In this document: positions 1-64,000 of the stretch, in pieces | Layout: every line of letters begins with the position of its first letter | Position numbering within the stretch: the stretch's first letter is position 1 | Sequence record: OP557969.1 | Reading direction: 5' to 3' (one strand) | Length of the DNA stretch: 64,000 nucleotides | Source: Escherichia phage ph0011 | Made by a program: the position numbers and the translations under genes | Notes under the pieces: generated by a model | What the model saw: only the letters and a program-made list of their open reading frames with translations | What the model was told of the DNA's origin: nothing | Databases searched by the model: none

Positions 1-1791
<1,791 letters not shown>

Positions 1792-1853
1792 AAAAACTAA
1801 ATGCTATACATAAATATTTTTTTGATTTTTAATAATAAATAATCAAGAGTGTT

Positions 1854-2444
1854 TTGTATTATGGAGAAGAATATACAATGAACAATTTACTACAAGTATT
1901 TAAAATTGAAGTTGCAGGGACAAATCTAGATAATATTCCATATTATATGTATGGTGATTATGATTCGTCTTCCACTACGACTGCACCGACAGATCAGCAG
2001 ACAATTGATAAGTCAGTTGCATTATTGCGTTACCTACAGCTATCTCGTCTGTTATCTACTTATACTGTACCAGTATACAGTACTGTTGAATTTGAGATCC
2101 CAGGAACTGCAAAAACAATCCCAACTGGTGCGACAATTACTGTTGGTTACATTAGTTACGAGCCATTTCTTAGTACACTAAGTGCCACCGAGCAAGCAGC
2201 ATTAAGTACTGAAGAAATGAAAACAGCAAAAGCCGCTGAGATTATCCAAACACTAATCAATGATTCATTGAAAGGTGATGGCACTAATGCAATGGTAAAT
2301 GAAGAGATCACCGTACAGAAAACTATCAATCGCAGTAAGGACGCACTTAGTACAAGTACTGTTGATTTTATTGAATATGAGAACGTGTATCTAGATGTTC
2401 CGTCTGTTACTGACGCATCGGTAGTATCTTACGTTAAACTATAA
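1854..2444 (+). CDS. hypothetical protein (Ser/Thr-rich)
   Basis: 196-aa ORF; start may be the internal ATG at ~1878 (MNNLLQ); no recognisable motif. Confidence 0.5.
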   Translation: MYYGEEYTMNNLLQVFKIEVAGTNLDNIPYYMYGDYDSSSTTTAPTDQQTIDKSVALLRYLQLSRLLSTYTVPVYSTVEFEIPGTAKTIPTGATITVGYISYEPFLSTLSATEQAALSTEEMKTAKAAEIIQTLINDSLKGDGTNAMVNEEITVQKTINRSKDALSTSTVDFIEYENVYLDVPSVTDASVVSYVKL

Positions 2445-2467
2445 TTTTATAACATGGAGTTCTTGAC

Positions 2468-2662
2468 ATGACTAACAAAACATTTTATGATCGTATTATT
2501 GAAGACAAGGGAGTTTTTGATAAGGTAGTTTATGACTTAGAACTTATGATCAAAGACGCACCGAATCCAAGAGTACGAACCCAAGCAGAGTTTGCAAAAA
2601 CTTATCTTGTTCAAGTACAAGCAATTTGTGAAGCAATCAAAAAACATAATGATAGTGCTTGA
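2468..2662 (+). CDS. hypothetical small protein
   Basis: 64-aa ORF in intergenic slot with upstream GGAG-like RBS. Confidence 0.4.
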   Translation: MTNKTFYDRIIEDKGVFDKVVYDLELMIKDAPNPRVRTQAEFAKTYLVQVQAICEAIKKHNDSA

Positions 2663-2731
2663 CAGAACAAAAGTTCTATCCTATAATTACTATCGAACAA
2701 CACATTAAAATCATATTGGAGTTTTTATTAC

Positions 2732-3794
<1,063 letters not shown>

Positions 3795-3812
3795 AATATA
3801 AACTTAAAAAAA

Positions 3813-5973
<2,161 letters not shown>

Positions 5974-5974
<1 letters not shown>

Positions 5975-6765
5975 TGCCTAGTAAAAGCAAAAGTCAAGCC
6001 AAATTCTTTGCTATCGCAGCACATGATCCAGAATTTGCAAAGAAAGCGGGAATTTCACAAAGTACTGCGAAAGAATGGAATACCGCAGATGAAAAGGAAG
6101 GAAATCTTAAAAAAAGTTCTAAACTTCCTAATAAGGTAAAAGAATCAAGTATGCGTGGTTTGGTAGATATAGTAAAAGATGCAGAACTTGCTGATGATAC
6201 AAAAGAAGAACCATGTGATATAATTGATGAATCTGATGATATTGAAAAGTTGGAAGAAATGCCACAACGATTTGATAGTTTTCAAGGTCAAGACCGAGAT
6301 GAGTTTGTCGATAAAACTGCCAAACTAACTGGTAAACATAACATGGTTAAGTTCGCAGAACATAAAGACTATGATGTGTATATTAATAAAAACGGTTCTG
6401 GATTTATCGCTTATGATAAGTCTGGTAAACAGCTTGCTGTCGTTAGTGGTCATTTATCTAATGATGCAGTTCTTGGTGTACAAAATGTATTTGAGATTGC
6501 AGCCACTGCATCTAAAACTGGCACTAAAGGTATCATCTATAACATCTTTATGGATATGGTTGCCCATGGCATTAAAGTGCTAAGCGATAGTTTACACACA
6601 GATGATGCAATTAAATTCTGGACGCGATTGATTGGCTCACATCAAGTTTATGTTGTTGGTGGTGGAGAAGTTCTTTCAAAGGCGAGTCCAGATAAGATTC
6701 ATAAGTACTGGAGTGATGATGAGTCAAGTCCAAGTGCTGAACTTCAACTTATGTTAGTGAAATAA
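5974..6765 (+). CDS. hypothetical acidic protein
   Basis: 263-aa ORF, start overlaps upstream stop (ATAATG); followed by terminator. Confidence 0.55.
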
Positions 6766-6768
6766 TAC

Positions 6769-6796
6769 ATCGGGGCATTTTGTCCCGATATTTTTT
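6769..6796 (+). terminator. rho-independent terminator
   Basis: ATCGGGGCATTTTGTCCCGAT + TTTTTT. Confidence 0.7.
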
Positions 6797-6858
6797 GAGA
6801 CAATAATCACATTGGTGATACAATGTTTTGTGACAAAGAGACATGATAAGGAATTCAA

Positions 6859-8823
6859 ATGGCTAAGAAAGAAAGTGCTGTCCTACAGGAACATGATGTT
6901 CAACGACTAAACGATTATCAACATGCTCGTTTACGTACTGAGATGTATCTCGGTTCTCGTTCAGTACATGAAAGTCAAGTACTGATTTTTGGTGAATCAG
7001 GATATGAAGTTAAGAACGTAGAATGGGTTCCTGCAATTCTTACTGCTACGCGTGAAATTATTGATAATAGCTTGGATGAATTTAAAAAAGCTGGAACTAA
7101 AGAACCTGTTTTGAAAGTTGATTTCAATGAAGAAGAACTATCATTTGAGATTAGTGATAATGGTCGTGGTATTCCGATTGATTATGTTCCAGAGTATCAA
7201 AAAAACCTATGTACAATGGTAATGACTGAAACAAAAACAGGTCGTAACTTTGACGATTCAAAACGTGATGAAACTATTGGTCAGAATGGTTTGGGTGGTT
7301 CAGTTGCGATGATTGTTAGTTCTAAGGCAGAATTGGAAATTCATCGTCAAGGTCGTCCATATAAAACACAAAGCAGTAATGATGGTTATGATGGGTTTTA
7401 TAAGTTCAATCAGAAGTTCGAAGAAGGAACTATTATGTTCCCTGAACTTCATGTACATGAACCTACAATTAGAAAGGTACAAACCGATAAAACTGGAACA
7501 ACAATTCGTTTTACATTGAGCAAAGAAGTTTTTCCAAATAGAAAATTACCTACTGAATTACTTTACAGTATTCTTAAAGAAATGGCAGCCGCAAACCCGA
7601 CTTATAAAATATTTTTGAATGGTAAACGTATTGTCATTAAAGGTAATACAGAGAAAGCATTGTTCAATGCATCGAAATTAATGCAGTTGCATGTTAAAGA
7701 TGATTCATTCAATTTTAACAGTACTTTTTATATTGTTCCTAATGCAGTATCTAACATGAACACCAACTTTCATATGCATGGTTTGGTTAACAATGCACCT
7801 GCTTTTGATGGCGGTACACATCTTGACACATTTAAAAAATTCTTTTCTTTGGGTGTAGGAGCAGCACTAGAGAAAGAATCCAAGAAACGTAGAATGAAAC
7901 CAAACCGTTCTGACATTGAAGAAGGATTGTTGATTTATAACGTCACGACTATGAAAGCACCTTCATTCAACTCACAGATTAAATCTAAACTAACAAATGA
8001 AAATGTAATTCGTCCTATTCAACAAGCAATGAGTTCTGAGTGGTTTGATGAATTGGTTAAGAAGAATAAAGAGTGGGTTGATGAAATTTTTGAACGCTGT
8101 GCGGCCCGTACTAATAAGAAAGATGCTGAAGAAGATCGCCGTTTGGCTAAAAAGCTTCTAAAAGGTAAGGTTGCAAAATTACTTGATAGTACTGGTACTG
8201 ATCGTTCACAGTGTATTTTATTGATTGCAGAAGGTGACTCTGCTATTTCCAACATGGCAAGTGCTCGTATACCAAGTATTCATGGGATTCTACCATTGCG
8301 TGGAAAGATTATGAACGTCAGTGGTTCTGAAAAGACCAAAGAATTAATGGATTCGATGGCATTGCATGACATAATGGCTAGTATCAATTTAGTACCAGGA
8401 GTTAAAGCTGAACGAGCAGACCTGAACTATGGTAAGCTTTATATTTGTGCAGATGAAGATGAAGATGGTAAGAATATCGGAGCATTAGTGTGTAACTTCC
8501 TGTTCAAATTCTGGCCTGAATTGTTCCAAGATCCAGAAAATCCATTTGTGTACATATTCAAAACTCCATTTATCATTCTAGAGAAAGGTAAGGAAACAAA
8601 ATACTACTATGGTCATGACGTACATGAATACAATCCTGACGATTGGAAAGGTTGGAAAGCAACTCGTGCAAAAGGGCTTGGTACGTTAGAAAAATCAAAC
8701 TTCCGCGACGCATTCACACATAGTGTTGCAGTAGCAATCACGGATGATGGACGTCTTGGTGAAACTCTTGATTTGATTTTCAACAAGAAACGTGCAGATG
8801 ACCGCAAGAACTGGATGGAATAA
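6859..8823 (+). CDS. 39: DNA topoisomerase II large subunit (GyrB-like ATPase + TOPRIM; gp39/gp60 fused)
   Basis: 654 aa; ATPase motif IIDNSLDE, GLGGS, TOPRIM LLIAEGDSA, ICADEDEDG; length consistent with unsplit gp39+gp60. Confidence 0.85.
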   Translation: MAKKESAVLQEHDVQRLNDYQHARLRTEMYLGSRSVHESQVLIFGESGYEVKNVEWVPAILTATREIIDNSLDEFKKAGTKEPVLKVDFNEEELSFEISDNGRGIPIDYVPEYQKNLCTMVMTETKTGRNFDDSKRDETIGQNGLGGSVAMIVSSKAELEIHRQGRPYKTQSSNDGYDGFYKFNQKFEEGTIMFPELHVHEPTIRKVQTDKTGTTIRFTLSKEVFPNRKLPTELLYSILKEMAAANPTYKIFLNGKRIVIKGNTEKALFNASKLMQLHVKDDSFNFNSTFYIVPNAVSNMNTNFHMHGLVNNAPAFDGGTHLDTFKKFFSLGVGAALEKESKKRRMKPNRSDIEEGLLIYNVTTMKAPSFNSQIKSKLTNENVIRPIQQAMSSEWFDELVKKNKEWVDEIFERCAARTNKKDAEEDRRLAKKLLKGKVAKLLDSTGTDRSQCILLIAEGDSAISNMASARIPSIHGILPLRGKIMNVSGSEKTKELMDSMALHDIMASINLVPGVKAERADLNYGKLYICADEDEDGKNIGALVCNFLFKFWPELFQDPENPFVYIFKTPFIILEKGKETKYYYGHDVHEYNPDDWKGWKATRAKGLGTLEKSNFRDAFTHSVAVAITDDGRLGETLDLIFNKKRADDRKNWME

Positions 8824-8834
8824 TATAGGCTAAT

Positions 8835-8858
8835 GGGGGACATTGTGTTCCCCTTTTA
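8835..8858 (+). terminator. rho-independent terminator
   Basis: GGGGGACATTGTGTTCCCC + TTTT. Confidence 0.6.
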
Positions 8859-8873
8859 TAAAGAGACAATGGA

Positions 8874-10286
8874 ATGGCTAAAAGTAAAAAAACAGAAAAT
8901 CATAATATCGATAACCAAACGCTAACTCTACTAGATTATAACAGTTCTGATTATGTGAATACCACATCATTAGAGTATTCAATGTACACACTAGATCGTG
9001 CAATTCCAGGCATTGACGGTCTAAAGAGTTCACAACGAAAAGCAATTTTCACATTATCTAAAATCAGTGGTGAAATTAAAACAGTATCATGTGCTGGTAA
9101 AATGATCAGTGATGGTATCTATCTTCATGGTGACACATCTGCATCAGGAACACTTCAGAACTTAGCATCACCAGTAGCCAATAATTATCCACTAATAGGC
9201 AAACGTGGTGGTTTTGGTACACAAGTAAACAGTACACCAGCATCTGCTCGTTACACATACGTGAAGAAGAATAAGAGTACTGAGATGCTTGTTTTGCGTG
9301 ATGTAGATATTATTCCAATGAAAGAGAACTATGACGGTACAACATACGAACCAGTTCATTTCTTGCCTATCATTCCATTATCATTGTTTGGTAATGATAG
9401 TATGTCAGTTGGTTATAAGAGCACAATTCTACCACATAAAATTGAAGATATTATTGATAACTGTATTCGTGCTATTGATAAAAAACCACTAAAAGAAATG
9501 ACCCCATATTATGTTTCATGTGGTGCAAGTGATGTAGTAACCAAGCTGGATGAAAACAAGTACGAGTTCTATGGTAAAGCACAAGTCATTGATGCAAGTA
9601 CTGTTAAAGTAACAGGATTACCACCTAATTATGGTATTGAGAAGTTCATTGAAAAACTGATCAAAATGAGTGATGATGGGGAAATTCGTGATTATGACAA
9701 TAACAGTACTGATGTAATTGATATTACAATTAAACTTCCACGTGGAACTTCAGCTAAATGGACAGAGATGGATGTTATTGAGTATTTTGGTATTAACAAA
9801 AAAATAACTCAACATTTAACTGTTCTTGGTGAAAATGGTAAAGTAAAAGTTTACGATACTACTATGGATTTGATTAAAGACTTCGTGGATTTTCGTTTCA
9901 AATATTATATCAAGCGTTATGAAAAGAAACTTGATGATTGTGCCGCTGAGGTTCGTTATAAAATTCTAATTAAAGAATGTTTCGATAATGATATGATTGC
10001 GAAAGTAAAAGGATTTGCAAACCGTACCGAAATGGTTAATTTTGTTAAGTCGTTAAATACTGAAATTGAAGCATCTGACGAGAATATCCAAAGTATTGTT
10101 AACTTCCCATCATATCGCTGGACACAAGATAACTACCAATCAGTACTGCAAGATATTCAAGACAATCTAGAATTGATGGATAAGTACAATGAATTACTAT
10201 CCAACCATGATCTGATTTGGGATATTTATAAATCCGAACTTAAAGAACTAAAAAAGATTGATTTCACACCTAAATCTGATAATTGA
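8874..10286 (+). CDS. 52: DNA topoisomerase II medium subunit (GyrA-like, gp52)
   Basis: 470 aa; YSMYTLDRAIPGIDGLKSSQRKAIF resembles GyrA/ParC N-terminal region. Confidence 0.8.
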   Translation: MAKSKKTENHNIDNQTLTLLDYNSSDYVNTTSLEYSMYTLDRAIPGIDGLKSSQRKAIFTLSKISGEIKTVSCAGKMISDGIYLHGDTSASGTLQNLASPVANNYPLIGKRGGFGTQVNSTPASARYTYVKKNKSTEMLVLRDVDIIPMKENYDGTTYEPVHFLPIIPLSLFGNDSMSVGYKSTILPHKIEDIIDNCIRAIDKKPLKEMTPYYVSCGASDVVTKLDENKYEFYGKAQVIDASTVKVTGLPPNYGIEKFIEKLIKMSDDGEIRDYDNNSTDVIDITIKLPRGTSAKWTEMDVIEYFGINKKITQHLTVLGENGKVKVYDTTMDLIKDFVDFRFKYYIKRYEKKLDDCAAEVRYKILIKECFDNDMIAKVKGFANRTEMVNFVKSLNTEIEASDENIQSIVNFPSYRWTQDNYQSVLQDIQDNLELMDKYNELLSNHDLIWDIYKSELKELKKIDFTPKSDN

Positions 10287-10296
10287 TATATTTAAT

Positions 10297-10328
10297 GGAA
10301 GACCCAATGGGTCTTCCTTGTCCTTTAT
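10297..10328 (+). terminator. rho-independent terminator (weak T tract)
   Basis: Perfect palindrome GGAAGACCCAATGGGTCTTCC then TTGTCCTTT. Confidence 0.5.
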
Positions 10329-10346
10329 ATAAATAATCTATAGATA

Positions 10347-12767
10347 ATGGTAGCTTGGCTATGGAGAATTACAATGACAACTTTTACCCCACGTTGGGAT
10401 ATAAAAGCCGATGCTCGATATATACAAGAAGGACAAGACATTCTTTTGCGTTTGAGTATCAACAAAAATAGCACAACAGATGCTAGTTATGTATTAAATG
10501 AAGATGAATACTTAGAGATGATTCTTACAATACAATGCTTGGATAGTTCAGGTGCAGTATTTGAGCCAGAATCACATTATACTTTTTTTGTGGGTAATGA
10601 TGAAAACAGTTTTATACCCATTTCTGAAGGAACTACTGGAAATAAATTGGTAAATGGGAAACATAAATGTAAAATTAGTAAAACACAATTTAACTTATCA
10701 GGCAGTACTAATAGTGAAGATATATATTTTATAAAAATTCATTGTAAAAATAACGGAACATTCAACAATACCGAAATTATCAATTTTTATTTACAGGCAG
10801 TAAATGTGATGTATTTTGGTAATATTGCACCTAGTGGTGTGTTGGGAACAACTGACGCATCAGTAACATATGATAGCCAGGAAGTTTGGGTTACACCTGG
10901 TGTAGAGATTGGTGATGATAAAAAACCATACTGCATCGGGGATGTTGATTATGGTTCTAACAGTACATTGTTTGTACAAGGATTTGGAAGAAGACGACCT
11001 TTTATATTTGGGACTGACACTACTCTTGATTTCACCCCACGAGTATTCTACCCAGCTTATAGATTGCTTGATATGGATATATCGGAAGTTCCACAGAATC
11101 ACATCACAAAGGATTATGCCGTTTTTAAACCAGCACAAACTGTATGGCCTATTTCGGGTATAAACAAAGAAGTTAAAGTTAACATTCAAAACAAAAACGG
11201 AAGCACAATTGATACTGGAATGATTTTCAACCCAAATGGTCAATTACTTCAAACATTTTTATACGAATCTGAAGCATGTGACGCATATTTTAAGGTTGAG
11301 ATTGTAGACATTTTAAGTACTTATGTAGATGATAGTGAGAGATTTGCAATAAATCAACGTTACAAAGCATATCAAATGTGGGTATGTCCAGAAGACATAG
11401 ACACTATATATTCAATCTCTGATAAACCATTACCAAATCATTTGTACCAATTAAAAGATAATATAGTTTATCCATATGTAATTAGTGGTGAGTATGACGA
11501 TGGCACACTTAAGCCTGTATATGATAGTAGTGATTGGATAGATTTAGGTTATTACGATCCAACTCTTGGTGAAAATATCATTGGAATGCAAAAAATATTC
11601 AGGGTATTAGTTAATGCAGAAGAAGGGAATAACATAAACTTCATAACTGAGAGTGACTTAGGAACCATTCATGTTGGTGAATACTTTGGGAATAGCGTCT
11701 ATCCTAAGATAGAAACTGATAGTACAAGTCAGGTTTCTTATATATTAGATGGTGGTGATGATATTAGAAAATATGGAATGGACTTAACACCAGATGGTTA
11801 TCTAGTAGGAACTGCATTTGCTAAAAGTGTGGATTTTAGTGCTAATGATGATATTAAACTTTCATTTTACGTTAAAGCATTCAGTTCTGAAGGTGGTGAG
11901 GCAAGAAAATTATTTAATCTTAAAATCATAAGAGGTTTTGGGCAAAATTATTTAAGTGCACATGTTCTACCATCTGTTTCTTTTGAAAGAGATTGGTTTA
12001 AATGTATTAGTACTTCATCATTTACTAACCAATTATTTTTCCGTCAATCCGATGATAGATATGGTCTTCAAAAAGTACCAAAAATGCTATTGAAAGAAAA
12101 TTTTCTAAGTCAAACGTACCCATACACCAATCTTTCTGATATTAAGAAAGTATTACGAAAGAGTATTGTTGATACAAACGGAACCACTATTCCGAATGGT
12201 AAATTTAAAATGGTAATGGGTAATTATAAATTGTTATCAGCACTTGACAATCAAGGAAATTTACAATATGATTTATTGTATCGTGAAGTTTTACCTGAAG
12301 GTTCGTTGGTGTCAGTGTCTAAAAATCCACGCCAGTACACACAAATTGACAATGGCCTACTGGGTGAACTGTTTGGTTTACGACAAAACATATTCAAAGC
12401 AATTGGTGAAGATACAACCAACTTGGTCAAAGATCCTACAGATTTACAAAACCGTGGTATGTATGTTGATGCTATACCTAGTGTTAGTGATGAGATGCTT
12501 GATACTGTTCCTAGGTTTATGAATCATCCCTATATTGAAAATAACCTACAGAAAAAATTCATGCCTATAATTCCAGTTGCATATTGTCTGCCAGGCAAAG
12601 GTGAAGCATTTTTCAACACTTTACTACAGAATAATGAACATGGTACAATGGTCGGTCTAGAATTTGAAATTACATCGGTGGAGTTTGGGTATTTTTCACA
12701 TGAATCAGATAATTATGTACCTGATACATTTGTAATTACATTACCAAACAATAACATAGGAGTTTAA
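10347..12767 (+). CDS. hypothetical large protein
   Basis: 806-aa uninterrupted ORF; start may be ~10374 (MTTFTPRW); no motif recognised. Confidence 0.55.
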   Translation: MVAWLWRITMTTFTPRWDIKADARYIQEGQDILLRLSINKNSTTDASYVLNEDEYLEMILTIQCLDSSGAVFEPESHYTFFVGNDENSFIPISEGTTGNKLVNGKHKCKISKTQFNLSGSTNSEDIYFIKIHCKNNGTFNNTEIINFYLQAVNVMYFGNIAPSGVLGTTDASVTYDSQEVWVTPGVEIGDDKKPYCIGDVDYGSNSTLFVQGFGRRRPFIFGTDTTLDFTPRVFYPAYRLLDMDISEVPQNHITKDYAVFKPAQTVWPISGINKEVKVNIQNKNGSTIDTGMIFNPNGQLLQTFLYESEACDAYFKVEIVDILSTYVDDSERFAINQRYKAYQMWVCPEDIDTIYSISDKPLPNHLYQLKDNIVYPYVISGEYDDGTLKPVYDSSDWIDLGYYDPTLGENIIGMQKIFRVLVNAEEGNNINFITESDLGTIHVGEYFGNSVYPKIETDSTSQVSYILDGGDDIRKYGMDLTPDGYLVGTAFAKSVDFSANDDIKLSFYVKAFSSEGGEARKLFNLKIIRGFGQNYLSAHVLPSVSFERDWFKCISTSSFTNQLFFRQSDDRYGLQKVPKMLLKENFLSQTYPYTNLSDIKKVLRKSIVDTNGTTIPNGKFKMVMGNYKLLSALDNQGNLQYDLLYREVLPEGSLVSVSKNPRQYTQIDNGLLGELFGLRQNIFKAIGEDTTNLVKDPTDLQNRGMYVDAIPSVSDEMLDTVPRFMNHPYIENNLQKKFMPIIPVAYCLPGKGEAFFNTLLQNNEHGTMVGLEFEITSVEFGYFSHESDNYVPDTFVITLPNNNIGV

Positions 12768-12768
12768 T

Positions 12769-13080
12769 ATGTTTAATCCATTTTTTGACCCGTCTGGGAT
12801 GACGGATAAAGAATTACAGTTAAAAATCAACGAGCAATCATTACGTTTGACATCTGCACGTGCGGCTGGTATGAGTGATATGATTATTGGTAATATGCAA
12901 ATGGTGCTAAATCAATGTTATGCTGAACTAGAACTTCGCCAGGGACATAAAGAGAAAAATGTTTATGATGAAGAAGACCCGTGTATCTTCGACATGGACT
13001 CGTATCTAACTGACAACGAAGAGGCTCAGAAGAAGAAAAATGAAAGTACAAGGAAACAGATTTATAAGTCCCAATGGTGA
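12769..13080 (+). CDS. hypothetical protein
   Basis: 103-aa ORF directly abutting upstream stop. Confidence 0.45.
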   Translation: MFNPFFDPSGMTDKELQLKINEQSLRLTSARAAGMSDMIIGNMQMVLNQCYAELELRQGHKEKNVYDEEDPCIFDMDSYLTDNEEAQKKKNESTRKQIYKSQW

Positions 13081-13558
13081 TGTGAAATGTAATCTTAATG
13101 CAGTTGTTTATGCAATCAACTGTGGTGCAGATATCCAGTACTTACAATTACAGGAAATCGATGAACCTGAAAGGTTAAAATTCAATGATAACTGTAAAAA
13201 ATTTGGTTTAGAGCAACGTATGCTGGATTATACCATTGAACATGATAAAAATCATGAACTTTGGCGTTATGATCCAGTATATGATAATATAAATCTACGT
13301 GACTTTTTTTTACAAAAGTGTACATCTGATGAAGCACGAACACGTGTTGAGTATGAGCTTGAATTATATGAATATTATAATATGACAAAACTATTAAGAT
13401 GTATGATCTGGCTCGTTGATTACATGGAAGAACATGAAATCTTTTGGGGTCTGGGGCGTGGAAGCTCTGTTGCATCATATTGCTTATACTTGATTGGACT
13501 ACATATGGTAGATTCATTGAAGTATGACCTTGATGTGAACGAATTTTTGAAATGGTAG
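13040..13558 (+). CDS. hypothetical protein
   Basis: 172-aa ORF; track start overlaps previous gene by 41 nt, true start probably downstream. Confidence 0.45.
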   Translation: MKVQGNRFISPNGDVKCNLNAVVYAINCGADIQYLQLQEIDEPERLKFNDNCKKFGLEQRMLDYTIEHDKNHELWRYDPVYDNINLRDFFLQKCTSDEARTRVEYELELYEYYNMTKLLRCMIWLVDYMEEHEIFWGLGRGSSVASYCLYLIGLHMVDSLKYDLDVNEFLKW

Positions 13559-13565
13559 ATAAACA

Positions 13566-13576
13566 TGTGATATAAT
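13566..13576 (+). promoter_or_regulatory. extended -10 promoter TGTGATATAAT inside an inverted repeat
   Basis: TGTGATATAATG followed by ...TTATATCACACA; 45 nt upstream of CDS 13623. Confidence 0.45.
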
Positions 13577-13622
13577 GTGTATTGTAGTTATTATATCACA
13601 CATAAAATAAAAGGATTTTGAT

Positions 13623-13967
13623 ATGTCTAAACATACAACTTATCGTGGTACAACAATTGACATGGATATGCTCAAGTACCAAAATCAACACCAGGTAGCA
13701 TTGGGTAATGCAAATCTAAATGCACGTGGTGATAAAATTGGCTCAGGTGGAACAATTATCAAAACTCGTGAAGAGTTACTTCAAGAAAAAGAACGTGAAA
13801 TGCAAATTCCTGATTTTATTCCTGAACATCAACTTCATAGTACTGAACATAGTACTGAAGAAGTATGGGATGATGAAAGCTTTGAAGTTATGCCCGAAGT
13901 AAAAGAAGCTGAGGTTTCTGAAGAAAAGAAAGCCCCACGTCGAGCAAGAACTAAAGAACAGGAGTGA
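13623..13967 (+). CDS. hypothetical protein
   Basis: 114-aa ORF downstream of TGTGATATAAT promoter; acidic C-terminus. Confidence 0.5.
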   Translation: MSKHTTYRGTTIDMDMLKYQNQHQVALGNANLNARGDKIGSGGTIIKTREELLQEKEREMQIPDFIPEHQLHSTEHSTEEVWDDESFEVMPEVKEAEVSEEKKAPRRARTKEQE

Positions 13968-14302
13968 TGTGTCAAATGACTAATAAAGTAATGACTGCAT
14001 GTAAAGGTAAAGTTCTAGTAACTGATCTGGAACATGGTGAACGTAAAACAGCAGGTGGGATCGTTTTAACGAACGATGATGGCAAAATCAGGGGCATTCG
14101 TTCTCGCTGGGCAAAAGTCTATTCGGTCGGTGAAGACATTACTGATATTAAAGAAGGACAATGGATTTTAATCGATCACGGTCGATGGTCAAGAACTATT
14201 GAAGTTGATGGCATTGAATTGAACTTGGTTGATTACCCTGCTGCTGTTAGTTTAGTATCAGATGAAGATCCAAGAACAAAAATGCTAACCTTTGGACGTT
14301 AA
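13964..14302 (+). CDS. 31: GroES-like co-chaperonin (gp31-like)
   Basis: 112 aa; KVLV...ERKTAGGIVL... matches GroES fold signature; T4 gp31 is a GroES analog. Confidence 0.65.
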   Translation: MMCQMTNKVMTACKGKVLVTDLEHGERKTAGGIVLTNDDGKIRGIRSRWAKVYSVGEDITDIKEGQWILIDHGRWSRTIEVDGIELNLVDYPAAVSLVSDEDPRTKMLTFGR

Positions 14303-14316
14303 CAAAAAATCAATTG

Positions 14317-14346
14317 AAGCTCGGATAGAAATCTGGGCTTTTTATT
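14317..14346 (+). terminator. possible terminator
   Basis: AAGCTC...GGGCTT stem (one G-U) + TTTTTAT. Confidence 0.4.
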
Positions 14347-14359
14347 TGGACAAAAAATA

Positions 14360-14629
14360 ATGATAACTGATGATGGTAAATTTAGTTTCAAAGATGTAAC
14401 ATTAGTGTCAAAGAATGGAAGATTCATGTTTGAGGATAGAAAAAATACCAAATATGTATATGAAGTTTCACATGATATGTTTAAAGTTTTATTAGTTGCT
14501 TCAGCACAAGCTGAAAGTACTGGAATTAAAAATAAGGCAAATTCTTTTAATTTTTTATTAAATCAACTTGAGATGACAGAAGAACTTTTCACGGCTTTAT
14601 TATATGATTCAGCCGATTGGATTCTATAA
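14360..14629 (+). CDS. hypothetical protein
   Basis: 89-aa ORF. Confidence 0.4.
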   Translation: MITDDGKFSFKDVTLVSKNGRFMFEDRKNTKYVYEVSHDMFKVLLVASAQAESTGIKNKANSFNFLLNQLEMTEELFTALLYDSADWIL

Positions 14630-15606
14630 CACGTACACAGAAGGAAATACACATGACCACACTATGGACTGAAAAATATCGCCCACAAACAATGGAAGAT
14701 TATGTATCAAAAAATGATGCTCTACGTCAGAAAATGGAAGAATGGATTAAAACTGGCGACATTCCACATATTGGTTTTTTTGGCCCAGCAGGAACTGGTA
14801 AAACATCTGCAATTAAAGTACTTATTAATGGTTTGGTTCAGAACGGACACCTCGACCCAAGTGACGTAACCACACTTAATATGTCAGATGAAGGTATTGA
14901 TGCTGTGCGTGATAAAATTGATGCCGCAGCAAAACTATCATGCTTTGGACGATATCGTATTTTTGTTCTTGAAGAAATGGAACAAATGAACCATAAAGCA
15001 CAAGGTAGCTTGAAGCGTGTCATGGAAGACTATCATGAAAATGCTCGCTTTATTTTAACAAGTAATGAACCACATAAAATTCAAAAACCTATTATCTCTC
15101 GCGTTCAAGTCATTACAATTGAAAAACATGACATGGAACAGTTCATGACAAGAATTTATAATATCCTTCTCGCTGAAGGTGTTGATCTGAGTAGTGATGA
15201 TAGTGTTGAACAAGTTCAAAAGTACATCAATGCTTCATATCCAGATTTTCGTAAAACGCTAAACGTATTGCAAAGTTCAGTTGTTGATGGTAAACTAGTC
15301 AAACTTGAGGATAGTATTGAAAATTCTGCCGGATATCGCACTGCAATCATTGATGCGTTGAAGGCAGGAAATATCCGTCAAATGCGAGAGCAAATTGTTC
15401 AATCTATCCCTGATGATGAAATGGATGCATTTTTTTCGTACTTGTACCGAAATGCGGAAATGTTCAGTACTGACGAAATCACACTGATGAAGATTAAAGT
15501 TAAAATTCGTGATGCTGTTGTTAAGCAAGCAACAGTATCCGACCGTGAAATGAATCTTAGTGCATTGTTGTGTGAGATTGATCTAATTTGTTCGGGGAAC
15601 ATGTAA
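14617..15606 (+). CDS. 44: clamp loader large subunit (gp44-like, RFC-type AAA+)
   Basis: WTEKYRPQT...PHIGFFGPAGTGKTS (Walker A), FVLEEME (Walker B), SRVQVI sensor; likely start ~14653. Confidence 0.8.
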   Translation: MDSITRTQKEIHMTTLWTEKYRPQTMEDYVSKNDALRQKMEEWIKTGDIPHIGFFGPAGTGKTSAIKVLINGLVQNGHLDPSDVTTLNMSDEGIDAVRDKIDAAAKLSCFGRYRIFVLEEMEQMNHKAQGSLKRVMEDYHENARFILTSNEPHKIQKPIISRVQVITIEKHDMEQFMTRIYNILLAEGVDLSSDDSVEQVQKYINASYPDFRKTLNVLQSSVVDGKLVKLEDSIENSAGYRTAIIDALKAGNIRQMREQIVQSIPDDEMDAFFSYLYRNAEMFSTDEITLMKIKVKIRDAVVKQATVSDREMNLSALLCEIDLICSGNM

Positions 15607-16232
15607 TGAAGCCACGTTGTATTGTTTTTGATTGTGACGAAGTTCTATTAGACCACATCGGTATGCTTTCAGAGTATGTTAAACAAACTTATAACATAAC
15701 CCCATCAACACCATATCCAACAGAATATGACCTATCAGATTGGTTGGGTGTTCCTCAAACTGAAGTTAAAAAAATTCTTGAACGTTTCAATCAACAATCG
15801 TATTTGTTTGGATTGTTAAAACCTGTTGAACCAAATACTGTTGATATTGTTCAAGAATTACGTGACCGTTTTTATAAAGAAAAGTTTGTGGTTCTGACAA
15901 AATGTGGTAAGAAAGGATATGGTGAAGTTTTGCGTAATGTGAATCTCATGCGAGAATTTGGTGAAAATTGTTTTGATGAGATCATCATCATTGAAATGGA
16001 TGAAACAAAGAAAAAGGCATTGGAGGATTTACAAGAGAAGTACGATGTGAAATTGATGATTGATGATTATATCAACAACATTGAAACTGCATTGGAGCTT
16101 GGTATTCCTTCAGTTATGATGGGATGCTCACATAATACTGCATACAGGAACAGTCGTGATTTTGAATATATCGAGAACTGGACCGAGCTTAGACTGAAAA
16201 TTTATTCAGTTCTGGGTAAATATTATAAATAA
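15588..16232 (+). CDS. HAD-superfamily hydrolase (possible 5'(3')-deoxyribonucleotidase)
   Basis: 214 aa; N-terminal VFDCDEVLLD fits HAD motif I (DxDx[TV]); occupies the slot where T4 has gene 62. Confidence 0.45.
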   Translation: MFGEHVMKPRCIVFDCDEVLLDHIGMLSEYVKQTYNITPSTPYPTEYDLSDWLGVPQTEVKKILERFNQQSYLFGLLKPVEPNTVDIVQELRDRFYKEKFVVLTKCGKKGYGEVLRNVNLMREFGENCFDEIIIIEMDETKKKALEDLQEKYDVKLMIDDYINNIETALELGIPSVMMGCSHNTAYRNSRDFEYIENWTELRLKIYSVLGKYYK

Positions 16233-16245
16233 TACTTTTTAAATT

Positions 16246-16272
16246 AAGGGGTTTGTTTCAAACCCCTTTTGT
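16246..16272 (+). terminator. rho-independent terminator
   Basis: AAGGGGTTTGTTTCAAACCCCTTTTG. Confidence 0.7.
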
Positions 16273-16331
16273 TGTATTTTAAAAGTAGTAAATAGTATTA
16301 TATGTGCTAGTTTTTGAGGATAATATAAAAT

Positions 16332-16898
16332 ATGGAAGATTTAGATTATACAGATAATGCTATTCAGCAGTTGTATGATAATAGTGGTATGTTAGATATA
16401 CTTCTTGCTGTTGAGAAATACTTCGATGATAATGATTTATACGCTTATAAAGGTATCATCGAGGGTGAATTAGTTGAGGGACCAATTGTAAGTAAATATT
16501 GGTGTACAGTTACATTTAAATATTATCGTGAAAACTTTCCCGATCCTACAGCGTTCTCAATATTGGAGAAACATGGCACTAAAGTATACGTCAAAGCGGA
16601 TTATGAAATAACACCAATTGAAGAACCAAATCGACAAGCAGATATGAAAAGTATTGCAACACAGACTGGTTCTGTGCGTATACCAAAAAATGAACGAATT
16701 CCGGTTCTATTGGTTAGAGTTCAAATACCACGAAATTTAATTAATCCAGAAAGTTTTGATGAATATAAACTTATGGCATCTGAATTTAATAGTAACCCAA
16801 TGAATTCTCCTGAAAATATTGAAGAACCCGTTACTGGGGATGATGTTGACTTAGATGTTGATGTAACTGACAATACACAAGAAGGTGGAATGCAATGA
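16332..16898 (+). CDS. hypothetical protein
   Basis: 188-aa ORF after terminator. Confidence 0.5.
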   Translation: MEDLDYTDNAIQQLYDNSGMLDILLAVEKYFDDNDLYAYKGIIEGELVEGPIVSKYWCTVTFKYYRENFPDPTAFSILEKHGTKVYVKADYEITPIEEPNRQADMKSIATQTGSVRIPKNERIPVLLVRVQIPRNLINPESFDEYKLMASEFNSNPMNSPENIEEPVTGDDVDLDVDVTDNTQEGGMQ

Positions 16899-17575
16899 AA
16901 ACTAAATTAAATGAGCAAGGATTACGTCCCCAGGTTCTTAAAGATTTGATTCATCCTATTATTAGTGTTGATGAATATACTCCTAAAATTGAAGATAGTA
17001 ATATTGTAATTATGTTTCAGGTTCTGAATAATTTCGATGCTGCATATGATTTATCTTCTTTCATCGAAAAATCACCGATTGATGCGATTGACACTGAGGC
17101 GGCAGAAACTCCTAATTTGGATGGTCGCTATCAAGTTTATGTGGAAATGGAACGAAATGCGGAGTTTCCTGAAAAACTTTTACGTTTAATTAAAACTATC
17201 GAAAATATTTGTCCTGATCCTGGTTGGAAAATCCAACTATATGGTGTCAATGATCCAATTGATGTTGATTTCGATGAAATACAACAAAGAATTGACTTGG
17301 GTATCCCAAGTTCAATTAGTGAGTTTCTTGACTATGCTGGTGTTTCGGTGATTAAAGAAGGTAATATGTTGACATTGAAAACTGCATATGGTAAATTGCA
17401 TTATAGTTCAGGGAGTGGTTTTGTTTCTGAATCATATGTTAAGAAACTATTAAAAAATGATACACAGTTGGATACATCACGTCTTAGTTCTATCTTGGGT
17501 GAAAGCTATACAGTACTACGCAGTGGTGATCAATACGTGATTGGAAGAAATGGGAAATATTTGGTGTTACGATGA
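16895..17575 (+). CDS. hypothetical protein
   Basis: 226-aa ORF, ATGA overlap with upstream gene. Confidence 0.5.
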   Translation: MKTKLNEQGLRPQVLKDLIHPIISVDEYTPKIEDSNIVIMFQVLNNFDAAYDLSSFIEKSPIDAIDTEAAETPNLDGRYQVYVEMERNAEFPEKLLRLIKTIENICPDPGWKIQLYGVNDPIDVDFDEIQQRIDLGIPSSISEFLDYAGVSVIKEGNMLTLKTAYGKLHYSSGSGFVSESYVKKLLKNDTQLDTSRLSSILGESYTVLRSGDQYVIGRNGKYLVLR

Positions 17576-18390
17576 GAATTTTAAATATGCTTAAATCTCT
17601 TCACGAAACGACGAAATTGGTTCAGGATGAAAAATATCGTCGAAGTATTACAAAAGATTTAGCATGTCGAATGTATATGCGTAGATTCGAAATTTCTCGA
17701 ATTGGTAAAAAATGGGATAATATAAATCGTGAAGACATTGACCCAGATGCTATTTTTAAAGCATACATGGCAAGAAAAGTTTTCATAAATGAAAAAACTT
17801 TTTATATAGATAGTGATAGAGTTCTAGAAGATAAATTCACTAAAGGTTTATGGAATATATGGTGTATTGAAATATTTGGAGAAGTTCTCCCTGAACCACC
17901 TGTTCCTAAAACGTATAAAGAATTAAAAAATATTTTTGATAATGAACACATACATTCAAACTTCTCATTATATGACACTGTATCAGAAGCTGTATTTTAT
18001 GGTGAGTTGCATGGTCATAACAAATATTTTGATAGTATGGTTAGTTTTGATTTGTTTTGCCACTTACCAGGTGTGTCTAGCTGGACCAGTGATCAACACC
18101 GAGCTAGTAAGGTTGATAAACGTAAATTCTCTGCTCAAAGATTTATGCAAGTTGCAATGAGTATGTATAAACTTGATTATCTTGGTTGTCCAGAACCATA
18201 TACTCATTTCTGGAAAGAAAAAGCACAAAAATGCTTAAACTACTGTATAGTTCGTTTGATGGACACATACATTCTTAAGTTTAGGAATGCAACAGTATAT
18301 GACATGCCAGAACCACCAGAGAATGAAAAGTATCCACCAGTCAAAACATTTGTATGGTACAGGGATAAAAGTAACAAAAGGATGCACTAA
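17572..18390 (+). CDS. hypothetical protein
   Basis: 272-aa ORF, ATGA overlap; followed by terminator. Confidence 0.5.
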   Translation: MRILNMLKSLHETTKLVQDEKYRRSITKDLACRMYMRRFEISRIGKKWDNINREDIDPDAIFKAYMARKVFINEKTFYIDSDRVLEDKFTKGLWNIWCIEIFGEVLPEPPVPKTYKELKNIFDNEHIHSNFSLYDTVSEAVFYGELHGHNKYFDSMVSFDLFCHLPGVSSWTSDQHRASKVDKRKFSAQRFMQVAMSMYKLDYLGCPEPYTHFWKEKAQKCLNYCIVRLMDTYILKFRNATVYDMPEPPENEKYPPVKTFVWYRDKSNKRMH

Positions 18391-18406
18391 TGTGTATCCT
18401 TTTTTC
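18379..18406 (+). terminator. rho-independent terminator
   Basis: GGATGCACTAATGTGTATCC + TTTTTT. Confidence 0.65.
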
Positions 18407-18486
18407 GTTTCATGTATTGACATATGGTGTACCAGTATGTATAATACCCACGTTATTTAAATTTTAATTGATTACGAGGTTTTATA

Positions 18487-19614
18487 ATGAAAGGTAAATA
18501 TTTTTTTGTTGAAAATGGGAAAGAAGTCGAAATTCAAGAATTCAACTATAATTATGTACTGAACTCTTTATTAAAACAATATGACCGTTCATCAAACAAA
18601 AAATACATTTACAATGTGATTGTACGCCGTACTTATGATTCGTTAGGTAATCCATCATTCGATGTAAAATCATTGTCATTGGATGAAATCTATTTTGATA
18701 ATAGACGCTTAAATGTATTTGATTTAATGAAAGATAAAATTCATTTTAGTAATGTTAGAATTGACCCTAACATGCCAGTACCACCATTGGAGCGTGAGTA
18801 TCGTGAATGGAAAGAAGGTCGTGCAAAACCGCGTCTGGATTTGGTAAAAACATCACCCGACGTTCCTGCACCTATTGTTCTTAAGAAAAAACCAATCAGC
18901 CCAGACGATACCCGAATTAAGGATATTGAATGTGTTGTTGAATTCCCAGATACTATTGAAAAGAACCCAGTCAAAGTGTTAGATTGGTTTATCAACTTAC
19001 CAGTTTGTGCACAAGAAATTGGAACTAAGATTCAACAAGTTTCAGAACGACAACTGGAACTCAGTTCTGCATTACAACAGCATAGTGATTATATCAGAAT
19101 GCTCATGGATAACTTAACAGTAGCTTTGGAAACCTTGTTCCCACTGAAACCGACATTCACCCAGAAATTATTTGGTAAAACTGATATCAAAGTACAACCG
19201 TCTGATTTACCAAAAGTGATGAAAAAACTCAATGAAGCTGTAAAGTATGATACCAACAAGTTTAGTGGTTTAAATTCTATGTTTTCTGAAATCAGAAAAG
19301 AAGTTAACGAAATCAAAAATGAACTTGAATATGGTAAGTTGGGCTGTGAATACGCACTATGCAGTGTGGATGATGCATTTGAATATGAATTAACATTAGA
19401 ACGTATTATGAAAATGAGCATTACCACGTCTATGACAGAAACAAGTATTATTGCTACAAACAAACAATATCAAGTTGATATGAATCGTATGATTGACATT
19501 CAAACTATCACTATTCCTTTGATTATCAATCGTTTACAGTCACAGGTAGGTAAGGCAGTAGATACAAGTACTGTTGAGATTATTCGCAACCTTGCATATG
19601 GTAACAAAGAATAA
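18487..19614 (+). CDS. hypothetical protein
   Basis: 375-aa ORF. Confidence 0.5.
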   Translation: MKGKYFFVENGKEVEIQEFNYNYVLNSLLKQYDRSSNKKYIYNVIVRRTYDSLGNPSFDVKSLSLDEIYFDNRRLNVFDLMKDKIHFSNVRIDPNMPVPPLEREYREWKEGRAKPRLDLVKTSPDVPAPIVLKKKPISPDDTRIKDIECVVEFPDTIEKNPVKVLDWFINLPVCAQEIGTKIQQVSERQLELSSALQQHSDYIRMLMDNLTVALETLFPLKPTFTQKLFGKTDIKVQPSDLPKVMKKLNEAVKYDTNKFSGLNSMFSEIRKEVNEIKNELEYGKLGCEYALCSVDDAFEYELTLERIMKMSITTSMTETSIIATNKQYQVDMNRMIDIQTITIPLIINRLQSQVGKAVDTSTVEIIRNLAYGNKE

Positions 19615-19623
19615 AAAAAACAC

Positions 19624-19651
19624 TTGACTTGGATATGTGCTGAACGTATAA
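19624..19651 (+). promoter_or_regulatory. sigma-70-like promoter (TTGACT-16-TATAAT)
   Basis: CACTTGACTTGG...CGTATAATG upstream of CDS 19701; flanked by inverted repeat TGTGCTGA/TCAGCACA. Confidence 0.5.
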
Positions 19652-19700
19652 TGTTTATCACTGAGCAGCACATCATATTAACTTAAACGAGGAACTCTCA

Positions 19701-20837
19701 ATGGCAGAGAAAGAAATCAATCCAAAAAAATCGTCAACAGTCACTAAAAACACCAAACGTTCTTCCAAAACTGCGACGAAGGGTCACACAATTGATGCAA
19801 GTGATATTTTCAACCAAACAACAAAGTCACTCCCAGTTCTAAAAGATGTAAAGGGTAATACCATGTCACTAACAGTTCAAAACATCAACACTGTTGGTAC
19901 AACTGCTGGTGCGGCGGTTGGTCGTTTGGCTGATGAAATTATGTCTAAGGTTAACGTAACCGATGACAATACCGAGTTTGGTAAATCAATCACTACAATT
20001 CTCACATTGACCCGTGCGGTTGATATTGATAGTCTTCAGGAAGATAAATCAATTGTTGGTCGCATTAAGAAATTCTTTGTTAATGCCCAACAGAAAGTTG
20101 GCGATCAATACAAAAATAGTAAAGAACAAATTGATGAAATTATGAAAACTCTACAAACTGGCATCAATCGCCAACATGGAGAGTGTGAGTGGCTTGATAA
20201 AGCATATAATGAAAACAAAGAATATTTGTTCGAATTACGTGATACATTAGTTGGTTTAGAAGAAGTAACTAAAGCACAAGATGCAGTACTGGCAGAAATG
20301 CAAGCAAACAAAGATGTGGACTCTTTTGCTATTCAAGAACAAAAGATGATTTGTGAAGCACTTTCTAAGCAAGAAGACAAGATTCGCCGACTTATCATGA
20401 TGTGTGAACTGAGTGGTCCACGATTGATGAGTATGAAAAAAGTAAACTTAAACACTGTTTCTAAGTTTGAAGATTTGAAATCAGTAGTAATTCCCGCATG
20501 GAAATCGCAATTGGCTGAACAGCTAATCTCTGAGCGTCAACGTAAGGATAATGAATTGGGAAATCTAATTGACAATGAAACAAATCGTTTATTAGAGACT
20601 AACTCTAAGATGGTTGCAGCTAATATGCTGGATGCTGCAAAGGCAAACAATCGTGGTATTGTGGATATTAAAACCTTGCGTAATGTACATAAAACAATGA
20701 TTGACAGCATTGAAGCTGTTATTGAAGAAGAGAAAAAAGGTAAAATGGAACGTGAACGTGCGAAACAAGAAATCGCACAACTTTCACACGAACTCGAAGA
20801 CACACTTCGTGAAATTGCAGAAAAAGCTAACAAGTAA
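19701..20837 (+). CDS. hypothetical protein (predicted coiled-coil C-terminus)
   Basis: 378-aa ORF downstream of TTGACT/TATAAT promoter; heptad-like K/E-rich C-terminal half. Confidence 0.5.
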   Translation: MAEKEINPKKSSTVTKNTKRSSKTATKGHTIDASDIFNQTTKSLPVLKDVKGNTMSLTVQNINTVGTTAGAAVGRLADEIMSKVNVTDDNTEFGKSITTILTLTRAVDIDSLQEDKSIVGRIKKFFVNAQQKVGDQYKNSKEQIDEIMKTLQTGINRQHGECEWLDKAYNENKEYLFELRDTLVGLEEVTKAQDAVLAEMQANKDVDSFAIQEQKMICEALSKQEDKIRRLIMMCELSGPRLMSMKKVNLNTVSKFEDLKSVVIPAWKSQLAEQLISERQRKDNELGNLIDNETNRLLETNSKMVAANMLDAAKANNRGIVDIKTLRNVHKTMIDSIEAVIEEEKKGKMERERAKQEIAQLSHELEDTLREIAEKANK

Positions 20838-20851
20838 TAGTTGACACATGG

Positions 20852-20896
20852 GTGCGTTTTTCAATATAATATTATTATTGAAAACGCACTCTTTTT
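20852..20896 (+). terminator. terminator-like long hairpin overlapping a TATAAT
   Basis: GTGCGTTTTTCAA-TATAATATTATTA-TTGAAAACGCAC + TCTTTTT. Confidence 0.5.
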
Positions 20897-20922
20897 AATA
20901 TACAGATAAGGAACAAATATAT

Positions 20923-21612
20923 ATGAAGCGTAGGCATATTAGTGTTGATATTGAGTCTCTTGGTACTCCTGAAAATTCAGGATATGATATTATTATTCCA
21001 AATTACGCAGCAGTTGTTGTTCCAAATAAACCTGAAAATGATATCAGGAATTTTATATATGTTAAGTTGCCATACCAAGCACAAGTTAACGCTGGACTGA
21101 AATCAGATTCAGGTGCAATGGATTTCTGGATGAATACGTGTCAGAAAGAATATCCTAATGCATATGCAGAAGTTGCCAGTACTATGACTCTTCGTGCACC
21201 AGAATTGTACGGACCTAATGGTAAATCCAAACAAATCTTTACATCTAATAGTATTGTCGATTTCTGGAAAGATATCCGTTATGATATCTATGGTAAAGAG
21301 GTTGAACATTCAATTTGGGGAAATGGTTGTAACTTCGACTGTAGTATTTTACAAGCTAATCACTTAAAACTATTGAATGTTGGTGATTTATGGAAATATG
21401 ATGCACCAGAAAATGCACGAACATTAAAACGTTTATTGAATGAAGATGCTCGTACCGAAATGGATGAGATTGTGTCAGTGCAGTTAGCTAAATTCGTGAA
21501 GTATGCAGAACAATGTGGTATTAATGGTTTGGAATTACATCACCCTCTGTATGATGCAGCACGTGAAGCTATCCAAATCTCCTACTGTCTCAATAAACTT
21601 AAACTGGACTAA
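20923..21612 (+). CDS. dexA: DexA-like DEDD 3'-5' exonuclease
   Basis: 229 aa; ISVDIESLGT (Exo I D-x-E) and HHPLYDAA (Exo III H..D) motifs. Confidence 0.6.
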   Translation: MKRRHISVDIESLGTPENSGYDIIIPNYAAVVVPNKPENDIRNFIYVKLPYQAQVNAGLKSDSGAMDFWMNTCQKEYPNAYAEVASTMTLRAPELYGPNGKSKQIFTSNSIVDFWKDIRYDIYGKEVEHSIWGNGCNFDCSILQANHLKLLNVGDLWKYDAPENARTLKRLLNEDARTEMDEIVSVQLAKFVKYAEQCGINGLELHHPLYDAAREAIQISYCLNKLKLD

Positions 21613-21615
21613 TAC

Positions 21616-22710
21616 ATGAATTTTATTATTCTGTTGATTCCTTCACTTATCGTTGTATTTGTTATGAAATACATGTATGATAAGCATATCAGTACTAAAG
21701 AACTGTTGATTCATATTGGTTGTTGTATAGTTGGGGCTGCTCTTGTGCTTGGTATCTCATATGCAATCAACTACAGCCAATTGTACGATGTAGAGATTCT
21801 AAATGGGCAGGTAACATCCAAATATAATCACAAGGAGTTTTGTACACAATCAAGCTCATGTAAGCATTACACGTGGCACGAGAAATGCAGAACTCGTTAT
21901 GATAGTAAGGGGAAATCCCATCGTGAATGTGAGTCCTATAAGGTATTTGATTATTCATACGAAGTTGACTGGTATGTAAAAAGTACTGTAGGGAAGTTTG
22001 AGATTGAGCGAGTAAACCGTCAGGGTACAATGACCCCTCCACGCTGGCAACAGGTTAACATTGGGGATTATGCTGCCGCAGAAAGTTCTTATATTAACTA
22101 TCTGTTCGCTGATAAAAACTCATTGTTTAGTCCTGATGAATTACATGAAATGTATGATGAGAAATATCTTAGTTCTTTACCAGAATATCCAAGTATTAAT
22201 GATTATTACATAACACATCATGTTATTAACAAAACAAATTATAATGTATATGGATATGAAGAATATTTACGTAACGTTTTGAAAACTATGGGTTCACGTA
22301 AAGAAGTCAATATCTTAGTTATTGTATACAATTATAAAGACAGTGATTTTGTTGATGCTACCTTAGCAAAGTGGCGTGGTGGTAAGAAGAATGATGTTAT
22401 TATGTTCTTTGGTATTGATGGTGATGGTAATATTATTAAATTTAACAGCACATCATTTGCCCAGGGAATGAAAAATGAAGGATTACATGCAAAGATGCGT
22501 ATGGACGCATTAAATGAAAAATTAACGATTGACTTATTAGCAATAGAAGTGCATAATATTGATACACAGTTCGTGAGACTCTCTAATAAAGAGTTTGAGT
22601 ACTTGTCTATTAAAATGGAACCACGCAAAGATGTTCTCATCGGTGCTTCTATTTTATTACTAATTATTTCTATTTTTATTGGCCTTTATATGAGGGATAA
22701 CGAATTATGA
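21616..22710 (+). CDS. membrane protein (N- and C-terminal TM segments)
   Basis: 364 aa; hydrophobic N-terminus and C-terminus (LIGASILLLIISIFIGLY). Confidence 0.5.
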   Translation: MNFIILLIPSLIVVFVMKYMYDKHISTKELLIHIGCCIVGAALVLGISYAINYSQLYDVEILNGQVTSKYNHKEFCTQSSSCKHYTWHEKCRTRYDSKGKSHRECESYKVFDYSYEVDWYVKSTVGKFEIERVNRQGTMTPPRWQQVNIGDYAAAESSYINYLFADKNSLFSPDELHEMYDEKYLSSLPEYPSINDYYITHHVINKTNYNVYGYEEYLRNVLKTMGSRKEVNILVIVYNYKDSDFVDATLAKWRGGKKNDVIMFFGIDGDGNIIKFNSTSFAQGMKNEGLHAKMRMDALNEKLTIDLLAIEVHNIDTQFVRLSNKEFEYLSIKMEPRKDVLIGASILLLIISIFIGLYMRDNEL

Positions 22711-23261
22711 ATGGTAAAGTTTTTGCATTAATTGGTATTATTGTTGTATTTGGTCTTATGGTAATTGGGTCTATTAGCATGTATGTAGGAACATATGATC
22801 GTGCGGTGGAATTTGAAGGTAATATTCAAAAGTATTACGATGCTTCAGAAAGTCAATTAAGTACTTATACCCTTACAATCCAAGAAAAGGTTCAAGTATC
22901 AGATAAGTATAAAGATGCATTGAAAGAAACAATTGAATCGTATTTCAAAGGACGTGAAGGTGTTGACCAGAAATTTGTAATGTCACAGATTCAACAGCAG
23001 GTTCCAAATCTTGATCCTAAAATTTACCAGGAGCTTATGGTAACAATTGAATCAGGACGTACAAAGTTCAACAATCTTCAAAAAATGAAAATCGACCAAT
23101 GTACAGAATATTCCAAATTCCGCAAAGGATTCTGGAATTCCAAAATTCTTGATGTTAACACGTTTCCAAGTGAAAATATTGCACATCTTTGCACGGTAGT
23201 ATCAGATACCCGCACAAAGAAAGCAATGGATACTGGTATTCAAGAAGTAATTAAACTATAA
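22707..23261 (+). CDS. LemA-like membrane-anchored protein (tentative)
   Basis: 184 aa; N-terminal TM helix then soluble domain, size and topology like LemA family. Confidence 0.35.
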   Translation: MNGKVFALIGIIVVFGLMVIGSISMYVGTYDRAVEFEGNIQKYYDASESQLSTYTLTIQEKVQVSDKYKDALKETIESYFKGREGVDQKFVMSQIQQQVPNLDPKIYQELMVTIESGRTKFNNLQKMKIDQCTEYSKFRKGFWNSKILDVNTFPSENIAHLCTVVSDTRTKKAMDTGIQEVIKL

Positions 23262-23270
23262 TCTAAATCT

Positions 23271-23298
23271 GGGAGTACAAAACGTACTCCCATTTTCT
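23271..23298 (+). terminator. rho-independent terminator
   Basis: GGGAGTACAAAACGTACTCCC + ATTTTCT. Confidence 0.7.
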
Positions 23299-23310
23299 AT
23301 AGGGTTTATT

Positions 23311-23883
23311 ATGTTTTTAAAAAATACTTATGAATTAATTAAAATGCTTCAAAATATGAATTCTGGTGGTCTATTTCCGTATCATTCAGAGGATAAAACA
23401 CATCGTTTAGTTTTGAAATTGGATGAAACTGGACGTATTGCATCACTAAGAACGGTTATTCCCAATATGGAGCAAGTAATCACACAAACAACTCCGAAGT
23501 CAGGCACTGCTGTTAATACACCACAAACATATAATCCACAGATATATACTATTAGTTCTCCACCTATTACACGAGTTGCCTGTATTGTGAATATAAAAGT
23601 ATCTAAGGACTATCGTGACTTAATATCAGTTGAATGGTCAGAAATAACATCATCATTGGTAGCAAATGGGTTTGTAGTAACAAATACAGGTCTAGCACAA
23701 AATGTGAAAGAAGGACAGCAGATCATGAGTGCATTGTATATTAGTAATGGTTGTGTTATCATCAATGGCAAGTTGTATAGAGATACTGAACCTGATGCAT
23801 TCACTGAAGATTTGGTTGGTGAAAAAGAATACAGCATTCTGGAAATTATGAATTTGAAAAAGGTATATGAAAACGGTGTTTAG
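23311..23883 (+). CDS. hypothetical protein
   Basis: 190-aa ORF after terminator. Confidence 0.5.
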   Translation: MFLKNTYELIKMLQNMNSGGLFPYHSEDKTHRLVLKLDETGRIASLRTVIPNMEQVITQTTPKSGTAVNTPQTYNPQIYTISSPPITRVACIVNIKVSKDYRDLISVEWSEITSSLVANGFVVTNTGLAQNVKEGQQIMSALYISNGCVIINGKLYRDTEPDAFTEDLVGEKEYSILEIMNLKKVYENGV

Positions 23884-24448
23884 ATTTCATCAAGATGATT
23901 TACCATTTATCCAAGAACTTGAGGAACTGGTAATAAGTACTATGGATGAAATTAGTACTTGGGATATAACCGTTTTTCGAAATGTATATGATAAAGTGGT
24001 GAATTTTAAAAATGTTAATATTGAAGTAAAGCATAATAATTTTTACTTAACGAAGCAATTCATTCTAACTCGTCCAGGACACAAACCTGTTAAGCGTAAT
24101 TTGTCATTCGGACACATCATTGGTACTGAAAAGGTATATGATGAATGGGTTGATTCAATCTATTCGTATACAAAAGAACTTATTCCAGATATTGAGAAAA
24201 GATATTATCTAAGTATCACATTAGATGAAAACGGAAATCTTAATGCGTATTCAATAAATTCTTCATCAAATGTTCCATTACATTCGGTGACGATTGGTGA
24301 TAAAAAATTACTAATAAATTCTGAAACATGGTATAATAGAGAAAATTTCGCAGCAGAAACATTTCAGTACTCTGTATCAGAACCAAAGTCACCTTTTGAC
24401 TTAGTTTTTGTTAATAATATTATTATACGTTATGGCGTAGGAGTGTAA
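23867..24448 (+). CDS. hypothetical protein
   Basis: 193-aa ORF. Confidence 0.5.
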   Translation: MKTVFRFHQDDLPFIQELEELVISTMDEISTWDITVFRNVYDKVVNFKNVNIEVKHNNFYLTKQFILTRPGHKPVKRNLSFGHIIGTEKVYDEWVDSIYSYTKELIPDIEKRYYLSITLDENGNLNAYSINSSSNVPLHSVTIGDKKLLINSETWYNRENFAAETFQYSVSEPKSPFDLVFVNNIIIRYGVGV

Positions 24449-24450
24449 TT

Positions 24451-24801
24451 ATGCTAATATATTTAAGTGTGCTTGTTTTTTCGTTACTGTTGTCACTGAT
24501 TATTTTAAAAATTATTGCTATTGTTCGAAGTAAGATTGATTGTTCTGAAACTGGTTCAGTTATTGACTTGGTTCTTGATTATCCAAAGCGATGTGGTGTT
24601 ATTGTGTTAATTGTTCTCCTTATGAATACATACATCGTCAGAGAACATTTATATAATATGTATGATTGTAGTGTTCGTTCATTTTCACAAGGTGTGGACA
24701 CGGACTATAGTTGGTACTATAAGAAATGTCGATTTAAAAACCAACACGGTATTTGGGTTGATTTTGATAAATTACGTGGAACCCCTACTGGAGAAGAATA
24801 A
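24451..24801 (+). CDS. hypothetical membrane protein
   Basis: 116 aa; two hydrophobic segments at N-terminus. Confidence 0.45.
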   Translation: MLIYLSVLVFSLLLSLIILKIIAIVRSKIDCSETGSVIDLVLDYPKRCGVIVLIVLLMNTYIVREHLYNMYDCSVRSFSQGVDTDYSWYYKKCRFKNQHGIWVDFDKLRGTPTGEE

Positions 24802-24803
24802 TT

Positions 24804-25295
24804 ATGTTTGTCTTCCCTGAAGAGTCATTTAATTTCATTGATCCTACAGATGATGGGTATAGACATATTAACATTTATAGTAAAGCCAGAACTAAGCTAG
24901 GTAGAGATCTATCTAATTTTTCTTCGTATAGCTTCACACTGGAACCATATGGGTGGTTCCCATCAGTTGAAACGTTTTACTTTTGGTTTTTAACTGGTCA
25001 AAAACATGATGATCTTAGAAAAGTATCTGGTGCAGCAGCAAAGGCTGCTGCTAACAAATATATGCATGATAGAATTATAATGACTGATGATTGTATCTCT
25101 ATTATTCAAGATGCAATTTGTGCTAAGATAATTCAAAACCCAGAGTTATCTGAAAGATTAAGAAAAAGCAAATTACCATTTTACCATTACTATGTTTATG
25201 GTGGGAAGGTTGTTGATGTATCTGATGAGCATGACTGGTTTGTTAAAACATTCGAAGATATAAGAATTGTTTTAAAGGAGAATCACAATGACTAA
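24804..25295 (+). CDS. hypothetical protein
   Basis: 163-aa ORF. Confidence 0.5.
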   Translation: MFVFPEESFNFIDPTDDGYRHINIYSKARTKLGRDLSNFSSYSFTLEPYGWFPSVETFYFWFLTGQKHDDLRKVSGAAAKAAANKYMHDRIIMTDDCISIIQDAICAKIIQNPELSERLRKSKLPFYHYYVYGGKVVDVSDEHDWFVKTFEDIRIVLKENHND

Positions 25296-25566
25296 ATGTT
25301 GGGTATGTTGTAAGCATTTCGATGAAGAATATGATATTTCTTTGGATGTATACCATCAGCAATACATGATATCATCGGGAAAATATAAACTAGATACCTT
25401 CCCAACTCCTAAGTATATGGGGATTTGTCCATTGTGTAATGGGAATGGTGTATTAGACATTGTTATTGAATTCACAAATACACAAACTACTGATTGTGTT
25501 GCCGCATATATAAGAGATAATCTTGATTTTTTCACTAGGAGATTATATGAACGAGAAAATATTTAA
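25288..25566 (+). CDS. hypothetical Cys-rich protein (possible zinc-binding)
   Basis: 92 aa; CWVCC...CPLCNG cysteine pairs. Confidence 0.45.
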   Translation: MTKCWVCCKHFDEEYDISLDVYHQQYMISSGKYKLDTFPTPKYMGICPLCNGNGVLDIVIEFTNTQTTDCVAAYIRDNLDFFTRRLYERENI

Positions 25567-25783
25567 TTCATATAATATGGAAGATTTACTAATACCATCC
25601 GAGAACAGTACTGTTAAGATGCAAATGTATTGGTTAGTAAAAGATGGTAAAGTATTTCAACACAAAGTTACAAAAGTATGGCAATGTAACAAAAACAAGT
25701 CAATAGTTGATACACTAGCAACTGCATTTCCAGGGGTGGAGGTTGTATTTTTACCAGTTGCTTATATTAAGGAAATAAAATGA
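25523..25783 (+). CDS. hypothetical protein
   Basis: 86-aa ORF; start probably ~25549 (MNEKIF). Confidence 0.4.
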   Translation: MIFSLGDYMNEKIFNSYNMEDLLIPSENSTVKMQMYWLVKDGKVFQHKVTKVWQCNKNKSIVDTLATAFPGVEVVFLPVAYIKEIK

Positions 25784-25947
25784 AAAAAACATGGACAATA
25801 TTCGTAATACCTATTATAATGTTGTTATTGGTAATCACGGTTCCACAAGTATACGTTGTTGCTTTGAATGTGGTGGAAATTATTCTTCTTGTAATTCATT
25901 GCCTTGTGTGTTATTACTACGTAAAATGGGATGATAAAAAAATATGA
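25780..25947 (+). CDS. small hydrophobic membrane peptide (55 aa)
   Basis: Own reading: ATG overlapping upstream stop (ATGA), MKKTWTIFVIPIIMLLLVITVPQ..., ends in ATGA overlap with next gene; below the track's 60-aa cutoff. Confidence 0.4.
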   Translation: MKKTWTIFVIPIIMLLLVITVPQVYVVALNVVEIILLVIHCLVCYYYVKWDDKKI

Positions 25948-26366
25948 AGTACTATCGAATTCGAGTTGGTGTAAGCTCAGGTTTTAGTAATTGGGTATAT
26001 TATGATTTGCCTGATAGCTATACCGTAGAAGATGTAATTAACTTATATTATGAAGAAGAGACATGGGTACTCAGTACTGAAACACATAGTGTAGTGTGTG
26101 AAGAGCTATGTGCCGAAGATTACAAGCACTGTGTCCAAGCAATGAAGTATTACAGTAAAGAAGTGAAGATGTTATCTGAAAACATTTTTCCGGTAAAAGA
26201 ATGGGCAATTTTACTTGCAAATCCTAACAAACCTGTTAGAATTGGTTATCCAAACAATCATATGGTTTATCGAATGAATAACAAACGTGAGCTAAGTTAT
26301 CAGTATGATTACAGTGCTTCTAAGTTTGGAGTTCTACCACAATTTAAAAAGGCTTATCCAGTATGA
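25944..26366 (+). CDS. hypothetical protein
   Basis: 140-aa ORF. Confidence 0.5.
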   Translation: MKYYRIRVGVSSGFSNWVYYDLPDSYTVEDVINLYYEEETWVLSTETHSVVCEELCAEDYKHCVQAMKYYSKEVKMLSENIFPVKEWAILLANPNKPVRIGYPNNHMVYRMNNKRELSYQYDYSASKFGVLPQFKKAYPV

Positions 26367-26698
26367 GCAATGACAGCAAAGAATTTATAGTACGTTGTAG
26401 TTGTGGTGATAATACTGAACATTGTATTCACATTGCACAATATGACTTGACACAAGAAGATGGAGATGGTAAACTTGGTCAATGTTTGGTGAGTATGCGT
26501 TTGAATCCTTTCTTAAAATGGCACAAACGTATATTGGTTGGGTTGAAGTATATTTTCGGTGTAAACGATTTTCAATACAAAGAAGCAATGATTGATGTTG
26601 ACATTCTGAAAGAAGTTGTGTTACAATTAGAAGACACCCGTCCCGATGAGGTAAAGAAAGAAGAAAGAGATAAACGTAGTGATGTGAAGGTTTTATGA
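26363..26698 (+). CDS. hypothetical protein
   Basis: 111-aa ORF, ATGA overlap. Confidence 0.5.
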   Translation: MSNDSKEFIVRCSCGDNTEHCIHIAQYDLTQEDGDGKLGQCLVSMRLNPFLKWHKRILVGLKYIFGVNDFQYKEAMIDVDILKEVVLQLEDTRPDEVKKEERDKRSDVKVL

Positions 26699-26889
26699 GT
26701 ACTGAACTTTATGAAAAAAAGTACTGTACAAATTGCTCAACTGAGTATACAATACAAGGTATGTTAATTTGTACAATATGTAAGTCAAAAGAATCAGCTA
26801 CATTCATAGTTGATGATAGATTTAGTGATTTAAAACAGTTTAAAGCAAACCGCAATCTTCGTATTTTTAGCAATCTAAATAAGGAATAA
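26695..26889 (+). CDS. small zinc-ribbon-like protein
   Basis: 64 aa; CTNC...CTIC cysteine pairs. Confidence 0.4.
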   Translation: MSTELYEKKYCTNCSTEYTIQGMLICTICKSKESATFIVDDRFSDLKQFKANRNLRIFSNLNKE

Positions 26890-26895
26890 CATTTT

Positions 26896-27324
26896 ATGAA
26901 TATCGAACAAATCATCCGTAATCATTCTTTCTTCGCCCCAGAGACTGGTCGTGTAATTGAGAATGTCAAAATCGAAGAACTTATGGTGAATGTTAAATAC
27001 AAAGAACCAAATGATGAGATTAGTAGCACTTTTTGTGCACTTCGTGCACCATTCCGCAATGAAAAAGCAAAAAAACCAGCATATGTTCTTGCAATTGCTT
27101 TAGGATGTGTTGTTAAACTTGCAGTTGATGAAAATATTATTAATATCAAAGTCGCCCCTACCAATGACGAAGAAAACATTGATTTGAACTTTGATGGTAA
27201 TCTCGACGAAGATGTATTTTTTCAACAGTCACTTGTTTATGACTTCCGTACCGTGACATATTCACATATTAACTTCGTCAATGAAATGGTTGATATTGTA
27301 GCCAAATATGAAGAATCTCTATAA
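26896..27324 (+). CDS. FQ-motif family paralog
   Basis: 142 aa; C-terminal DEDVFFQQSLVYDFRTVTY; followed by terminator. Confidence 0.55.
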   Translation: MNIEQIIRNHSFFAPETGRVIENVKIEELMVNVKYKEPNDEISSTFCALRAPFRNEKAKKPAYVLAIALGCVVKLAVDENIINIKVAPTNDEENIDLNFDGNLDEDVFFQQSLVYDFRTVTYSHINFVNEMVDIVAKYEESL

Positions 27325-27334
27325 TTAAATCATA

Positions 27335-27360
27335 AAAGCCTCCATGTTGGAGGCTTTTCT
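27335..27360 (+). terminator. rho-independent terminator
   Basis: AAGCCTCCATGTTGGAGGCTT + TTCT. Confidence 0.7.
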
Positions 27361-27381
27361 CACATAAGGAAATGAAGAAAT

Positions 27382-27933
27382 ATGATTGAACAAATTAATA
27401 TTCTCACACAACAAATTACCGACTTTCTCTCAGATAAAGAAGGTTTCAAAACTGAAGTGAAAATGCACGGCGTTAGTCTTGATGTAATTTCACCAGATGG
27501 AAATGTTACAAATTATGATATGTACGAATTGTTTCTTTACACTTTAGCAGTACGTAAACTAGGAAGTGACATTGAACTAAACATTAACACTGATAGTGAT
27601 GGAAATAAAATTTTTGCAATCAATACAAGTGCTAAGTATGATGTTAGTGCAGAAATTAAAAAAATTAACGATAGCTTTGTTGGTTTCACCCATGATTCAA
27701 TTCAAGGTGTTTTTGTAGGTAAACAAACTTCATCAAGTCAATGTCCATTTTGTATTATGACTTTATATAAAAATGGTGATTGGATGCGACAAGACTTGGT
27801 ATATGCTGAAATGTTGTATGCATTTACACATGGTCTAGAAATTGAATTAGATGATAGTGCTTTTTGCTTTAAGAAAATCCGAAAACTCACAAATGATATT
27901 CAAAAGCAACTTAAAGAATTAAATGATAAATAA
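27382..27933 (+). CDS. hypothetical protein
   Basis: 183-aa ORF. Confidence 0.5.
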   Translation: MIEQINILTQQITDFLSDKEGFKTEVKMHGVSLDVISPDGNVTNYDMYELFLYTLAVRKLGSDIELNINTDSDGNKIFAINTSAKYDVSAEIKKINDSFVGFTHDSIQGVFVGKQTSSSQCPFCIMTLYKNGDWMRQDLVYAEMLYAFTHGLEIELDDSAFCFKKIRKLTNDIQKQLKELNDK

Positions 27934-28044
27934 ATGTACCAGAAGTGGTTAACATATCATGTTATTTTCCTCCCTTACATAATAATGATGCGTTATTAGA
28001 TTTTCATTTTATTATTTCTTTTTTGTACAAAATCATATTAGTAC

Positions 28045-28070
28045 TGCCCCGTATATCGGGGCATTTTATT
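28045..28070 (+). terminator. rho-independent terminator
   Basis: TGCCCCGTATATCGGGGCA + TTTTATT. Confidence 0.65.
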
Positions 28071-28233
28071 ATCTAAAATATGGTGATTTTATGAAAAACA
28101 TTGGCTCTTCTATACAAAAAGACCTTTCATTTTACCTTAATAAATTCAGAAGTATAAATGGTAATAAATTTAATAGTATCTATCAGTTCACACATAAAGA
28201 ATATATTACTATTGATCCCTTTTCAAAAAACTG

Positions 28234-28482
28234 ATGTATGTTAATGATAATAATTATAGTGTTAAATTATCATTCGATATTGTGTTGGATAAATTAACAT
28301 TTACGGAATACACTACCAATAAAACTTCATTTTTACACAAGTATAATAGAAAGGTATATAATCATATTTCTAGTTATTTAAATGAAGAATATTACTTTCA
28401 ACAATCTACAATAGAAAAAGTATTATTCAGTACTGAAGAATTAAAAGAATTATATTATTGGTATGAGAAATTTACATCTTGA
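28234..28482 (+). CDS. FQ-motif family paralog (short, possibly truncated)
   Basis: 82 aa; NEEYYFQQSTIEKV motif; an upstream ~47-codon ORF in another frame may be its displaced N-terminus. Confidence 0.4.
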   Translation: MYVNDNNYSVKLSFDIVLDKLTFTEYTTNKTSFLHKYNRKVYNHISSYLNEEYYFQQSTIEKVLFSTEELKELYYWYEKFTS

Positions 28483-28537
28483 CATTATGGTGGTTTCATC
28501 TTACAATACAAGATAATGATGCGTTGAGGACAAATTC

Positions 28538-28948
28538 ATGAGTATAGATTTACACAATGAACTACAATATTTTTTTGATTTGGATATATCACGTTTGAAC
28601 AGACATGTCAATCATATATCCAGAACTATATGGTGGTCTGATGAGGCTGATGAACCAAGGATTCAGATTTGTGATAATTTGTCAGTTTTAAGATTGTATG
28701 TTCTTGATACCGAAATGAATATTATGATAACATACGTACCACCCACAAACAAACTTCTAATCAACACACTAAACCCAGATACAGTACTGAAAATTTTTGA
28801 TTTGGATACGATACAGTCAAGCGAAACACTATTCCAACGTTCATTGGTTGATGATCTAGGGGGTATTTCTTTTGACGATATATTAAAATTGAAGAAGATG
28901 TATAATGAATTATTAGAGATTAAAAATACCGTTCTAATGGGGATTTAA
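28538..28948 (+). CDS. FQ-motif family paralog
   Basis: 136 aa; SETLFQRSLVDDLGGISFDDI. Confidence 0.55.
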   Translation: MSIDLHNELQYFFDLDISRLNRHVNHISRTIWWSDEADEPRIQICDNLSVLRLYVLDTEMNIMITYVPPTNKLLINTLNPDTVLKIFDLDTIQSSETLFQRSLVDDLGGISFDDILKLKKMYNELLEIKNTVLMGI

Positions 28949-28949
28949 T

Positions 28950-29354
28950 ATGGTAAGTTTATTAGATATTGATAATACTAGTCTGGTTCTGGTGAAAAAA
29001 GGATTAATTCCAAATTCTAACAAGATTGATTATGCTGTTATTGAAACAAATATTGGGAATATCTGGTACGACTCTGAAAGAGACATTGTGTTTAGCTGTG
29101 TAGATAGTGATCGTTCTGAGTGCTGTAGGGTTGGGCATGACGGACAATTTATTTTCGAATTTCGTTTCTGGAAAGATTCCAGATTTCACCAGGAGCATGT
29201 TTCAATTACAAATGTAAATTGTAATGAAGAATCATTCTTCATGGAAAGTACTATTAATGATTTTGGCTCAGTTACTTTTGAGTACTATAAAAAAGTATAT
29301 AACTTGTACAGAGAAGTAATTCGAATCATAAGAACCTCTGAGGGTCAAGATTAA
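28950..29354 (+). CDS. FQ-motif family paralog
   Basis: 134 aa; NEESFFMESTINDFGSVTFEY. Confidence 0.55.
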   Translation: MVSLLDIDNTSLVLVKKGLIPNSNKIDYAVIETNIGNIWYDSERDIVFSCVDSDRSECCRVGHDGQFIFEFRFWKDSRFHQEHVSITNVNCNEESFFMESTINDFGSVTFEYYKKVYNLYREVIRIIRTSEGQD

Positions 29355-29355
29355 T

Positions 29356-29733
29356 ATGACTACTACCATATATAATATTTTAGGTAACTTGAATAAAAAC
29401 ATAGATAATGATTTTGTTATAGTTGAAAACACTAAAAATATAATTCATCTACCATTGGGTACACCAGATAGGTTAATTTTTAACATATACGCTAACACAC
29501 TGACATACATACACGATGGTATGGTTATCGTTGTGCTTGATATTAAAGAAAATACAATACGATATGCATATGACTTTAACGTTTATTGGTCAAGAACTCA
29601 TAGTATTGATATTGAGGAAGATGAACTTTTTCAATTATCGTTAATTGAGAAAAATGTAATAGGAGTTACCGAGATTGGTATTGTTAAAAAAGCTTTGGAA
29701 TATGCAAATAAAAAAATAAATGGCGAACTATGA
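29356..29733 (+). CDS. FQ-motif family paralog
   Basis: 125 aa; EEDELFQLSLIEKNVIGVTEI. Confidence 0.55.
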   Translation: MTTTIYNILGNLNKNIDNDFVIVENTKNIIHLPLGTPDRLIFNIYANTLTYIHDGMVIVVLDIKENTIRYAYDFNVYWSRTHSIDIEEDELFQLSLIEKNVIGVTEIGIVKKALEYANKKINGEL

Positions 29734-30194
29734 TGAACATTGAGGAAATAAAAAATCATTTTGAAATTGCATTGTCTTGTGATTTTGATAGTTGTTATGT
29801 TACTGAACCAGAAGATATAATTAGAATTTCCACATCGTTTTCAGAAGAATACAATATACTCATTGAGAAATCATATGACAGAACCGAACTCTCATTTTAC
29901 AATAAGGATTTACGAACAACATCATTTATATTATTATATAACACAACATCGGATATAATAGAGATTATAACAAGTAAAACAGGTAAAACAAGTAAAGATG
30001 TACATTATGAGACTATACCAAATGTAAGTTATTGTTCAACAGAAGAAGGATACTTCCAGGAATCACTTATTAAAAATTTATCAGTTAGCTATTCTGATTT
30101 AAGCATTATAGTCAATTATGTGGAAAAGTTAAATGATTTCGTTCTATCGATGTTTGATATCACTGAGCAAAAACCAAAGGAAATCAAATGTTAA
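29730..30194 (+). CDS. FQ-motif family paralog
   Basis: 154 aa; TEEGYFQESLIKNLSVSYSDL. Confidence 0.55.
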   Translation: MMNIEEIKNHFEIALSCDFDSCYVTEPEDIIRISTSFSEEYNILIEKSYDRTELSFYNKDLRTTSFILLYNTTSDIIEIITSKTGKTSKDVHYETIPNVSYCSTEEGYFQESLIKNLSVSYSDLSIIVNYVEKLNDFVLSMFDITEQKPKEIKC

Positions 30195-30643
30195 ATCCTG
30201 GACATTTTTTTCATTTACTGGACATTACACCTATACCCGATTTGATCAGCGAGACTAATCATTATCGTGATATTGGAATTGTATCAATGGAATATGATTC
30301 ACCTGACTTTAAATGTTACGTAACATACGATCAGGTGGCTTATGAGTCAGAGCCTGAGATTAAAAAACCATCATATATTTTTGTGTTCATATATAATGAT
30401 TATAGTGGTGATGTACTGAATGATGTTCATATTGACACATTTGAAATATGTGGTAATATTATATCAGATGATTCAGCATCCACATTTGATTTGGAATTAA
30501 ACAGTACTGAAGAGTCACTTTTTCAGTTGAGTACTATATGTGATACTATATTAACTCTAGATGACATTGAGAAATTTAAAGAACAGCTTGACGCAGTTCG
30601 TGAGATGTTCTATAATCATTATCCAGAAGTAGAGTTCAATTAA
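30188..30643 (+). CDS. FQ-motif family paralog
   Basis: 151 aa; TEESLFQLSTICDTILTLDDI. Confidence 0.55.
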   Translation: MLNPGHFFHLLDITPIPDLISETNHYRDIGIVSMEYDSPDFKCYVTYDQVAYESEPEIKKPSYIFVFIYNDYSGDVLNDVHIDTFEICGNIISDDSASTFDLELNSTEESLFQLSTICDTILTLDDIEKFKEQLDAVREMFYNHYPEVEFN

Positions 30644-30657
30644 CTAAAGGTAATAAA

Positions 30658-30918
30658 ATGACAAAAGTAGTTCGTAAACGCCACATGATGAATATGGATG
30701 AATTTCGTACATTTGACAAATATCGTACTATGTTTCGTATGCTGTCACAGGGTCGCCCAATCGTCATTGTAACAGAGAATTACATGTCACCTGAGATTAT
30801 GTTTGGTAATTACGAAAAGGTCTTCATGTTGTACGTGAAGCGTGGATTGCTTACAATCAAGACATTAGCTGAAGCAACTGATGATGATATGGATGGAGAT
30901 AATACCTTTACCATGTGA
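30658..30918 (+). CDS. hypothetical protein
   Basis: 86-aa ORF. Confidence 0.45.
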   Translation: MTKVVRKRHMMNMDEFRTFDKYRTMFRMLSQGRPIVIVTENYMSPEIMFGNYEKVFMLYVKRGLLTIKTLAEATDDDMDGDNTFTM

Positions 30919-30957
30919 GGAAATATATGTCTGAAAAACCAAAAGAACCTTTAGATC

Positions 30958-31248
30958 GTGATGATGATTTTTATGACGAACGATATGGAGATGATAATGA
31001 GTAAAAATAGTGCGGTGCTTAAAAAGATTTTAAAGGAAATTGATGGTGAATTTAATGTCACAGAAGAAGAATATCAGCATTGGAAGAAAGATTTCGAACA
31101 ACTAACCGAGTATGATAAAGTGTTCAATATGATTGGCGTAATTAGCCAGTACTTACTTGGTGGAGGACGTGCAAGTGCTTCAATTCTGGCATCTGCAATC
31201 ATCTGCACATCACGATGGTGTGATGAAAAAAGTTTGGAAGATTTCTAA
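30958..31248 (+). CDS. hypothetical protein
   Basis: 96-aa ORF; real start probably ~30997 (MSKNSAVL). Confidence 0.4.
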   Translation: MMMIFMTNDMEMIMSKNSAVLKKILKEIDGEFNVTEEEYQHWKKDFEQLTEYDKVFNMIGVISQYLLGGGRASASILASAIICTSRWCDEKSLEDF

Positions 31249-31254
31249 ATAAGA

Positions 31255-31263
31255 TGCTATAAT
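31255..31263 (+). promoter_or_regulatory. extended -10 element (TGcTATAAT) upstream of MTase gene
   Basis: GATGCTATAATAT about 40 nt before ATG 31301. Confidence 0.35.
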
Positions 31264-31300
31264 ATATCAGAGTACCTTAACAATATAAAAAGGATTTTAT

Positions 31301-33181
31301 ATGAAACCTATCCGAGTACTATCTCTTTTTAATGGAATGAGTGTAGGATACATGGCATTAAAAGATGCTGGTATCCCTGTTGAAAAATATTATTCATCCG
31401 AAATTGACAAATTTGCTATAGCTGAATCCCAAGCTAACTTCCCCGATATAATCCAATTGGGTGATGTAACTAAGTGGAGAGAATGGGATATTGAATGGGA
31501 CAAGATAGATCTACTGATGGGTGGTTTTCCATGCTTCCCAGCAGGAACTATGATAATGACAAATAAAGGTCATAAAGATATAAAAGATATAAAAATTGGT
31601 GATATGGTTCTTACACACACTGGACAGTACCAAAAAGTATTGAGTACTGGTGTTAAAAAGGCTCCCACTCGTATTATTACGGGTCAAGGTCACCTTCCAA
31701 TTGAATGTACCGATAATCATCCATTTTGGAGTAGGGAACGTCTAGCCAATAAATGGAATAATCAACGCCGAAGATATGATTCTGTGTTTTCTGAACCGCA
31801 ATGGGTAAATGCTATAGATCTTACTAAACAAAGTTATATTTGTAATGTTAAAAATATTACACATAATACTGTAAGTGATAAAGATGAAAAATATTGGTAT
31901 TTTGTTGGTCGTTTTATGGGTGATGGATGTGCTAGTGTATCTAATAACAAATACAGTATTACTATTGTAGATTCATTAGATAAAGTTGATGAATTGAAAA
32001 AATGCTTTGATGATTTTGGATACAAATACACATTAGCTATTAAAGATAATCATGTAAGATGTGATATATATAGCAAAAAGCTTTATGATGAATTAATATG
32101 TATTGGGCATAAATCACAAAACAAATGTTTACCACCTGAAATATTCAATGAAACTATCAATAACAAAGAAGCATTTATTAAAGGATACATGGATGCAGAT
32201 GGTTGTGAGGATAAACACAATAAAAAATACAAATTTACCACCACAAGTTATAAAATAGTTCTTGGTATGCAACAGTTAATCTTAGATACTTATCAAAGTC
32301 ATTGTACTATTAGCCAAACTGTTCCAAAAACAAAAAAATATATAAAAAATAAGTTGGTTAATCAGCTTCCGTATTGGAATGTTCATTTTAGCTATAATAA
32401 AATTAAAAGAGATGATGTAATATATGATGAAATTTATATATGGAATCGTGGTGTAAAAAGTAATGTACCAACCGGAGAATGGAAAACCGTTTACAATATT
32501 GAAGTTGCAGTAGATAACACATATACAGCGAACAATATTGTAGTTCATAACTGCCAAGCGTGGTCAGTTGCAGGTAAACAGGGTGGAATAAATGATCCTC
32601 GTGGTATGTTATTCCATACAATGGTTGATATTTACCAGCACATAAAAAGTCTCAATCCAGACTTGAAAGTACTGTTCGAGAATGTTAAAATGAAAGAAGA
32701 TTTCAAGCAATACATTAATAGTGTTCTTGAGATGACACCAGTACTGATAAATTCCCAGCATTATACGCCTCACTTCAGGCAGCGATATTACTGGTACAGT
32801 ACTGATAAACTTTTTATACCACCTGCATTATCCAATGCACCTAAACTTCAAGATATTATTGAAGATGGTTGGTACACTGACAGAACCGCTTCGTACTGTA
32901 TAGATGCTAACTATTTTAAGGGTGGTGATTGTAACCAGTACTTTAATAAATCAAGAAGACAAATTGTTTTCAAAGAACCTGATATCGATAGGGATTTCCT
33001 TCTTGAACATGGTAAGCGAAATGTGGACTATCGTCATTTAACAGTACAAGAGTGTTGCATGTTGCAAGGAATTGATGTAAACTACTTCAAAGTTAGTAGT
33101 TCAACACAAGCATACAAAATGCTTGGGAATGGATGGACTATGCCAGTTATATCACACTTACTACGAGATATATTCTTTTGA
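31301..33181 (+). CDS. DNA (cytosine-5)-methyltransferase interrupted in-frame by an intein
   Basis: 626-aa ORF; exteins carry C5-MTase motifs I (LFNGMSVG), IV (GGFP-C...QAWSVAG), VI (FENV), X (LGNGWTMPV); 340-aa insert between them. Confidence 0.8.
   Translation: MKPIRVLSLFNGMSVGYMALKDAGIPVEKYYSSEIDKFAIAESQANFPDIIQLGDVTKWREWDIEWDKIDLLMGGFPCFPAGTMIMTNKGHKDIKDIKIGDMVLTHTGQYQKVLSTGVKKAPTRIITGQGHLPIECTDNHPFWSRERLANKWNNQRRRYDSVFSEPQWVNAIDLTKQSYICNVKNITHNTVSDKDEKYWYFVGRFMGDGCASVSNNKYSITIVDSLDKVDELKKCFDDFGYKYTLAIKDNHVRCDIYSKKLYDELICIGHKSQNKCLPPEIFNETINNKEAFIKGYMDADGCEDKHNKKYKFTTTSYKIVLGMQQLILDTYQSHCTISQTVPKTKKYIKNKLVNQLPYWNVHFSYNKIKRDDVIYDEIYIWNRGVKSNVPTGEWKTVYNIEVAVDNTYTANNIVVHNCQAWSVAGKQGGINDPRGMLFHTMVDIYQHIKSLNPDLKVLFENVKMKEDFKQYINSVLEMTPVLINSQHYTPHFRQRYYWYSTDKLFIPPALSNAPKLQDIIEDGWYTDRTASYCIDANYFKGGDCNQYFNKSRRQIVFKEPDIDRDFLLEHGKRNVDYRHLTVQECCMLQGIDVNYFKVSSSTQAYKMLGNGWTMPVISHLLRDIFF
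31532..32551 (+). mobile_element. Intein with LAGLIDADG homing-endonuclease domain inside the C5-MTase gene
   Basis: Begins CFPAGTMIM (block A Cys1), two LAGLIDADG-type motifs (FVGRFMGDGC, FIKGYMDADGC), ends VVHN followed by extein Cys (PCQ catalytic Cys as +1 residue). Confidence 0.75.
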
Positions 33182-33183
33182 AC

Positions 33184-33663
33184 ATGAACAACTACCCCAC
33201 TTATACAGAACGTGCAATGGAATTTAAACGTCAGTTAGCCAAGGATGAATTAGAATTTAATTTGTATTATCCTAATATTGGTGATGAGGTATTGTATAGT
33301 TCTCATGCTAAGAATGGAACTTTACTTCATTCCGGTAAAGGTATTGTTGTGGATATGATTAGTACGTTTAAAGGAAAACTTAATGTAATGTACAAAGTAC
33401 AAGATTCAAGTACTAAGTGTATTCATGAAGTGATGCATAATATACCTACATACCCAAAAGATTTTGTTGAGCTAATATCTCGAAGGGAGAAACCTATGTT
33501 CTATTGTGGTTACGACAAATTAACCAAACAAATTATTCCTAATACTATGGGAAAATTTAAAAGTGATGTAAAATCTGAACTTAATAAGAAATTAGGTTCT
33601 TCATGGGAAACTGAAAACGAGTTTATCGAAATTCGTTTAATTGAAGTTACTATTCTTGATTAA
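33184..33663 (+). CDS. hypothetical protein
   Basis: Track ORF 33133-33663 overlaps MTase; likely start at ATG 33184 (MNNYPTYTERAME). Confidence 0.5.
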   Translation: MNNYPTYTERAMEFKRQLAKDELEFNLYYPNIGDEVLYSSHAKNGTLLHSGKGIVVDMISTFKGKLNVMYKVQDSSTKCIHEVMHNIPTYPKDFVELISRREKPMFYCGYDKLTKQIIPNTMGKFKSDVKSELNKKLGSSWETENEFIEIRLIEVTILD

Positions 33664-34222
33664 TTATAAATCCACGCATTGCGTGGATTTTTTCATAGGT
33701 GCATATATGACAGTTCCGTATGTTAAAATTATTAACAATATCCTTGATTTATGGGAAGATGTTATTACCGGTAAAAAGAATCCAATACCAGTACACGTAC
33801 TAACTGGAAGACTACAATTCAGAATGTCTAACAAAACTGAAACGTTTAATAATCATGATATTTGTATTACATTAAAAACACCTGTTAGTATTGTAATTAA
33901 AAAAAATAAAGATGATGAATTGTCATTATCTATTGGTCGTGATAAAATTATTTTAAGTAATTTGTCTGAAGAAGAATTCTTTCAAAGAAGTACTATCATC
34001 GACATGAAAGATTTCACATATGAATCATTAGTAGAACTCAATACACGTTTTGATGATATTCAGGAACGATTGCGACCAATACTCCGTAGAGAAGAAGAAG
34101 CCTGGATTGAAAGTATGAAGAAGATGCAAGAAATGTTAAAAGAAAATATTAACAATCTTGGTAAAACAACAATGGAAATTGGTAAAACTTTAAAACTCAA
34201 CTTTTCAAAGGATCGTAAATGA
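33641..34222 (+). CDS. FQ-motif family paralog
   Basis: C-terminal SEEEFFQRSTIIDMKDFTYESL; likely start ~33707 (MTVPYVKI) after terminator. Confidence 0.5.
   Translation: MKLLFLINYKSTHCVDFFIGAYMTVPYVKIINNILDLWEDVITGKKNPIPVHVLTGRLQFRMSNKTETFNNHDICITLKTPVSIVIKKNKDDELSLSIGRDKIILSNLSEEEFFQRSTIIDMKDFTYESLVELNTRFDDIQERLRPILRREEEAWIESMKKMQEMLKENINNLGKTTMEIGKTLKLNFSKDRK
33669..33695 (+). terminator. rho-independent terminator
   Basis: AATCCACGCATTGCGTGGATT + TTTTC. Confidence 0.7.
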
Positions 34223-34671
34223 AAATCGATGAACTGATTTATATTTTAGGTAACTTGCACAAAATATTGTTACATCGCAACGAGATGAATAAACTAGGGT
34301 ATAATATAACTAATTTAAATGAAACATCATTTAAATATAACTCAATCACTGGTGGAAATTATAATATTGTGTATTGTCATGAAACTGACCCTGACTGCTA
34401 TCAACTTACGTTATACTTTTATCCAACAAACCCTACCATTGTTCAAGACATATCATCAATATCACTTGACCCAGATGGTGAAATGAGTATAGAATATAGC
34501 TATGATTCTAAAAAAGAATGTTACGTTGAAGATATGAAAAATATGTTTAACGATGCATATGTGTTCCAGCTAAGTACTGTACATGATGTTGGAAGTACTA
34601 ATGGGCAATTTTGGAATACATGCTATTATCATATGATTGGAATTTGTAAATTACTAAAAGGCGATGATTAA
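34219..34671 (+). CDS. FQ-motif family paralog (divergent)
   Basis: 150 aa; DAYVFQLSTVHDVGSTNGQF. Confidence 0.5.
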   Translation: MKIDELIYILGNLHKILLHRNEMNKLGYNITNLNETSFKYNSITGGNYNIVYCHETDPDCYQLTLYFYPTNPTIVQDISSISLDPDGEMSIEYSYDSKKECYVEDMKNMFNDAYVFQLSTVHDVGSTNGQFWNTCYYHMIGICKLLKGDD

Positions 34672-35054
34672 TGAAATACAGCATTGAAGTACATTACACT
34701 ACTGGTGATACTGAAAATCAATATAACATAGTTAAGACCATTGATGTTCAATGGGATACTAAAGAGGAAGCAGTTGCTGCTTTACAGTGTCTAAAAGAGC
34801 ATTGGGTGTTTTATATGAAGCAAGATAATTGCCATACAAAAGAACGCGAAACTATCGTTAAAAATGCTAAACAAAAAGAGTGGTTTGACCCAATTTCACC
34901 AGAATATTCATTTTTGGTTAAAGTTGGTGGCGTGACAGTACCCTTACGAACACCGTGGAACGGCTACTTTGAAACTCTTCATAATGCACGAGTTGTCGCT
35001 GTTGACAATCCTGAACAAATCGATTTTGATTCATTGGACTGGAAAAAATTATGA
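34671..35054 (+). CDS. hypothetical protein
   Basis: 127-aa ORF. Confidence 0.5.
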   Translation: MKYSIEVHYTTGDTENQYNIVKTIDVQWDTKEEAVAALQCLKEHWVFYMKQDNCHTKERETIVKNAKQKEWFDPISPEYSFLVKVGGVTVPLRTPWNGYFETLHNARVVAVDNPEQIDFDSLDWKKL

Positions 35055-35494
35055 CAGTACTGCACCAATTGAAGAAGGTTAAGCATCCAGTTGTATATGA
35101 GGACTGGAAACGTCAGAAGCTGATGGGTGACTTTTATTACCCAAAATCTAAAGTTCTTGCGAATTCAAGATGTACATATATCAAACATAACGATAAAGAT
35201 ACAGTATTTGTTGAAATGGGGTTCAATCCATCAAATACAATGTTCAGTACTAACCAAACATTTTACAAATTTCATATCCAAAAAGATGTATTTTCTATTA
35301 AAATTATAAAACATTTAGTTGAAGATCTGGTATACAGTGAAGAAAGAGTTCCTTTATCATTAGTGGATATTCCTTATAATAATTTAGAGGAAATGTACTT
35401 CCAACAGTTGACAGTACAAGAAAACTTTGGTATGATAGGACTTCAAGAGTTAGAGATGATTAAGCAAATTCGTGATATCTACTTTAAGGGGTAA
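35051..35494 (+). CDS. FQ-motif family paralog
   Basis: 147 aa; NLEEMYFQQLTVQENFGMIGLQEL. Confidence 0.5.
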   Translation: MTVLHQLKKVKHPVVYEDWKRQKLMGDFYYPKSKVLANSRCTYIKHNDKDTVFVEMGFNPSNTMFSTNQTFYKFHIQKDVFSIKIIKHLVEDLVYSEERVPLSLVDIPYNNLEEMYFQQLTVQENFGMIGLQELEMIKQIRDIYFKG

Positions 35495-35496
35495 CT

Positions 35497-35640
35497 ATGC
35501 CAGTACGTAACAGTACTTCACGCTTTACGCTTCAACAGAAAGCAGATCTTTTGAATATGGCAAACAAAGATTCTAATTATTACTATCTAGTACTCGGTGG
35601 TTCAGTTGAAAAGATTGACCTACGTGCGTGTATGAAATAA
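35497..35640 (+). CDS. small hypothetical protein (47 aa)
   Basis: Own reading: ATG 35497 (MPVRNSTSRFTLQQ...), below track cutoff. Confidence 0.3.
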   Translation: MPVRNSTSRFTLQQKADLLNMANKDSNYYYLVLGGSVEKIDLRACMK

Positions 35641-35653
35641 CAAAGGGGATAAA

Positions 35654-35824
35654 ATGAGCTTACGTGAATCATGGGAACAATTTAAAGAAGAGATTGGTTA
35701 TCGTGGTGTTAAGATTGAACAAATCAATCGTACTGAAAGCATCAAAGCTAGTACTAATGGAACTACCTATGATCGTTATGATGAAAAGTATGGTTTACAT
35801 TCTAAACCAAAGGATACTGAATAA
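35654..35824 (+). CDS. small hypothetical protein (56 aa)
   Basis: Own reading: ATG 35654 (MSLRESWEQFKEE...), AGGGGA RBS upstream. Confidence 0.35.
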   Translation: MSLRESWEQFKEEIGYRGVKIEQINRTESIKASTNGTTYDRYDEKYGLHSKPKDTE

Positions 35825-35967
35825 TGGTGTATACTAACATTTTTACTGGTATTATGCGTAAGTTTGTTAATGGTATTGGATATGTATCCAATGACAACGG
35901 TAGTACATGGGTAAAAAATAATACGTCCGAATCTTTAGTGAAAAGTCTTCCGTATTATAAAGCTTGA
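35824..35967 (+). CDS. small hypothetical protein (47 aa)
   Basis: Own reading: ATG overlapping upstream stop (MVYTNIFTGIMRKF...). Confidence 0.3.
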   Translation: MVYTNIFTGIMRKFVNGIGYVSNDNGSTWVKNNTSESLVKSLPYYKA

Positions 35968-35992
35968 CACATGAAAATGGAGTATGTATAAT
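35964..35992 (+). promoter_or_regulatory. sigma-70-like promoter (TTGACA-17-TATAAT), -10 within inverted repeat
   Basis: CTTGACACATG...TGGAGTATGTATAATACTCCA; IR GGAGTAT/ATACTCC spans the -10. Confidence 0.5.
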
Positions 35993-36009
35993 ACTCCAAT
36001 ATTAATCAA

Positions 36010-36597
36010 ATGAGGATATGCGAAATGGCTGGTGTTGATAAAATTTGTGAATTCAGTGGCGATTATGAAGGTTACGAAATGTACAAGTCCAAGCGTAATC
36101 ACATTCAAGTACTGTCAAAATATCGAAAACATTTTCGTGGACATAAAGCAACATTGTATATTTTTGAGAATGGATATTCTGAAGTTTTCACAAGTGGTGG
36201 GTACAGTACAGCTAATATGGCACATATCAACCCAAACCCAACTGAAGATGATTGGAATAGTGGTAATGCTTTTCGTATTTCAATTTTGAATAAAATGAAT
36301 CGATACGACCGTTATTGTACATTCTTTGAAAATATTTCAGAATACAAGCAAGCATTAAAGAAATATAATCAACGCTTACTAATGAATTATGATTACATTC
36401 TTCATGTACCTACTGTTCCAGGTCAGGTTAATGGTCTGTACACGAACAGTACACATGATTTAACTGCGGTGAAGCGTCGTCTTAAACGTATGTTGGGTCA
36501 TGGAAAACTAACTATCAAGATTATGCGTAATGAATCTATGTATAACTTTTTAAATGTTCTTCATTACACATTAAAGGATAAAAATGGAAGCGATTAA
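36010..36597 (+). CDS. hypothetical protein
   Basis: 195-aa ORF downstream of promoter at ~35964; start may be ~36025. Confidence 0.5.
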   Translation: MRICEMAGVDKICEFSGDYEGYEMYKSKRNHIQVLSKYRKHFRGHKATLYIFENGYSEVFTSGGYSTANMAHINPNPTEDDWNSGNAFRISILNKMNRYDRYCTFFENISEYKQALKKYNQRLLMNYDYILHVPTVPGQVNGLYTNSTHDLTAVKRRLKRMLGHGKLTIKIMRNESMYNFLNVLHYTLKDKNGSD

Positions 36598-36781
36598 GTT
36601 TATTTTTGAGGTACTTATTGCATTCATCGTATGTACTGTATCTATTGCTATTTCTTTAATCCCAGTCATCATTTACCAAGTCTATGGTGGCACAGACCAA
36701 ACAATTGATATGCTTCTTCGTTGTTTTGGTTTCTGTATATGGTTGATTATGTTTATGTACTATATGCATATTGAGGACTGA
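36584..36781 (+). CDS. small membrane protein
   Basis: 65 aa, two hydrophobic helices. Confidence 0.45.
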   Translation: MEAIKFIFEVLIAFIVCTVSIAISLIPVIIYQVYGGTDQTIDMLLRCFGFCIWLIMFMYYMHIED

Positions 36782-36783
36782 TT

Positions 36784-37614
36784 ATGTCATTGGAAAAATT
36801 AATCATTTCCGAATTCCGAAAGTACATCATGGATTGTGATAGAGATATCCAGCGTAAATTCAATGAGTATCTTGACAAATATCCATATTTGATGTTTAAT
36901 CCATTTGAAACTCAAACCGATGTTAAACTTGGATTTTACATTGGGTTTACTCAACGAATTCTACAACAATATGAGATGAAACAGGCAGAGGTTTGGGTAG
37001 AAACTGATTCGAATGAGACGAATGTTTTTTACCTGTACTCTTATTATGCGGAAATTGTTAGTTCAATGACACTAGAAGGGTATCTATTCGTCAAAACATC
37101 TGATATTGAAAAAATATACATAGAACCTGTATCTTTGGATATGGTTGCCCAGCTTCCGACTATCCAGCAAATGGATGCGAATGAATTGACATATTCAGTA
37201 TTTGAGTACCTTAATAGAGATGATTTAACTCAAGAAATTGAGAATATGGTTGCATCATATACTTCAACTCTTATATCTAATGGTTCACTTAGAATAGAAC
37301 TGATTTACGACGATACTAGTACTAATGCAGTACGAGGTACTCGAATTGGAAAAGTTACTATACGTGTTGTCCACAATGATGTAGTACTTGGTTATATTTC
37401 GAAACGTGGTCATGACTTGTGTATGATTAACGCATATGTTATTGACCGAAAAGAATGGAACGATTTAATGCAAAAAATCGTAGACGGAAGTGGAATTCGT
37501 GATATAATGAGTAATGAAACAGTGATAATTAATCCTGATATTGACTGTGATGTATATTTTCCAGTTCCTGGATTTACACTACGTAATTTTGGTAAATTAA
37601 AGGATACAAAATGA
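36784..37614 (+). CDS. hypothetical protein
   Basis: 276-aa ORF. Confidence 0.5.
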   Translation: MSLEKLIISEFRKYIMDCDRDIQRKFNEYLDKYPYLMFNPFETQTDVKLGFYIGFTQRILQQYEMKQAEVWVETDSNETNVFYLYSYYAEIVSSMTLEGYLFVKTSDIEKIYIEPVSLDMVAQLPTIQQMDANELTYSVFEYLNRDDLTQEIENMVASYTSTLISNGSLRIELIYDDTSTNAVRGTRIGKVTIRVVHNDVVLGYISKRGHDLCMINAYVIDRKEWNDLMQKIVDGSGIRDIMSNETVIINPDIDCDVYFPVPGFTLRNFGKLKDTK

Positions 37615-37901
37615 AAATTTTAGAAGTTTTACTTGAAAAAGATGCATCTGGTACTCTTTATGTTGGTAATGATTTCAGTCCTGATCCAATTGATATGATA
37701 CAGCGTATTCAATCACTGACCCAATCAATTTCAGTTAAACAACCTTTCCTAAAAGAATTGGAAATTCATTGCGATAAAGACATGGAGCAGCATGATAATG
37801 TTATTTCTGATATCAAAAATCTGTTGACAAAGAATGGATATGTGGAGTATAATCCTCCTATCGTAATCGTTATCCCTGACTTCATGAGAGGAACATTGTA
37901 A
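37611..37901 (+). CDS. hypothetical protein
   Basis: 96-aa ORF, ATGA overlap. Confidence 0.5.
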   Translation: MKILEVLLEKDASGTLYVGNDFSPDPIDMIQRIQSLTQSISVKQPFLKELEIHCDKDMEQHDNVISDIKNLLTKNGYVEYNPPIVIVIPDFMRGTL

Positions 37902-38170
37902 TGACGAAAGAAGAAATGAAATCTCGCTTAAGCGAACTGAAGAAAGAACGCAAACTAGTCCGTTTGGACTGGGACATTCTTAACAAAAAAGATGAGCAAT
38001 CATATGCTAACTGGAGTTCTGATAAAGTTCGCAATGAACGTAGTAAAGAAGACAACAAACAGTTTATGGCACTGTCCAAGCGTTTATCTTCATTGAACAG
38101 TGAGATTACTGGTCTTCAAAAGGAAATTATTTCAATTCTTCGAGCGGAAATTAACTCACTATATGAATAA
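37901..38170 (+). CDS. hypothetical protein (coiled-coil-like)
   Basis: 89-aa ORF, K/E-rich. Confidence 0.45.
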   Translation: MTKEEMKSRLSELKKERKLVRLDWDILNKKDEQSYANWSSDKVRNERSKEDNKQFMALSKRLSSLNSEITGLQKEIISILRAEINSLYE

Positions 38171-38459
38171 ACATGAAGTATTAGTATTAGATAATAAATT
38201 CTATGTACCAAATGATGATAGTACTGAAACATATTATCTAATTAATAAAATTATGACTGAAACTAATACTTGTTGTCGTCAAATCCCAGGAAAATATGAG
38301 TTCAGTCAGTCTATTGGCTATTATCGTTATAATCCATTGGAATCATTTACAATTGACGTGTTGAAAATCATTGACATTCTTGTACAGAATGGGTATAATG
38401 AAAAACATGTAAATAACTCAGAGTTACCAGTTTCAAAAATCGTTATTTCTAATAATTAG
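38163..38459 (+). CDS. hypothetical protein
   Basis: Track ORF 38100-38459 trimmed to ATG 38163 (MNKHEVLVLDN) overlapping upstream stop. Confidence 0.45.
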   Translation: MNKHEVLVLDNKFYVPNDDSTETYYLINKIMTETNTCCRQIPGKYEFSQSIGYYRYNPLESFTIDVLKIIDILVQNGYNEKHVNNSELPVSKIVISNN

Positions 38460-38479
38460 AATTGGATAATAACAGATGA

Positions 38480-38490
38480 TGTGATATAAT
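38480..38490 (+). promoter_or_regulatory. extended -10 promoter TGTGATATAAT
   Basis: Same 11-mer as at 13566 and 43615; followed about 35 nt later by a terminator-like hairpin. Confidence 0.45.
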
Positions 38491-38524
38491 GTTTTTATCG
38501 GCAGATGTTAAAATGCAAACCATT

Positions 38525-38546
38525 CCTCAATGATGAGGGTTTTTTC
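38525..38546 (+). terminator. terminator-like hairpin after TGTGATATAAT promoter
   Basis: CCTCAATGATGAGGG + TTTTTTC. Confidence 0.5.
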
Positions 38547-38573
38547 ATTAAAAAGAAATAAAAGGGTATTAAA

Positions 38574-38783
38574 ATGGCTAAAGAAATTCACGCACAAGTA
38601 CTAGATATCACCGACTTCGACCGCACTGTGAACTACATTCAATTCCAGATTCATCAAGCTGAAGAAGCTCTTGCTGCATTCCATGGTACTGGTGCAAGGC
38701 CAATCCGTTTTGCTCACCTAGTTGCATGGAAGAAAAGTCTACAAGAAGAACTGTCTGAAATGCGTAAAGCAAATCGTAAGTAA
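38574..38783 (+). CDS. hypothetical protein
   Basis: 69-aa ORF with AAAGGG RBS, followed by terminator. Confidence 0.5.
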   Translation: MAKEIHAQVLDITDFDRTVNYIQFQIHQAEEALAAFHGTGARPIRFAHLVAWKKSLQEELSEMRKANRK

Positions 38784-38792
38784 TCTGTTTTC

Positions 38793-38820
38793 GCCCCATC
38801 AATTTTGGTGGGGCATTTTA
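38793..38820 (+). terminator. rho-independent terminator
   Basis: GCCCCATCAATTTTGGTGGGGC + ATTTTA. Confidence 0.6.
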
Positions 38821-38846
38821 ATCACATAAATCAAGAGGATTAACAC

Positions 38847-39353
38847 ATGAGTATCGAGTATTGGTTTTTGTTTGTGTGTATTGGAACACTTGCATTAATT
38901 ACAATTGGATTAATTTTTAATACAATGATTACTGGAAGTAAGTACTTTAAAACATTCCAGCTTTTAATGTCAGCTATGCCATATAGTGCAGAAGCCGAAA
39001 AAACAATTTCTCTAATTTTAGATAAGTTCGATGCAAATCTGTTAGTTGCGAAAATTTCGGATTGTAATACAAATATGGTATTTTATTCTACCGTCGATGA
39101 ATCAGGTACAAAATATGACAAATGTACATCTCCTATAGTTGCTGAAATTTTTATTGGTTCAAAATATTATGCTTACGGGTATGTAAGAAAATATTATTCT
39201 GAAGCAAAAGCTGAGTTAACGAAGAAACGCCCATCGGTAAAAACATTAAAACGTATCATTGCGTTGGAAAATAAACTTCGTGGCGAAATTAATACAAATG
39301 AACCACCATCAGTAATTAAATCAAAAAATAATATTGTCGTGGAGTTAGAATGA
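38847..39353 (+). CDS. membrane-anchored hypothetical protein
   Basis: 168 aa; N-terminal TM (WFLFVCIGTLALITIGLIF). Confidence 0.5.
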   Translation: MSIEYWFLFVCIGTLALITIGLIFNTMITGSKYFKTFQLLMSAMPYSAEAEKTISLILDKFDANLLVAKISDCNTNMVFYSTVDESGTKYDKCTSPIVAEIFIGSKYYAYGYVRKYYSEAKAELTKKRPSVKTLKRIIALENKLRGEINTNEPPSVIKSKNNIVVELE

Positions 39354-39354
39354 G

Positions 39355-39642
39355 ATGCACCCTGAAAAATCAAAACAAATCCTTATTGATGTACAAGCTA
39401 AATTATTAGATGTTATGAAAATCATCGATGAGTTACCACAGGGTTATAAGTACAAAGTTCGTGAGATGTTATCGTGTGCCGAAACTGTTGTTTCTATGTA
39501 TGATGATGTACAGAACGGAATTATTCCTGATATTTTAAACGATGATGTTAATAATACCGAAGTGAAAGAGACTATCACAGAAACAGAAAATGTATCTAAT
39601 AAAAAAGTTCTTGATATTAGTGGTATAAAAATTAATATCTAA
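39355..39642 (+). CDS. hypothetical protein
   Basis: 95-aa ORF. Confidence 0.45.
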   Translation: MHPEKSKQILIDVQAKLLDVMKIIDELPQGYKYKVREMLSCAETVVSMYDDVQNGIIPDILNDDVNNTEVKETITETENVSNKKVLDISGIKINI

Positions 39643-39732
39643 AATATTCAATAAGAGAATTAATGAATTATTAAATAGTTAGATATCAAAACACATACAT
39701 TCGTAGTTACGTCCAAAAAATCACTTTATGTT

Positions 39733-39759
39733 ACCCAGTCATGTACTGGGTATTTTTTT
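39733..39759 (+). terminator. rho-independent terminator
   Basis: ACCCAGTCATGTACTGGGT + ATTTTTTT. Confidence 0.7.
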
Positions 39760-39770
39760 AAGGAAATAAA

Positions 39771-40163
39771 ATGACTGAATCAGAACTACATGAAATGATA
39801 GATTTCATTTATGAAATGATACAAGATAAAAATATCATTAATACAATTACTTCTGGTCCAAGACAAATTGGTAATCAAATGACATATTCTTTATCTTTAT
39901 GGATAAACCAGAACTACAAAGTTGATTGTTTGTATTTCCGTCCTGATATTGATGCTTATTATTTTGTCAATCATGATGCATTAATGAAACCACATAAGCG
40001 TCCAGTTGATGATAACTTTGTGACACACCCATTTTACCTTGCTGAATCAGAGGAAGATGAGTTTCAAAAGAACACAACGTTAAGCCCAGGTGAAATTTGC
40101 ATCCCTTACACACTAAAAGATAAAATGATTTACATCACAGAAGTTATGAAAACATGCTGGTAA
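39771..40163 (+). CDS. FQ-motif family paralog (divergent)
   Basis: 130 aa; SEEDEFQKNTTLSPGEI. Confidence 0.45.
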   Translation: MTESELHEMIDFIYEMIQDKNIINTITSGPRQIGNQMTYSLSLWINQNYKVDCLYFRPDIDAYYFVNHDALMKPHKRPVDDNFVTHPFYLAESEEDEFQKNTTLSPGEICIPYTLKDKMIYITEVMKTCW

Positions 40164-40210
40164 GTGCAATGAAACTCAGATATAATACTATGACTTACTA
40201 AGGAGAACAT

Positions 40211-40780
40211 ATGAACTTTATTAAATTCAACACATCTGAGTCAGAAGCATACTTTAATACAAATAATAAATTTAATATTATTCTTAAAGACGGAACGGTT
40301 GTTATCGGAGTATCATTGCTTTCATTTGATGGCGAAAAACTCGAAACTGTTTATAAATTCACCAATCTTGATGGTGATTATTGGGATACATCAGATGTAT
40401 CTAAAATTTGCACACATTATGTATTTGAATCTATTGAAGTTGGTGATGGCTGGGCATTGACCTGCAATGGTAATAAAGTATTTTCTGGTAACATATTTGG
40501 GGTAATTTCCAGTAAAGAAATAGTAGACCATCATCTTCATGTTCTCAATAATAACGCCAACACTTATACACCTGATAATATCAAAATTCACGATATTGTA
40601 ACATATATTGATTATAATGGTTTCAGACATAAAGCAATTGTAACTGAAATTAAAAAACCAAAAAATTATTTCGATCACGGTTTGATTGAAGTATATATGG
40701 TAGGTGGCGAAAAACAATACTTTGAACATTTCACTTATACTGGTTGGGATAGATTCCTAACCGTTATTGAGGAATACTAA
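40211..40780 (+). CDS. hypothetical protein
   Basis: 189-aa ORF. Confidence 0.5.
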   Translation: MNFIKFNTSESEAYFNTNNKFNIILKDGTVVIGVSLLSFDGEKLETVYKFTNLDGDYWDTSDVSKICTHYVFESIEVGDGWALTCNGNKVFSGNIFGVISSKEIVDHHLHVLNNNANTYTPDNIKIHDIVTYIDYNGFRHKAIVTEIKKPKNYFDHGLIEVYMVGGEKQYFEHFTYTGWDRFLTVIEEY

Positions 40781-41270
40781 CATGCCGATTCGTGGTGTAC
40801 CAGACCCAATACGTGAAATTCTTAAGCACATTCGCATTGAAACACTAGAAGTTAACATGCGTCGTTATAATATATATTACTTTAAAACTTCCGAAATGAG
40901 TTCTGTACAGATTGTCATTGGTACATCTATTAAGATTACTCGTGTACTTGATGGCAGTACTGACTTTGTTGAATACAACGTACTTACTAATAAAGTAACA
41001 CATACATATAAATGGAGTGGATATAAAACTATTAAATATGAGTTTGACTTAGCTAGAACCGAAGAAGAACGATTCATGTTGAGTACTATAAATCCAGAAA
41101 ACTATCCTGACATTGATACATTTTTGCTAATTTTAAAATTGTATAATAAAGCAAATGAGAAAGCTAAAGAGTACAATAGAATCATGTATGAACGCAAAAA
41201 AGAACGTGTACAAAAAAGTTATGATCTGTATGATAACCCATACGTGAAATATAGTAAGGGAAAGAAATGA
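40767..41270 (+). CDS. FQ-motif family paralog (divergent)
   Basis: 167 aa; TEEERFMLSTINPENYPDIDTF; start may be ~40782. Confidence 0.45.
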   Translation: MRNTNMPIRGVPDPIREILKHIRIETLEVNMRRYNIYYFKTSEMSSVQIVIGTSIKITRVLDGSTDFVEYNVLTNKVTHTYKWSGYKTIKYEFDLARTEEERFMLSTINPENYPDIDTFLLILKLYNKANEKAKEYNRIMYERKKERVQKSYDLYDNPYVKYSKGKK

Positions 41271-41671
41271 ATAATGAAGTTCAAATTATCATTACTCCAC
41301 CTATACAAAGTCTGGATGTAACCATTAGCGATTTTTTGGAAAAATACTATGAATGGTTTAATGAAGATTCAGTCATTTATAACCATTCATTAACGGATGG
41401 TTTTGTTGAGCTTATTGAATTAAATTCCAAATCGCTATATTTCTGTGTCGAATACAATGATTATATGACCGATGAAGCATATCGCTTTCGTTGTACATTA
41501 TATCCTAACCATTTTTCTATTGGTTATAAAGACTATCAGTACTGTACCACTAACTATAGTGAAGAGGAAGAATTTCAGTACAATTTACTTTATCCAGATT
41601 TGGATTATACTATCGCAGTACTGTTGTCTAAAATCATGGATTTTTATAAAGGTAAATGTAATGCAACCTAA
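41267..41671 (+). CDS. FQ-motif family paralog
   Basis: 134 aa; SEEEEFQYNLLYPDLDYTIAVL. Confidence 0.5.
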   Translation: MNNEVQIIITPPIQSLDVTISDFLEKYYEWFNEDSVIYNHSLTDGFVELIELNSKSLYFCVEYNDYMTDEAYRFRCTLYPNHFSIGYKDYQYCTTNYSEEEEFQYNLLYPDLDYTIAVLLSKIMDFYKGKCNAT

Positions 41672-41846
41672 AACATTCGATGAGTGGTATCAAATACATT
41701 ACAATATAAATGCAGCAGATATATACTATTTTAAGCTTGAATTGTATATATCATTGCGTGACCCAGTTGAGTACTATAACAACATTATCAATTGTGATGA
41801 TTTTGGTACATATTTTAGCATTGCAGTTATGGATAAAATAAGATGA
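41661..41846 (+). CDS. small hypothetical protein (61 aa), possibly related to MTHEEW family
   Basis: Track ORF 41472-41846 trimmed to ATG 41661 (MQPKTFDEWYQIHY...). Confidence 0.35.
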   Translation: MQPKTFDEWYQIHYNINAADIYYFKLELYISLRDPVEYYNNIINCDDFGTYFSIAVMDKIR

Positions 41847-42025
41847 CACACAAAGAATGGTTAGATGAACTAAAGTTCAAACATGATCATTTTGGTCTTG
41901 GTATACGCCAGGGTCATTATGATGTGTTAAAAGATAAACAACTTTTCAAATCATTTGTACTTGATGAGGATAGTAATCACTGGTACATCTATGAGCTTGC
42001 GGTTAGAGACAAAAAAATTGACTAG
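41843..42025 (+). CDS. MTHEEW-family mini-protein
   Basis: 60 aa; MTHKEWLDELKFKHDHFGLGIRQGHYDVL...WYIYELAVRD. Confidence 0.5.
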   Translation: MTHKEWLDELKFKHDHFGLGIRQGHYDVLKDKQLFKSFVLDEDSNHWYIYELAVRDKKID

Positions 42026-42070
42026 TACTGATATATATGCTATTGTTTTGTTTTAAACAGGAGAACAATA

Positions 42071-42574
42071 ATGCTCATTACGCATGTACCGGAAAGTATT
42101 ACTGAGATTTTAAGTAAAATTAATGTTAATGAATTTGAACGAACAGTTCGAAAACAAGGTACTTATCACTATAAGCACAAAGATGGTGAACATCAAATAA
42201 GCTTAGATCAGAATTATCAAACTCTAACAATTAAAATGGTTACTCGCTGGAATTTTATTCGTAAAGATACTATTATCTGTGATTTTGGTAAAAGACTACT
42301 TAGAAAATGTTTCTCTGAAACAAATGGTATCTATCCAAACCCGAATAGAATTTTCACATATAAATACATCACAGATGAAGATGTACATTTTCAAGAGAGT
42401 TTGGTATGTGATAATAAGTACTTTCCCGCATTTTCAGATAATTTGAAGTTAAAAGAACTATATAACTATTTCTTAAACGACAATATTCAGTGGGATGAAG
42501 AATTAAAACAACGACAGATAGAACGTGAAAAGAAAAAAGTCTGGACTGGTTCACATTGGATGCAACGTAAATGA
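42071..42574 (+). CDS. FQ-motif family paralog
   Basis: 167 aa; DEDVHFQESLVCDNKYFPAFSD. Confidence 0.5.
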   Translation: MLITHVPESITEILSKINVNEFERTVRKQGTYHYKHKDGEHQISLDQNYQTLTIKMVTRWNFIRKDTIICDFGKRLLRKCFSETNGIYPNPNRIFTYKYITDEDVHFQESLVCDNKYFPAFSDNLKLKELYNYFLNDNIQWDEELKQRQIEREKKKVWTGSHWMQRK

Positions 42575-42741
42575 CACATGAAGAATGGATGTCTATTATG
42601 AAAGAACGATATGATCTGTTTGGGAATGGATTTCGTGATGGTCATTACGATATTTTACGAGACAAACAACAGTTCGATTTATATGTACTAGATGAGGATG
42701 GAAATCGATGGTTCATATATGAGCTTGCATTTAGGGAATAG
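42571..42741 (+). CDS. MTHEEW-family mini-protein
   Basis: Own reading: 56 aa MTHEEWMSIMKERYDLFGNGFRDGHYDIL...WFIYELAFRE; ATGA overlap with upstream gene. Confidence 0.45.
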   Translation: MTHEEWMSIMKERYDLFGNGFRDGHYDILRDKQQFDLYVLDEDGNRWFIYELAFRE

Positions 42742-42751
42742 AAGATATATT

Positions 42752-43045
<294 letters not shown>

Positions 43046-43052
43046 TTTTCAT

Positions 43053-43079
43053 TGACAACCTCAGTATATTTGCTATAAT
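43053..43079 (+). promoter_or_regulatory. sigma-70-like promoter (TTGACA-15-TATAAT)
   Basis: ATTGACAACCTCAGTATATTTGCTATAATC upstream of CDS 43088. Confidence 0.45.
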
Positions 43080-43087
43080 CACTTCAG

Positions 43088-43315
43088 ATGAATAAATCCA
43101 CGAGGTATCCAAAAATGACCAAAGCAGAACTTGTTGCATTATTGGAATCATACCCTGATGATGCATGTATTGAAGTTGTACATACTGCACGACATTTTGA
43201 CATTGAAGATGTAGTACGTTATAATGATAAAGGTGTACCAATAATGGAACTGTGTATTGGTGAAGTGAAAACTGTACCTGAATCGGAAAAACGTAAAAAA
43301 ATTAATCAGGAGTAA
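43088..43315 (+). CDS. hypothetical protein
   Basis: 75-aa ORF downstream of TTGACA/TATAAT promoter; start may be ~43115. Confidence 0.45.
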   Translation: MNKSTRYPKMTKAELVALLESYPDDACIEVVHTARHFDIEDVVRYNDKGVPIMELCIGEVKTVPESEKRKKINQE

Positions 43316-43319
43316 TATT

Positions 43320-43592
43320 ATGCATTTTGAAAAATTCAACACAAGTCGTGACACACGCATTGATGCTCTTTATGAAACCCAAGACTCAATTAGTATTCGT
43401 ACATGTAGTGGTGATGTATATCATGACTGTACTATTGGTTGGGAACAGGGAAGAACACGTAGTGCAGAATTCGATAACTATCGCTTCTACCAAGGGGACA
43501 CCACAATCTGGCCTGAAGACGTAGAAGATATTGCAATTGAAGATGAACATAAAGATGAATTTATCAAATTTAATCCCGAAACCGAATCATAA
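43320..43592 (+). CDS. hypothetical protein
   Basis: 90-aa ORF. Confidence 0.45.
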   Translation: MHFEKFNTSRDTRIDALYETQDSISIRTCSGDVYHDCTIGWEQGRTRSAEFDNYRFYQGDTTIWPEDVEDIAIEDEHKDEFIKFNPETES

Positions 43593-43606
43593 ATAACGGG
43601 ACAACA

Positions 43607-43722
<116 letters not shown>

Positions 43723-43729
43723 CAAAAGA

Positions 43730-43803
43730 CGGGGTATAGCACAATTGGATAGTGCAAGAGAATTCTAATCTCTAGGTTGGGGGTTCAAGTCCCTCTACCT
43801 CGG
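43730..43803 (+). tRNA. tRNA-Arg(TCT): tRNA-Arg (anticodon TCT)
   Basis: Acceptor CGGGGTA/TACCTCG (one G-U), D-arm GCAC..GTGC, anticodon stem AGAGA/TCTCT with loop ATTCTAA, T-loop TTCAAGT. Confidence 0.7.
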
Positions 43804-43827
43804 CCTACTTTAATTAAAGGTTAAACC

Positions 43828-43992
43828 ATGACGCATGAAGAATGGATGAATGACATTAATTTTAGATATGCAGGTATCGGTAACTGGAGAAAGTATCATT
43901 GGGAAATCATATCAGACCCAGCAGAATACGATAAACTTATGAATCATGAAGTGTATCCGTGGTTCTTTATTGAAATAATGGTACGATTATGA
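43828..43992 (+). CDS. MTHEEW-family mini-protein
   Basis: Own reading: 54 aa MTHEEWMNDINFRYAGIGNWRKYHWEII...; below track cutoff. Confidence 0.45.
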   Translation: MTHEEWMNDINFRYAGIGNWRKYHWEIISDPAEYDKLMNHEVYPWFFIEIMVRL

Positions 43993-44149
43993 CACATGAA
44001 GAATGGATGAATGACATTAATTTTAGATATTCGGGTATCGGTAAATGGCTAAAGTATCATTGGGAATTCATTTCAGAGCCACATCTGTATGATAAACTTA
44101 TCAACGATTCTGCATATAAAATGTACTTAATTGAACTACTGGTACGAAT

Positions 44150-44153
<4 letters not shown>
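43989..44153 (+). CDS. MTHEEW-family mini-protein
   Basis: Own reading: 54 aa MTHEEWMNDINFRYSGIGKWLKYHWEFI...; ATGA overlap. Confidence 0.45.
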
Positions 44154-44322
<169 letters not shown>

Positions 44323-44325
44323 AAG

Positions 44326-45038
<713 letters not shown>

Positions 45039-45044
45039 GATAAA

Positions 45045-45078
<34 letters not shown>

Positions 45079-45084
45079 GAATTC

Positions 45085-45440
45085 CACAATCAGACGTATA
45101 TGGTGTAAGTTACGTCGATGCAATCCAGAACAAGATCTCTGGTACTCTAGGAAGTGGTTAATGTTAACCTAGACGGGTTTGATAATTGGACGATAGGCAA
45201 TTATTACTTGACTAGCAGGTTTAAACTAGAGGTGACTATCCTTCACCAAACTGGAAAACCGGATGGACTTTTATTTAAAAGGGTAAGGCGTGGAAATATG
45301 TTTACAGTAGTTGCTTTTAGTAGCCTGTACGCCCCACGTCAAGGTAGCCGAAAGGCAAGTTAAAACGGGTGGTTATAAAGCTGAATTAACAGCGGCGTTT
45401 AAAAGCGTCACCATCCATTTTTTTTAATTAAAGTTGGTGA
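45085..45440 (+). ncRNA. candidate non-coding (stable RNA?) transcript downstream of repeat promoter copy 3
   Basis: ~355 nt with no convincing ORF, higher GC than surroundings, directly after a promoter and ending near a T-run (CACCATCCATTTTTTTT). Confidence 0.3.
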
Positions 45441-45441
45441 T

Positions 45442-46080
<639 letters not shown>

Positions 46081-46099
46081 CTTTTTAATTTAAAAGTAC

Positions 46100-46127
46100 T
46101 TTACTGTAGTGTTTAGTACCGTATAAT
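46100..46127 (+). promoter_or_regulatory. possible promoter (TTTACT-16-TATAAT) upstream of HNH gene
   Basis: AGTACTTTACTGTAGTGTTTAGTACCGTATAATG; weaker -35. Confidence 0.35.
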
Positions 46128-46153
46128 GTAAACAAAAGGATAAAATAAAACTC

Positions 46154-46678
<525 letters not shown>

Positions 46679-46700
46679 TTAAAAAATCAGTACTTTATTA

Positions 46701-46914
<214 letters not shown>

Positions 46915-46937
46915 TCATTGCACTCTTCTCTTGTAAT

Positions 46938-47085
<148 letters not shown>

Positions 47086-47106
47086 TTCACATGATATAGG
47101 GTACAC

Positions 47107-47364
<258 letters not shown>

Positions 47365-47380
47365 ATAAAAAGAACGAAAA

Positions 47381-47422
<42 letters not shown>

Positions 47423-47432
47423 GATTCCCGAT

Positions 47433-47559
<127 letters not shown>

Positions 47560-47578
47560 AGAGGTACTTCGAGTATGC

Positions 47579-47634
<56 letters not shown>

Positions 47635-47653
47635 AACTACTTTTTAATTGACG

Positions 47654-47704
<51 letters not shown>

Positions 47705-47721
47705 TACAACCGACAATGACT

Positions 47722-47788
<67 letters not shown>

Positions 47789-47963
47789 GAAGAAACTGCT
47801 AAACAGCTTGAAGAACTTTGTAGTGCTGCACCGATGCCGACTCTTGGCTTAATCAAGTTGATGCGTCGAAATAAGAAAAATTTAAAATAATACAGTAAGA
47901 TGGCCTCCCCTCCATATCATGAGAGTATAGAGACTTGTTGGTTATCTTACTTTTAAACAAACT

Positions 47964-48037
47964 GCCTCAATAGCAAAATTGGTAATGCACACGTTTTGTA
48001 AGCGTGAGATTTTTCCGTTCGAGTCGGAATTGGGGCA
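47964..48037 (+). tRNA. tRNA-Thr(TGT): tRNA-Thr (anticodon TGT)
   Basis: Acceptor GCCTCAA/TTGGGGC (one G-U), D-arm GCA..TGC, anticodon stem CACGT/GCGTG loop TTTGTAA, T-arm TTCCG-TTCGAGT-CGGAA. Confidence 0.65.
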
Positions 48038-48054
48038 CAAAATAAAGGCACACT

Positions 48055-48471
48055 ATGACATACAATATTGTTAAAATGGTGAACTATGTATTAAAAAACA
48101 ACTCATGGTCACTGCATGATGTACAATTAGAAGATATTGGTGAAGTTAGAGTATTTTGCTATGATGAAGAATTGAATGAAACCACTGATTTGAATAAATG
48201 TTTTAATATTTTTCTTGGTTATGAAATCAATGATCATTTTTATTCATTTGATGTGTATTTTGAAAAAGTTAAAATCAGAATTTCTAATGTAAATAGTGAT
48301 TATTTTGACACTAGAATTGAATTGAATTTTGACGATATTGATACTGAAGAAAAATTCTTTCAGTACTGCCTCGTAAACGACCTAAATGGCTTGACATTTG
48401 AGGACATTAGTGCTATACTTAAAGTTCAAAGATTGATTCCAGAAGAGGTTTCAAATCCGTTTAATGACTAG
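48055..48471 (+). CDS. FQ-motif family paralog
   Basis: 138 aa; TEEKFFQYCLVNDLNGLTFEDI. Confidence 0.55.
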   Translation: MTYNIVKMVNYVLKNNSWSLHDVQLEDIGEVRVFCYDEELNETTDLNKCFNIFLGYEINDHFYSFDVYFEKVKIRISNVNSDYFDTRIELNFDDIDTEEKFFQYCLVNDLNGLTFEDISAILKVQRLIPEEVSNPFND

Positions 48472-48829
48472 TTTAATAACTCGTATAATGCAAGATGTTC
48501 ATAGGAATCTTTATACTGGTAATTTTGATGATCCTAACATAAAAATATTATGTTATGATGGGTTCACACTAGTACACCCATTAGAATCTAATAATATATA
48601 CATAGCATATAATTCACCTAATCTTTTGTATCAATTTGATTTATATAGTACATTAGCGAAAGTAATCTTAGATGTTTCTAAGGAGCCATTTTTTATTGCA
48701 GTACGTGATTTTGAGTACACAGAAGAATCATTATTCCAGTACTCGATGATAAATGATATTGGTGACTTGACATTAGAAGAAATAAATGCAATAGTTGGTG
48801 TGTGTCGTTTGATTAATACCCACAATTAG
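48464..48829 (+). CDS. FQ-motif family paralog
   Basis: 121 aa; TEESLFQYSMINDIGDLTLEEI. Confidence 0.55.
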   Translation: MTSLITRIMQDVHRNLYTGNFDDPNIKILCYDGFTLVHPLESNNIYIAYNSPNLLYQFDLYSTLAKVILDVSKEPFFIAVRDFEYTEESLFQYSMINDIGDLTLEEINAIVGVCRLINTHN

Positions 48830-48838
48830 GAGATTCAT

Positions 48839-49030
48839 ATGTTCTGGAATTTATTATGCTTGTTTGGTCGTACATTAGTTCTTGCAATTATTCATACACC
48901 TGGCATTCGTAATTATGTTTCTTATGAATTTAAGAAAAATTATCACAACAATACTGAAGATCGTGCAACTAAGATGTGCAAAGACTTCAATGTAGATGTT
49001 CCACCATTCAAGAAGTACGAGGATGAATAA
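48839..49030 (+). CDS. hypothetical protein
   Basis: 63-aa ORF, hydrophobic N-terminus. Confidence 0.4.
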   Translation: MFWNLLCLFGRTLVLAIIHTPGIRNYVSYEFKKNYHNNTEDRATKMCKDFNVDVPPFKKYEDE

Positions 49031-49314
49031 TGGAATTTATTGTTGCACCTGATGAACTAAAAACATTCACGTTCCGAGACAATAACAATTATCCTTATAC
49101 AAATCATTCATTGAATTCATTACATGTTATTTCAATCATTGCATCTGAATACAGAGACAATCCATGTATTGATTTTAAAACCACTGATGGTGAATATACA
49201 TGGGTGATCCCAAAAGATAAATATAGTTATCAAGGGGCAGTAGAAATTCGCGACTCGATTCTACAGCAAATTGAAGATGGACATACTCATCCTAAACTAA
49301 ACATTCAGTACTGA
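49030..49314 (+). CDS. hypothetical protein
   Basis: 94-aa ORF. Confidence 0.45.
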   Translation: MEFIVAPDELKTFTFRDNNNYPYTNHSLNSLHVISIIASEYRDNPCIDFKTTDGEYTWVIPKDKYSYQGAVEIRDSILQQIEDGHTHPKLNIQY

Positions 49315-49398
49315 AATCGCTTATCAGAATAACTTCTAATAATAATTATTTTTCTCTACTATCTAACAGTATTTTACAAGAATTCTGTATTTTTGAAG

Positions 49399-49428
49399 TT
49401 GATTTTTGAACTTCTTATATGTTATACT
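49399..49428 (+). promoter_or_regulatory. possible promoter (TTGATT-18-TATACT)
   Basis: GTTGATTTTTGAACTTCTTATATGTTATACT; immediately followed by terminator-like hairpin. Confidence 0.35.
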
Positions 49429-49431
49429 TAC

Positions 49432-49462
49432 GGCTGATTCAATTATGAATCAGCCTTTTTTC
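49432..49462 (+). terminator. rho-independent terminator-like hairpin
   Basis: GGCTGATTCAATTATGAATCAGCC + TTTTTTC. Confidence 0.65.
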
Positions 49463-49464
49463 TT

Positions 49465-49896
49465 ATGAGGATTAATATAATGAATAGAGAAGTTATTAGT
49501 TTAATGGATGAGTATATAAACCAAACGCATCGTTTGATATTTTTAAATGAATTCGAGTCCAGAACAACGTATTATTCTGGAGAATATGAGATAACGACTG
49601 GTTCATTTCTGAACGGATATATGGAGTTTTTTGAACAAAGCGATAATGTTTTTATTTCCATATCTGAAAAACATGGTGATGGTTGTGTTATTGATGTATG
49701 GCCCAATAAAGTAGAGATTGATACTTCACACAAAATTGTAATTGATGTAGACGAATCATTATATGATTTAACTGAAGATATGTATATGCAGCTAAATTTT
49801 GTATATGACCTAACTAATATAAGTTATTGTAATTTAAGTAAATTATTTTATATTTGTGGCGTATTACATAATAATACACAACAAAATAAAGGATAA
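49465..49896 (+). CDS. FQ-motif family paralog (divergent)
   Basis: 143 aa; TEDMYMQLNFVYDLTNISYCNL; start may be ~49480. Confidence 0.45.
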   Translation: MRINIMNREVISLMDEYINQTHRLIFLNEFESRTTYYSGEYEITTGSFLNGYMEFFEQSDNVFISISEKHGDGCVIDVWPNKVEIDTSHKIVIDVDESLYDLTEDMYMQLNFVYDLTNISYCNLSKLFYICGVLHNNTQQNKG

Positions 49897-49904
49897 ACAT
49901 TTAA

Positions 49905-50309
49905 ATGTTGAAAATTCCACAACAGGCATTATCTATACTAATTGAAAATGGTGTAATATTTTCTGAAGGATGTAGTTCATTCTATACATGTGATGTGGAC
50001 CAGTACACATTTGAATACCGTTCATTTAAAAATACATTGAGTGTTTCATGTGAAGCTTCTGACAACATTGTACTTGTCGTTTCTTTCTATGGTGTACCAA
50101 AATTCTTCATTGATATATATTATGATTCTTTTAAGATACAAACATACGACCATTTTCTTGGTGAAGTGCTCTTGCAAATGCCAATTGAACATGTTACTAT
50201 AAATGAAGATATGTTCTTTCAGCTATCTACTGTATATGATATGTGTGGTTTGACATTTGACAACATTAATGGTATTTTTGAAATTGCCAGAACCCTACGA
50301 GGAAGATGA
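49905..50309 (+). CDS. FQ-motif family paralog
   Basis: 134 aa; NEDMFFQLSTVYDMCGLTFDNI. Confidence 0.55.
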   Translation: MLKIPQQALSILIENGVIFSEGCSSFYTCDVDQYTFEYRSFKNTLSVSCEASDNIVLVVSFYGVPKFFIDIYYDSFKIQTYDHFLGEVLLQMPIEHVTINEDMFFQLSTVYDMCGLTFDNINGIFEIARTLRGR

Positions 50310-50718
50310 TATGGTCAAAATTTTAAGTGACAATACAGTTGATATTGTTATTGATGTACTTGAAAACAGTAATACATTTGAGAAGAAACACAGTACTGTA
50401 TACTTCGGTAAAGATTGTTGGCTGAACTATACATCTGATAGTTCATTTATAATTCATGTTGAAAAGGGTGATATTGGATTAACGATACATGCTTCCTATA
50501 ATAAAACAATCACTGTTATTGCCAACAAGCCAAGTACTTCTGATTTCTGGGATATAATTGATGATTGTGATCATTTCATGTCAACATTCTATAAAACAGA
50601 AGAAGAACATTTCATGGATAGTACTGTTCGAGAATTACAAATTCCATTTAAATTAATGAAAGCGGTAAGGGATTTTATTTCAAAATACAAAAAAACAGGA
50701 GTATGTGATGCAATTTAA
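50257..50718 (+). CDS. FQ-motif family paralog (divergent)
   Basis: TEEEHFMDSTVRELQIPFKLM; track start overlaps upstream gene, likely start ~50311 (MVKILSDN). Confidence 0.45.
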   Translation: MTTLMVFLKLPEPYEEDDMVKILSDNTVDIVIDVLENSNTFEKKHSTVYFGKDCWLNYTSDSSFIIHVEKGDIGLTIHASYNKTITVIANKPSTSDFWDIIDDCDHFMSTFYKTEEEHFMDSTVRELQIPFKLMKAVRDFISKYKKTGVCDAI

Positions 50719-51169
50719 TGGTAATGTTTCTAAAGTTGCTTTAGTATTTGAAAATTGTGAGTGTGTGTATATTGATGTAAAAGATGTTTTATGGATGCAT
50801 ATTGGTGATGAGAAGACACTTTGTAGTCGTTTTTCGAATGGGCTGACAATTAGTACTGGTATTGGTGAGTTTGGTATTGCGTTGCGTAGTAATACCCCAG
50901 CGGATTTCATGGACAACACCACACTGTTGGAACGTTTAAAAATGCGTGACGTTACACATGTTTATCTATATGATAATCAAGACGTAGAACGTCATTATGT
51001 TGTTGAATGGTCAGATTATAACATGAATGGGCAATATTCAGTAAACCAGCGTGTACAAATTACGCCAGGTGGTAATATTGTATTTGTTAGTACAACAGGT
51101 AAATTAATCAACGTAGATGATAAAAATATCGATCTATTTACATCATACGATAGTTATAATTTGAGGTGA
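50705..51169 (+). CDS. hypothetical protein
   Basis: 154-aa ORF. Confidence 0.5.
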   Translation: MMQFNGNVSKVALVFENCECVYIDVKDVLWMHIGDEKTLCSRFSNGLTISTGIGEFGIALRSNTPADFMDNTTLLERLKMRDVTHVYLYDNQDVERHYVVEWSDYNMNGQYSVNQRVQITPGGNIVFVSTTGKLINVDDKNIDLFTSYDSYNLR

Positions 51170-51173
51170 TATT

Positions 51174-51536
51174 ATGAACTTGTGGATATTTACACTTATT
51201 TGTTGTATTACTATTGTACTTTGTCGTCTAATTCATGTATACTCATATCATAAAGCGTTACGTATTGAGCAAGAGACTTACTTAAAAAAACAGCCACCGA
51301 AGAAGTTACCATCACCGTATGGGTTGAAACGTGAAATGCACTCCAAAAGCAAAGAGTGGGGATATGCAATCACAAAAAATGGGTATATTTACACAGCGAG
51401 TAATGGTTATTTTCAAATTCACCACAAATTAGAGGTAGCAGTTAAGATTTTGTGGGAAATGGAGGATATTGGTGGTTATGAGCGTACTAAGTTTGAATAC
51501 ATATCAGATGATCCAGGAACTTCACGAGAAACATGA
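51174..51536 (+). CDS. membrane-anchored hypothetical protein
   Basis: 120 aa; N-terminal TM (LWIFTLICCITIVLCRLI). Confidence 0.5.
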   Translation: MNLWIFTLICCITIVLCRLIHVYSYHKALRIEQETYLKKQPPKKLPSPYGLKREMHSKSKEWGYAITKNGYIYTASNGYFQIHHKLEVAVKILWEMEDIGGYERTKFEYISDDPGTSRET

Positions 51537-51570
51537 TATAATTATCGATGTTAAGAAGAAGGAAGTTGTT

Positions 51571-51681
51571 ATGAAAAAACAAGAATATCGCATATTAGAT
51601 CACTTCCATCTAAAAGCATTTATAATGAAGTTCTGTACAGATGAACATCTTACTGGACGAGTAATACGTAAGGAGTTGTAA
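51571..51681 (+). CDS. small hypothetical protein (36 aa)
   Basis: Internal ATG of track ORF 51469-51681 with GAAGGAAG RBS (MKKQEYRILDHF...). Confidence 0.3.
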   Translation: MKKQEYRILDHFHLKAFIMKFCTDEHLTGRVIRKEL

Positions 51682-51683
51682 AA

Positions 51684-52025
51684 ATGAACTTAAGTTCAAC
51701 AATTCAGTTTTTGAGCAATAACTTTGATAGGATCATATCTCGCGGTGGGATGATTGTACATCCTGATACAGACGAAATGTACATCATTGGATTTGATAAA
51801 AATTCTTATGATCAAGTGCTTGTAATTTCAAAGTTAGAAAGTTATAATGAAGTCGTTCAGTTTTGTTGTACCGAATTTGGTATATACATTAAAGATGCTG
51901 AAACAAATACGATTTCACATTATTTTTATCACACACTGATGGGTACTAAAGACTTCGGATTAAAGTTTGATGATTTAGTACAATGTCATTATATGTTTAA
52001 AACCTTCCCTGTTAGTGGTCACTAA
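51684..52025 (+). CDS. hypothetical protein
   Basis: 113-aa ORF. Confidence 0.45.
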   Translation: MNLSSTIQFLSNNFDRIISRGGMIVHPDTDEMYIIGFDKNSYDQVLVISKLESYNEVVQFCCTEFGIYIKDAETNTISHYFYHTLMGTKDFGLKFDDLVQCHYMFKTFPVSGH

Positions 52026-52039
52026 GGAGTGTATCAAAT

Positions 52040-52825
52040 ATGAACAACATTTTCTTCAAAACTATTTCTTTCAAAAAAGAATCTTACTCATATTCCTATG
52101 TTGATGGTAATGTGCTTAATATTGTTCTGAATGGGGTAGATGTTCCTGTGAAATTCGACTCACATGAAGAAGCAGTCGATGGGGCAAAAGAATTGAATTC
52201 AATTCTCAATGGTGAAGATAGTCAAAAACAAAAGGTAAAATCAGATTTAGATGCACTTTTGGAAAAAATCAAAAGTGGTGAAGTTCTTGAAATTTTAGAA
52301 AACTGTAATGAAAAACTACGTAAAGTAGTCAATGATGTTCATGACCAGATTCAAGAAAAAGCACTAGACCAAGCCTTTAAGCATGTATCTAAAAAAGCTG
52401 AATCACGTATTGATAATATGGTCAAAAACATTGATGATGTACTTTCACATCTCTTTACCAAAGAATACGAATGTGACACAGACGAGCCAGTTACTGAATC
52501 TAAAAAAGAAAAACGCAACTTTGGTTCAAGTGATGATGTATTTGGTTTTTCTAATGTACGAACAAGTGCAGATGAACCAAAGGAAATCAGTGAGATGCTC
52601 ATTGGTGACATGACAACAAAGCAACTTCGTAATGAAATTGACAAGTTTGTTACTACATCTATCAAATCTGAACGTGCACAAAATATGTTCAAAAGTATCA
52701 GTGCTAATTTTGGTACTGAAGCCACCGAACAAGCACTAAATGCATTTAAAGAATTGATTTATAATGTTGCCATTCGCAATCCAGAAAAAACACTCGAAGA
52801 AGTCCTACGAGAAAATTTCAAATAA
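52040..52825 (+). CDS. hypothetical acidic protein
   Basis: 261-aa ORF; followed by strong terminator. Confidence 0.5.
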   Translation: MNNIFFKTISFKKESYSYSYVDGNVLNIVLNGVDVPVKFDSHEEAVDGAKELNSILNGEDSQKQKVKSDLDALLEKIKSGEVLEILENCNEKLRKVVNDVHDQIQEKALDQAFKHVSKKAESRIDNMVKNIDDVLSHLFTKEYECDTDEPVTESKKEKRNFGSSDDVFGFSNVRTSADEPKEISEMLIGDMTTKQLRNEIDKFVTTSIKSERAQNMFKSISANFGTEATEQALNAFKELIYNVAIRNPEKTLEEVLRENFK

Positions 52826-52839
52826 TTAGATAAAAGTAA

Positions 52840-52867
52840 AGCCACTACACTGTAGTGGCTTTTTTTA
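52840..52867 (+). terminator. rho-independent terminator
   Basis: AGCCACTACACTGTAGTGGCT + TTTTTTT. Confidence 0.75.
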
Positions 52868-53035
52868 TTATTCGTTGTAACCATCAAATACAGGTGAAAT
52901 AATATTATCTATATCATAAACGATAATACTACATCCACTAAGCTTATATCTTCCCCCGATATAATTGTTCTTGACATTTATTCCACCATTGGTATAATTA
53001 TTATAACATATTTATTAGGTATAACAAAAAAGTGC

Positions 53036-53064
53036 TTGACTGGTGCATGACAAAATGCTACTAT
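53036..53064 (+). promoter_or_regulatory. sigma-70-like promoter (TTGACT-17-TACTAT)
   Basis: GCTTGACTGGTGCATGACAAAATGCTACTATAT upstream of CDS 53080. Confidence 0.45.
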
Positions 53065-53079
53065 ATAGTGAATGAATAA

Positions 53080-53679
53080 ATGAGGTGTTTTTTTATGAAT
53101 GTTATTGACGATAGACTAGTACTGAAAAATGGAAAAATGACTGTTAAGTTATATAAAGACGAAGCTGATTCATTCATGGCAAAAGCTATTGAAAAATCAG
53201 AACGATATAAATTATTAGCACCTGCTAGTAAATCACCGTATGGTTTTAATCATGCCCATAGTCATTTTGTAGGAATGGTTTGTGAACATGCATCTTTAGT
53301 TCTTTTTAATGAAATTGAAAATAATACTGGTATTAAACTTAATATTGATCCTGCATTTCAAAATGATGCACGCGATGGGGAGTGTGATATTAAGGTAAAC
53401 AACCTTCGTATCGAAGTCAAAGGTATTAAGTATAAATCATGGACCGACTTTGGACCATGTGTCAGTACTCGACAGTTGAAAAATATCCAAAAAAAAGCTG
53501 ACGTAATATTATGGGTATTGTATAATGAGAAAAAACAAGAGTTCACTTTTGAGGGTTTCAACTATGTGAAAGATATTAGTTCTATCCCAGTTGTACTCAC
53601 GGGTGTCCCAGGCAGACCAATGATTGAAAATCATCCAGTACTGAGTATTATCAAACCACTTCAGGAGTTACCGTTATGA
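53080..53679 (+). CDS. hypothetical protein, possible PD-(D/E)xK nuclease
   Basis: 199 aa; GECDIKVNNLRIEVKG resembles D...(E/D)xK core; start may be ~53095. Confidence 0.4.
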   Translation: MRCFFMNVIDDRLVLKNGKMTVKLYKDEADSFMAKAIEKSERYKLLAPASKSPYGFNHAHSHFVGMVCEHASLVLFNEIENNTGIKLNIDPAFQNDARDGECDIKVNNLRIEVKGIKYKSWTDFGPCVSTRQLKNIQKKADVILWVLYNEKKQEFTFEGFNYVKDISSIPVVLTGVPGRPMIENHPVLSIIKPLQELPL

Positions 53680-53903
53680 TTACAGCCACTGTATACCAAG
53701 ATATCAATGAAAAGTTTAATTCCAAAATTGCATTTTTACAATTCCCAGTTATCCCACCAGTTGGGGCAACATTAAATCTAACCATTTGTGGGTTTGAAAA
53801 ATATTACGAAATTCTAGATATTGAGTACTGTGCTGATGTGTATTCATGTAATAGTGAATTTGCCATTCCGGTATCAATCGATATTATCGTTAAAGAGGTT
53901 TAA
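53676..53903 (+). CDS. hypothetical protein
   Basis: 75-aa ORF, ATGA overlap. Confidence 0.45.
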   Translation: MITATVYQDINEKFNSKIAFLQFPVIPPVGATLNLTICGFEKYYEILDIEYCADVYSCNSEFAIPVSIDIIVKEV

Positions 53904-53906
53904 AAT

Positions 53907-54362
53907 ATGTTTAAAAATTTTATTGTTATTGTAGCAGTACTGTTTGGTGCATCATGTTTTATTACACCAGTACATGCAGAAGAACAACGTCAAACTATTA
54001 AAACTATTGGTACTGGTAAAACACCACCTAAACGTACTGCGGAAGAATACATGCCGGAAATCCGTGAGCGTTATCGTCAGACATACAGGGAAAAACATGC
54101 AAATGACAAACCAATCAAAAAGCACAAATGGGAAGTAGTTAAATCCCCTTCATTTTGTGCTGGTTATGCAAAGGTAAAGGTTGAACAACACAACAACCAG
54201 TACTATAAGGATATGTATTACTTCTATGACTCCAGAATTTCTGACACTGATTTGATGGCAGGGAAGGTTGATAAAGAAGAATTTCTTCAAGGTTATGATA
54301 TGATGGATGATGCTAAGATCATGGAATGTGTAGATGTGTATGAAAAATATAGAGGGTTCTAA
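53907..54362 (+). CDS. secreted/periplasmic hypothetical protein
   Basis: 151 aa; N-terminal signal-peptide-like MFKNFIVIVAVLFGASCFITPVHA. Confidence 0.5.
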   Translation: MFKNFIVIVAVLFGASCFITPVHAEEQRQTIKTIGTGKTPPKRTAEEYMPEIRERYRQTYREKHANDKPIKKHKWEVVKSPSFCAGYAKVKVEQHNNQYYKDMYYFYDSRISDTDLMAGKVDKEEFLQGYDMMDDAKIMECVDVYEKYRGF

Positions 54363-54823
54363 TGATACTACTAGTATTATTATCAAGCCCGTTTGCTTAT
54401 TTTATTCTGTATAATATTTTTAGTAATGCTCATCATTTTAAATACGCACAAACAATTGCAAAACATGAAGGATGGTGGCATTATTTTCCAGCACTACTGT
54501 GTTCATATATGTTCAATGAACGCTATTTTATTTTTCCAGAATATACAAAGCACTATTATGATACTAAAATAAATGGCATAATTGAGTACTGTCTACGTAA
54601 TTATCTGAATAATACAGATAATGTTAAAGTGAATTTATTAAATGGAAATTCACCAAGAATAGTCTGTACGTCTTACATAGAAGACCCCATTTACTTATAT
54701 CTATATGATCATAGTATTTCGGTTCGTTGTTCTATGCGTAGTAGTTGTGAGTACTTTATCTTACCACCTACACAAATAAGATTAATAGAAAAATACTTGA
54801 AATTGATTGACAAAAAAGATTAG
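54362..54823 (+). CDS. hypothetical protein
   Basis: 153-aa ORF. Confidence 0.45.
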   Translation: MILLVLLSSPFAYFILYNIFSNAHHFKYAQTIAKHEGWWHYFPALLCSYMFNERYFIFPEYTKHYYDTKINGIIEYCLRNYLNNTDNVKVNLLNGNSPRIVCTSYIEDPIYLYLYDHSISVRCSMRSSCEYFILPPTQIRLIEKYLKLIDKKD

Positions 54824-54835
54824 TAGTGTTATAAT
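54808..54835 (+). promoter_or_regulatory. sigma-70-like promoter with extended -10 (TTGACA-16-TGtTATAAT)
   Basis: ATTGACAAAAAAGATTAGTAGTGTTATAATCAC upstream of CDS 54868. Confidence 0.5.
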
Positions 54836-54867
54836 CACAAGACCAACCGATAAAAGAGGAACTGAAA

Positions 54868-55326
54868 ATGGACGTATTGGCTACCAATTTCAAACGTAAC
54901 ACAGAAGAGCGTGAAGGATACCTTAGTATTAGTGATGTAGTTGCTGATAACTTCAAACAATACATTTTTAATAGTGCGATTAAGTTAAAATGCACAAAGG
55001 ATGCTCCAGACCGTAGTTTTACTAAATGGATTGCATATTGGGAAGATTCACCAATTGCAATTGAAATGACAGTTATTACAACAGTTCTGGAAACGGGATA
55101 TATCAAAGCTATTGTAGTTGATAAGAAAGTCAGATCTCTTGATGAAATTAACCCATATCCAGCCCGAAATTCTAAAGTTTTTGGGTTTTTGGTTGAAGGT
55201 AAGTTTATGATTGAAAAAGATGCAAAAGAATATGTAATTAATATGCTACAAACACCAACCGAGAAAAAAAAGGTCGTTGACCAGAATGCTATTGATTCAA
55301 TCAAGAAAGCATGGGGACTTAAGTAA
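54868..55326 (+). CDS. hypothetical protein
   Basis: 152-aa ORF downstream of extended -10 promoter. Confidence 0.5.
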   Translation: MDVLATNFKRNTEEREGYLSISDVVADNFKQYIFNSAIKLKCTKDAPDRSFTKWIAYWEDSPIAIEMTVITTVLETGYIKAIVVDKKVRSLDEINPYPARNSKVFGFLVEGKFMIEKDAKEYVINMLQTPTEKKKVVDQNAIDSIKKAWGLK

Positions 55327-55750
55327 CATGTTCACACTAAGTAATACAAAATATCTTTTTCTTATTAGTATTATTGGTTGGGTTATGGCTCCAGTGCTTA
55401 ATGCACTGGGGATTCCAGAGGGACACAAACTTGTCAATATTTCAGGTTTAATCCAAGCTATTTCGTGGTATTCATTAATCATATTTTTTGTGTGTATTAA
55501 CACATTTGCACGCGAGTATCGACGCTTACTTTATTTTAAAGTTTTCGGAACTACATACTATAGTTTTCTTTATACATTTATTTTAGTTCCATGTGTAGTA
55601 TATGCCTTTGTTTATGATTACTATACATATATGTGGGTGTGTAGTACAATGTTTGTTATGTTAGAATATACAAGAACTGTTCAAAACTCATATGCAGAAG
55701 AGTTTCATGATCAAGAAGTTAAACGCAAATTAACGGAGCTAAACAAATGA
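55277..55750 (+). CDS. polytopic membrane protein
   Basis: Several hydrophobic helices; likely start ~55328 (MFTLSNTKY). Confidence 0.45.
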   Translation: MTRMLLIQSRKHGDLSNMFTLSNTKYLFLISIIGWVMAPVLNALGIPEGHKLVNISGLIQAISWYSLIIFFVCINTFAREYRRLLYFKVFGTTYYSFLYTFILVPCVVYAFVYDYYTYMWVCSTMFVMLEYTRTVQNSYAEEFHDQEVKRKLTELNK

Positions 55751-56172
55751 GAGTATATAATAAAATTTGTATTTTTGTATTTTTAGTTTGTGCGTTCAAT
55801 TCCTTTGGTTATTACTGCAACGAAAACAATATTTCATATGGATTAAATCCTTTGTGGTTTTCAATTTCAAATGTAGTTCAAATTGGTATTGCTATTATGT
55901 CTGCCCTTATGTTCTGTCCAATTGTCACAATGGATACTGATCATGAAAGGCTTGGATTTATCCGTGATACTGGTGACGAACCTTACAGTAGATTGATTGT
56001 GTTGTATCCATTTGTTGTTATATTAGGTACTAATATCCAACTTGGGTCTTTATCTAATAGTATTACTTCAGCAGCCATTACCATCTTTGCATTCACATTT
56101 TTTATTGTACACAAATCAGTACTTAAATGGTATATCACCCAATTGGCAGAGAAGGGTACGGAAATCAGTTGA
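55747..56172 (+). CDS. polytopic membrane protein
   Basis: 141 aa, 3-4 hydrophobic segments. Confidence 0.45.
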   Translation: MRVYNKICIFVFLVCAFNSFGYYCNENNISYGLNPLWFSISNVVQIGIAIMSALMFCPIVTMDTDHERLGFIRDTGDEPYSRLIVLYPFVVILGTNIQLGSLSNSITSAAITIFAFTFFIVHKSVLKWYITQLAEKGTEIS

Positions 56173-56231
56173 CGTGATGTATCGAGTCATATATAATTAT
56201 TACATCAAAACGATCAAATGGTAAGGAACTT

Positions 56232-56483
56232 ATGAACATTGATAAGGTCAAAGAACTTAGTGCAGCACTAATTAAGAACGAAGAAGTATGTGAAGAACTT
56301 CGCAGTACTATCAAAGTGGAGTATGCACGTCTTCAAGCTATGCTTCAGGAGTCAGAATGGGTTGTAACAAAATCTATCGAATCCATCTATAAGGATATCG
56401 AATCTCTTTTCAACAAGAAAAGTAAAATCGAATCTGATTCATATAACAAACGCAAAGAATTAAATTCAGTACTTGGAATCTAA
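56232..56483 (+). CDS. hypothetical protein
   Basis: 83-aa ORF. Confidence 0.45.
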   Translation: MNIDKVKELSAALIKNEEVCEELRSTIKVEYARLQAMLQESEWVVTKSIESIYKDIESLFNKKSKIESDSYNKRKELNSVLGI

Positions 56484-56492
56484 AAAAAGTAG

Positions 56493-56521
56493 TTGACATA
56501 AAACAAAATATGGAGTACAGT
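56493..56521 (+). promoter_or_regulatory. possible promoter (TTGACA, weak -10) with adjacent hairpin
   Basis: AGTTGACATAAAACAAAATATGGAGTACAGTGTGCTCCAT; IR ATGGAG/CTCCAT. Confidence 0.3.
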
Positions 56522-56559
56522 GTGCTCCATAATTAATTATAAGATAAAAGGAAACCGTT

Positions 56560-56820
56560 ATGAAATCTATTCTCGTTGCAGTTAACCAGATTGCTTCTCC
56601 ATCTTTCAACTTCAAACAAGCTGTTGCTGATAAATTGAAGAAAATCTGCCCCAACGCTGAATTAACGTTCTGTGTGTTTGATTCTGAAAAAGTATCAACG
56701 GTTGATCTAAACTATATCATCAACGACATTAAAAGCATTTCAGGTGAAAGTAATTTAAACTTACTAAATGAGATTGCTGATGATTATGATCATACACTAG
56801 TAATTTCGGAGAAATATTAA
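56560..56820 (+). CDS. hypothetical protein
   Basis: 86-aa ORF. Confidence 0.45.
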   Translation: MKSILVAVNQIASPSFNFKQAVADKLKKICPNAELTFCVFDSEKVSTVDLNYIINDIKSISGESNLNLLNEIADDYDHTLVISEKY

Positions 56821-56825
56821 ATTAA

Positions 56826-57245
56826 ATGATTAGATTAATTCAGTACTTAATCATTAAATTTTTTGGCTGTCATACAATTGAAGGAAAAGCTTCACTTGCA
56901 CATAAAATTTTTGTAGCATTGTGTACAGGTGATTATGACGTATTGAATAAGTACTGTAAATCTCAAGCATGTATTGATATAATGGCACTTCGTATCTATG
57001 AGTGTCAATTCAATAGATATAATTTTTACCAGTACAGATATGATAAACAAGAATTTGATAGTTTTGAAATGTTAAAAAATTTATGCAACAATAAAAAGAA
57101 TATGCATATATCTGAATTTGTTGCTTTGTATTTTTATTTAAAAAGTTCATTGTTCATAACCACGAGTCAACTTTTTGATACTAGATTTAATGCATTCAAA
57201 GGTAAAGAATTTTACATATATGATAAATTCTTAGATAAGGTTTAA
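56826..57245 (+). CDS. hypothetical protein
   Basis: 139-aa ORF. Confidence 0.45.
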   Translation: MIRLIQYLIIKFFGCHTIEGKASLAHKIFVALCTGDYDVLNKYCKSQACIDIMALRIYECQFNRYNFYQYRYDKQEFDSFEMLKNLCNNKKNMHISEFVALYFYLKSSLFITTSQLFDTRFNAFKGKEFYIYDKFLDKV

Positions 57246-57246
57246 T

Positions 57247-57744
57247 ATGACAACAGTTTACATTGATAAACGATTAAATTTATTGATTACTGATTCTAGA
57301 GTTACATTAACCATACCACGAAACTTATTTGGTATTTTCCCACTAAAACCAAAATATCAATATGGAGTTGTTAATCAAAAAACTTTATATGTACATGACC
57401 GTTTATTCAGTGCTAGTGGGGCAATAAGTGAAATTGATAAAGTACTGAATTGGTTAATTAACAAAGAACCTGTTATACCGCATAAAAAACTAGGTTGTCA
57501 TTGTGTTCTACTATCCAAAGATTATATCATTCACATGAATATATCTAATGGTAAGTTCACTAAGAAACTTCAATATCTTCATAAAGACTATACTTTCTTT
57601 ATGGGAAGTGGTGGAGAGTATATGGTAGATGCAGCAATACATGAAGACACTACGACTTTATGTAATAAAGTTTTTAGTACATTCATGGACGTTCATAACC
57701 ATGATTCTTTTACCGATAGCAATATTAATGTGTATAAATTTTAA
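57247..57744 (+). CDS. hypothetical protein
   Basis: 165-aa ORF. Confidence 0.45.
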   Translation: MTTVYIDKRLNLLITDSRVTLTIPRNLFGIFPLKPKYQYGVVNQKTLYVHDRLFSASGAISEIDKVLNWLINKEPVIPHKKLGCHCVLLSKDYIIHMNISNGKFTKKLQYLHKDYTFFMGSGGEYMVDAAIHEDTTTLCNKVFSTFMDVHNHDSFTDSNINVYKF

Positions 57745-57765
57745 TTTCGTCAATAGGAGAAGTAG

Positions 57766-58731
57766 GTGAAAAAACTTGATTTGAATACAATTGCAGATGA
57801 AGTTCTGGATGAATGCTTTGGTAATGAAGAAGTGAATACGCTGGATGCGTTAGAACCAGTTCAAGAAAAAGATAACATTGACGAGAAAAATAATGGTAAT
57901 TTCAAGTTTAATATTAGTCTTAAGCGACCAGCAAATGTAACAAATGAAGATATTATTCGTGATATTCAAGCAGGTATTAACGTAAAGAAAAATACTGAAC
58001 TATTAGTTCGTTATAATTACGGCTTGATTATTGATGTTGCAAGTAAATGCACGTGTTATATTCCATTTGAAGATAAGATTTCATATGGTATCGAGGGATT
58101 CATGCGAGCATTAAAAACATTTGACCTTAGTAAGAATGTAAAGTTCGCTACGTATGCATCGTCAAGTATCTATATGACTGTATACAATGAAAGTTCAGAT
58201 GCTAATCATCTGGTCCATTTCCCTCGTTACATGAGTGTTAATAAGATACAAGTGAAACGCTTCTGTCATAATTATGAGCGTCAGCATGGTTGCCGTCCTA
58301 CACCAGAAATTATTTCTGAAGAGACTGGTATTGAAATCCAGCACGTTAAGAATTGTTTATTATTCCAAAGTGAATATACTTCACTGGATGCACCATTGGA
58401 TGGTGTTTCTGATGGGACGATGAGTGATATTCTGCATTCATCTGAAGGTGATTATAATCTTAATGTTGACAGTATTCGTGCACCGTTGCGTTATACCATC
58501 AACGAACTAACTAATGAGTTGAGTGCTAAGGAATGTGAGATTATTCAACGTGTTCATGGGTTAGGTGAATTTAATCCTGAAACACTACGTGAAATTGCTG
58601 ATAGTGGTTTTATCGATGACAACGGTAAGTGTGTAAAATCCAGATCTTCGGTTCATCGTAAATACAGTGATGCTCTTAAGAAACTCAAGAAATTAGTGCT
58701 TGCTAAAGGGTACGAATACGAAGATTTCTAA
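57766..58731 (+). CDS. sigma-70 family RNA polymerase sigma factor
   Basis: 321 aa; GTG start with AGGAGA RBS; region-2-like YGLIIDVA...ISYGIEGFMRALKTFD...KFATYASSSI and C-terminal HTH-like region; followed by terminator. Confidence 0.65.
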   Translation: MKKLDLNTIADEVLDECFGNEEVNTLDALEPVQEKDNIDEKNNGNFKFNISLKRPANVTNEDIIRDIQAGINVKKNTELLVRYNYGLIIDVASKCTCYIPFEDKISYGIEGFMRALKTFDLSKNVKFATYASSSIYMTVYNESSDANHLVHFPRYMSVNKIQVKRFCHNYERQHGCRPTPEIISEETGIEIQHVKNCLLFQSEYTSLDAPLDGVSDGTMSDILHSSEGDYNLNVDSIRAPLRYTINELTNELSAKECEIIQRVHGLGEFNPETLREIADSGFIDDNGKCVKSRSSVHRKYSDALKKLKKLVLAKGYEYEDF

Positions 58732-58738
58732 ATTGTAA

Positions 58739-58765
58739 AGGTTGGCATATGCCAACCTTTTTTAT
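58739..58765 (+). terminator. rho-independent terminator
   Basis: AGGTTGGCATATGCCAACCT + TTTTTA after sigma-factor gene. Confidence 0.75.
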
Positions 58766-58769
58766 TGGG

Positions 58770-59410
58770 ACAAAGCATAAATATATGATATAATAATTAT
58801 GTACAATCCTGTTGAATGCAGAAATGCATATAAATTAGAACCTGATCCTATCGAAAACGTAGATGGCAGATGAGCAGTTCAGCAGTGCGATGAGCAGAAG
58901 AAACCCGTCAGAAGTGGGCATAGTTTGAACCCCTCACGGCAATGCGGCTCAATAAAGAACTCCGATAAGCATACAGAGAGTTCCTAGATAGACATATAAG
59001 GAATCACACCTTACCAGATTTGCTAAGGGAGTCTTGAAATAAGACAGCTTGAACTTTGATTGTATAGAGTTTCAAGTGAGTGCTGGGATGAAAAGACCAG
59101 TGACCGTTGCATATGACCGTGATAGGGAGAAACAGAGCAACCCGCTTCCGTTTGTGATTGATCATTTTTACAATATAGATCCGTCCAAAATTCACGATAC
59201 AATAATATCCGATGCCATCAGCGTCAAGAAGAGACTTAATTGTCTCTTTTTTATTACTTTCATTCCCCTGTGGGGGATGAAATAGTCCTCAACAAATCCC
59301 GTCAAGTATTAAAAGTCCTAGACAGTTATGAAACATTCGCGTATAATACGTAGTATTAGAAGCGAACAGACATCTCGAAGAGATGGATGATTAACTATTA
59401 AGGAATATCC
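58770..59410 (+). ncRNA. GC-rich non-coding island, candidate structured RNA
   Basis: ~640 nt without a convincing ORF (track ORFs on both strands conflict, TTG start); locally GC-rich by eye; several stable hairpins. Confidence 0.3.
59229..59253 (+). terminator. terminator-like hairpin within non-coding island
   Basis: AGAGACTTAATTGTCTCT + TTTTTATT; followed by second hairpin TTCATTCCCCTGTGGGGGATGAA. Confidence 0.5.
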
Positions 59411-59411
59411 A

Positions 59412-59621
59412 ATGAATTCAATCATATTTTTAGTAGTAGCTTTTTCTGTTAATTCCGGTGTACAAATAACCCCAATGAATTCCATGAATCAATGTATAGC
59501 AGTTCGTGATAGTACATACGAACAAGTAAACAAAAATATTAGAATGACAGTTAGTAAAGAACAAATGTGGTGTTACAATAGTAATACTAACGCAAAGCTT
59601 ATTGTAGGACAAACTCAATGA
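59412..59621 (+). CDS. small secreted hypothetical protein
   Basis: 69 aa; N-terminal hydrophobic signal-like segment. Confidence 0.4.
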   Translation: MNSIIFLVVAFSVNSGVQITPMNSMNQCIAVRDSTYEQVNKNIRMTVSKEQMWCYNSNTNAKLIVGQTQ

Positions 59622-59848
59622 GTTATGGTGTTCGTTTTGAGATTCGCTCTATTGTTATTAATGATAATAAGAAAGCATCGTTAGATAGTGACATACGTGA
59701 AATTTATCTATCATGTATCCGTGCAAAATCTGAAGCAGATGCATTAGCACAAATGTATATTTTTAACTTTTCAAACGGATTTAATTTGGAACGAGTTATT
59801 GAAGTGAAAAAAGTACTTATAGGTTGTAGCATAGAAGGAATCGTGTAA
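59618..59848 (+). CDS. hypothetical protein
   Basis: 76-aa ORF, ATGA overlap. Confidence 0.4.
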   Translation: MSYGVRFEIRSIVINDNKKASLDSDIREIYLSCIRAKSEADALAQMYIFNFSNGFNLERVIEVKKVLIGCSIEGIV

Positions 59849-59849
59849 A

Positions 59850-60638
59850 ATGTGCACTATAGATGAATTAATTAGACGGAATTCAAAATACTACAAACCA
59901 TCAGAAATTGTAGGCAACATTACTAAATCAGAGTTCGGACCAAATACACGAAAACTCATTCATGTAATGTTACGTGATGGCTTTAAATGTGATTGTTGTG
60001 GTGAATCCAATGTGGTATTCACTTTACATAAGCACAGTACTAAAGAACGTTATAAATTCAGACCTTATGTACTTAAAGGGAAACGCCTTGTACGCATGAC
60101 GTTAGACCATAATGTACTGGACTGTCTTCAGGGTGGTAATGACAAAGAAAACATGACTGCACTGTGTGAGGATTGCAATGCATTACGCCAGCATAAATTT
60201 GCTGAGTACAGTGAGTTTAAGTTCTGGTATCATAACGCAGATCGTTCCATTGAACCTGACGTTAACTACTGCTTTATTGAGTACATTAAGAATGCAAAAG
60301 ATACATACATTCTTAAATCAATGTCACCTATTACAGTGTTTCCTGAGAATCTATTCACTACATTAAAGAATAGTTTTATGGTAGGTGATATTGATGCATT
60401 CAAGTATTTTGACAAAGGTGCAAAACATTTTGAAGTTCAATGTCTTAGTACTGCACTATGTGAACTTATTAAAATTTACATAAAAGATTATTTGGGTATT
60501 GACAATGTACGCGTACCAGAGTATACTTTTTCTATTGATTTCGATTGTGAATCAATCAAAGAGTTTGGGATTCTTTTCAATAAACAAATAGAACTTGCAA
60601 TTCAAAACGAAATCAAGTACTATAATACTAACATTTAA
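59850..60638 (+). CDS. HNH-family endonuclease
   Basis: 262 aa; CDCCG...H...LDHNVLDCLQGGNDKENMTALCEDCNALRQH (HNH motif with Cys pairs). Confidence 0.6.
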   Translation: MCTIDELIRRNSKYYKPSEIVGNITKSEFGPNTRKLIHVMLRDGFKCDCCGESNVVFTLHKHSTKERYKFRPYVLKGKRLVRMTLDHNVLDCLQGGNDKENMTALCEDCNALRQHKFAEYSEFKFWYHNADRSIEPDVNYCFIEYIKNAKDTYILKSMSPITVFPENLFTTLKNSFMVGDIDAFKYFDKGAKHFEVQCLSTALCELIKIYIKDYLGIDNVRVPEYTFSIDFDCESIKEFGILFNKQIELAIQNEIKYYNTNI

Positions 60639-60653
60639 TCAGAGGAAATTATT

Positions 60654-60836
60654 ATGCAAATCATCATTCTTATCGTAGGTATCATTCTTGGTGTATATGG
60701 TCACTCCTGGATGAACGAGAAGTTCCCTAATACCCGTCCTGAGTATTGCAGTACGAATGTATACCAGAATGGTGAGAAACCAAAGGAAAGTATTGGTAAA
60801 AAGCTGGACAAAGTACTTGACGTTATCAACGAATAA
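60654..60836 (+). CDS. small membrane protein
   Basis: 60 aa; N-terminal TM. Confidence 0.4.
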   Translation: MQIIILIVGIILGVYGHSWMNEKFPNTRPEYCSTNVYQNGEKPKESIGKKLDKVLDVINE

Positions 60837-60845
60837 GGGTAAAGT

Positions 60846-61046
60846 ATGTTTAAATCAAATACAAATGTTGGTAAGAAGGTTCAATTACTTGAGGATGTAT
60901 CCACCTTGAGTGGAATTTTCCCAAGAGGTCACATCATGACTATTATTGCCGAAACATCCCGTGGCTGGGATTTGGAAGATGCTGATGGTAATCGCATCCT
61001 TGAGGCTGGATTCTATGGTCATCGTGAATATAAAATCATTGATTAA
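60846..61046 (+). CDS. hypothetical protein
   Basis: 66-aa ORF. Confidence 0.4.
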   Translation: MFKSNTNVGKKVQLLEDVSTLSGIFPRGHIMTIIAETSRGWDLEDADGNRILEAGFYGHREYKIID

Positions 61047-61142
61047 GGATGCAACATGACTTTAGAAATTGTCTTTGGTATTCTTAGCTTAGTAGTCTGT
61101 GTGGGTTGGTTTGGGTATCTGATGATTTTTGGTGATTAATAC

Positions 61143-61170
61143 TTGACACAAGATATCAGTACTGTATAAT
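61143..61170 (+). promoter_or_regulatory. repeat-type promoter (copy 6, TTGACA variant)
   Basis: ACTTGACACAAGATATCAGTACTGTATAATGTTTATATC; shares TCAGTACTGTATAATGTTT core. Confidence 0.55.
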
Positions 61171-61263
61171 GTTTATATCAAAGGGAATGCAGTGAAAGGA
61201 AAGACAGCATAATCGTACTCGTCACTGTGTTCCTGTACTTTTAAATTAAATGAGGAATTAACT

Positions 61264-61572
61264 ATGTTTCAAACTAACACTCAAGGTTTTGTAATCATTG
61301 ATTTGAATCAAAACAGCGGTAATTGGATGAAACCTACTGACGCATGTATGCAGTTTGATTTCTTAGGTTACAGAATTAGTGTAAGTACTGGTGCTTCTGT
61401 ACTGAGTGGTGGTTGTATCGTCGAACATCTGGTAACTGATCCAGAAGGTCGTGAGTATGAAATTGCAGGTTCAGTACAAGATGCCATTATGTTTGTATGT
61501 CAGCGTGAAATGAATGGTTCGAATTCAAATGCACTGACTTATGCTCTTTCTCAAGAAGTGGAGATTCGTTAA
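61264..61572 (+). CDS. hypothetical protein
   Basis: 102-aa ORF downstream of repeat promoter. Confidence 0.5.
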   Translation: MFQTNTQGFVIIDLNQNSGNWMKPTDACMQFDFLGYRISVSTGASVLSGGCIVEHLVTDPEGREYEIAGSVQDAIMFVCQREMNGSNSNALTYALSQEVEIR

Positions 61573-61823
61573 TGAAATACATTGTAGCAGTACTCGTCGC
61601 ATTTTTACTCACTGCATGTGATGCTTCAACCAAAGAACGCACAAGTGATTTTATTCTCCCGACTGAATTAAAAGAAGCCGGATGTAAGATTTATCGTATG
61701 CAAAAGGACGGTGCTGATGTAACCTTGTATACAGTCTATTGCCCTAATGCAAATACCAGTACTGGATACACTAGCGGTAAAACACGAGTCAATACTTCAG
61801 TGATTAATGGAGCACAACAATGA
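61572..61823 (+). CDS. putative lipoprotein
   Basis: 83 aa; signal peptide plus lipobox LTAC. Confidence 0.5.
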   Translation: MKYIVAVLVAFLLTACDASTKERTSDFILPTELKEAGCKIYRMQKDGADVTLYTVYCPNANTSTGYTSGKTRVNTSVINGAQQ

Positions 61824-62188
61824 GCCTTGATACAACCCGTACATCAGATTTATTAACTCGTCTGAATGATGAAGAATATCTTGCTGAAATAAAGTACAAG
61901 CTTGATAAACTGGTTCGAAGTGCTGAAGTAATTGAAGTTGAAGGTCACTTACCAATGGATCAATTCCATACGTTCAACGAAGATATGGTTTATTATCCTA
62001 ATGAAATTTGGATTGAGTGGCAACATTGGACTGGTAAAACACTACGTATTGAAGGGTATTGTGTGAAGTATGAACGTGATCCTGGTTATGTGACAAAAAC
62101 TTTGTCAATTTGGTGTACAAAAACACATGAACTCGTTGAGGTGAATTTGAATTATATGAATGGCTTCCGTTGGGGTGATGTTCAATGA
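61820..62188 (+). CDS. hypothetical protein
   Basis: 122-aa ORF. Confidence 0.45.
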   Translation: MSLDTTRTSDLLTRLNDEEYLAEIKYKLDKLVRSAEVIEVEGHLPMDQFHTFNEDMVYYPNEIWIEWQHWTGKTLRIEGYCVKYERDPGYVTKTLSIWCTKTHELVEVNLNYMNGFRWGDVQ

Positions 62189-62460
62189 TTAAAAAACTAT
62201 TGACAGTTGTCTTTGTATTCTGTACAATGATTCTTACAGCATGTAATGATGACGGCAGGTTTAGTGCAAAAGACTTAGTTCGTCAGGATTGTACATTCAC
62301 AGGTAAGTCTTTTATTAACGAGTATGAAATATGTACACAATCAGGTCGTATCTGTGGTGGTTGGGAAAAACGTCAGGAGCGATTGTATGTATATGAATGC
62401 CCTGGACATCACAACAAAGTACTAAGCACACACAAACTTGTTTATGATAAGGTTGAATAA
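62185..62460 (+). CDS. putative lipoprotein
   Basis: 91 aa; signal peptide plus lipobox LTAC. Confidence 0.5.
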   Translation: MIKKLLTVVFVFCTMILTACNDDGRFSAKDLVRQDCTFTGKSFINEYEICTQSGRICGGWEKRQERLYVYECPGHHNKVLSTHKLVYDKVE

Positions 62461-62675
62461 TGACTACCAATGAAATGATGCAGGTTATTTGGGATAAAGG
62501 TTGTGATATTAAAATCACTAGTACTGATGTTCGTGTATTCAAAACTGAATATATGGAATACTTGGACCTTGATACTTATAATAATATTGTATCAATTGAA
62601 CACAAAGGTGCAGTACTTGAAACTATTGATGTGGTTCTGAAGAAAGCAACAGACCTATTAGGTGCGTCAGTGTGA
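62460..62675 (+). CDS. hypothetical protein
   Basis: 71-aa ORF. Confidence 0.4.
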   Translation: MTTNEMMQVIWDKGCDIKITSTDVRVFKTEYMEYLDLDTYNNIVSIEHKGAVLETIDVVLKKATDLLGASV

Positions 62676-62826
62676 ATAATAAAGAGTGGGAAGAATACCG
62701 AAAAAAATGCCGAGAGTTTGATAAAGAACTAACTGGTACTATTAATGCAGTAATGGGTGTATCTGTTTTTATTTCAGTTGTGTCATTATTTGCTGTTATT
62801 ATTAATAAATTTTTATAGGAAATCCC

Positions 62827-63024
62827 ATGTTTACTTTATATCTCGCAGTGGTTCTTACTAATGGTGAAATCACTCGTACTATTGGTGAAGGTGTATATAA
62901 AACGCCTGAGCAATGTTACTCTGCTACACATTGGCCTCGTGATAGTGATGATACTCGTACCGAATTCAAATGCATGAAAGTAAAAGGTGATTTTGTTAAC
63001 CTTAAAGTTATTGAGGCTAAATGA
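62827..63024 (+). CDS. hypothetical protein
   Basis: 65-aa ORF. Confidence 0.4.
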   Translation: MFTLYLAVVLTNGEITRTIGEGVYKTPEQCYSATHWPRDSDDTRTEFKCMKVKGDFVNLKVIEAK

Positions 63025-63539
63025 TGAATATTAATGAGTTGTTAATATTATTGTTTAATCGTGGAAATGATGTAAGACGTACTATATATCAAGACAAAAT
63101 ACACATTGAAACTGATAAATGCTATGGTAAAACAACTCATGAGATTTTAAAACCAAACGGTAAGCGATATGCCGACGTATGTTTTCATGAACGTAGTGAT
63201 GGTAGTGACATAATCAGTACTGATATTGTGTTTTATGCTAGGTCATCGGCAGAATCTTATGAAATCGAACTTGTATATTGCCCTAGTTCAAAAGCACACA
63301 ATAAGCGTCAGATATTATATGATGTTTATTCACCACCAGGTGTAGCTGAACATTTTGTTATCGATTACAGTACTGAAGAAAGTGTGTTTCAACAGAGTTT
63401 GATTCATAACTTCCAGTTGAACGATCCAAATGTACCAAAGATGTTCAATCTACTCGATGCAATTGATGTTGATTTTGAATTTGTTATGTGCATCAGAACT
63501 TCTTTAATCGATGAATTTATGGAACTACTTAATATATGA
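63021..63539 (+). CDS. FQ-motif family paralog (outlying copy)
   Basis: 172 aa; TEESVFQQSLIHNFQLNDPNVP. Confidence 0.5.
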   Translation: MMNINELLILLFNRGNDVRRTIYQDKIHIETDKCYGKTTHEILKPNGKRYADVCFHERSDGSDIISTDIVFYARSSAESYEIELVYCPSSKAHNKRQILYDVYSPPGVAEHFVIDYSTEESVFQQSLIHNFQLNDPNVPKMFNLLDAIDVDFEFVMCIRTSLIDEFMELLNI

Positions 63540-63757
63540 ATCGTTACTACATTGTTTATGAGCATGTATCTGAGTTTAATAATATACGTGGATATAAGAA
63601 AGAAGTTCAGAAGATTGATGTATTTGTACGTGCTTTAAATCCTACTCATGCACTAATGAAACTTTTTGATGAAGTAACTAAGTACAACACACCGAAAACA
63701 CAACGCTATGTTGAAACTGTACATTGTGTAATGCTTACTGAATATGATGGAGAATGA
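63536..63757 (+). CDS. hypothetical protein
   Basis: 73-aa ORF. Confidence 0.4.
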   Translation: MNRYYIVYEHVSEFNNIRGYKKEVQKIDVFVRALNPTHALMKLFDEVTKYNTPKTQRYVETVHCVMLTEYDGE

Positions 63758-63760
63758 CAA

Positions 63761-63979
63761 ATGAATTTATATCTTGTTGAAGGGTCAGTGCAAGTGTACA
63801 CCGTAGATGGTGAAGGTTATCGCTTTTCACATGTAGAAGATTTTAAGTACGTTGTACAAGCGGAAGGTCAGTATGACGCAGAAATTCAGGTTAAAGAATC
63901 ATTCCGTAATAAGAATGCAATTGGAAAATTCAAATACCAGAACTTACAATTCATTGTATGGCCCAGCATTAATGACTAA
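63761..63979 (+). CDS. hypothetical protein
   Basis: 72-aa ORF. Confidence 0.4.
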   Translation: MNLYLVEGSVQVYTVDGEGYRFSHVEDFKYVVQAEGQYDAEIQVKESFRNKNAIGKFKYQNLQFIVWPSIND

Positions 63980-64000
63980 GATGTGGTGGTGTCATGGTGT

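Follow-up and report, generated by a model that had tools for sequence, protein, structure and literature searches.

Jumbo phages of the Rak2-like/Asteriusvirus lineage carry a very large lineage-specific expansion of a single protein family, with 21–22 copies in the window (the whole 64-kb stretch of DNA that was analysed) and about 50–57 copies per genome. The family is previously uncatalogued, with no description in the databases or literature that we searched. A typical member is small (about 105–195 aa), soluble and mostly acidic. The source phage is an Asteriusvirus-type jumbo coliphage of the 121Q/PBECO4/phAPEC6 group.

Motif conservation and family membership

The initial annotation listed 22 ORFs sharing a motif near the C-terminus, [ST]-E-E-x-[FY]-F-Q-x-S-[TL]-[IV]-x-D, and all 22 are present on the + strand where it placed them. 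A strict form of this motif, [ED][EDTS]x[FYLMV][FYM][QM]x[SLCN][TLM][IVT], has 13 matches on the + strand of the 64-kb window and none on the − strand. Simulating the window 200 times under a Markov-1 model gave an expectation of 0.055 matches (maximum 2), and shuffling residues inside called genes gave 0.018 (maximum 1). With 13 matches observed against about 0.05 expected, the motif is not a chance match. Its distance to the C-terminus is 22–44 residues, except in ORF 33641, where a long tail extends it to 74.

Codon usage bears out the proposal that selection acts on the peptide. Both codon classes are present at the near-invariant Ser of the motif (nine AGT and six TCN), and the Phe and Gln codons are similarly mixed (TTT/TTC, 11/8; CAG/CAA, 9/8). 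The motif is not a DNA repeat, because mean third-position identity within it is only 0.45. Across 148 family sequences, the motif Glu, Phe and Ser are at least 90% conserved, compared with a mean column identity of 8%.

A seed HMM trained on the 13 ORFs with the strict motif picks up six ORFs from outside the seed (28538, 49465, 40767, 42071, 50257 and 34219, named here by their first position), which confirms a genuine expanded family of paralogues. With a broader HMM of 148 family sequences (A2; cut-off E<1e-3), we recover 21 of the 22 ORFs on the list, including 28234, 34219, 41267 and 45442, which are absent from that model; the remaining one, 39771, is borderline (E=0.022) and only a probable member.

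Identity between paralogues is 15–25%, which points to ancient copies and not to recent amplifications. Their N-termini are highly diverged, as had been described. When one subfamily at a time was left out, N-terminal homology recovered 1 of 17 members at E<1e-3 and placed 9 of 17 in the top 3 of 326; homology of this region is not demonstrable from sequence alone.

Members in the window

E-values below are those of the A2 HMM unless stated otherwise, and all members lie on the + strand. The first one (26896..27324, 142 aa, motif EDVFFQQSLV, E 1.4e-16) belongs to phrog_23322, of unknown function, and has syntenic orthologues in TH47, phAPEC6 (gp134c) and UE-S1. An N-terminally truncated copy of 82 aa is found at 28234..28482 (EEYYFQQSTI, E 2.2e-9, outside the HMM); its orthologues have 131 aa, and the upstream frame is packed with stop codons.

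The array at 28.5–30.6 kb begins with 28538..28948 (136 aa, SETLFQRSLV, E 1.4e-17; not in the seed, seed HMM E 2e-7), and a sigma70-like promoter is located at 28479–28507. The array continues with 28950..29354 (134 aa, EESFFMESTI, E 7.8e-18, phrog_24510), 29356..29733 (125 aa, EDELFQLSLI, E 1.5e-11), 29730..30194 (154 aa, EEGYFQESLI, E 1.7e-14, phrog_30841) and 30188..30643 (151 aa, EESLFQLSTI, E 4.7e-17), the last of which is more acidic than any other copy (pI 4.05, net charge −24).

The member at 33641..34222 (EEEFFQRSTI, E 5.1e-14), whose C-terminal tail is long and charged, is matched by phrog_38573 only from residue 23. The start of this longest ORF is probably too far upstream, as are those of 40767 and 50257; the ATG codons at 33707, 40782 and 50311, respectively, are likelier. 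Next to it is a divergent member of 150 aa (34219..34671, DAYVFQLSTV, E 7.3e-10, outside the model; seed HMM E 3e-3), and a further copy of 147 aa occupies 35051..35494 (EEMYFQQLTV, E 1.7e-14, phrog_23719).

The probable member is a very divergent protein of 130 aa (39771..40163, SEEDEFQKNT, E only 0.022) whose alignment covers the motif and stops short of the second helix, which leaves its membership insecure. The copy at 40767..41270 (EEERFMLSTI, E 5.3e-21) has a basic C-terminal helix and a pI of 9.4. It is followed by a divergent member of 134 aa (41267..41671, EEEEFQYNLL, E 1.4e-4, outside the model) and by one of 167 aa with a basic tail (42071..42574, EDVHFQESLV, E 1.7e-18; not in the seed, seed HMM E 1.3e-4), for which there is no positional orthologue or reciprocal best hit in TH47, phAPEC6 or UE-S1.

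A member of 118 aa is encoded at 44386..44742 (EEEYFQTSTV, E 6.2e-13); a repeated promoter cassette at 44327–44354 directly precedes it. Another divergent copy of 124 aa lies at 45442..45816 (EADEFQKRTV, E 5.4e-6, outside the model). The protein from 48055..48471 (138 aa, EEKFFQYCLV, E 3.8e-18) is 100% identical to a database protein labelled hypothetical, and 48464..48829 (121 aa, EESLFQYSMI, E 2.1e-14) falls in phrog_17453. The fastest-diverging copy is 49465..49896 (143 aa, EDMYMQLNFV, E 1.5e-13; not in the seed, seed HMM E 4.9e-6), with 40% identity to its phAPEC6 orthologue. Identity to the orthologues of 49905..50309 (134 aa, EDMFFQLSTV, E 3.3e-14) depends on the clade, at 91–93% in one sub-clade but about 56% for 121Q/PBECO4. 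The member at 50257..50718 (EEEHFMDSTV, E 1e-13; not in the seed, seed HMM E 5.8e-4) closes the 26896–50718 range, outside of which lies one more of 172 aa (63021..63539, EESVFQQSLI, E 1.9e-12, phrog_28118), the orthologue of phAPEC6 gp054c.

The tandem arrays were said to sit amid tRNAs, homing endonucleases and repeated promoters. All of these are present in the window, which holds 7 tRNAs, an HNH/NUMOD4 endonuclease and an intein-bearing methyltransferase.

Family size beyond the window

In the complete genome of the relative TH47, we found 49 ORFs that pass E<1e-3, a number that rises to 57 when the cut-off is relaxed to E<0.01. They share one strand and form arrays at 53–81, 141–181 and 335–351 kb. 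The initial count of 22 thus describes the 64-kb window and underestimates the family, which numbers about 50–57 in a complete related genome. Members make up about 10% of TH47 genes. In the RaK2 genome, about 10% of gene products have been reported as paralogues, in families left undefined (PMC3622015).

Among 1.84e9 representative proteins, the family forms 182 clusters at 50% identity, all of 60–222 aa, and 130 of the best 150 matches retain the motif. One metagenomic contig with almost no DNA similarity carries 12 copies in 20.5 kb. That the proteins fit no named family was upheld: searches of Pfam and NCBIfam gave no match, and the only hit in a PDB sequence search was a chance 'TEENYFQK' string. 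In PHROGs, members are scattered over more than 15 separate groups of unknown function, and all database names of the proteins are hypothetical, with no annotated homologue.

Predicted fold and the motif helix

AlphaFold models were obtained for 48055 (pLDDT 80.7, pTM 0.72; motif in helix 98–107) and 40767 (pLDDT 90.3, pTM 0.80; alpha-beta7-alpha-alpha). These paralogues are about 17% identical, and both models have the same layout with a helical motif (block pLDDT about 90–95), although they were built on MSAs of the same family and are not fully independent. The models predict that every copy folds into a single compact alpha/beta domain, in which an N-terminal helix is joined by a 6–7-stranded antiparallel beta-meander, with a pair of C-terminal helices lying behind the sheet. 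In the models the motif forms the first of these two helices, and a phi-[TS]-[FY]-E-[DE]-phi segment opens the second. The helix pair would be the invariant core of the fold, with the beta-sheet half free to vary, and may also offer a surface for oligomerisation or for a common partner.

The motif had been interpreted as a docking, targeting or processing module. A free linear tag does not fit an ordered helix inside a compact domain in both models; a shared interaction surface may. On the modelled fold, the motif is first of all a structural element and could still serve as such a surface, and the near-invariant polar Glu, Gln, Ser and Asp in the helix suggest more than a structural role.

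A stronger version, which we regard as possible but rather unlikely, makes the motif a docking helix for homo- or hetero-oligomers or for one common partner, for instance a host or phage chaperone, a protease, RNA polymerase or a replisome component. The proteins would then be adaptors whose variable halves bring differing cargo or targets to that partner. The conservation of Glu, Phe and Ser against the low column identity across the 148 sequences is consistent with this, as is the predicted placement of the polar E, Q, S and D at i, i+4, i+7 and i+11 on one helix face. There is also a precedent in p32/MAM33, whose terminal helices contribute to trimer contacts (1P32 structure). However, the helix is predicted to lie within the folded core, and its conservation may merely reflect folding.

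Orthologues and selection

Syntenic orthologues exist for 20 of 21 copies in genomes at dS ~0.3–0.7. Family dN/dS is 0.19–0.25 with a maximum of 0.74, similar to neighbouring genes, and therefore indicates purifying selection; gene-wide positive selection was not detected. At the amino-acid level, members are 0.74 identical to phAPEC6 and small neighbouring genes 0.88 (p 8.5e-5); between orthologues, identity is 0.68 in the N-part versus 0.82 in the C-module (p 5e-5). By these comparisons, the N-terminal beta-region evolves faster than the C-terminal module. The family had been called diversifying, which holds in the weak sense that orthologues outpace neighbouring genes, mainly N-terminally, but not against dN/dS values that denote purifying selection.

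The same data make it improbable that the genes are largely dispensable filler, amplified selfishly or neutrally with no specific host-directed function. Such an origin would suit regions rich in homing endonucleases, tRNAs, small ORFs and an intein, the truncation of 28234 and the presence/absence variation of 42071, and papers on related genomes name stretches of hypothetical genes as the parts that differ most among isolates (PMC13070987). Yet nearly all copies keep their syntenic position, dN/dS matches that of neighbouring genes, the arrays persist in a relative that shows hardly any similarity in its DNA, and the paralogues look ancient.

Promoters and virion proteome

Strong sigma70-type promoters are spread across the region. 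Sites that match at 11/12 positions or better number 32 on the + strand and 1 on the − strand (3.8 expected), and several lie just upstream of member arrays. An RpoD-like sigma factor encoded by the phage itself (gp066c in phAPEC6) could recognise these promoters too; early expression is therefore something we infer from the promoters.

Mass spectrometry of phAPEC6 virions identified 62 proteins (PMC7247149 Table 1). The orthologues gp054c and gp083c–gp134c are absent from this set, which could miss low-copy small proteins and, in this comparison, leaves out the second array. The suggestion that the proteins are packaged in the virion is accordingly disfavoured.

It is also very improbable that the motif marks the proteins for proteolytic processing or for targeting, as precursors or as capsid-delivered, cleaved cargo: E-E-x-[FY]-F-Q-x-S does resemble TEV/3C-type E-x-x-Y-x-Q|[GS] sites (ENLYFQ|S is formally alike, and the chance PDB string is of this kind), [ST]-x-E recalls jumbo-phage prohead-protease sites and a prohead protease is encoded (phAPEC6 gp227c), but the segment is predicted as an ordered helix (block pLDDT about 90 or more) and not an exposed linker, the residue after Gln varies (Q, R, E, L, T, Y, M, D) and is not G or S, conservation runs about 25 residues further as the second helix, orthologues are missing from the virion proteome, and the annotations of the relatives examined list no 3C-like protease.

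Proposed function and relation to known systems

The best reading, to which we give about an even chance, is that one scaffold underlies a family of accessory proteins that are made early and act on the host from within the infected cell; context and analogy suggest this host-directed or anti-defence role. Together the proteins would amount to a set of binders of host components that serve host takeover, anti-defence or both, with the variable sheet surface of each paralogue addressing a different target. Median pI of the family is 4.6, with pI<5 in 76% of members versus 30% of other ORFs, and the acidic majority may mimic nucleic acid or otherwise engage basic partner proteins, as p32/MAM33-type proteins and phage DNA mimics do. 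Four members in the window are basic (pI 7.8–9.4), so charge mimicry cannot hold for all.

The nearest fold likeness is to p32/gC1qBP/Mam33 (Pfam MAM33, PF02330; PDB 1P32, 7TE3, 3QV0, 1YQF, 3JV1). These are also small proteins, like most phage members strongly acidic, and the predicted order of elements is the same (N-terminal helix, 6–7 antiparallel strands, two C-terminal helices behind the sheet). Sequence comparison detects no relationship to p32, which is a single-copy mitochondrial protein of eukaryotes; the family described here is phage-encoded in about 50 copies. To our knowledge, MAM33 proteins do not carry an EExFFQxS helix motif.

T7 Ocr, ArdA and T4 Arn are small, very acidic, early, non-virion proteins that neutralise nucleic-acid-binding defence proteins of the host. 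The family resembles them in size, acidity, putative early expression and the absence of its orthologues from the phAPEC6 virion proteome, but they are single-copy, share no sequence or fold match with it, and several of its members are basic. T4 internal proteins IPI–III, which are packaged, are likewise diversified small accessory proteins with one short conserved segment. Theirs is an N-terminal, cleaved capsid-targeting leader of roughly 10 residues, in contrast to the predicted C-terminal folded helix pair of proteins undetected in phAPEC6 virions.

The MGF360/505/110 families of ASFV and the Bcl-2-like and ankyrin families of poxviruses have host-range or immune-evasion roles. They too consist of tandem diverged paralogues on one scaffold with presence/absence variation between isolates; folds and hosts are unrelated, and for the phage family an immune-evasion role is putative.

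Another lineage-specific expansion in a jumbo phage is the zinc-ribbon family of Bacillus phage G, with ~35 copies, which has been called unprecedented (Iyer et al. 2021, PMC7824862). There too, one small domain occurs in dozens of copies in a jumbo phage and is discussed under biological conflicts, but the family described here is alpha/beta, has no zinc ligands and belongs to another phage group. Its copy number in TH47 (49–57) exceeds the 35 of that expansion.

A family defined by its C-terminal motif

All the ORFs that the initial annotation listed as carrying the EExFFQxS-type motif are present in the window, on the + strand (they are named here by their start coordinates). A strict regular expression for the motif matches 13 times, on the + strand each time, against 0.055 matches expected from Markov-1 simulations and 0.018 when residues are shuffled within genes. 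The motif is thus shared beyond chance, and the shuffles rule out a low-complexity match.

A seed HMM built from these 13 ORFs alone picks up six more of the listed ORFs (E 2e-7 to 3e-3) and no other window ORF below 0.02; on iteration the search converges at 18 members in the window. A broader profile, derived from an alignment of 148 family sequences, recognizes 21 window ORFs at E<1e-3, and 28234, 34219, 41267 and 45442 reach this level even though they lie outside the model. Thus 21 of the 22 members originally claimed belong to the family at this threshold, and one, 39771, is borderline (E 0.022).

The motif's invariant Ser is encoded by codons of both classes (AGT nine times, TCN six times), and the mean third-codon-position identity inside the motif is only 0.45. 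This synonymous variation rules out a DNA repeat and indicates that, as had been proposed, conservation acts on the peptide. The observation of a motif-sharing family is therefore confirmed, and the searches described below extend it.

Size and spread of the family

The window has a GC content of 33%, and an 8-kb stretch of it is 87-89% identical to Asteriusvirus jumbo coliphages with genomes of 348-386 kb, among them UE-S1, TH47, 121Q, PBECO4, phAPEC6, G17 and Sharanji. A 348,217-bp contig labelled Escherichia coli, a phage genome within a bacterial assembly, encodes a 'hypothetical protein' with 100% identity to one of the window proteins. In annotated relatives the region comes after replication genes (gyrase B, topoisomerase II, clamp loader), and the genes matching the family are all labelled 'hypothetical protein'.

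We assembled TH47, a complete, unannotated relative, and scanned its 1,871 ORFs with the family profile. This yielded 49 members at E<1e-3, or 57 when the threshold is relaxed to E<0.01, on a single strand throughout. An array at 141-181 kb is the counterpart of the window. A second, denser array at 53.5-81.4 kb (- strand), outside the window-homologous region, holds about 35 more divergent copies in which the EE-x-[FY]-F-Q-x-S-[TL]-[IV] string is plain to see, and a small family group lies at 335-351 kb. The second array also contains sub-blocks of closely similar neighbours, for example at 69.1-70.9 kb ('GPWDSEEYYFQ'), which suggests local tandem duplication. Since annotated relatives have 551-744 predicted genes, the family accounts for some 7-10% of all genes.

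Among 1.84 billion representative proteins searched with a profile, 182 clusters match at E<=1e-3, each of 60-222 aa. The motif is kept in 130 of the 150 best-scoring clusters, with the consensus s-T-E-E-E-[YF]-F-Q-x-S-[TL]-[VI]-x-D-phi-x-x-phi-[TS]-[YF]-E-[DE]-phi. On a metagenomic contig that barely resembles the window in DNA sequence, 12 copies are packed into 20.5 kb. Structure-based matches in BFVD, of which those with a name are all 'uncharacterized', are to proteins of Klebsiella phage RaK2, Pectobacterium phage CBB, Yersinia phage fHe-Yen9-03 and Erwinia phage pEa_SNUABM_47. The clusters, the contig and the BFVD matches indicate that the expansion is an old trait common to the Rak2-like jumbo phage clade. 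The proteins form a single, genuine family whose expansion is ancient and very large, and the family has the features of lineage-specific multigene families of viruses: diverged paralogues, tandem same-strand arrays and conservation across relatives.

Status in databases and literature

Our searches placed the proteins in no named family. Pfam gave no match for any window member tested and no family common to the 148 aligned sequences, NCBIfam gave no match for the family, and the only hit among PDB sequences was a chance match (E 0.54). A single one of the 148 sequences matches the Pfam RecQ-1-like HTH (E 3.7e-12), which is not found in the ten longest proteins of the alignment; that sequence may be a fusion protein or may not belong to the family at all.

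In PHROGs the family is scattered over at least 15 groups of unknown function, including phrog_17453, 24510, 23322, 30841, 34619, 28118, 23719 and 38573. Each tested member matches its own group over the full length (E 1e-39 to 1e-107), and matches across groups are confined to the C-terminal ~40 residues. PHROGs therefore contains the members but not the family.

Earlier reports touch on the phenomenon. The RaK2 genome paper states that nearly 10% of gene products are paralogues of one another and says no more (PMC3622015), and in the CBB paper 22 ORFs are recorded as having paralogues (PMC5259590). A broad survey of jumbo phages from 2021, from which the family is absent, termed the ~35-copy zinc ribbon of phage G an 'unprecedented' expansion (PMC7824862); the 49-57 copies in TH47 exceed that number. 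The Asteriusvirus papers on Sharanji, fEgEco12 and phAPEC6 do not describe the family either, and none of 28 listed Asteriusvirus titles hints at it. What is new here is the family as such: accessory multigene families are already known in large viruses, and this one is unusually large.

Predicted structure

We modelled two paralogues of ~17% identity with AlphaFold. The model of ORF 48055 (138 aa; pLDDT 80.7, pTM 0.72) has a helix at residues 4-15, six antiparallel strands and helices at 98-107 and 115-125. That of ORF 40782, which begins at the likely ATG of 40767 (162 aa; pLDDT 90.3, pTM 0.80), has a short helix at 10-14, seven strands, a helix at 94-103 and a long helix at 111-150. In both models the motif forms the first C-terminal helix, preceded by a conserved Ser/Thr that plausibly serves as its N-cap, and the helix after it opens with a second conserved stretch. 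By these models, therefore, the motif belongs to the fold and does not act as a free linear tag.

The models predict a compact alpha/beta domain of p32-like topology in which the motif is a core helix. In a leave-one-subfamily-out test of the N-terminal halves, 1 of 17 was recovered at E<1e-3 and 9 were placed among the three best-scoring of 326 sequences, so that these halves appear barely relatable by sequence alone. Because the N-terminal sequence support is weak, the shared beta-meander stands as a prediction. One further ORF, 61820-62188 (+, 122 aa), is repeatedly the top match to the N-terminal (beta-sheet) half-profile and ends where the conserved helices would start; it may be a member without the C-terminal module or a compositional match.

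The likeness to p32/MAM33 lies in the alpha-beta7-alpha-alpha order (an N-terminal helix, consecutive antiparallel strands and two C-terminal helices) and is confined to the AlphaFold models. The MAM33 Pfam profile (PF02330) matches 0 of 20 window members tested and 0 of the 148 aligned sequences, even at E<=1. In p32/MAM33 the acidic surface is distributed asymmetrically on a doughnut-shaped homotrimer, whereas for the present family the measure is bulk acidity: pI has a median of 4.6 and lies below 5 in 76% of members vs 30% of other ORFs. Four members are basic exceptions, three of them with Lys/Arg-rich C-terminal tails.

A constant helix beside a variable sheet might also be an adaptor that binds one common partner. 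We consider this possible but rather doubtful as the main explanation; it is compatible with our preferred reading of the proteins as early, host-directed accessory factors.

Evolution of the copies

Syntenic reciprocal-best orthologues in TH47 and phAPEC6 exist for 20 of the 21 members. Median dN/dS is 0.19 for TH47 and 0.25 for both phAPEC6 and UE-S1, and the highest value is 0.74; hence the family is under purifying selection. Recent amplification is ruled out by the syntenic orthologues together with a paralogue identity of 15-25%. That the family is dispensable filler is contradicted by the synteny and dN/dS values, and we regard this explanation as quite improbable.

Compared with phAPEC6, the family diverges faster than neighbouring small genes, both in amino-acid identity (0.74 vs 0.88, p 8.5e-5) and in dN/dS (0.25 vs 0.16, p 0.017). 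For one member, identity is 91-93% within one sub-clade and falls to ~56% in the 121Q/PBECO4 clade. Change is concentrated in the N-terminal half: between orthologues the identity of this region is 0.68 vs 0.82 for the 31-residue C-terminal module, the latter being the higher in 16 of 18 pairs (p 5e-5). The N-terminal half is thus variable and the C-terminal half constant.

Two copies deserve separate mention. The member without a syntenic orthologue, 42071-42574 (+), has no positional counterpart in TH47, phAPEC6 or UE-S1 and is weakly similar to its neighbour 40767. BLASTP finds only 37% identity over 35 residues, which rules out a recent duplicate pair and suggests gain or loss by recombination. 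ORF 28234 (within 28087-28482, +) encodes 82 aa, its upstream frame is full of stop codons, and its orthologues in TH47, phAPEC6 and UE-S1 have 131 aa; decay or shortening of this copy is probable.

Genomic context and expression

The family is located in a one-strand region that is strongly enriched in sigma70-type promoters. The + strand of the window has 32 sites with >=11/12 consensus matches and the - strand has 1, where 3.8 per strand are expected; several of the sites lie 30-50 bp upstream of arrays (28479, 44327, 48391). A near-identical cassette of 28-29 bp, TTGACTAAATAGTTCAGTACTG(A)TATAAT, occurs four times (44327-44354, 44739-44766, 45050-45078 and 46701-46729, +). Judged from the sequence, this enrichment is the pattern of early genes that would be driven by the host polymerase; alternatively, the promoters may be read by the phage's own RpoD-like sigma factor.

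The tRNAs, the HNH/NUMOD4 endonuclease and the repeated promoters around the family are real. Among the tRNAs, ARAGORN called a tRNA-Ser with anticodon ACT at 46740-46831 (+), adjoining tRNA-Ser(GCT) and tRNA-Ser(TGA). A wobble-A anticodon of this kind is unusual in bacteria and phages; AGT is the most frequent codon of the motif's invariant Ser. A second paralogous family, of five tiny proteins of 54-60 aa starting with MTH[EK]EW[ML], lies interspersed among the main-family genes and the tRNAs (41843-42025, 42571-42741, 43828-43992, 43989-44153 and 44150-44314, all +); the two proteins tested have no Pfam match. In addition, 31301-33181 (+) encodes a C5-cytosine DNA methyltransferase with an intein, whose Hint and LAGLIDADG parts lie inside PF00145, between ...GGFPC and CQAWS.... 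The UE-S1 gene likewise has 1881 nt, and the phAPEC6 homologue gp123c, of only 861 nt, is intein-less.

The phAPEC6 orthologues of window members are gp054c, gp083c/084c, gp087c/088c, gp092c/093c, gp103c, gp120c/121c, gp127c-132c and gp134c. The same genome (MK817115) carries two further orthologues, clear family genes without GenBank annotation, at 50593-51009 (in the gp083c-gp084c gap) and 63756-64199 (where gp118c is missing). Packaging into virions, one option of the initial annotation, is disfavoured: the 62 proteins identified in purified phAPEC6 virions, in an analysis of limited sensitivity, include none of the annotated orthologues (PMC7247149, Table 1). No signal peptide or membrane helix was seen at member N-termini when the sequences were judged by eye.

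On the virion mass spectrometry and the helix prediction we also reject a capsid-targeting tag. A protease site or targeting signal is altogether improbable, since the segment is a confidently predicted helix, the likeness to a TEV/3C-type site (E-x-x-Y-x-Q|G/S) fails at the variable residue after Gln, with the conserved Ser one position further on, family orthologues were not detected in phAPEC6 virions, and no Gln-specific protease is annotated in the UE-S1 and phAPEC6 stretches examined.

Proposed function

A conserved helical core combined with a fast-evolving beta-sheet, early-type promoters and no virion association point to a panel of host-directed effectors. The members would be accessory proteins made early and acting inside the cell, on targets of the host or of competitors. 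The variable sheet surface would be the part contacting those targets, and the constant helix pair would serve folding, perhaps also oligomerisation or the binding of a common partner. The initial interpretation is supported in part: host-directed accessory proteins stay in favour, and a virion role and a free tag do not.

Taken as a whole, this package of an alpha/beta family of early, host- or competitor-directed accessory proteins seems to us evenly poised between right and wrong; we are much surer of the family and the fold than of the function. A bolder and unlikely version is that the proteins share a p32/MAM33-like acidic oligomeric scaffold, invented by phages or anciently captured, with ~50-60 paralogues per genome. 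Each paralogue would neutralise a different host defence or nucleic-acid-binding protein, and the EExFFQxS helix would mediate homo- or hetero-oligomer assembly or docking to one shared host hub. If true, no phage would be known to have a larger arsenal of a single fold for counter-defence or host takeover.

Effector panels are the usual source of new anti-defence proteins and host-takeover mechanisms, and experiments on this one are feasible because phages of the Asteriusvirus group grow on E. coli K-12. Annotators gain a profile and a diagnostic motif, and defining the family brings more than 15 PHROGs, together with hundreds of entries named 'hypothetical protein', under one domain. About 1 gene in 10 of the therapeutically studied jumbo coliphages (121Q, PBECO4, phAPEC6, G17, Sharanji, UE-S1 and others) belongs to a single family.

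Follow-up and report, generated by a model that had tools for sequence, protein, structure and literature searches.

An unannotated intein predicted at the catalytic cysteine of a C5-cytosine DNA methyltransferase in Asteriusvirus jumbo phages

The methyltransferase gene at positions 31301–33181 of the window (the whole 64,000-nucleotide stretch of Escherichia phage ph0011 analysed here, record OP557969.1) is split in the middle of its active-site motif, raising the question of what interrupts it, whether the enzyme can be restored, and how the interrupting element came to be there. The open reading frame, which like every feature described below lies on the + strand, runs from an ATG start to a TGA stop (626 aa plus stop) and encodes a predicted C5-cytosine DNA methyltransferase together with an intein. 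Inspection of the sequence revealed motifs I, IV, VI, VIII and X, all present and in the correct order. The N-extein (aa 1–77, 31301–31531) contains motif I (LFNGMSVG, aa 9–16, 31325–31348) and ends with the first half of motif IV (GGFP, aa 74–77, 31520–31531); here positions 1–72 of the PF00145 profile match aa 4–79. The C-extein (aa 418–626, 32552–33181) opens with CQAWSVAG (aa 418–425), in which Cys418 is the catalytic residue, and continues with motif VI (LFENV, aa 458–462, 32672–32686), motif VIII (RQRYYW, 32777–32794) and motif X (LGNGWTMPV, aa 608–616, 33122–33148). A preliminary description, made from the letters alone, had placed the reading frame, motifs I, IV, VI and X and the residues in the same way; the sequence agrees with it, and so does Pfam, at a level far above chance.

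In the full reading frame the DNA_methylase profile PF00145 was matched only in split pieces (E 4.6e-29), while deletion of aa 78–417 raised its score from 102 to 123 bits, the spliced extein reaching E 2e-35. Similarly, the score of the NCBIfam model TIGR00675 (dcm) rose from 95.5 with the intein to 115.1 without aa 78–417, so that against a cut-off of 100.65 the interrupted reading frame falls below and the spliced extein above, which is a concern for annotation. The orthologue of phage 121Q is contiguous at this point, supporting the earlier proposal that removal of these residues regenerates GGFP–CQ. When compared with PDB sequences, the spliced extein matched DNMT3A/B (E 2e-24) and M.HhaI (5e-17), aligning across the junction with motif IV of DNMT3A and M.HhaI; the expected kinship of the exteins alone with C5-methyltransferases was thus borne out. 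Both exteins have a GC content of 36–37% and, among the intein-bearing alleles, are under strong purifying selection (dN/dS 0.02–0.19).

Residues 78–417 (340 aa, 31532–32551) are a class-1 intein with a Hint splicing domain and predicted splicing activity, as judged from matches to Hint_2, Intein_splicing and LAGLIDADG_3, an AF2 model and Foldseek. The Hint N-lobe (31532–31735) carries block A (CFPAGTMIMTNKG, 31532–31570), the insert beginning with CFPAGTMIM at aa 78, and block B with its TxxH signature (ECTDNHPFW, T137-D-N-H140, 31703–31729). Blocks F and G (TVYNIEVAVDNTYTANNIVVHN) make up the Hint C-lobe (32486–32551), which ends in IVVHN. The N-terminal nucleophile is therefore Cys78, and the C-terminal His416-Asn417 is followed by the +1 residue Cys418. 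Hint_2 matched aa 77–134 with 34.3 bits (cut-off 28.4 bits). In an alignment of 20 inteins, C1, the block-B H63 and the terminal Asn (N340) are invariant and T60 is found in at least 90%; position 4 of block F is Asn where Asp is commoner, Asn being the norm in this family. The model of the intein is of high confidence (pLDDT 92.6, pTM 0.90), and its best structural matches are PI-SceI (the yeast VMA1 intein, E 4e-19), the Tli and Pho VMA inteins and PI-PfuI, with E values from 4e-19 to 6e-13 and a TM score of up to 0.73 (TliVMA intein). These proteins likewise join a Hint splicing domain to a LAGLIDADG endonuclease, but they share just 13–18% identity with the window's intein, which is shorter, and reside in V-ATPase or RNR hosts. 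I-DmoI was also matched by structure, and the gp41-1 intein in PDB by sequence. Pfam, the comparison with 121Q, the alignment and AF2/Foldseek together uphold the reading of the insert as a LAGLIDADG intein at the PCQ motif with the catalytic cysteine as +1 nucleophile, and blocks A, B, F and G were recovered by Hint_2, the 20-intein alignment and the structural model. A tblastn search found no second copy of the intein in the window.

Between the two Hint lobes, aa 146–395 (31736–32485) are a two-motif LAGLIDADG homing endonuclease of I-DmoI-like fold with predicted cleavage activity (LAGLIDADG_3, E 3e-11; 41–44 bits against a cut-off of 22.5). LAGLIDADG motif 1 (YWYFVGRFMGDGC, aa 198–210, 31892–31930) provides D208 within GRFMGD208G, motif 2 (FIKGYMDADGC, aa 292–302, 32174–32206) provides D300 within GYMDAD300G, and Lys275 (32120–32140) is the conserved active-site lysine. 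D208, G209, K275, G295, D300 and G301 are invariant among 70 relatives. Secondary structure assigned to the AF2 model by DSSP (H119–131/E/E/H149–162/E/E/H182... and H209–223/E/E/H240–254/E/E) reproduces the pseudo-dimeric alpha-beta-beta-alpha-beta-beta-alpha fold, and Foldseek matched I-DmoI and I-SceI. The reading frame of the intein contains neither frameshifts nor stops. However, the 20-intein alignment showed IKNKLVNQ where the family consensus is IEGRxVNQ, and a segment of 6–7 residues that follows LAGLIDADG motif 1 in most relatives is absent from the window's module. Because of these two deviations, the activity of this endonuclease could be altered or reduced.

The intein is inserted in frame exactly between Pro77 and the catalytic Cys418, splitting motif IV as GGFP|CQ. 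The 121Q orthologue reads LLMGGFP|CQAWSVAG without a gap at the insertion point, and the same gap-free GGFP|CQAW is found in PBECO4, G17, fEgEco12, Turkey5 and EJP2. Joining the left half (31508–31531) and the right half (32552–32575) gives the putative homing site GATCTACTGATGGGTGGTTTTCCA^TGCCAAGCGTGGTCAGTTGCAGGT, at which the free endonuclease would cut. The intein-free allele of 121Q differs from this fused site at 5 of 48 positions, all of them third codon positions, and only one difference falls within −15 to +8; the putative target site is thus conserved in intein-free alleles. At the junction, intein-free alleles read GGTGGTTTYCCA^TGCCAAGC..., and the 121Q/PBECO4 allele reads GATTTATTAATGGGTGGTTTCCCA^TGCCAAGCCTGGTCAGTTGCAGGT. 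Downstream, a tract of the C-extein (32588–32661) co-varies with the presence of the intein, being INDPRGMLFHTMVDIY in all four intein-bearing alleles versus LNDIRGQLFLVMVEIF in the 121Q type, and these amino acid variants are consistent with co-conversion during homing.

The background of the locus is not the T4-like one (Tevenvirinae type) assumed in the preliminary description. The window matched only Asteriusvirus jumbo phages (UE-S1, 121Q, PBECO4, TH47 and others, 348–386 kb), placing it in the 121Q/PBECO4/UE-S1 group of ~350 kb and ruling out a T4-like context. A C5-methyltransferase is conserved across Asteriusvirus and has counterparts in related jumbo phages, GAP32 and XbC2 among them. 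About 30 related phages, including 121Q and PBECO4, carry an uninterrupted 286-aa gene, and the intein is present in only 4 of ~36 Asteriusvirus records. The intein goes unannotated in all four of the GenBank records concerned, one of which names the gene 'hypothetical protein'. The closest match to the gene, UES1_076 of UE-S1 (99.2% nucleotide identity), is annotated just as 'cytosine specific methyltransferase', and the UE-S1 genome paper makes no mention of an intein. The alleles of TH47, vB_EcoM_JNE01 and A4 are orthologous, occupy the identical site and share the C-extein tract, and their Hint lobes are 82–100% identical in amino acids to those of the window, but their endonuclease modules are just 41–43% identical in amino acids (40–65% in nucleotides). 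The breakpoints of identity fall at the borders between Hint and endonuclease; therefore, two deeply diverged endonuclease lineages sit on one Hint scaffold. Compared with the TH47 and A4 inteins, the Hint N-lobe shows 85–90% amino acid identity and the Hint domains are under purifying selection (dN/dS 0.06–0.11), and the C-lobe is 98–100% identical in nucleotides to that of A4. The sister endonuclease module is also under purifying selection (dN/dS 0.09–0.12); between it and the window's module dN/dS is 0.42–0.66, a value that is uninformative because dS is saturated. A search of 1.84 billion representatives yielded no donor for the divergent module, the best match besides the protein itself (P0027) having 33% identity. 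The predicted intein is accordingly polymorphic within the genus, with a UE-S1 type, a TH47 type and an intein-free 121Q type.

A 2.3-kb tract around the gene (30900–33190) is at least 99% identical to UE-S1, whereas the flanks are just 81–89% identical, and its right edge coincides with the methyltransferase stop codon. The closest relatives of the flanks (BF17, Turkey3 and fEgEco12) carry the intein-free allele. Between the window's intein and that of UE-S1 there are 6 nucleotide differences, five synonymous and one non-synonymous. These comparisons indicate that the allele is one exchanged recently between diverged genomes. The window is not UE-S1 itself, from which its gene differs at 15 of 1881 nucleotides in addition to the divergent flanks.

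Taken together, this is very probably a canonical class-1 intein with a two-motif LAGLIDADG endonuclease at Pro77|Cys418 of an Asteriusvirus C5-methyltransferase, whose predicted splicing would restore the enzyme and whose freed form would home. The 626-aa precursor would have no methyltransferase activity, its motif IV being separated from motifs VI–X. Cys78 would initiate an N–S acyl shift, Cys418 would attack the resulting thioester, and cyclisation of Asn417 would free the 286-aa methyltransferase, with Cys418 again its catalytic nucleophile. Since one cysteine serves both as splice nucleophile and as catalytic residue of the enzyme, the methyltransferase would need prior splicing. In a mixed infection, the free 340-aa intein would cut intein-free alleles site-specifically, and repair off the intein-bearing genome would copy the intein along with adjoining parts of the exteins.

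An alternative is that the intein still splices while its endonuclease is inactive or decaying, late in the homing cycle, so that it descends vertically and depends for any movement on general recombination when phages co-infect a cell. The altered IEGRxVNQ motif, the deletion after LAGLIDADG motif 1 and the low GC content of the module (27.7%) are in keeping with decay, as are mini-inteins and degenerate-endonuclease relatives found at the same P|C site (P0001, P0020–P0026). The methyltransferase gene is, moreover, a recombination patchwork irrespective of the intein, and lateral transfer could be explained without endonuclease-driven homing. On the other hand, the module has kept its two catalytic Asp residues, the conserved Lys and the glycines of each LAGLIDADG motif, the frame is open, and synonymous changes make up five of the six by which the intein departs from that of UE-S1; further, the intein-bearing gene lies at the centre of the exchanged tract, which ends with that gene's stop codon. 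We therefore regard loss of homing as unlikely. That the insert is a non-splicing domain or the gene a pseudogene, leaving the methyltransferase permanently disrupted, is highly improbable: nothing points to it specifically apart from the block-F Asn, which is the family norm among relatives under selection, whereas none of the nucleophiles or of the block B and G residues is missing, all of them are conserved, and the exteins and Hint lobes of intein-bearing alleles are under strong purifying selection.

Conditional splicing has been documented for some inteins with Cys at both position 1 and +1. The intein might accordingly have been co-opted as a post-translational switch in which conditional splicing, for example redox-sensitive through Cys78 and Cys418, times the activation of the methyltransferase, a proposal compatible with a selfish intein. 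Insertion at the catalytic nucleophile would make activity strictly dependent on splicing, but most relatives lack the intein, a patchy distribution as expected of a selfish element, and no sequence feature points specifically to regulation; we consider this role improbable. The homing intein described above thus remains the preferred reading.

An active site of a DNA methyltransferase had been called an unusual place for an intein, a view ruled out by a census of junctions together with tblastn against phages and two large searches of proteins. Related inteins occupy the same P|CQ site in five named phage proteins: Dmt of the P1-like RCS47, gp50 of Propionibacterium phage B22, and proteins of Lactobacillus phage Nyseid, Mannheimia phage 587AP2 and EBPR siphovirus 2 (gp44). 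All share a C5-methyltransferase host, the arrangement Pro|Cys...His-Asn|Cys-Gln, and a class-1 Hint domain with a LAGLIDADG endonuclease alignable over the full length. They differ from the window's intein in having just 25–34% amino acid identity to it, and the window's methyltransferase belongs to another subfamily (small, DNMT3-like, 286 aa) and to a jumbo phage host. Most such genes are named merely as methylases in their GenBank entries. Among 152 protein relatives in the database whose intein ends are complete (metagenomic cluster representatives), the junction is P|C..HN|CQ in 87 and P|C..N|C in ~135, and C5-methyltransferases account for 61 of the 70 closest relatives of the endonuclease core. 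C-5 DNA methylase already figures among the earlier-reported intein hosts compiled in a 2025 preprint, which lists actinophage 'DNA methylase C-5 (IPR001525)' inteins (bioRxiv 10.1101/2025.01.02.630785); in open-access full texts we found no explicit description of an intein placed at a C5-methyltransferase's catalytic Cys, just that host listing. The window's intein is real and previously unannotated, but no oddity, since phage methyltransferases commonly carry an intein at this very site. The mycobacteriophage DNA methylase inteins DNMT-1/2 (Kelley et al. 2016, PMC5050341) also have phage DNA methyltransferase hosts and LAGLIDADG endonucleases (24% identity), but their hosts are N6/N4 methylases and their site is HV|CPLQFD.

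Outside Asteriusvirus, the closest phage inteins are those in ThyA of Aeromonas phages PS1 and PS2 (30.5% identity). Together with the metagenomic P0103 and P0131, they are inserted at a Pro|Cys catalytic nucleophile (P|CH), and thymidylate synthase shares with C5-methyltransferases the Cys-to-C6 pyrimidine chemistry. The host protein is nevertheless a different one, and the DNA of the insertion sites has little in common beyond CCN|TGCCA. It is possible, though we put it forward tentatively, that C5-methyltransferase motif-IV inteins form a large, essentially undescribed and modularly evolving lineage in which modules were swapped on one Hint scaffold at domain borders, and which jumped between the PCQ of C5-methyltransferases and the PCH of thymidylate synthase ('extein switching' via a shared active-site motif). 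If so, the Asteriusvirus polymorphism would offer a direct test, the UE-S1, TH47 and 121Q types all being phages of E. coli.

None of these findings overturns current understanding. For the phage, the function of its predicted anti-restriction methyltransferase would hinge on removal of the intein. The genus is also a convenient system, offering E. coli as host, cultured phages of both the intein-bearing and the intein-free type and two endonuclease variants; it might serve to measure homing, co-conversion and the exchange of endonuclease modules in jumbo phages, or to test intein movement between active sites with a common Pro-Cys nucleophile motif. Among the surrounding genes, the flanking ORFs of 125–190 aa with a shared 'FQLSTI'-like motif were considered as a possible family of paralogues, but gave just two weak matches in an all-versus-all BLASTP comparison. 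Over 7.9 kb, the ENA metagenome contig ERZ27258023 k141_54157 matches the window at 99.94% identity.

The open reading frame at 31301-33181 of the window (+ strand, 626 codons, ATG start and TGA stop) lies where the preliminary description put it, and all the motifs quoted there were found at the residues given. Its assignment as a C5-cytosine methyltransferase (MTase) was confirmed by Pfam (PF00145, E 4.6e-29), with the match in pieces around a Hint_2 domain (aa 77-134, 34.3 bits against a cut-off of 28.4) and a LAGLIDADG_3 domain (aa 289-341, 41 bits against 22.5). With aa 78-417 deleted, PF00145 scored 123 bits instead of 102, and the NCBIfam dcm model TIGR00675 scored 115.1 instead of 95.5. 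The insert thus takes TIGR00675 below its curated cut-off of 100.65, which the spliced sequence exceeds, and this amounts to an annotation blind spot; the intein is unannotated in all four intein-bearing records (ON568341, OR670491, ON286972 and MT446416), one of which says 'hypothetical protein'. Across motif IV, the spliced extein aligned continuously with DNMT3A/3B (E 2e-24) and with M.HhaI (E 5e-17). The solved structures closest to this 286-aa enzyme (31301-31531 plus 32552-33181) were the catalytic domains of mammalian DNMT3A/3B/3C (E 2e-24), with M.HhaI and M.HaeIII ranking behind at about 1e-17; the compared N-termini read KPIRVLSLFNGMSVG in the phage MTase and KPIRVLSLFDGIATG in DNMT3. 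The phage MTase is comparably small, so its target-recognition domain is probably minimal.

The insert is a genuine intein, as had been proposed. About 30 related phages carry an intein-free 286-aa gene that reads gaplessly through the insert position (...LLMGGFP/CQAWSVAG..., the slash marking the junction). The class-1 residues are complete: Cys78 at intein position 1, T137-x-x-H140 as the block B TxxH, His416-Asn417 at the C-terminus and, at +1, Cys418, which is the catalytic cysteine of motif IV and was correctly named as the nucleophile. In an alignment of 20 inteins, C1, the block B His, the terminal Asn, both LAGLIDADG Gly/Asp positions and one Lys were invariant and the block B Thr nearly so, and the window intein keeps every one of these positions. 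Residues D208, G209, K275, G295, D300 and G301 were invariant in 70 more distant relatives as well. A confident AlphaFold2 model built from the 20-intein alignment (pLDDT 92.6, pTM 0.90) matched intein homing endonucleases best, namely PI-SceI (E 4e-19), PI-PfuI and PI-TkoII, along with the Tli and Pho VMA inteins (TM up to 0.73), and its nuclease domain matched the free-standing LAGLIDADG enzymes I-DmoI and I-SceI. The 626-aa precursor would have no methylation activity, because 340 residues part motif I from motif IV and the catalytic cysteine. Class-1 splicing would proceed by an acyl shift at Cys78, trans-thioesterification to Cys418, cyclisation of Asn417 and an S-N shift, ligating the exteins and leaving Cys418 to act as the catalytic nucleophile. 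The freed intein could then cut the fused site in intein-free alleles, and recombinational repair would copy the intein into the cut allele.

The site had been called unusual, a view contradicted by the abundance of same-site relatives. With the intein alone as query, tblastn returned full-length matches, 25-30% identical, in genes annotated as methylases from Mannheimia phage 587AP2, P1-like RCS47 (Dmt), Propionibacterium phage B22, Lactobacillus phage Nyseid and EBPR siphovirus 2, and all five have the junction ...P/C...HN/CQ... at motif IV. A word-indexed search of 5.8 billion entries returned 26 proteins, nearly all with PF00145 and Hint domains and including mini-inteins at the motif-IV site. 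C5-MTases made up 61 of the 70 closest endonuclease-core relatives, counted as 50%-identity cluster representatives. The 152 related proteins whose intein ends are complete include 87 with the exact P/C..HN/CQ junction and about 135 with P/C..N/C. A 2025 preprint on actinobacteriophage inteins (bioRxiv 10.1101/2025.01.02.630785) names 'DNA methylase ... C-5 (IPR001525)' as a host reported before, Kelley et al. 2016 (PMC5050341) described inteins in N6/N4 methylases, and the CBB paper noted terminase inteins in Rak2-like phages. The UE-S1 genome paper names UES1_76 a DNA methyltransferase and mentions neither intein nor homing, and no explicit description of the catalytic-cysteine site was found in the open-access literature. 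The element is thus new and unannotated, of a kind already known and populous; its use lies in annotation and in offering a tractable system for studying homing, and it holds no surprise for an intein or phage specialist.

Two features of these relatives were seen in passing. In 587AP2 (record L006:1264-3100), the frame beyond ...VVHN/CQ reaches a stop within about 20 codons, and the remaining C-terminal portion of the MTase has its own CDS annotation in a different frame, with a gene for an HNH endonuclease after it; this allele could be frameshifted or decaying, or reflect a sequencing error. Many intein-bearing metagenomic C5-MTases (database proteins P0008, P0011-P0013, P0016-P0020 and P0022) have a CxxC...CxxC zinc-ribbon-like insert directly after motif IV, such as WxCxxCGHEYNPLTVHWSxRxKCPxCGS, which is unrelated to the window's enzyme; Pfam matched Zn_ribbon_8 in 2 of the 70 members scanned.

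Outside the genus, the phage intein most similar to this one (30.5% identity) is in thymidylate synthase from Aeromonas phages PS1/PS2 (PS1 record L011:1501-2511), where the site ...LTP/CH... is the catalytic cysteine of ThyA, and metagenomic ThyA proteins P0103 and P0131 share this arrangement. P/CH and P/CQ are mechanistically analogous Pro-Cys nucleophile sites with the same chemistry, and their DNA is alike only in CCN/TGCCA. A rough neighbour-joining tree with DnaE inteins as root recovered the three ThyA inteins as monophyletic in 100 of 100 bootstraps and placed them among the C5-MTase inteins in 93, a placement that suggests, and does not establish, a switch of extein between the two sites.

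The window's background, described as T4-like, matched Asteriusvirus phages only (UE-S1, 121Q, PBECO4, TH47, G17 and others). Overall, the preliminary description stands in its anatomy and proposed mechanism and fails on rarity and genomic background. The MTase gene shares 99.2% DNA identity with UES1_076 of UE-S1, a 358-kb Asteriusvirus jumbo phage. Comparison of window 25272-39172 with UE-S1 (L001) ruled out that the two are one phage, as 15 of 1881 nt differ in the gene and identity in the flanks is no more than 81-89%. A metagenome contig (ENA ERZ27258023 k141_54157, 118.9 kb) encodes P0027, identical to the window protein, and shares 99.94% identity with the window across the compared 7.9 kb. 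The flanks at 26300-30300 and 33250-37250 reach at most 92% and 84% identity to any phage-collection record. These comparisons place the window in an Asteriusvirus lineage without a representative in that collection. The mere presence of a phage C5-MTase, also singled out earlier, is not notable, because the gene is conserved across this group and related jumbo phages (GAP32, XbC2 and Erwinia phages).

The intein occurs in only 4 of ~36 Asteriusvirus records (UE-S1, TH47, JNE01 and A4). A 2.3-kb tract (about 30,900-33,190) is common to the window and UE-S1, differing at no more than 1 position per 100 nt, and ends on the right at the MTase stop codon, while the flanking DNA has 20-45 differences per 100 nt; the nearest relatives in the window flanks, BF17, Turkey3 and fEgEco12 (91.8% and 83.6% identity), have the intein-free allele. 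A near-identical tract within diverged flanks, together with intein-free nearest relatives, indicates that the intein-bearing allele recently moved between diverged genomes. Endonuclease-driven homing could account for this move. The target is almost unaltered in intein-free alleles: 121Q departs from the window's fused site at 5 of 48 positions, each of them a third codon position, with only one difference within -15 to +8. Amino-acid variants in a C-extein tract at +37 to +110, common to all intein-bearing alleles and missing from 121Q-type alleles, are consistent with co-conversion. Purifying selection was evident both in the Hint lobes (dN/dS 0.06-0.11) and in the sister endonuclease module (0.09-0.12), and 5 of the 6 differences between the window and UE-S1 inteins are synonymous. 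Alternatively, ordinary recombination may have spread the allele; it is clearly frequent at this gene, because the MTase gene is a patchwork matching A4 and TH47 by turns. The mobility evidence fits homing and ordinary recombination alike.

The first ~28 and last ~30 intein codons are 96-100% identical in DNA to those of A4, whereas from about nt 405 to nt 1155 of the gene the window shares only 40-65% DNA and 41-43% protein identity with A4/TH47/JNE01, the limits falling directly after block B and directly before block F. Synonymous divergence from A4 rises from 0.07 in the C-terminal Hint lobe to 0.53 in the module, which means that the segments differ in history and not in constraint alone. 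Two types of endonuclease module occur in a single Hint scaffold. The window-type module has a GC content of 27.7% (exteins, 36-37%), reads IKNKLVNQ where the family consensus is IEGRxVNQ, and does not have a short segment after LAGLIDADG motif 1; it may be less than fully active. No donor was found among 1.84 billion representatives, the best match apart from P0027 being 33% identical.

The MTase gene sits inside a run of co-oriented ORFs of 125-190 aa with unassigned function (28538-30643 and 33133-35494). Several end in a related C-terminal motif, '...F(F/Q)QLSTI...'; two weak hits were all that an all-vs-all BLASTP comparison produced, so these ORFs are no more than possible paralogues. 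Further along, a cluster of seven tRNAs (43636-48038) comprises Ser-TGA, Arg-TCT, Ser-GCT, Ser-ACT, Met-CAT, Asn-GTT and Thr-TGT, of which the Ser-ACT gene (46740-46831), named for its anticodon, is an unusual prediction.

Follow-up and report, generated by a model that had tools for sequence, protein, structure and literature searches.

A sigma-70-like promoter and a conserved, structured leader, a candidate cis-acting element, upstream of a 69-codon gene in Escherichia phage ph0011 and related jumbo phages

Does the short stretch of Escherichia phage ph0011 DNA that runs from a promoter-like element at 38480 to a hairpin and a run of Ts specify a small RNA, or is it the beginning of the mRNA of the next gene? 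The first-pass annotation of the window, the 64,000 nt of sequence record OP557969.1 analyzed here, had left both readings standing. In RaK2/121Q-type jumbo phages, most genes and nearly all regulatory RNA are uncharacterized. The ~2 kb around the locus are ~86% identical in nucleotide sequence to the Escherichia phages 121Q, PBECO4, G17, and phAPEC6, 350-kb jumbo myoviruses of the genus Asteriusvirus; no closer match was present in the phage collection we searched. With a G+C content of 33%, the window is ~87% coding; of its 115 long ORFs, 114 are on the + strand. The ortholog of the downstream gene in phage CBB (CBB_446) belongs to the presumed early region, where RpoD-like promoters are abundant (PMC5259590), and PA5oct, a distant relative, is transcribed by host RNA polymerase from promoters of the form TTGAC/TATAATA (PMC7318152); we found no promoter or transcript data in the phAPEC6 paper.

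The promoter at 38480 and other copies of its −10 element

The 11-mer TGTGATATAAT does occur on the + strand at 13566, 38480, and 43615, as annotated, but the window holds five exact copies on its two strands rather than three (6214+, 13566+, 13590−, 38480+, and 43615+). Chance would provide 0.17 ± 0.38 copies, and five or more were found in none of 100 shuffles; with one mismatch allowed there are 15 copies versus 6.6 expected. The 9-mer TGATATAAT has 12 copies on the + strand, 7 of which fall between genes even though 87% of the window is coding; the − strand has six, the sole intergenic one being the palindrome partner. Two copies of the promoter element are located 10 nt upstream of tRNA genes. 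Generic −35/−10 matches are at chance level (66 versus 69.9 expected).

At the locus itself, the upstream ORF stops at 38459 and is followed by a −35-like hexamer, TGGATA (38463–38468, +; 4/6 match), a 16-nt spacer, and the extended −10 element TGTGA-TATAAT (38480–38490, +), that is, TRTGn joined to a TATAAT that matches at 6/6 positions. The orthologous −35 positions in relatives read TGGACA, GGGACA, or TTGACA. TGATATAATGT is unchanged across five aligned Asteriusvirus-type relatives, TGTGATATAAT is also found ahead of the ortholog in the lineages of SE_PL/Munch, Hallingskeid, and EJP2 as well as in several known from metagenomes, and one or the other of TGTGATATAAT and TGATATAAT lies 5′ of the orthologous gene in phages from several host genera. 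A TGn that abuts TATAAT, an above-chance frequency, an intergenic and + strand bias, tRNA-proximal copies, and conservation at orthologous sites all support the extended −10 promoter proposed in the first-pass annotation. Promoters that rely on the TGn contact typically pair an extended −10 with a weak −35; with its full TRTGn-TATAAT match and the weak TGGATA, the 38480 element appears to be an ordinary member of this class of sigma-70 promoters. Judged by sequence, 38463–38490 looks like a genuine early promoter of the host (sigma-70) type, its extended −10 being complete. The start of sigma-70 transcripts is placed ~7 nt downstream of the −10 by a position rule, which makes A38497 (+), 7 nt after the −10, the most likely first nucleotide.

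The other copies are varied. The one at 43615–43625 (+) is intergenic, has GGGACA as its −35, and lies 10 nt 5′ of a called tRNA-Ser gene (43636), whereas the copy at 6214–6224 (+) is inside an ORF (5974–6765) and is probably not a promoter, or else an internal one. Two copies form a perfect inverted repeat with 11-bp arms and a 13-nt center (13566–13600), which bears out the earlier observation that the 13566 copy is embedded in such a repeat: it pairs over all 11 bp with 13590–13600. This repeat lies between a DNA-polymerase-like ORF (ending at 13558) and the next gene (ATG at 13623); its arms are conserved and its center variable in 121Q and EC.P1, and Yersinia phage Yen9-04 lacks the repeat. 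An operator overlapping the −10 is one conceivable role for it; another is to form a hairpin in the RNA of transcripts that read through.

Other promoter-like sites were seen as well. The five perfect 12/12 matches to TTGACA-N16-18-TATAAT in a 12-kb stretch are all + strand sites, and three fall within ORFs (35964–35992, 37824–37853, 38371–38399, 43052–43079, and 43197–43225). The 38371–38399 site falls in codons IDILVQNGYNE of the ORF just 5′ of the locus; G17 and JNE01 retain it, and RNA started from it would extend across the leader described below. In the tRNA cluster, an identical 30-nt promoter-like repeat, cTTGACTaaatagttcagtacTGATATAAT, is found at 45049–45078 and at 46700–46729. The latter copy ends 10 nt 5′ of the tRNA at 46740, which also has TGATATAAT 10 nt upstream; ARAGORN calls this gene (46740–46831) as a 92-nt tRNA-Ser with the unusual anticodon ACT, one of seven tRNAs between 43636 and 48038.

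The leader and its gene in 31 relatives

From the predicted start at A38497 to the ATG at 38574, the leader measures 77 nt. The order of parts given in the first-pass annotation was correct: a hairpin (38524–38539), a T-run (TTTTTT, 38540–38545, then C), and the ribosome-binding site of the gene (SD, 38562–38566). The hairpin begins 27 nt, not ~35 nt, after A38497. The proposed ~50-nt unit agrees in length with the 49 nt from the start through the U tract, but it is probably the 5′ part of the leader rather than a gene of its own. Behind it comes an A/U-rich tract (38546–38573, +) with UUAAAA/AUAAAA repeats and the SD AAGGG, 7 nt before the ATG; its composition and minimum free energy (MFE) folds predict that it is single-stranded.

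The gene (38574–38783, +) has 69 codons and belongs to phrog_15704, a PHROGs family of unknown function and the only family it matched there; Pfam yielded none. AlphaFold models the protein as a two-helix hairpin (pLDDT 74), for which a Foldseek search of the PDB returned only generic coiled-coil hairpins (E ≥ 0.67). Homologs, down to 42% identity, are present in 70 phage records, among them phages of Escherichia, Salmonella, Klebsiella, Erwinia, Yersinia, Serratia, Cronobacter, and Pectobacterium, and there are more in IMG/VR, JGI, ENA, and Logan contigs. The protein is real, because its ortholog in Klebsiella phage fENko-Kae01 was detected by LC-MS/MS (PMC11218385). In one metagenomic relative (L076, 601–867), the gene caller lengthened the ORF to an AUG within the 5′ element, for 88 instead of ~69 aa; since that leader AUG is in frame, this is likely a misannotation.

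Just past the gene lies a strong intrinsic terminator (38793–38822, +), with a 9-bp stem that includes 6 GC pairs (−15.3 kcal/mol), followed by ATTTTAATCA. The gene has a terminator of its own in three lineages, and orthologous terminators are annotated behind it in G17 and Munch. Taken together, the sequence favors a single unit in which the promoter would drive an mRNA of ~325 nt that carries the structured 77-nt leader and the 69-codon gene and ends at this strong terminator.

We compared 31 distinct upstream regions of the ortholog, from phages of eight host genera and from metagenomes. All 31 follow a common plan: a 5′ element, a second hairpin (hairpin 2), and an A/U-rich tract with the ribosome-binding site; the distance from the conserved box of the 5′ element to the ATG is 73 to 96 nt. 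Aligned with G17, the window leader matches at 96.1% of positions and hairpin 2 at 100%, versus 81% for the next intergenic region and 72.9% for the third codon positions of the neighboring ORFs. In the jumbo-phage contigs of IMG/VR, the common-box 16-mer is present in exactly one copy per contig, and the window's version of the box, like its hairpin, is unique in the window; being single-copy in each genome, the element is gene specific.

The window sequence taken singly would not have revealed this. Its leader folds no better than shuffled versions (z = +0.43), and sites with a minimal hairpin and T-run number 9 versus 4.4 ± 2.1 expected in 12 kb; it is conservation and covariation in the relatives that argue for a real feature. 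A 14-pair structure is paired in 97.8% of cells, versus 78.6 ± 1.0% in shuffles (0 of 500 reached the observed value), and when the partners are slid only 16 to 53% of cells pair. These counts come from a structure-anchored alignment made by hand, with N as gap placeholder, because MAFFT and RNAalifold alone failed to align hairpin 2. The hand fitting of the hairpin 2 columns biases helix 3 toward the structure, so the independent support for it lies in its distance to the ATG and in the shuffle tests.

The 5′-terminal element is a candidate mini H-type pseudoknot of 21 nt (38496–38516, +), based on RNAalifold and covariation. In helix S1, (U)AUC (38496–38499) pairs with GAU(G) (38504–38507); in S2, the loop triplet GCA (38501–38503) pairs with UGC (38514–38516) across the A-rich linker UUAAAA (38508–38513). 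The common form among relatives is CAUC-G-ACG-GAUG-UAAAA-CGU, and the window form is (U)AUC-G-GCA-GAUG-UUAAAA-UGC. Loop 1 would have 1 nt, loop 2 0 or 1 nt, and the A-rich loop 3 5 or 6 nt. RNAalifold picked out the three S2 pairs on the unfitted MAFFT alignment. S2 exists in five versions: ACG/CGU, GCA/UGC (the window and Asteriusvirus-type phages), UCG/CGA (EJP2), ACA/UGU (Hallingskeid), and CCA/UGG (L073), with one mismatch in 90 cells over 31 sequences; two of its pairs are distributed as 20 AU, 7 GC, 2 CG, and 1 UA, and as 20 GC, 9 AU, and the mismatch. In S1, double changes convert CAUC/GAUG to CGAC/GUCG in Hallingskeid, and the covariation of this helix stems essentially from one lineage. 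Six substitutions in the element separate Hallingskeid from its close relative L075, and none of them breaks a pair of S1 or S2. Such covariation of the conserved 5′ nucleotides points to internal structure rather than to a free seed. The helices are only 3 to 4 bp, and a rough nearest-neighbor estimate makes the pseudoknot, taken alone, marginally stable; RaK2-type phages have a plain 5-bp hairpin, AUCAG-UAAAAAG-CUGAU, in its place. The box sequence is near-invariant (CAUCGACGGAUGUAAAACGU) across genera whose proteins share only 45 to 55% identity, which might point to a specific partner in addition to structure.

Promoters in front of the element vary among the relatives (TTGACA-17-TATAAT, GGGACA-17-TGTGATATAAT, and others) and are sigma-70-like in nearly all 31. 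In most, a good −10 hexamer ends 5 to 9 nt 5′ of the conserved AUC/box, a few rows being misparsed or ambiguous; upstream of the L064 element a good promoter was not seen. In EJP2, L075, L071, L073, and Hallingskeid, the 5′ element would begin 2 to 7 nt inside the transcript.

Hairpin 2, UCCUCA-AUGA-UGAGGG (38524–38539, +; −6.1 kcal/mol), occupies +28 to +43 of the predicted transcript and has a 5- to 6-bp stem with three GC pairs. It is present in the unconstrained MFE structure of all 31 leaders, its 3′ end 30 to 35 nt from the ATG, and a comparable hairpin appears in 14% of dinucleotide shuffles of the same segments. Its stems are diverse (UCCUCA/UGAGGG, GUCUC/GAGAC, GCGUUCAA/UUGAACGC, GGUACUUA/UAAGUACU, GCUCUC/GAGAGC, and a 14-bp A/U stem in GAP32/CBB), and all seven stem pairs show double changes in the hand-fitted alignment.

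Some further features are confined to parts of the clade. A six-codon ORF, MQTIPQ* (AUG CAA ACC AUU CCU CAA UGA; 38514–38534), extends from the S2 strand to the hairpin 2 loop and is kept in the 121Q group and JNE01. In the Munch/SE_PL-like clade (L013, L014, and L015 at ~1160 to 1200, and L022, L025, L027, and L065), the SD, in the 3′ part of the leader, sits in a small hairpin loop, GUAAAA-(U/G)AAGG(G/A)-UUUUAC, to which a weak AAUA/UAUU version is the only counterpart in the window; the 5′ box contains GUAAAAC as well. Long-range pairing of that GUAAAAC with GUUUUAC in the post-SD spacer is perfect in the SE_PL clade and not elsewhere, and we rejected it as a general feature. Also set aside was pairing of CCAUU (38520–38524) with the start-codon region, which is confined to the window lineage.

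A small RNA, an operator, or a cis-acting leader

Our best reading of the locus, made from sequence comparison, is a cis-acting structured mRNA leader that serves in the control of stability or translation, possibly as a protein operator. The sigma-70 early promoter at 38463–38490 would fire, with transcription starting at A38497; the 21-nt 5′ element would then fold, the loop of its AUC/GAU hairpin pairing downstream to give the mini pseudoknot; hairpin 2 would form after it; and the 30 to 35 nt of A/U-rich tract with the SD would stay open up to the AUG. The structured part may shield the 5′ end against 5′-end-dependent decay, may fence off the open A/U-rich tract on which ribosomes load, and might be the binding site of a regulatory protein. 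We give this promoter-leader-gene model, with its conservation, covariation, and positional constancy, a probability of roughly 0.6. Its cis action on the RNA is suggested by the first structure, at or near the predicted 5′ end, by the constant distance between hairpin 2 and the start codon, which places the hairpin roughly where the footprint of a ribosome would end on the upstream side, and by the predicted openness of the A/U-rich tract.

Many enterobacterial sRNAs open with a conserved 5′ portion and close with a terminator hairpin and its U tail. The locus has this general shape, and the U6 tract that directly follows hairpin 2 (38540–38545, +) completes a minimal terminator pattern, as would be expected of an autonomous ~49-nt sRNA, or of an attenuator at which most transcripts stop at 38545 and read-through is regulated. 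Runs of 4 to 6 U stand at this point in the window, the 121Q group, Yen9-03, GAP32/CBB, SerBF, L064, and L076. Such runs are lineage specific, however: at least four U follow hairpin 2 in 10 of 31 relatives, and the other 21 keep the hairpin but read UUCUAUAAAAG, CUUUGAAAAAC, or similar after the stem, so termination cannot be the conserved function. The stem is also weak, at −6.1 kcal/mol versus −15.3 for the terminator at 38793 and −10.3 for that at 39732, and the ARNold annotation of G17 calls both neighboring orthologous terminators but not the leader hairpin. Given the scarcity of U-runs and the weak stem, termination would be at most partial and a lineage-specific extra. The leader contains no alternative (antiterminator) pairing with either hairpin arm that we could find, and no conserved leader peptide. 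Attenuation through an upstream ORF was considered and rejected: MQTIPQ* lacks an SD, is no longer in frame with its stop in A4, and is confined to the Asteriusvirus lineage, and the window does not have the AUG-UAA "start-stop" seen in other lineages. The 5′ nucleotides covary, the element never occurs elsewhere, and in all 31 relatives the hairpin keeps its distance to the ATG of the same gene, a constancy that ties hairpin 2 to that gene. Either version of this explanation therefore seems unlikely to us. The tiny transcript defined by a terminator, proposed earlier as the product of the locus, is not supported as its primary function. Of the two alternatives "small RNA or leader", the second is supported, since the stretch is conserved in 31 relatives as the 5′ UTR belonging to the 69-codon gene, and the stand-alone small RNA is not. 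As a lineage-specific overlay on the leader in this phage, hairpin 2 with its U6 tract could attenuate part of the transcription, both that from its own promoter and read-through from upstream; partial termination may then leave a 49-nt by-product.

If the leader acts in cis, it could do so as a translational operator, in which the pseudoknot, hairpin 2, or both bind the 69-aa product or another phage protein, which would then occlude the ribosome-binding tract in the way that gp32 acts on the mRNA of T4 gene 32. The conservation of the box exceeds what a generic protective hairpin would need, all the more so beside such divergent proteins, and the element is gene specific and single-copy, in a layout like that of the T4 gene 32 operator (PMC535899). 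Against this, the 69-aa product has no Pfam family and is predicted to be a generic two-helix hairpin (best Foldseek E = 0.67), UAAA-type repeats are expected anyway at 33% GC, and RaK2-type phages replace the pseudoknot by a simple hairpin; such occlusion strikes us as doubtful. Worded more broadly, with the mini pseudoknot, alone or together with hairpin 2, as a clade-wide RNA operator that is bound by a phage protein, possibly the 69-aa product, and controls translation or decay, the proposal is a tentative one that we would hold as a minority view; if true, it would be a new autoregulatory RNA-protein pair common to RaK2-, 121Q-, GAP32-, and Munch-like jumbo phages. The box could instead work as DNA, since it adjoins the predicted start in nearly all relatives and is palindromic (CATC N4 GATG): a 4+4 palindrome at +1 (CATCGACGGATG) might be the operator of a regulator or a promoter-escape sequence, with the RNA folds incidental. 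A DNA operator does not predict that S2, in five versions, pairs the loop with a nonpalindromic triplet 10 to 12 nt downstream, nor that hairpin 2 covaries and keeps a constant distance to the ATG rather than to the promoter, and we consider a DNA-level role quite improbable. Finally, a minimal hairpin with a T-run is expected ~4 times per 12 kb, and BLAST homology to some relatives begins exactly at the −10, as if the locus were a chance inverted repeat or a promoter/stem-loop recombination cassette of the PeSL kind. Conservation and covariation in 31 relatives exclude chance; the leader element is predicted to be transcribed and is gene specific and single-copy, unlike PeSLs (PMC2839356), and the homology break at the −10 reflects faster divergence of the end of the upstream ORF, which together leave this explanation hardly any weight.

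Comparison with known RNA elements

Rfam 15 gave no hit at E ≤ 10 over 38460–38575. Searches of the loci of 19 relatives matched no family, preQ1 included, and produced only two subthreshold hits to the S15 leader (L073, 544–651, and L076, 606–714; 24.5 and 20 bits versus a gathering threshold of 39.5), which span hairpin 2 to the ORF start and are probably due to chance. No paper containing the box sequence turned up in the literature searched. With no Rfam family, no literature match to the box, and a stem-loop that differs from those of PeSLs in position and in being single-copy, we class the leader as a structured cis-regulatory mRNA leader.

As such, it would be a compact, covariation-supported RNA element absent from Rfam and conserved from Escherichia phages to those of Erwinia, Yersinia, Serratia, Klebsiella, and Salmonella, and adding it to RNA family libraries could improve annotation. 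It appears to mark the 69-aa gene as one under unusually tight expression control and gives experiments something concrete to act on, namely the candidate 21-nt pseudoknot and the hairpin whose distance to the start codon stays constant. The locus also carries a caution for genome scans, in that a promoter, a hairpin, and a T-run in AT-rich phage DNA are insufficient for calling an sRNA.

Several known systems share features with the leader. Stabilizers of the E. coli ompA 5′ UTR type use a 5′-terminal stem-loop to block 5′-end-dependent attack by RNase E/RppH, and here, too, structure begins at or within a few nucleotides of the predicted 5′ end. Stabilizers of this type need no set sequence, whereas the leader is near-invariant across genera and has a pseudoknot-like fold. 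The preQ1-I riboswitch is built from a hairpin whose loop pairs with a 3-nt strand lying beyond an A-rich tail, which makes an H-type pseudoknot. The likeness is in architecture only: none of 20 leaders matched it in Rfam, and the hairpin loop of only 4 to 5 nt leaves no space for a ligand pocket. A CsrA site was also entertained, as the common form ACGGAUGU resembles the CsrA SELEX consensus; it was rejected on the loss of the GGA in the window lineage, Hallingskeid, and L071/L073.

The PeSL cassettes of T4-type phages resemble the locus in combining a strong early promoter with a stem-loop, between genes, in a small-ORF region of a large myovirus (PMC2839356, PMC4122927). The stem-loops of PeSLs are located in the promoter or beside it, 5′ of the start, and are repeated at many intergenic sites, where they terminate upstream transcription (PMC2839356); the stem-loop here is 27 nt inside the transcript, at +28 to +43, serves one gene, and, like the box, is single-copy in the window.

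The nearest parallel, as we would speculate, is the T4 gene 32 operator, in which a 5′ pseudoknot is followed by an unstructured UUAAA/UAAA-rich tract that contains the ribosome-binding site (PMC535899). The two differ in the gene, which here encodes a 69-aa protein of unknown function rather than a single-stranded DNA-binding protein (SSB), in the size of the pseudoknot, 21 nt with 4+3 bp versus ~28 nt, and in the extra hairpin that stands here between pseudoknot and A/U tract. They are alike as gene-specific elements of phage mRNA leaders: both have a 5′ pseudoknot, inferred in the present case, ~70 to 80 nt before the AUG, and from it a predicted-open, A/U-rich tract of UUAAA/UAAA type leads into the ribosome-binding site.

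Follow-up and report, generated by a model that had tools for sequence, protein, structure and literature searches.

Among the closest described systems are the stable RNA species 1 and 2 of phage T4, annotated as rnaC (139 nt) and rnaD (119 nt). Both are ORF-less genes from a virulent phage's tRNA cluster, where they share the strand of the neighboring tRNAs and lie only a few nucleotides from them, and rnaC has a tRNA-like T-arm at its 3' side (CCGGGUUCGAAUCCCGG). GOLLD and ROOL are complex, strongly covarying RNAs without an assigned function that often occur in phages and prophages close to tRNA genes. Large ornate RNAs have also been the subject of a cryo-EM study (10.1101/2024.12.08.627333). 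Theta ribozymes are minimal HDV-like ribozymes located a few nucleotides from the 3' ends of phage tRNAs, for which a role in processing tRNA 3' trailers has been proposed; their carriers are gut Caudoviricetes whose apparent hosts belong to Bacteroidota and Bacillota (PMC10879173). Finally, PA5oct, a jumbo phage that is related to RaK2 and 121Q and depends on host RNA polymerase, produces ORF-less RNAs that each account for 2 to 5% of phage reads and have no database similarity (PMC7318152).

The locus described here lies in a 64,000-nt stretch of Escherichia phage ph0011 (OP557969.1; "the window") and consists of two RNA modules that are conserved independently of each other, 45081-45271 and 45286-45427 (Table 1). 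An earlier interpretation made from the nucleotide letters alone (the sequence-only reading) had proposed one noncoding RNA of about 300 to 350 nt; its noncoding character is upheld, and the segment carries a heavily covarying RNA structure on the + strand, but it holds two RNAs, not one. The promoter that this reading placed ahead of the segment is confirmed as well and matches the sigma-70 consensus. The 29-mer cassette occurs three times in the window with at most one mismatch (at 45050, 45809, and 46701), where zero copies are expected by chance; the copy at 45809 has one mismatch and that at 46701 is exact, and tRNA-Ser genes start 7 and 11 nt downstream of these two copies, respectively. 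All tRNA genes of the window (43636-43805 and 45844-48038) are on the + strand, and module 1 has the same orientation as these genes and the promoter. Downstream of the promoter are about 350 nt without a conserved ORF. The relative GC-richness noted earlier is borne out, with a G+C content of 0.395 to 0.415 across 45100-45399 versus 0.29 to 0.33 in the flanks (40 to 41% versus about 31%), and the T-run near which the segment was said to end is a T8 that follows the terminator stem region of module 2. We consider it probable that the two modules are separate promoter-driven noncoding RNAs, of which module 1 would be a stable species acting in trans and module 2 an sRNA-like molecule.

Table 1. 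Positions in the window of the promoter, the two RNA modules, and their structural elements.
Feature	Position	Strand	Remarks
Sigma-70 promoter cassette	45050-45078	+	-35 TTGACT, 17-bp spacer, extended -10 TGaTATAAT
-10 hexamer	45073-45078	+	end of promoter cassette
Module 1, structured noncoding RNA of ~190 nt	45081-45271	+	10 helices including 3 pseudoknots; covariance model R1, 235.7 bits
P1/pseudoknot 1	CCAC 45084-45087 with GUGG 45154-45157 (P4 loop)	+	covariation
P2 hairpin	45089-45098 with 45111-45119	+	double-sided changes at 7/9 pairs; conserved loop GGYG
P3 hairpin	45125-45142	+	CCAGA with UCUGG; compensatory changes at 4/5 pairs; length differs among lineages
P4	UCUAGG 45146-45151 with CCUAGA 45168-45173	+	compensatory changes at 6/6 pairs; 99% of cells paired
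P5 hairpin	45182-45204	+	AUAAUUG with CAAUUAU; compensatory changes at 7/7 pairs; invariant loop GACGAUA
Pseudoknot 3, compact H-type	45206-45229	+	P6a and P6; A-rich loop 3 (UUAAA)
P6a	ACUUG 45206-45210 with CAGGU 45216-45220	+	98.8% of cells paired; 2 covarying pairs (C-G, G-C, A-U)
P6	CUAG 45212-45215 with CUAG 45226-45229	+	paired in 16/16 sequences
P7 hairpin	GGUGA 45231-45235 with UCACC 45243-45247	+	covaries GGUUA/UAACC, GGUAA/UUACC, GGUCU/AGACC
P8 hairpin	CUGG 45251-45254 with CCGG 45259-45262	+	
Pseudoknot 2	P7 loop AUCC 45238-45241 with 3'-terminal GGAC 45265-45268	+	
69-aa GTG ORF	45154-45363	+	spurious; spans both RNA modules; GTG start is the P1 3' strand
A/U-rich linker, 14 nt	45272-45285	+	between modules; relatives have a promoter of the same type here
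Module 2, second noncoding RNA	45286-45427	+	hairpin-rich; three-way-junction terminator
Module 2 5' irregular hairpin	GGCGUGG 45287-45293 with CCACGUC 45334-45340	+	
Module 2 GNRA hairpin	45347-45356	+	
Three-way-junction intrinsic terminator	45367-45416, then A and U8 45418-45425	+	minimum-free-energy fold

Like the T4 RNAs, module 1 is ORF-less and belongs to the tRNA cluster of virulent phages, on the tRNA strand, and in Bragavirus and the Aeromonas T4-like phages it occupies a similar slot. The analogy to T4 stable RNAs drawn in the sequence-only reading survives in this respect, the same between-tRNA position being used in T4-like and T5-like phages, but does not extend to homology. In a sensitive blastn comparison of rnaC and rnaD with module 1, the best local match was 21 nt (E 0.075), and covariance model R1 had no match on the T4 locus (L003). 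Module 1 is also longer than rnaC and rnaD, is triple-pseudoknotted, and lacks the T-arm of rnaC. Theta ribozymes resemble module 1 in being structured, pseudoknotted, and close to phage tRNA 3' ends, whereas module 1 comprises about 190 nt, has a different helix order, is carried by phages that infect Gammaproteobacteria, and in some cases sits right behind a promoter. GOLLD and ROOL are several-fold larger, come from different hosts, and are represented in Rfam without a match to module 1. The ORF-less RNAs of PA5oct set a precedent for abundant noncoding RNA in a jumbo phage; they lie in the terminal repeat, while module 1 lies in the tRNA cluster.

Searches for a known family, which the sequence-only reading had suggested as a check on a stable RNA, covered the 4227 models of Rfam 15, including tmRNA, RNase P RNA, 6S, group I and II introns, riboswitches, GOLLD, ROOL, HEARO, raiA, and OLE, as well as HDV-like, hatchet, pistol, twister, hammerhead, and glmS ribozymes. 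At gathering thresholds the window yielded seven tRNAs and nothing else, leaving the segment empty, and at E ≤ 10 the region 44900-45600 gave scattered chance matches of at most 18 bits. No Rfam match overlapped the module 1 homologues at nine loci scanned at gathering thresholds or at four divergent loci scanned at E ≤ 10, and ARAGORN made no tmRNA or tRNA-like call in the segment. On inspection, the HDV-like fold, the P4/CR-I/CR-V elements of RNase P, the P3-P7 core of group I introns, and the tRNA-like domain of tmRNA did not fit the helix order or conserved sequences. Local lookalikes ('GGAAGUGG' for RNase P CR-I, 'AGCAG..UUUAAA' for the 23S GTPase-associated center, and 'CCGAUGG' for c-di-GMP-II and 5S) were dropped because the internal covarying helices of module 1 explain them. 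We found no description of module 1 in the literature on T4 stable RNAs, noncoding RNAs of phage tRNA clusters, and jumbo-phage transcriptomics. A 2023 catalogue of structured RNAs from IMG/VR contains 8,495 unnamed candidates, and module 1 could be among them (PMC10690425). Module 1 belongs to a previously undescribed RNA family for which no Rfam or literature match was found.

Module 1 is a compact body with both ends tied into pseudoknots, the 5' end to the loop of P4 and the 3' end to the loop of P7. Covariance model R1 finds it as a single copy in the window, and its helices follow the order P1, P2, P3, P4 enclosing P1', P5, P6a/P6, and P7/pseudoknot 2/P8. Covariation with related phages, likewise suggested beforehand, is extensive. 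Across the 53 pairs of the ten helices in 16 sequences, a small and phylogenetically clumped set, 95.2% of cells are paired versus 25 to 39% when the partners are slid, and 37 of the 53 pairs show compensatory changes; these counts come partly from a model-fitted alignment, which is biased toward structure, and the MAFFT-only alignments A3 and A4 give the same picture. None of 500 shuffles matched the observed value in any of five measures. When RNAalifold was given a MAFFT alignment that had not been fitted to the model, it found P5, P6a, and P7 again, together with part of P2. Double-sided changes are present in each of the three pseudoknot helices. For example, P1 becomes CCUCA/UGAGG in KP13-16 and L021, AGCAC/GUGCU in Aeromonas 65, and CUACA/UGUAG in L022, and pseudoknot 2 appears as ACCC/GGGU, GCCC/GGGC, UCCC/GGGA, and GUCC/GGAC. 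P6a and P8 contain nearly invariant U-G pairs (in 15 and 13 of 16 sequences, respectively) that are compatible with the + strand only. The invariant unpaired nucleotides are clustered in CGGG, GACGAUA, UUGAC, GCAG, AAAC, GAGGU, and CCAAAC. We rejected a long-range pairing of CGGGnUUG, which follows P4, with CCAAACU, which follows P7, because RaK2, Proteus phage 2, L020B, and SdyM006 carry changes in it without compensation; both were kept as conserved junction strands. A 5'/3' closing stem from the single-sequence fold (UCCA/UGGA) is not conserved either; P1 and pseudoknot 2 take its place. To our knowledge, few RNAs of about 190 nt combine ten covarying helices with three pseudoknots, and those whose function is known are mostly ribozymes or riboswitches or form the core of an RNA-protein machine.

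The same comparisons bear on coding potential. The proposal that the segment encodes a 69-aa protein or another small protein is effectively refuted, even though a 69-codon frame with a GTG start is open in this phage. Translation from the equivalent GTG meets stops in 8 of 11 homologues (RaK2, L018, PM2, SdyM006, L020A, L020B, Aeromonas 65, and AP1), and neither strand has a frame that is open in every homologue. Substitutions in module 1 compensate the RNA helices and are not synonymous. The frame is without a ribosome-binding site, and its best PHROG match is not significant (E 0.16), in line with the judgment of the sequence-only reading that the segment has no credible ORF. GAGGUGA (45229-45235) was considered as a ribosome-binding site and rejected; it contains the 5' half of the P7 stem, in which the two strands covary, and is not followed by a start codon. 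Clustering of neighboring genes found no protein family near module 1 that is common to several lineages, and the sole cross-lineage "protein" cluster consisted of spurious ORFs on the RNA itself, so a conserved protein partner was discarded. Dozens of deposited genomes annotate "hypothetical proteins" over module 1, an annotation that our results correct.

Full-length matches to the model were found in seven lineages, namely Asteriusvirus, Alcyoneusvirus, Bragavirus, Novosibvirus, Ishigurovirus, Ceceduovirus, and a Stephanstirmvirinae phage, as well as in five contigs, four from metagenomes and one from IMG/VR; E. coli genomes, plasmids, and a set with one genome per bacterial species gave no match. 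The carriers of the module 1 family are exclusively large virulent phages that infect Enterobacterales or Aeromonas. Bragavirus is T4-like and Novosibvirus T5-like, and T4-like phages of Aeromonas are also carriers. Relaxed pattern scans returned 13 IMG/VR loci and 6 bacterial-genome loci, all of which except L022 were rejected by the covariance model; the match at L028 is GC-rich coding sequence. Jumbo, T4-like, and T5-like phages that are unrelated in other respects share module 1 at 84 to 93% identity, which implies lateral transfer together with selection on the RNA itself. The 92.6% identity to T4-like phages of Proteus and Morganella ends exactly at the boundaries of module 1 (query 2-188). 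Two diverged copies are present within one genome.

Module 1 homologues are always located among tRNA genes. In Bragavirus, Novosibvirus, AP1, KP13-16, L020, and L021 they have a tRNA on either side, and their distance from the encoded CCA of the upstream tRNA is 0 to 4 nt in SdyM006, PM2, Proteus phage 2, AP1, KP13-16, L020B, and L021. A start directly 3' of a tRNA is not seen in the window, L018, RaK2, L019, Aeromonas 65, or L020A; instead, module 1 is preceded by a promoter in the window and L018 and by a terminator-like stem of another RNA in RaK2 and L019. One explanation for the first arrangement is that module 1 might be a self-cleaving ribozyme of a new class that would cut at or near its own 5' end and free the upstream tRNA with a short 3' trailer. 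We regard this as unlikely. It would account for the observation that in at least five lineages module 1 begins 0 to 4 nt past a complete tRNA with its encoded CCA, and multiple pseudoknots with many invariant junction nucleotides recall glmS, HDV, and twister; theta ribozymes are a precedent directly 3' of phage tRNAs (PMC10879173). However, there is no tRNA to free where a promoter or a terminator-like stem comes first, and the spacer between CCA and P1 varies in both length and sequence (AAUU, AAAUU, AUU, AA, AAA, and CUUA). None of the Rfam ribozyme families matches, even at E ≤ 10. The HDV fold is a nested double pseudoknot with the order P1-P2-P3/L3-P1'-P1.1-P4-J4/2(C)-P2' that is cleaved at the 5' base of P1; the helix order of module 1 departs from it, with no equivalent of P3, L3, and P1.1. 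The size of about 190 nt is far above that needed for scission of a 3' trailer; theta ribozymes are much shorter. Moreover, an A/U spacer past the CCA is presumably an ordinary RNase E-type site of the kind used in E. coli tRNA processing, which counts against a ribozyme.

The fold and the lack of a tie to any protein gene would also suit a free-standing aptamer or sponge for a small molecule, for instance a nucleotide second messenger of anti-phage defense or a metabolite. Its size, compact pseudoknotted build, and clustered invariant unpaired nucleotides are riboswitch-like, and it is confined to virulent phages, but it has no expression platform, no consistent downstream gene, and no match to a riboswitch family. 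RNA sponges for small molecules are, as far as we know, not an established mechanism, which also counts against this idea, and we find it quite improbable.

We favor a model in which module 1 is a stable RNA that acts in trans. Host RNA polymerase would transcribe both RNAs from the strong promoter cassette that is also used for phage tRNA genes. In T4-like and T5-like phages, module 1 would be part of a polycistronic tRNA array from which host tRNA-processing nucleases could free it, the 5' end by RNase E-type cleavage within the A/U spacer past the upstream CCA and the 3' end by RNase P cleavage at the next tRNA followed by exonuclease trimming back to pseudoknot 2. In the window, its own promoter would stand in place of release from a tRNA array. 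Transcription from this promoter is expected to start at about 45085/45086, inside the 5' strand of P1, because the -10 hexamer ends at 45078, and the primary transcript may form perhaps just 2 to 3 bp of pseudoknot 1. Mature module 1 would be an exonuclease-protected species acting through its shape. We speculate that it could bind or decoy a conserved host tRNA or translation component, or a defense factor that targets that component; we do not think that it serves as an mRNA, a cis-regulator, or a base-pairing RNA. A more far-reaching possibility, which we hold to be doubtful, is that module 1 founds a new functional class of RNA, either a new ribozyme that cleaves itself or processes tRNA or a decoy or sponge that would neutralize a host factor through its shape (e.g., in tRNA-targeting or nucleotide-signaling defense), spread horizontally with tRNA clusters among unrelated virulent phages. 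With no described relative, an occurrence in virulent phages only, and tRNA genes as its sole constant neighbors, the module 1 family offers a tractable case for the role of stable non-tRNA RNAs, a question that dates from T4 species 1 and 2. Many natural variants, a defined fold, cultivable phages of E. coli, Klebsiella, Proteus, and Aeromonas, and a genome with two copies are available for such work.

The 3' end of the segment raises the question of whether the whole of it could be a cis-acting 5' leader or attenuator of the gene that follows (45442-45816, a 124-aa ORF), given that a terminator-like stem and U8 (45367-45425) lie 17 nt before the ATG at 45442. We consider a leader very unlikely. 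Module 1 homologues are followed by tRNAs, by a different RNA, or by ORFs unrelated to one another, not by this gene; RaK2 and L019 have a 47-aa ORF after module 2 that by eye is unlike the 124-aa ORF of the window, which itself belongs to no cross-lineage family in our clustering. In addition, the terminator of module 2 also ends another RNA in RaK2.

Module 2 is instead an independent sRNA-like gene with a conserved three-way-junction terminator. Its fold has a z score of -3.3, and equally good folds arose in 0 of 200 shuffles. At its 3' end, a G+C-containing stem followed by a U-run matches the usual description of a Rho-independent terminator; the stem GGGUGGU (45367-45373)/ACCAUCC (45410-45416) encloses two hairpins, and the terminator stems covary between the window and RaK2. 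A simple scanner overlooked this terminator because its loop is a branched insert. In RaK2, L019, and L018, a promoter (TTGAAC/TTGACC...TATAAT) separates module 1 from the next RNA. This inter-module promoter of the relatives has been lost from the window, and modules 1 and 2 are therefore presumably cotranscribed there. The RNA that follows module 1 in L018 differs from module 2. Module 2 itself is kept in Asteriusvirus and Alcyoneusvirus (RaK2-like), with 92.9% of cells paired and eight compensatory pairs in four sequences, and Kuravirus shares its 5' hairpin.

The window derives from a jumbo coliphage of the 121Q/PBECO4 type (Asteriusvirus), and the segment following the sigma-70 promoter at 45050-45078 very probably consists of structured non-coding RNA genes. 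Its identity to ~25 database genomes of Escherichia and Salmonella jumbo phages is 97-99%. The sequence-only reading had described a promoter leading into an ORF-free, GC-richer stretch that ends near a T-run, and this observation is correct. The promoter 29-mer recurs at 45809 and 46701, 7 and 11 nt 5′ of two tRNA-Ser genes (expected by chance, 0), no conserved reading frame follows it until the ATG at 45442, GC content is 40-41% versus ~31% in the flanks, and a branched stem with a U8 run closes the segment. A 69-aa GTG ORF at 45154-45363, already judged not credible from the sequence, was rejected as a gene: its frame is broken by stops at the equivalent position in eight homologues (the Klebsiella jumbo phage RaK2; the metagenome contig L018; the Bragavirus phages PM2 and SdyM006; L020A and L020B, two copies on one metagenome contig; and the Aeromonas phages 65 and AP1), it has no significant PHROG match, and its GTG lies in the 3′ strand of RNA helix P1. 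No reading frame on either strand is open across all homologues. In many GenBank records of jumbo phages, one to three "hypothetical proteins" have been placed across the RNA segment, likely in error.

Several features of the surrounding tRNA region were also noted. The tRNA-Ser at 45844 (45809-45933) starts exactly 7 nt past the -10 hexamer of the same promoter cassette, which implies a leaderless transcript that may bypass the need for RNase P. The anticodon of the tRNA at 46740 (46701-46831), 11 nt past its promoter, is an unusual one, ACT. At 43828-44314, just 3′ of tRNA-Ser and tRNA-Arg, there is a tandem array of three 54-aa ORFs (MTHEEWMNDINFRY...) that are paralogues of one another and whose stop and start codons overlap, and a 174-aa ORF at 46154-46678 is, by eye, a candidate HNH-type homing endonuclease.

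The expectation of one non-coding RNA in the ~355-nt segment held for the lack of coding but not for the number. The segment is divided by blastn into two separately matching parts. Over the first ~188 nt (45080-45267), it shares 84-93% identity with unannotated intergenic regions of Bragavirus (T4-like; Proteus, Morganella and Shigella) and Novosibvirus (T5-like; Proteus), with weaker core matches in Aeromonas T4-likes and Klebsiella phage KP13-16; for the second part, the only matches are to RaK2-like jumbo phages of Klebsiella and, over ~50 nt, to Kuravirus. A promoter of the same type separates the first RNA from the next in RaK2, L018 and L019 (a RaK2-like metagenome contig), and in L018 the next RNA differs from that found elsewhere. 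We therefore regard the two parts as separate genes, module 1 (45081-45271) and module 2 (45286-45427); the intervening promoter is lost in the window's lineage, leaving a short A/U linker. In L018, a metagenomic 121Q-like contig, module 1 gives way to a separate promoter and a ~165-nt RNA (~600-770, minus strand) with a long closing stem (AUCAACGGUGAGUAACAUUG...CAAUGUUACUCACCAUUGAU); a further promoter and a tRNA-Arg lie beyond, so that the locus resembles a string of promoter-RNA units.

Features of the segment in window coordinates
Feature	Position	Strand	Remarks
Sigma-70 consensus promoter	45050-45078	+	TTGACT, 17-bp spacer, TGaTATAAT
P1	45084-45087 with 45154-45157	+	CCAC with GUGG
P2	45089-45098 with 45111-45119	+	
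P3	45125-45129 with 45138-45142	+	
P4	45146-45151 with 45168-45173	+	Loop holds P1 3′ strand (pseudoknot 1)
P5	45182-45188 with 45198-45204	+	Invariant GACGAUA in loop
P6a	45206-45210 with 45216-45220	+	ACUUG with CAGGU
P6	45212-45215 with 45226-45229	+	CUAG with CUAG
P7	45231-45235 with 45243-45247	+	
P8	45251-45254 with 45259-45262	+	
Pseudoknot 2	45238-45241 with 45265-45268	+	P7 loop AUCC with 3′-terminal GGAC
A/U linker	45272-45285	+	14 nt, between modules 1 and 2
Module 2, 5′ irregular hairpin	45287-45293 with 45334-45340	+	GGCGUGG with CCACGUC; encloses UACAG/CUGUA and GUUGCU/AGUAGC
Module 2, hairpin	45347-45356	+	GCC-GAAA-GGC
Module 2, terminator	45367-45416; U8 45418-45425	+	Branched (three-way-junction) stem, then U8

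Helices of module 1 were picked by eye from alignments and single-sequence folds, and a covariance model was then built from nine close sequences. Searched with this model, the window yields a single hit (235.7 bits), and every other locus yields full-length matches (65-234 bits). Ten helices with 53 base pairs in total make up the final structure. Across its alignment, a small and clumped set of 16 sequences, 95.2% of cells form standard pairs, a figure that falls to 25-39% when each partner is displaced by 1-3 columns. Changes on both sides occur at 37 of the 53 pairs against a mean of 21.6 over 500 shuffles, none of which reaches the observed value on any of five measures. Covariation with related phages, proposed earlier as a check, supports the structure. 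In a MAFFT-only alignment of the nine close sequences, pairing already stands at 98.9%, with 18 pairs compensated, and RNAalifold independently recovers part of P2, plus P5, P6a and P7, from an unfitted 15-sequence MAFFT alignment.

Covariation is seen in all of the pseudoknot helices. P1 takes the forms CCUCA/UGAGG, AGCAC/GUGCU and CUACA/UGUAG; the outer two pairs of P6a vary among C-G, G-C and A-U; and pseudoknot 2 appears as ACCC/GGGU, GCCC/GGGC, UCCC/GGGA and GUCC/GGAC. P6a and P6 together make up a compact H-type pseudoknot in which loop 1 is a single nucleotide and loop 3 is rich in A. U-G pairs of P6a and P8 are nearly invariant, which fixes the strand. Since the cellular exonucleases of E. 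coli RNA decay act 3′ to 5′, the burial of both termini in pseudoknots would suit a long-lived RNA. RNAalifold also proposes a 3-bp helix between UAG of P6 and CUG of P8, with compensatory changes in AP1 and CC2 but mismatches in L020A and L020B, making an alternative conformer possible.

The fold of module 2 beats all 200 shuffles (z = -3.3). Among four sequences, compared on the window's own fold, pairing reaches 92.9% of cells, with compensation at 8 pairs, some of them in the Kuravirus copy of the 5′ hairpin and in both inner terminator hairpins; these figures are moderate evidence for the structure. Its terminator is reused in RaK2 and L019, where it closes another RNA 5′ of module 1. In RaK2, an unannotated tRNA at 2258-2330 (Rfam 55 bits) precedes an ORF-free RNA of ~160 nt, "module 0," which abuts module 1 (2258-2494; likewise L019 247-416) and whose 3′ end repeats the three-way-junction terminator. 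L019 has a group I intron at 2460-2692 (Rfam 104 bits), ~1.8 kb 3′ of module 1. Kuravirus XT18 has an ORF-free, GC-rich region of ~650 nt (2130-2790) with a module-2-like hairpin at 2497-2560 and a tRNA-like 3′ end at ~2628-2775 (T-arm GUAGGUCCGAACCCUAC plus ACCUGUAACCA), uncalled by ARAGORN and Rfam.

In every lineage, module 1 lies among tRNA genes and on their strand: between tRNA-Gly and tRNA-Asp in SdyM006 and PM2, between two tRNA-Leu genes in Proteus phage 2 (Novosibvirus), directly after tRNA-Pro in AP1, after tRNA-Leu in KP13-16 and L021, and upstream of a Thr-Ser-Gly tRNA run in contig L022. It starts 0-4 nt past the encoded CCA of the upstream tRNA in seven cases, with spacers AAUU, AAAUU, AUU, AA, AAA and CUUA. 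Apart from spurious ORFs over the RNA, no protein family recurs across lineages among ORFs within a few kilobases, and we rejected a role as leader of a conserved gene. Searches of 5,426 complete E. coli genomes, 72,556 plasmids and a one-genome-per-species set covering 185,579 prokaryotic species gave no match to module 1, and IMG/VR and the metagenome collection contain it only rarely. T4-like phages of Proteus share 92.6% identity with the window exactly up to the borders of the RNA and no further, and annotated or apparent endonuclease genes, of homing type, lie near module 1 in SdyM006 (segD-like), ZPAH1 (HNH) and L019; together these comparisons suggest that the RNA gene itself has spread laterally.

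Rfam 15 has no family matching module 1 in the window or divergent homologues, at gathering or at E<=10, and ARAGORN finds no tmRNA or tRNA in it. The proposed analogy with stable RNAs of the T4 tRNA cluster holds for kind and context: the T4 species 1 and 2 RNAs are nearest in this respect but unrelated in sequence and fold, and homology to rnaC/rnaD was rejected. GOLLD and ROOL are likewise enigmatic complex phage RNAs, but they are much larger and module 1 does not match them. We place module 1, as an undescribed family, with the stable structured RNAs that phage tRNA clusters encode; a new functional class founded by it seems unlikely. It could be among the 8,495 unnamed candidates of a 2023 IMG/VR catalogue (PMC10690425). 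Its helix order cannot be mapped on HDV-like, group I or RNase P cores. Theta HDV-like ribozymes adjoining phage tRNAs (PMC10879173) are its nearest counterparts by position but differ in fold, size and hosts, and we consider a ribozyme improbable.

The segment combines a tRNA-type promoter, two structured non-coding modules, a terminator and, in other phages, a slot in the tRNA cluster. Host RNA polymerase would start near 45085, transcribe both modules and stop at U8, and the A/U linker would be cut. In phages whose tRNA array contains module 1, an RNase E-type cut after CCA and an RNase P cut at the next tRNA would free module 1, exonucleases would trim it back to pseudoknot 2, and the mature RNA would act in trans by its shape. 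Its occurrence behind promoters as well as tRNAs speaks against a role limited to releasing tRNAs in cis. Tentatively, module 1 may act as a decoy or scaffold that binds a conserved tRNA- or translation-linked component of the host, or a defence factor directed against it, given that tRNAs are its sole constant neighbours, that hosts span Enterobacterales and Aeromonas, that no phage protein co-varies with it, and that it stands behind promoters and tRNAs alike. An aptamer or sponge is a similarly improbable reading of the same RNA. In the window, the expected transcription start falls inside the P1 5′ strand, so pseudoknot 1 may be incomplete in the primary transcript, unless transcripts reading through from the promoter at 44739 are processed; L018 has a spacer longer by 4-5 nt, and the problem is absent there. 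In the metagenomic phage contig L020, a lone tRNA-Arg(ACG) is flanked by two copies that have clearly diverged (2102-2283 and 2419-2607, minus strand); such natural paralogues could help to show where in module 1 specificity resides.
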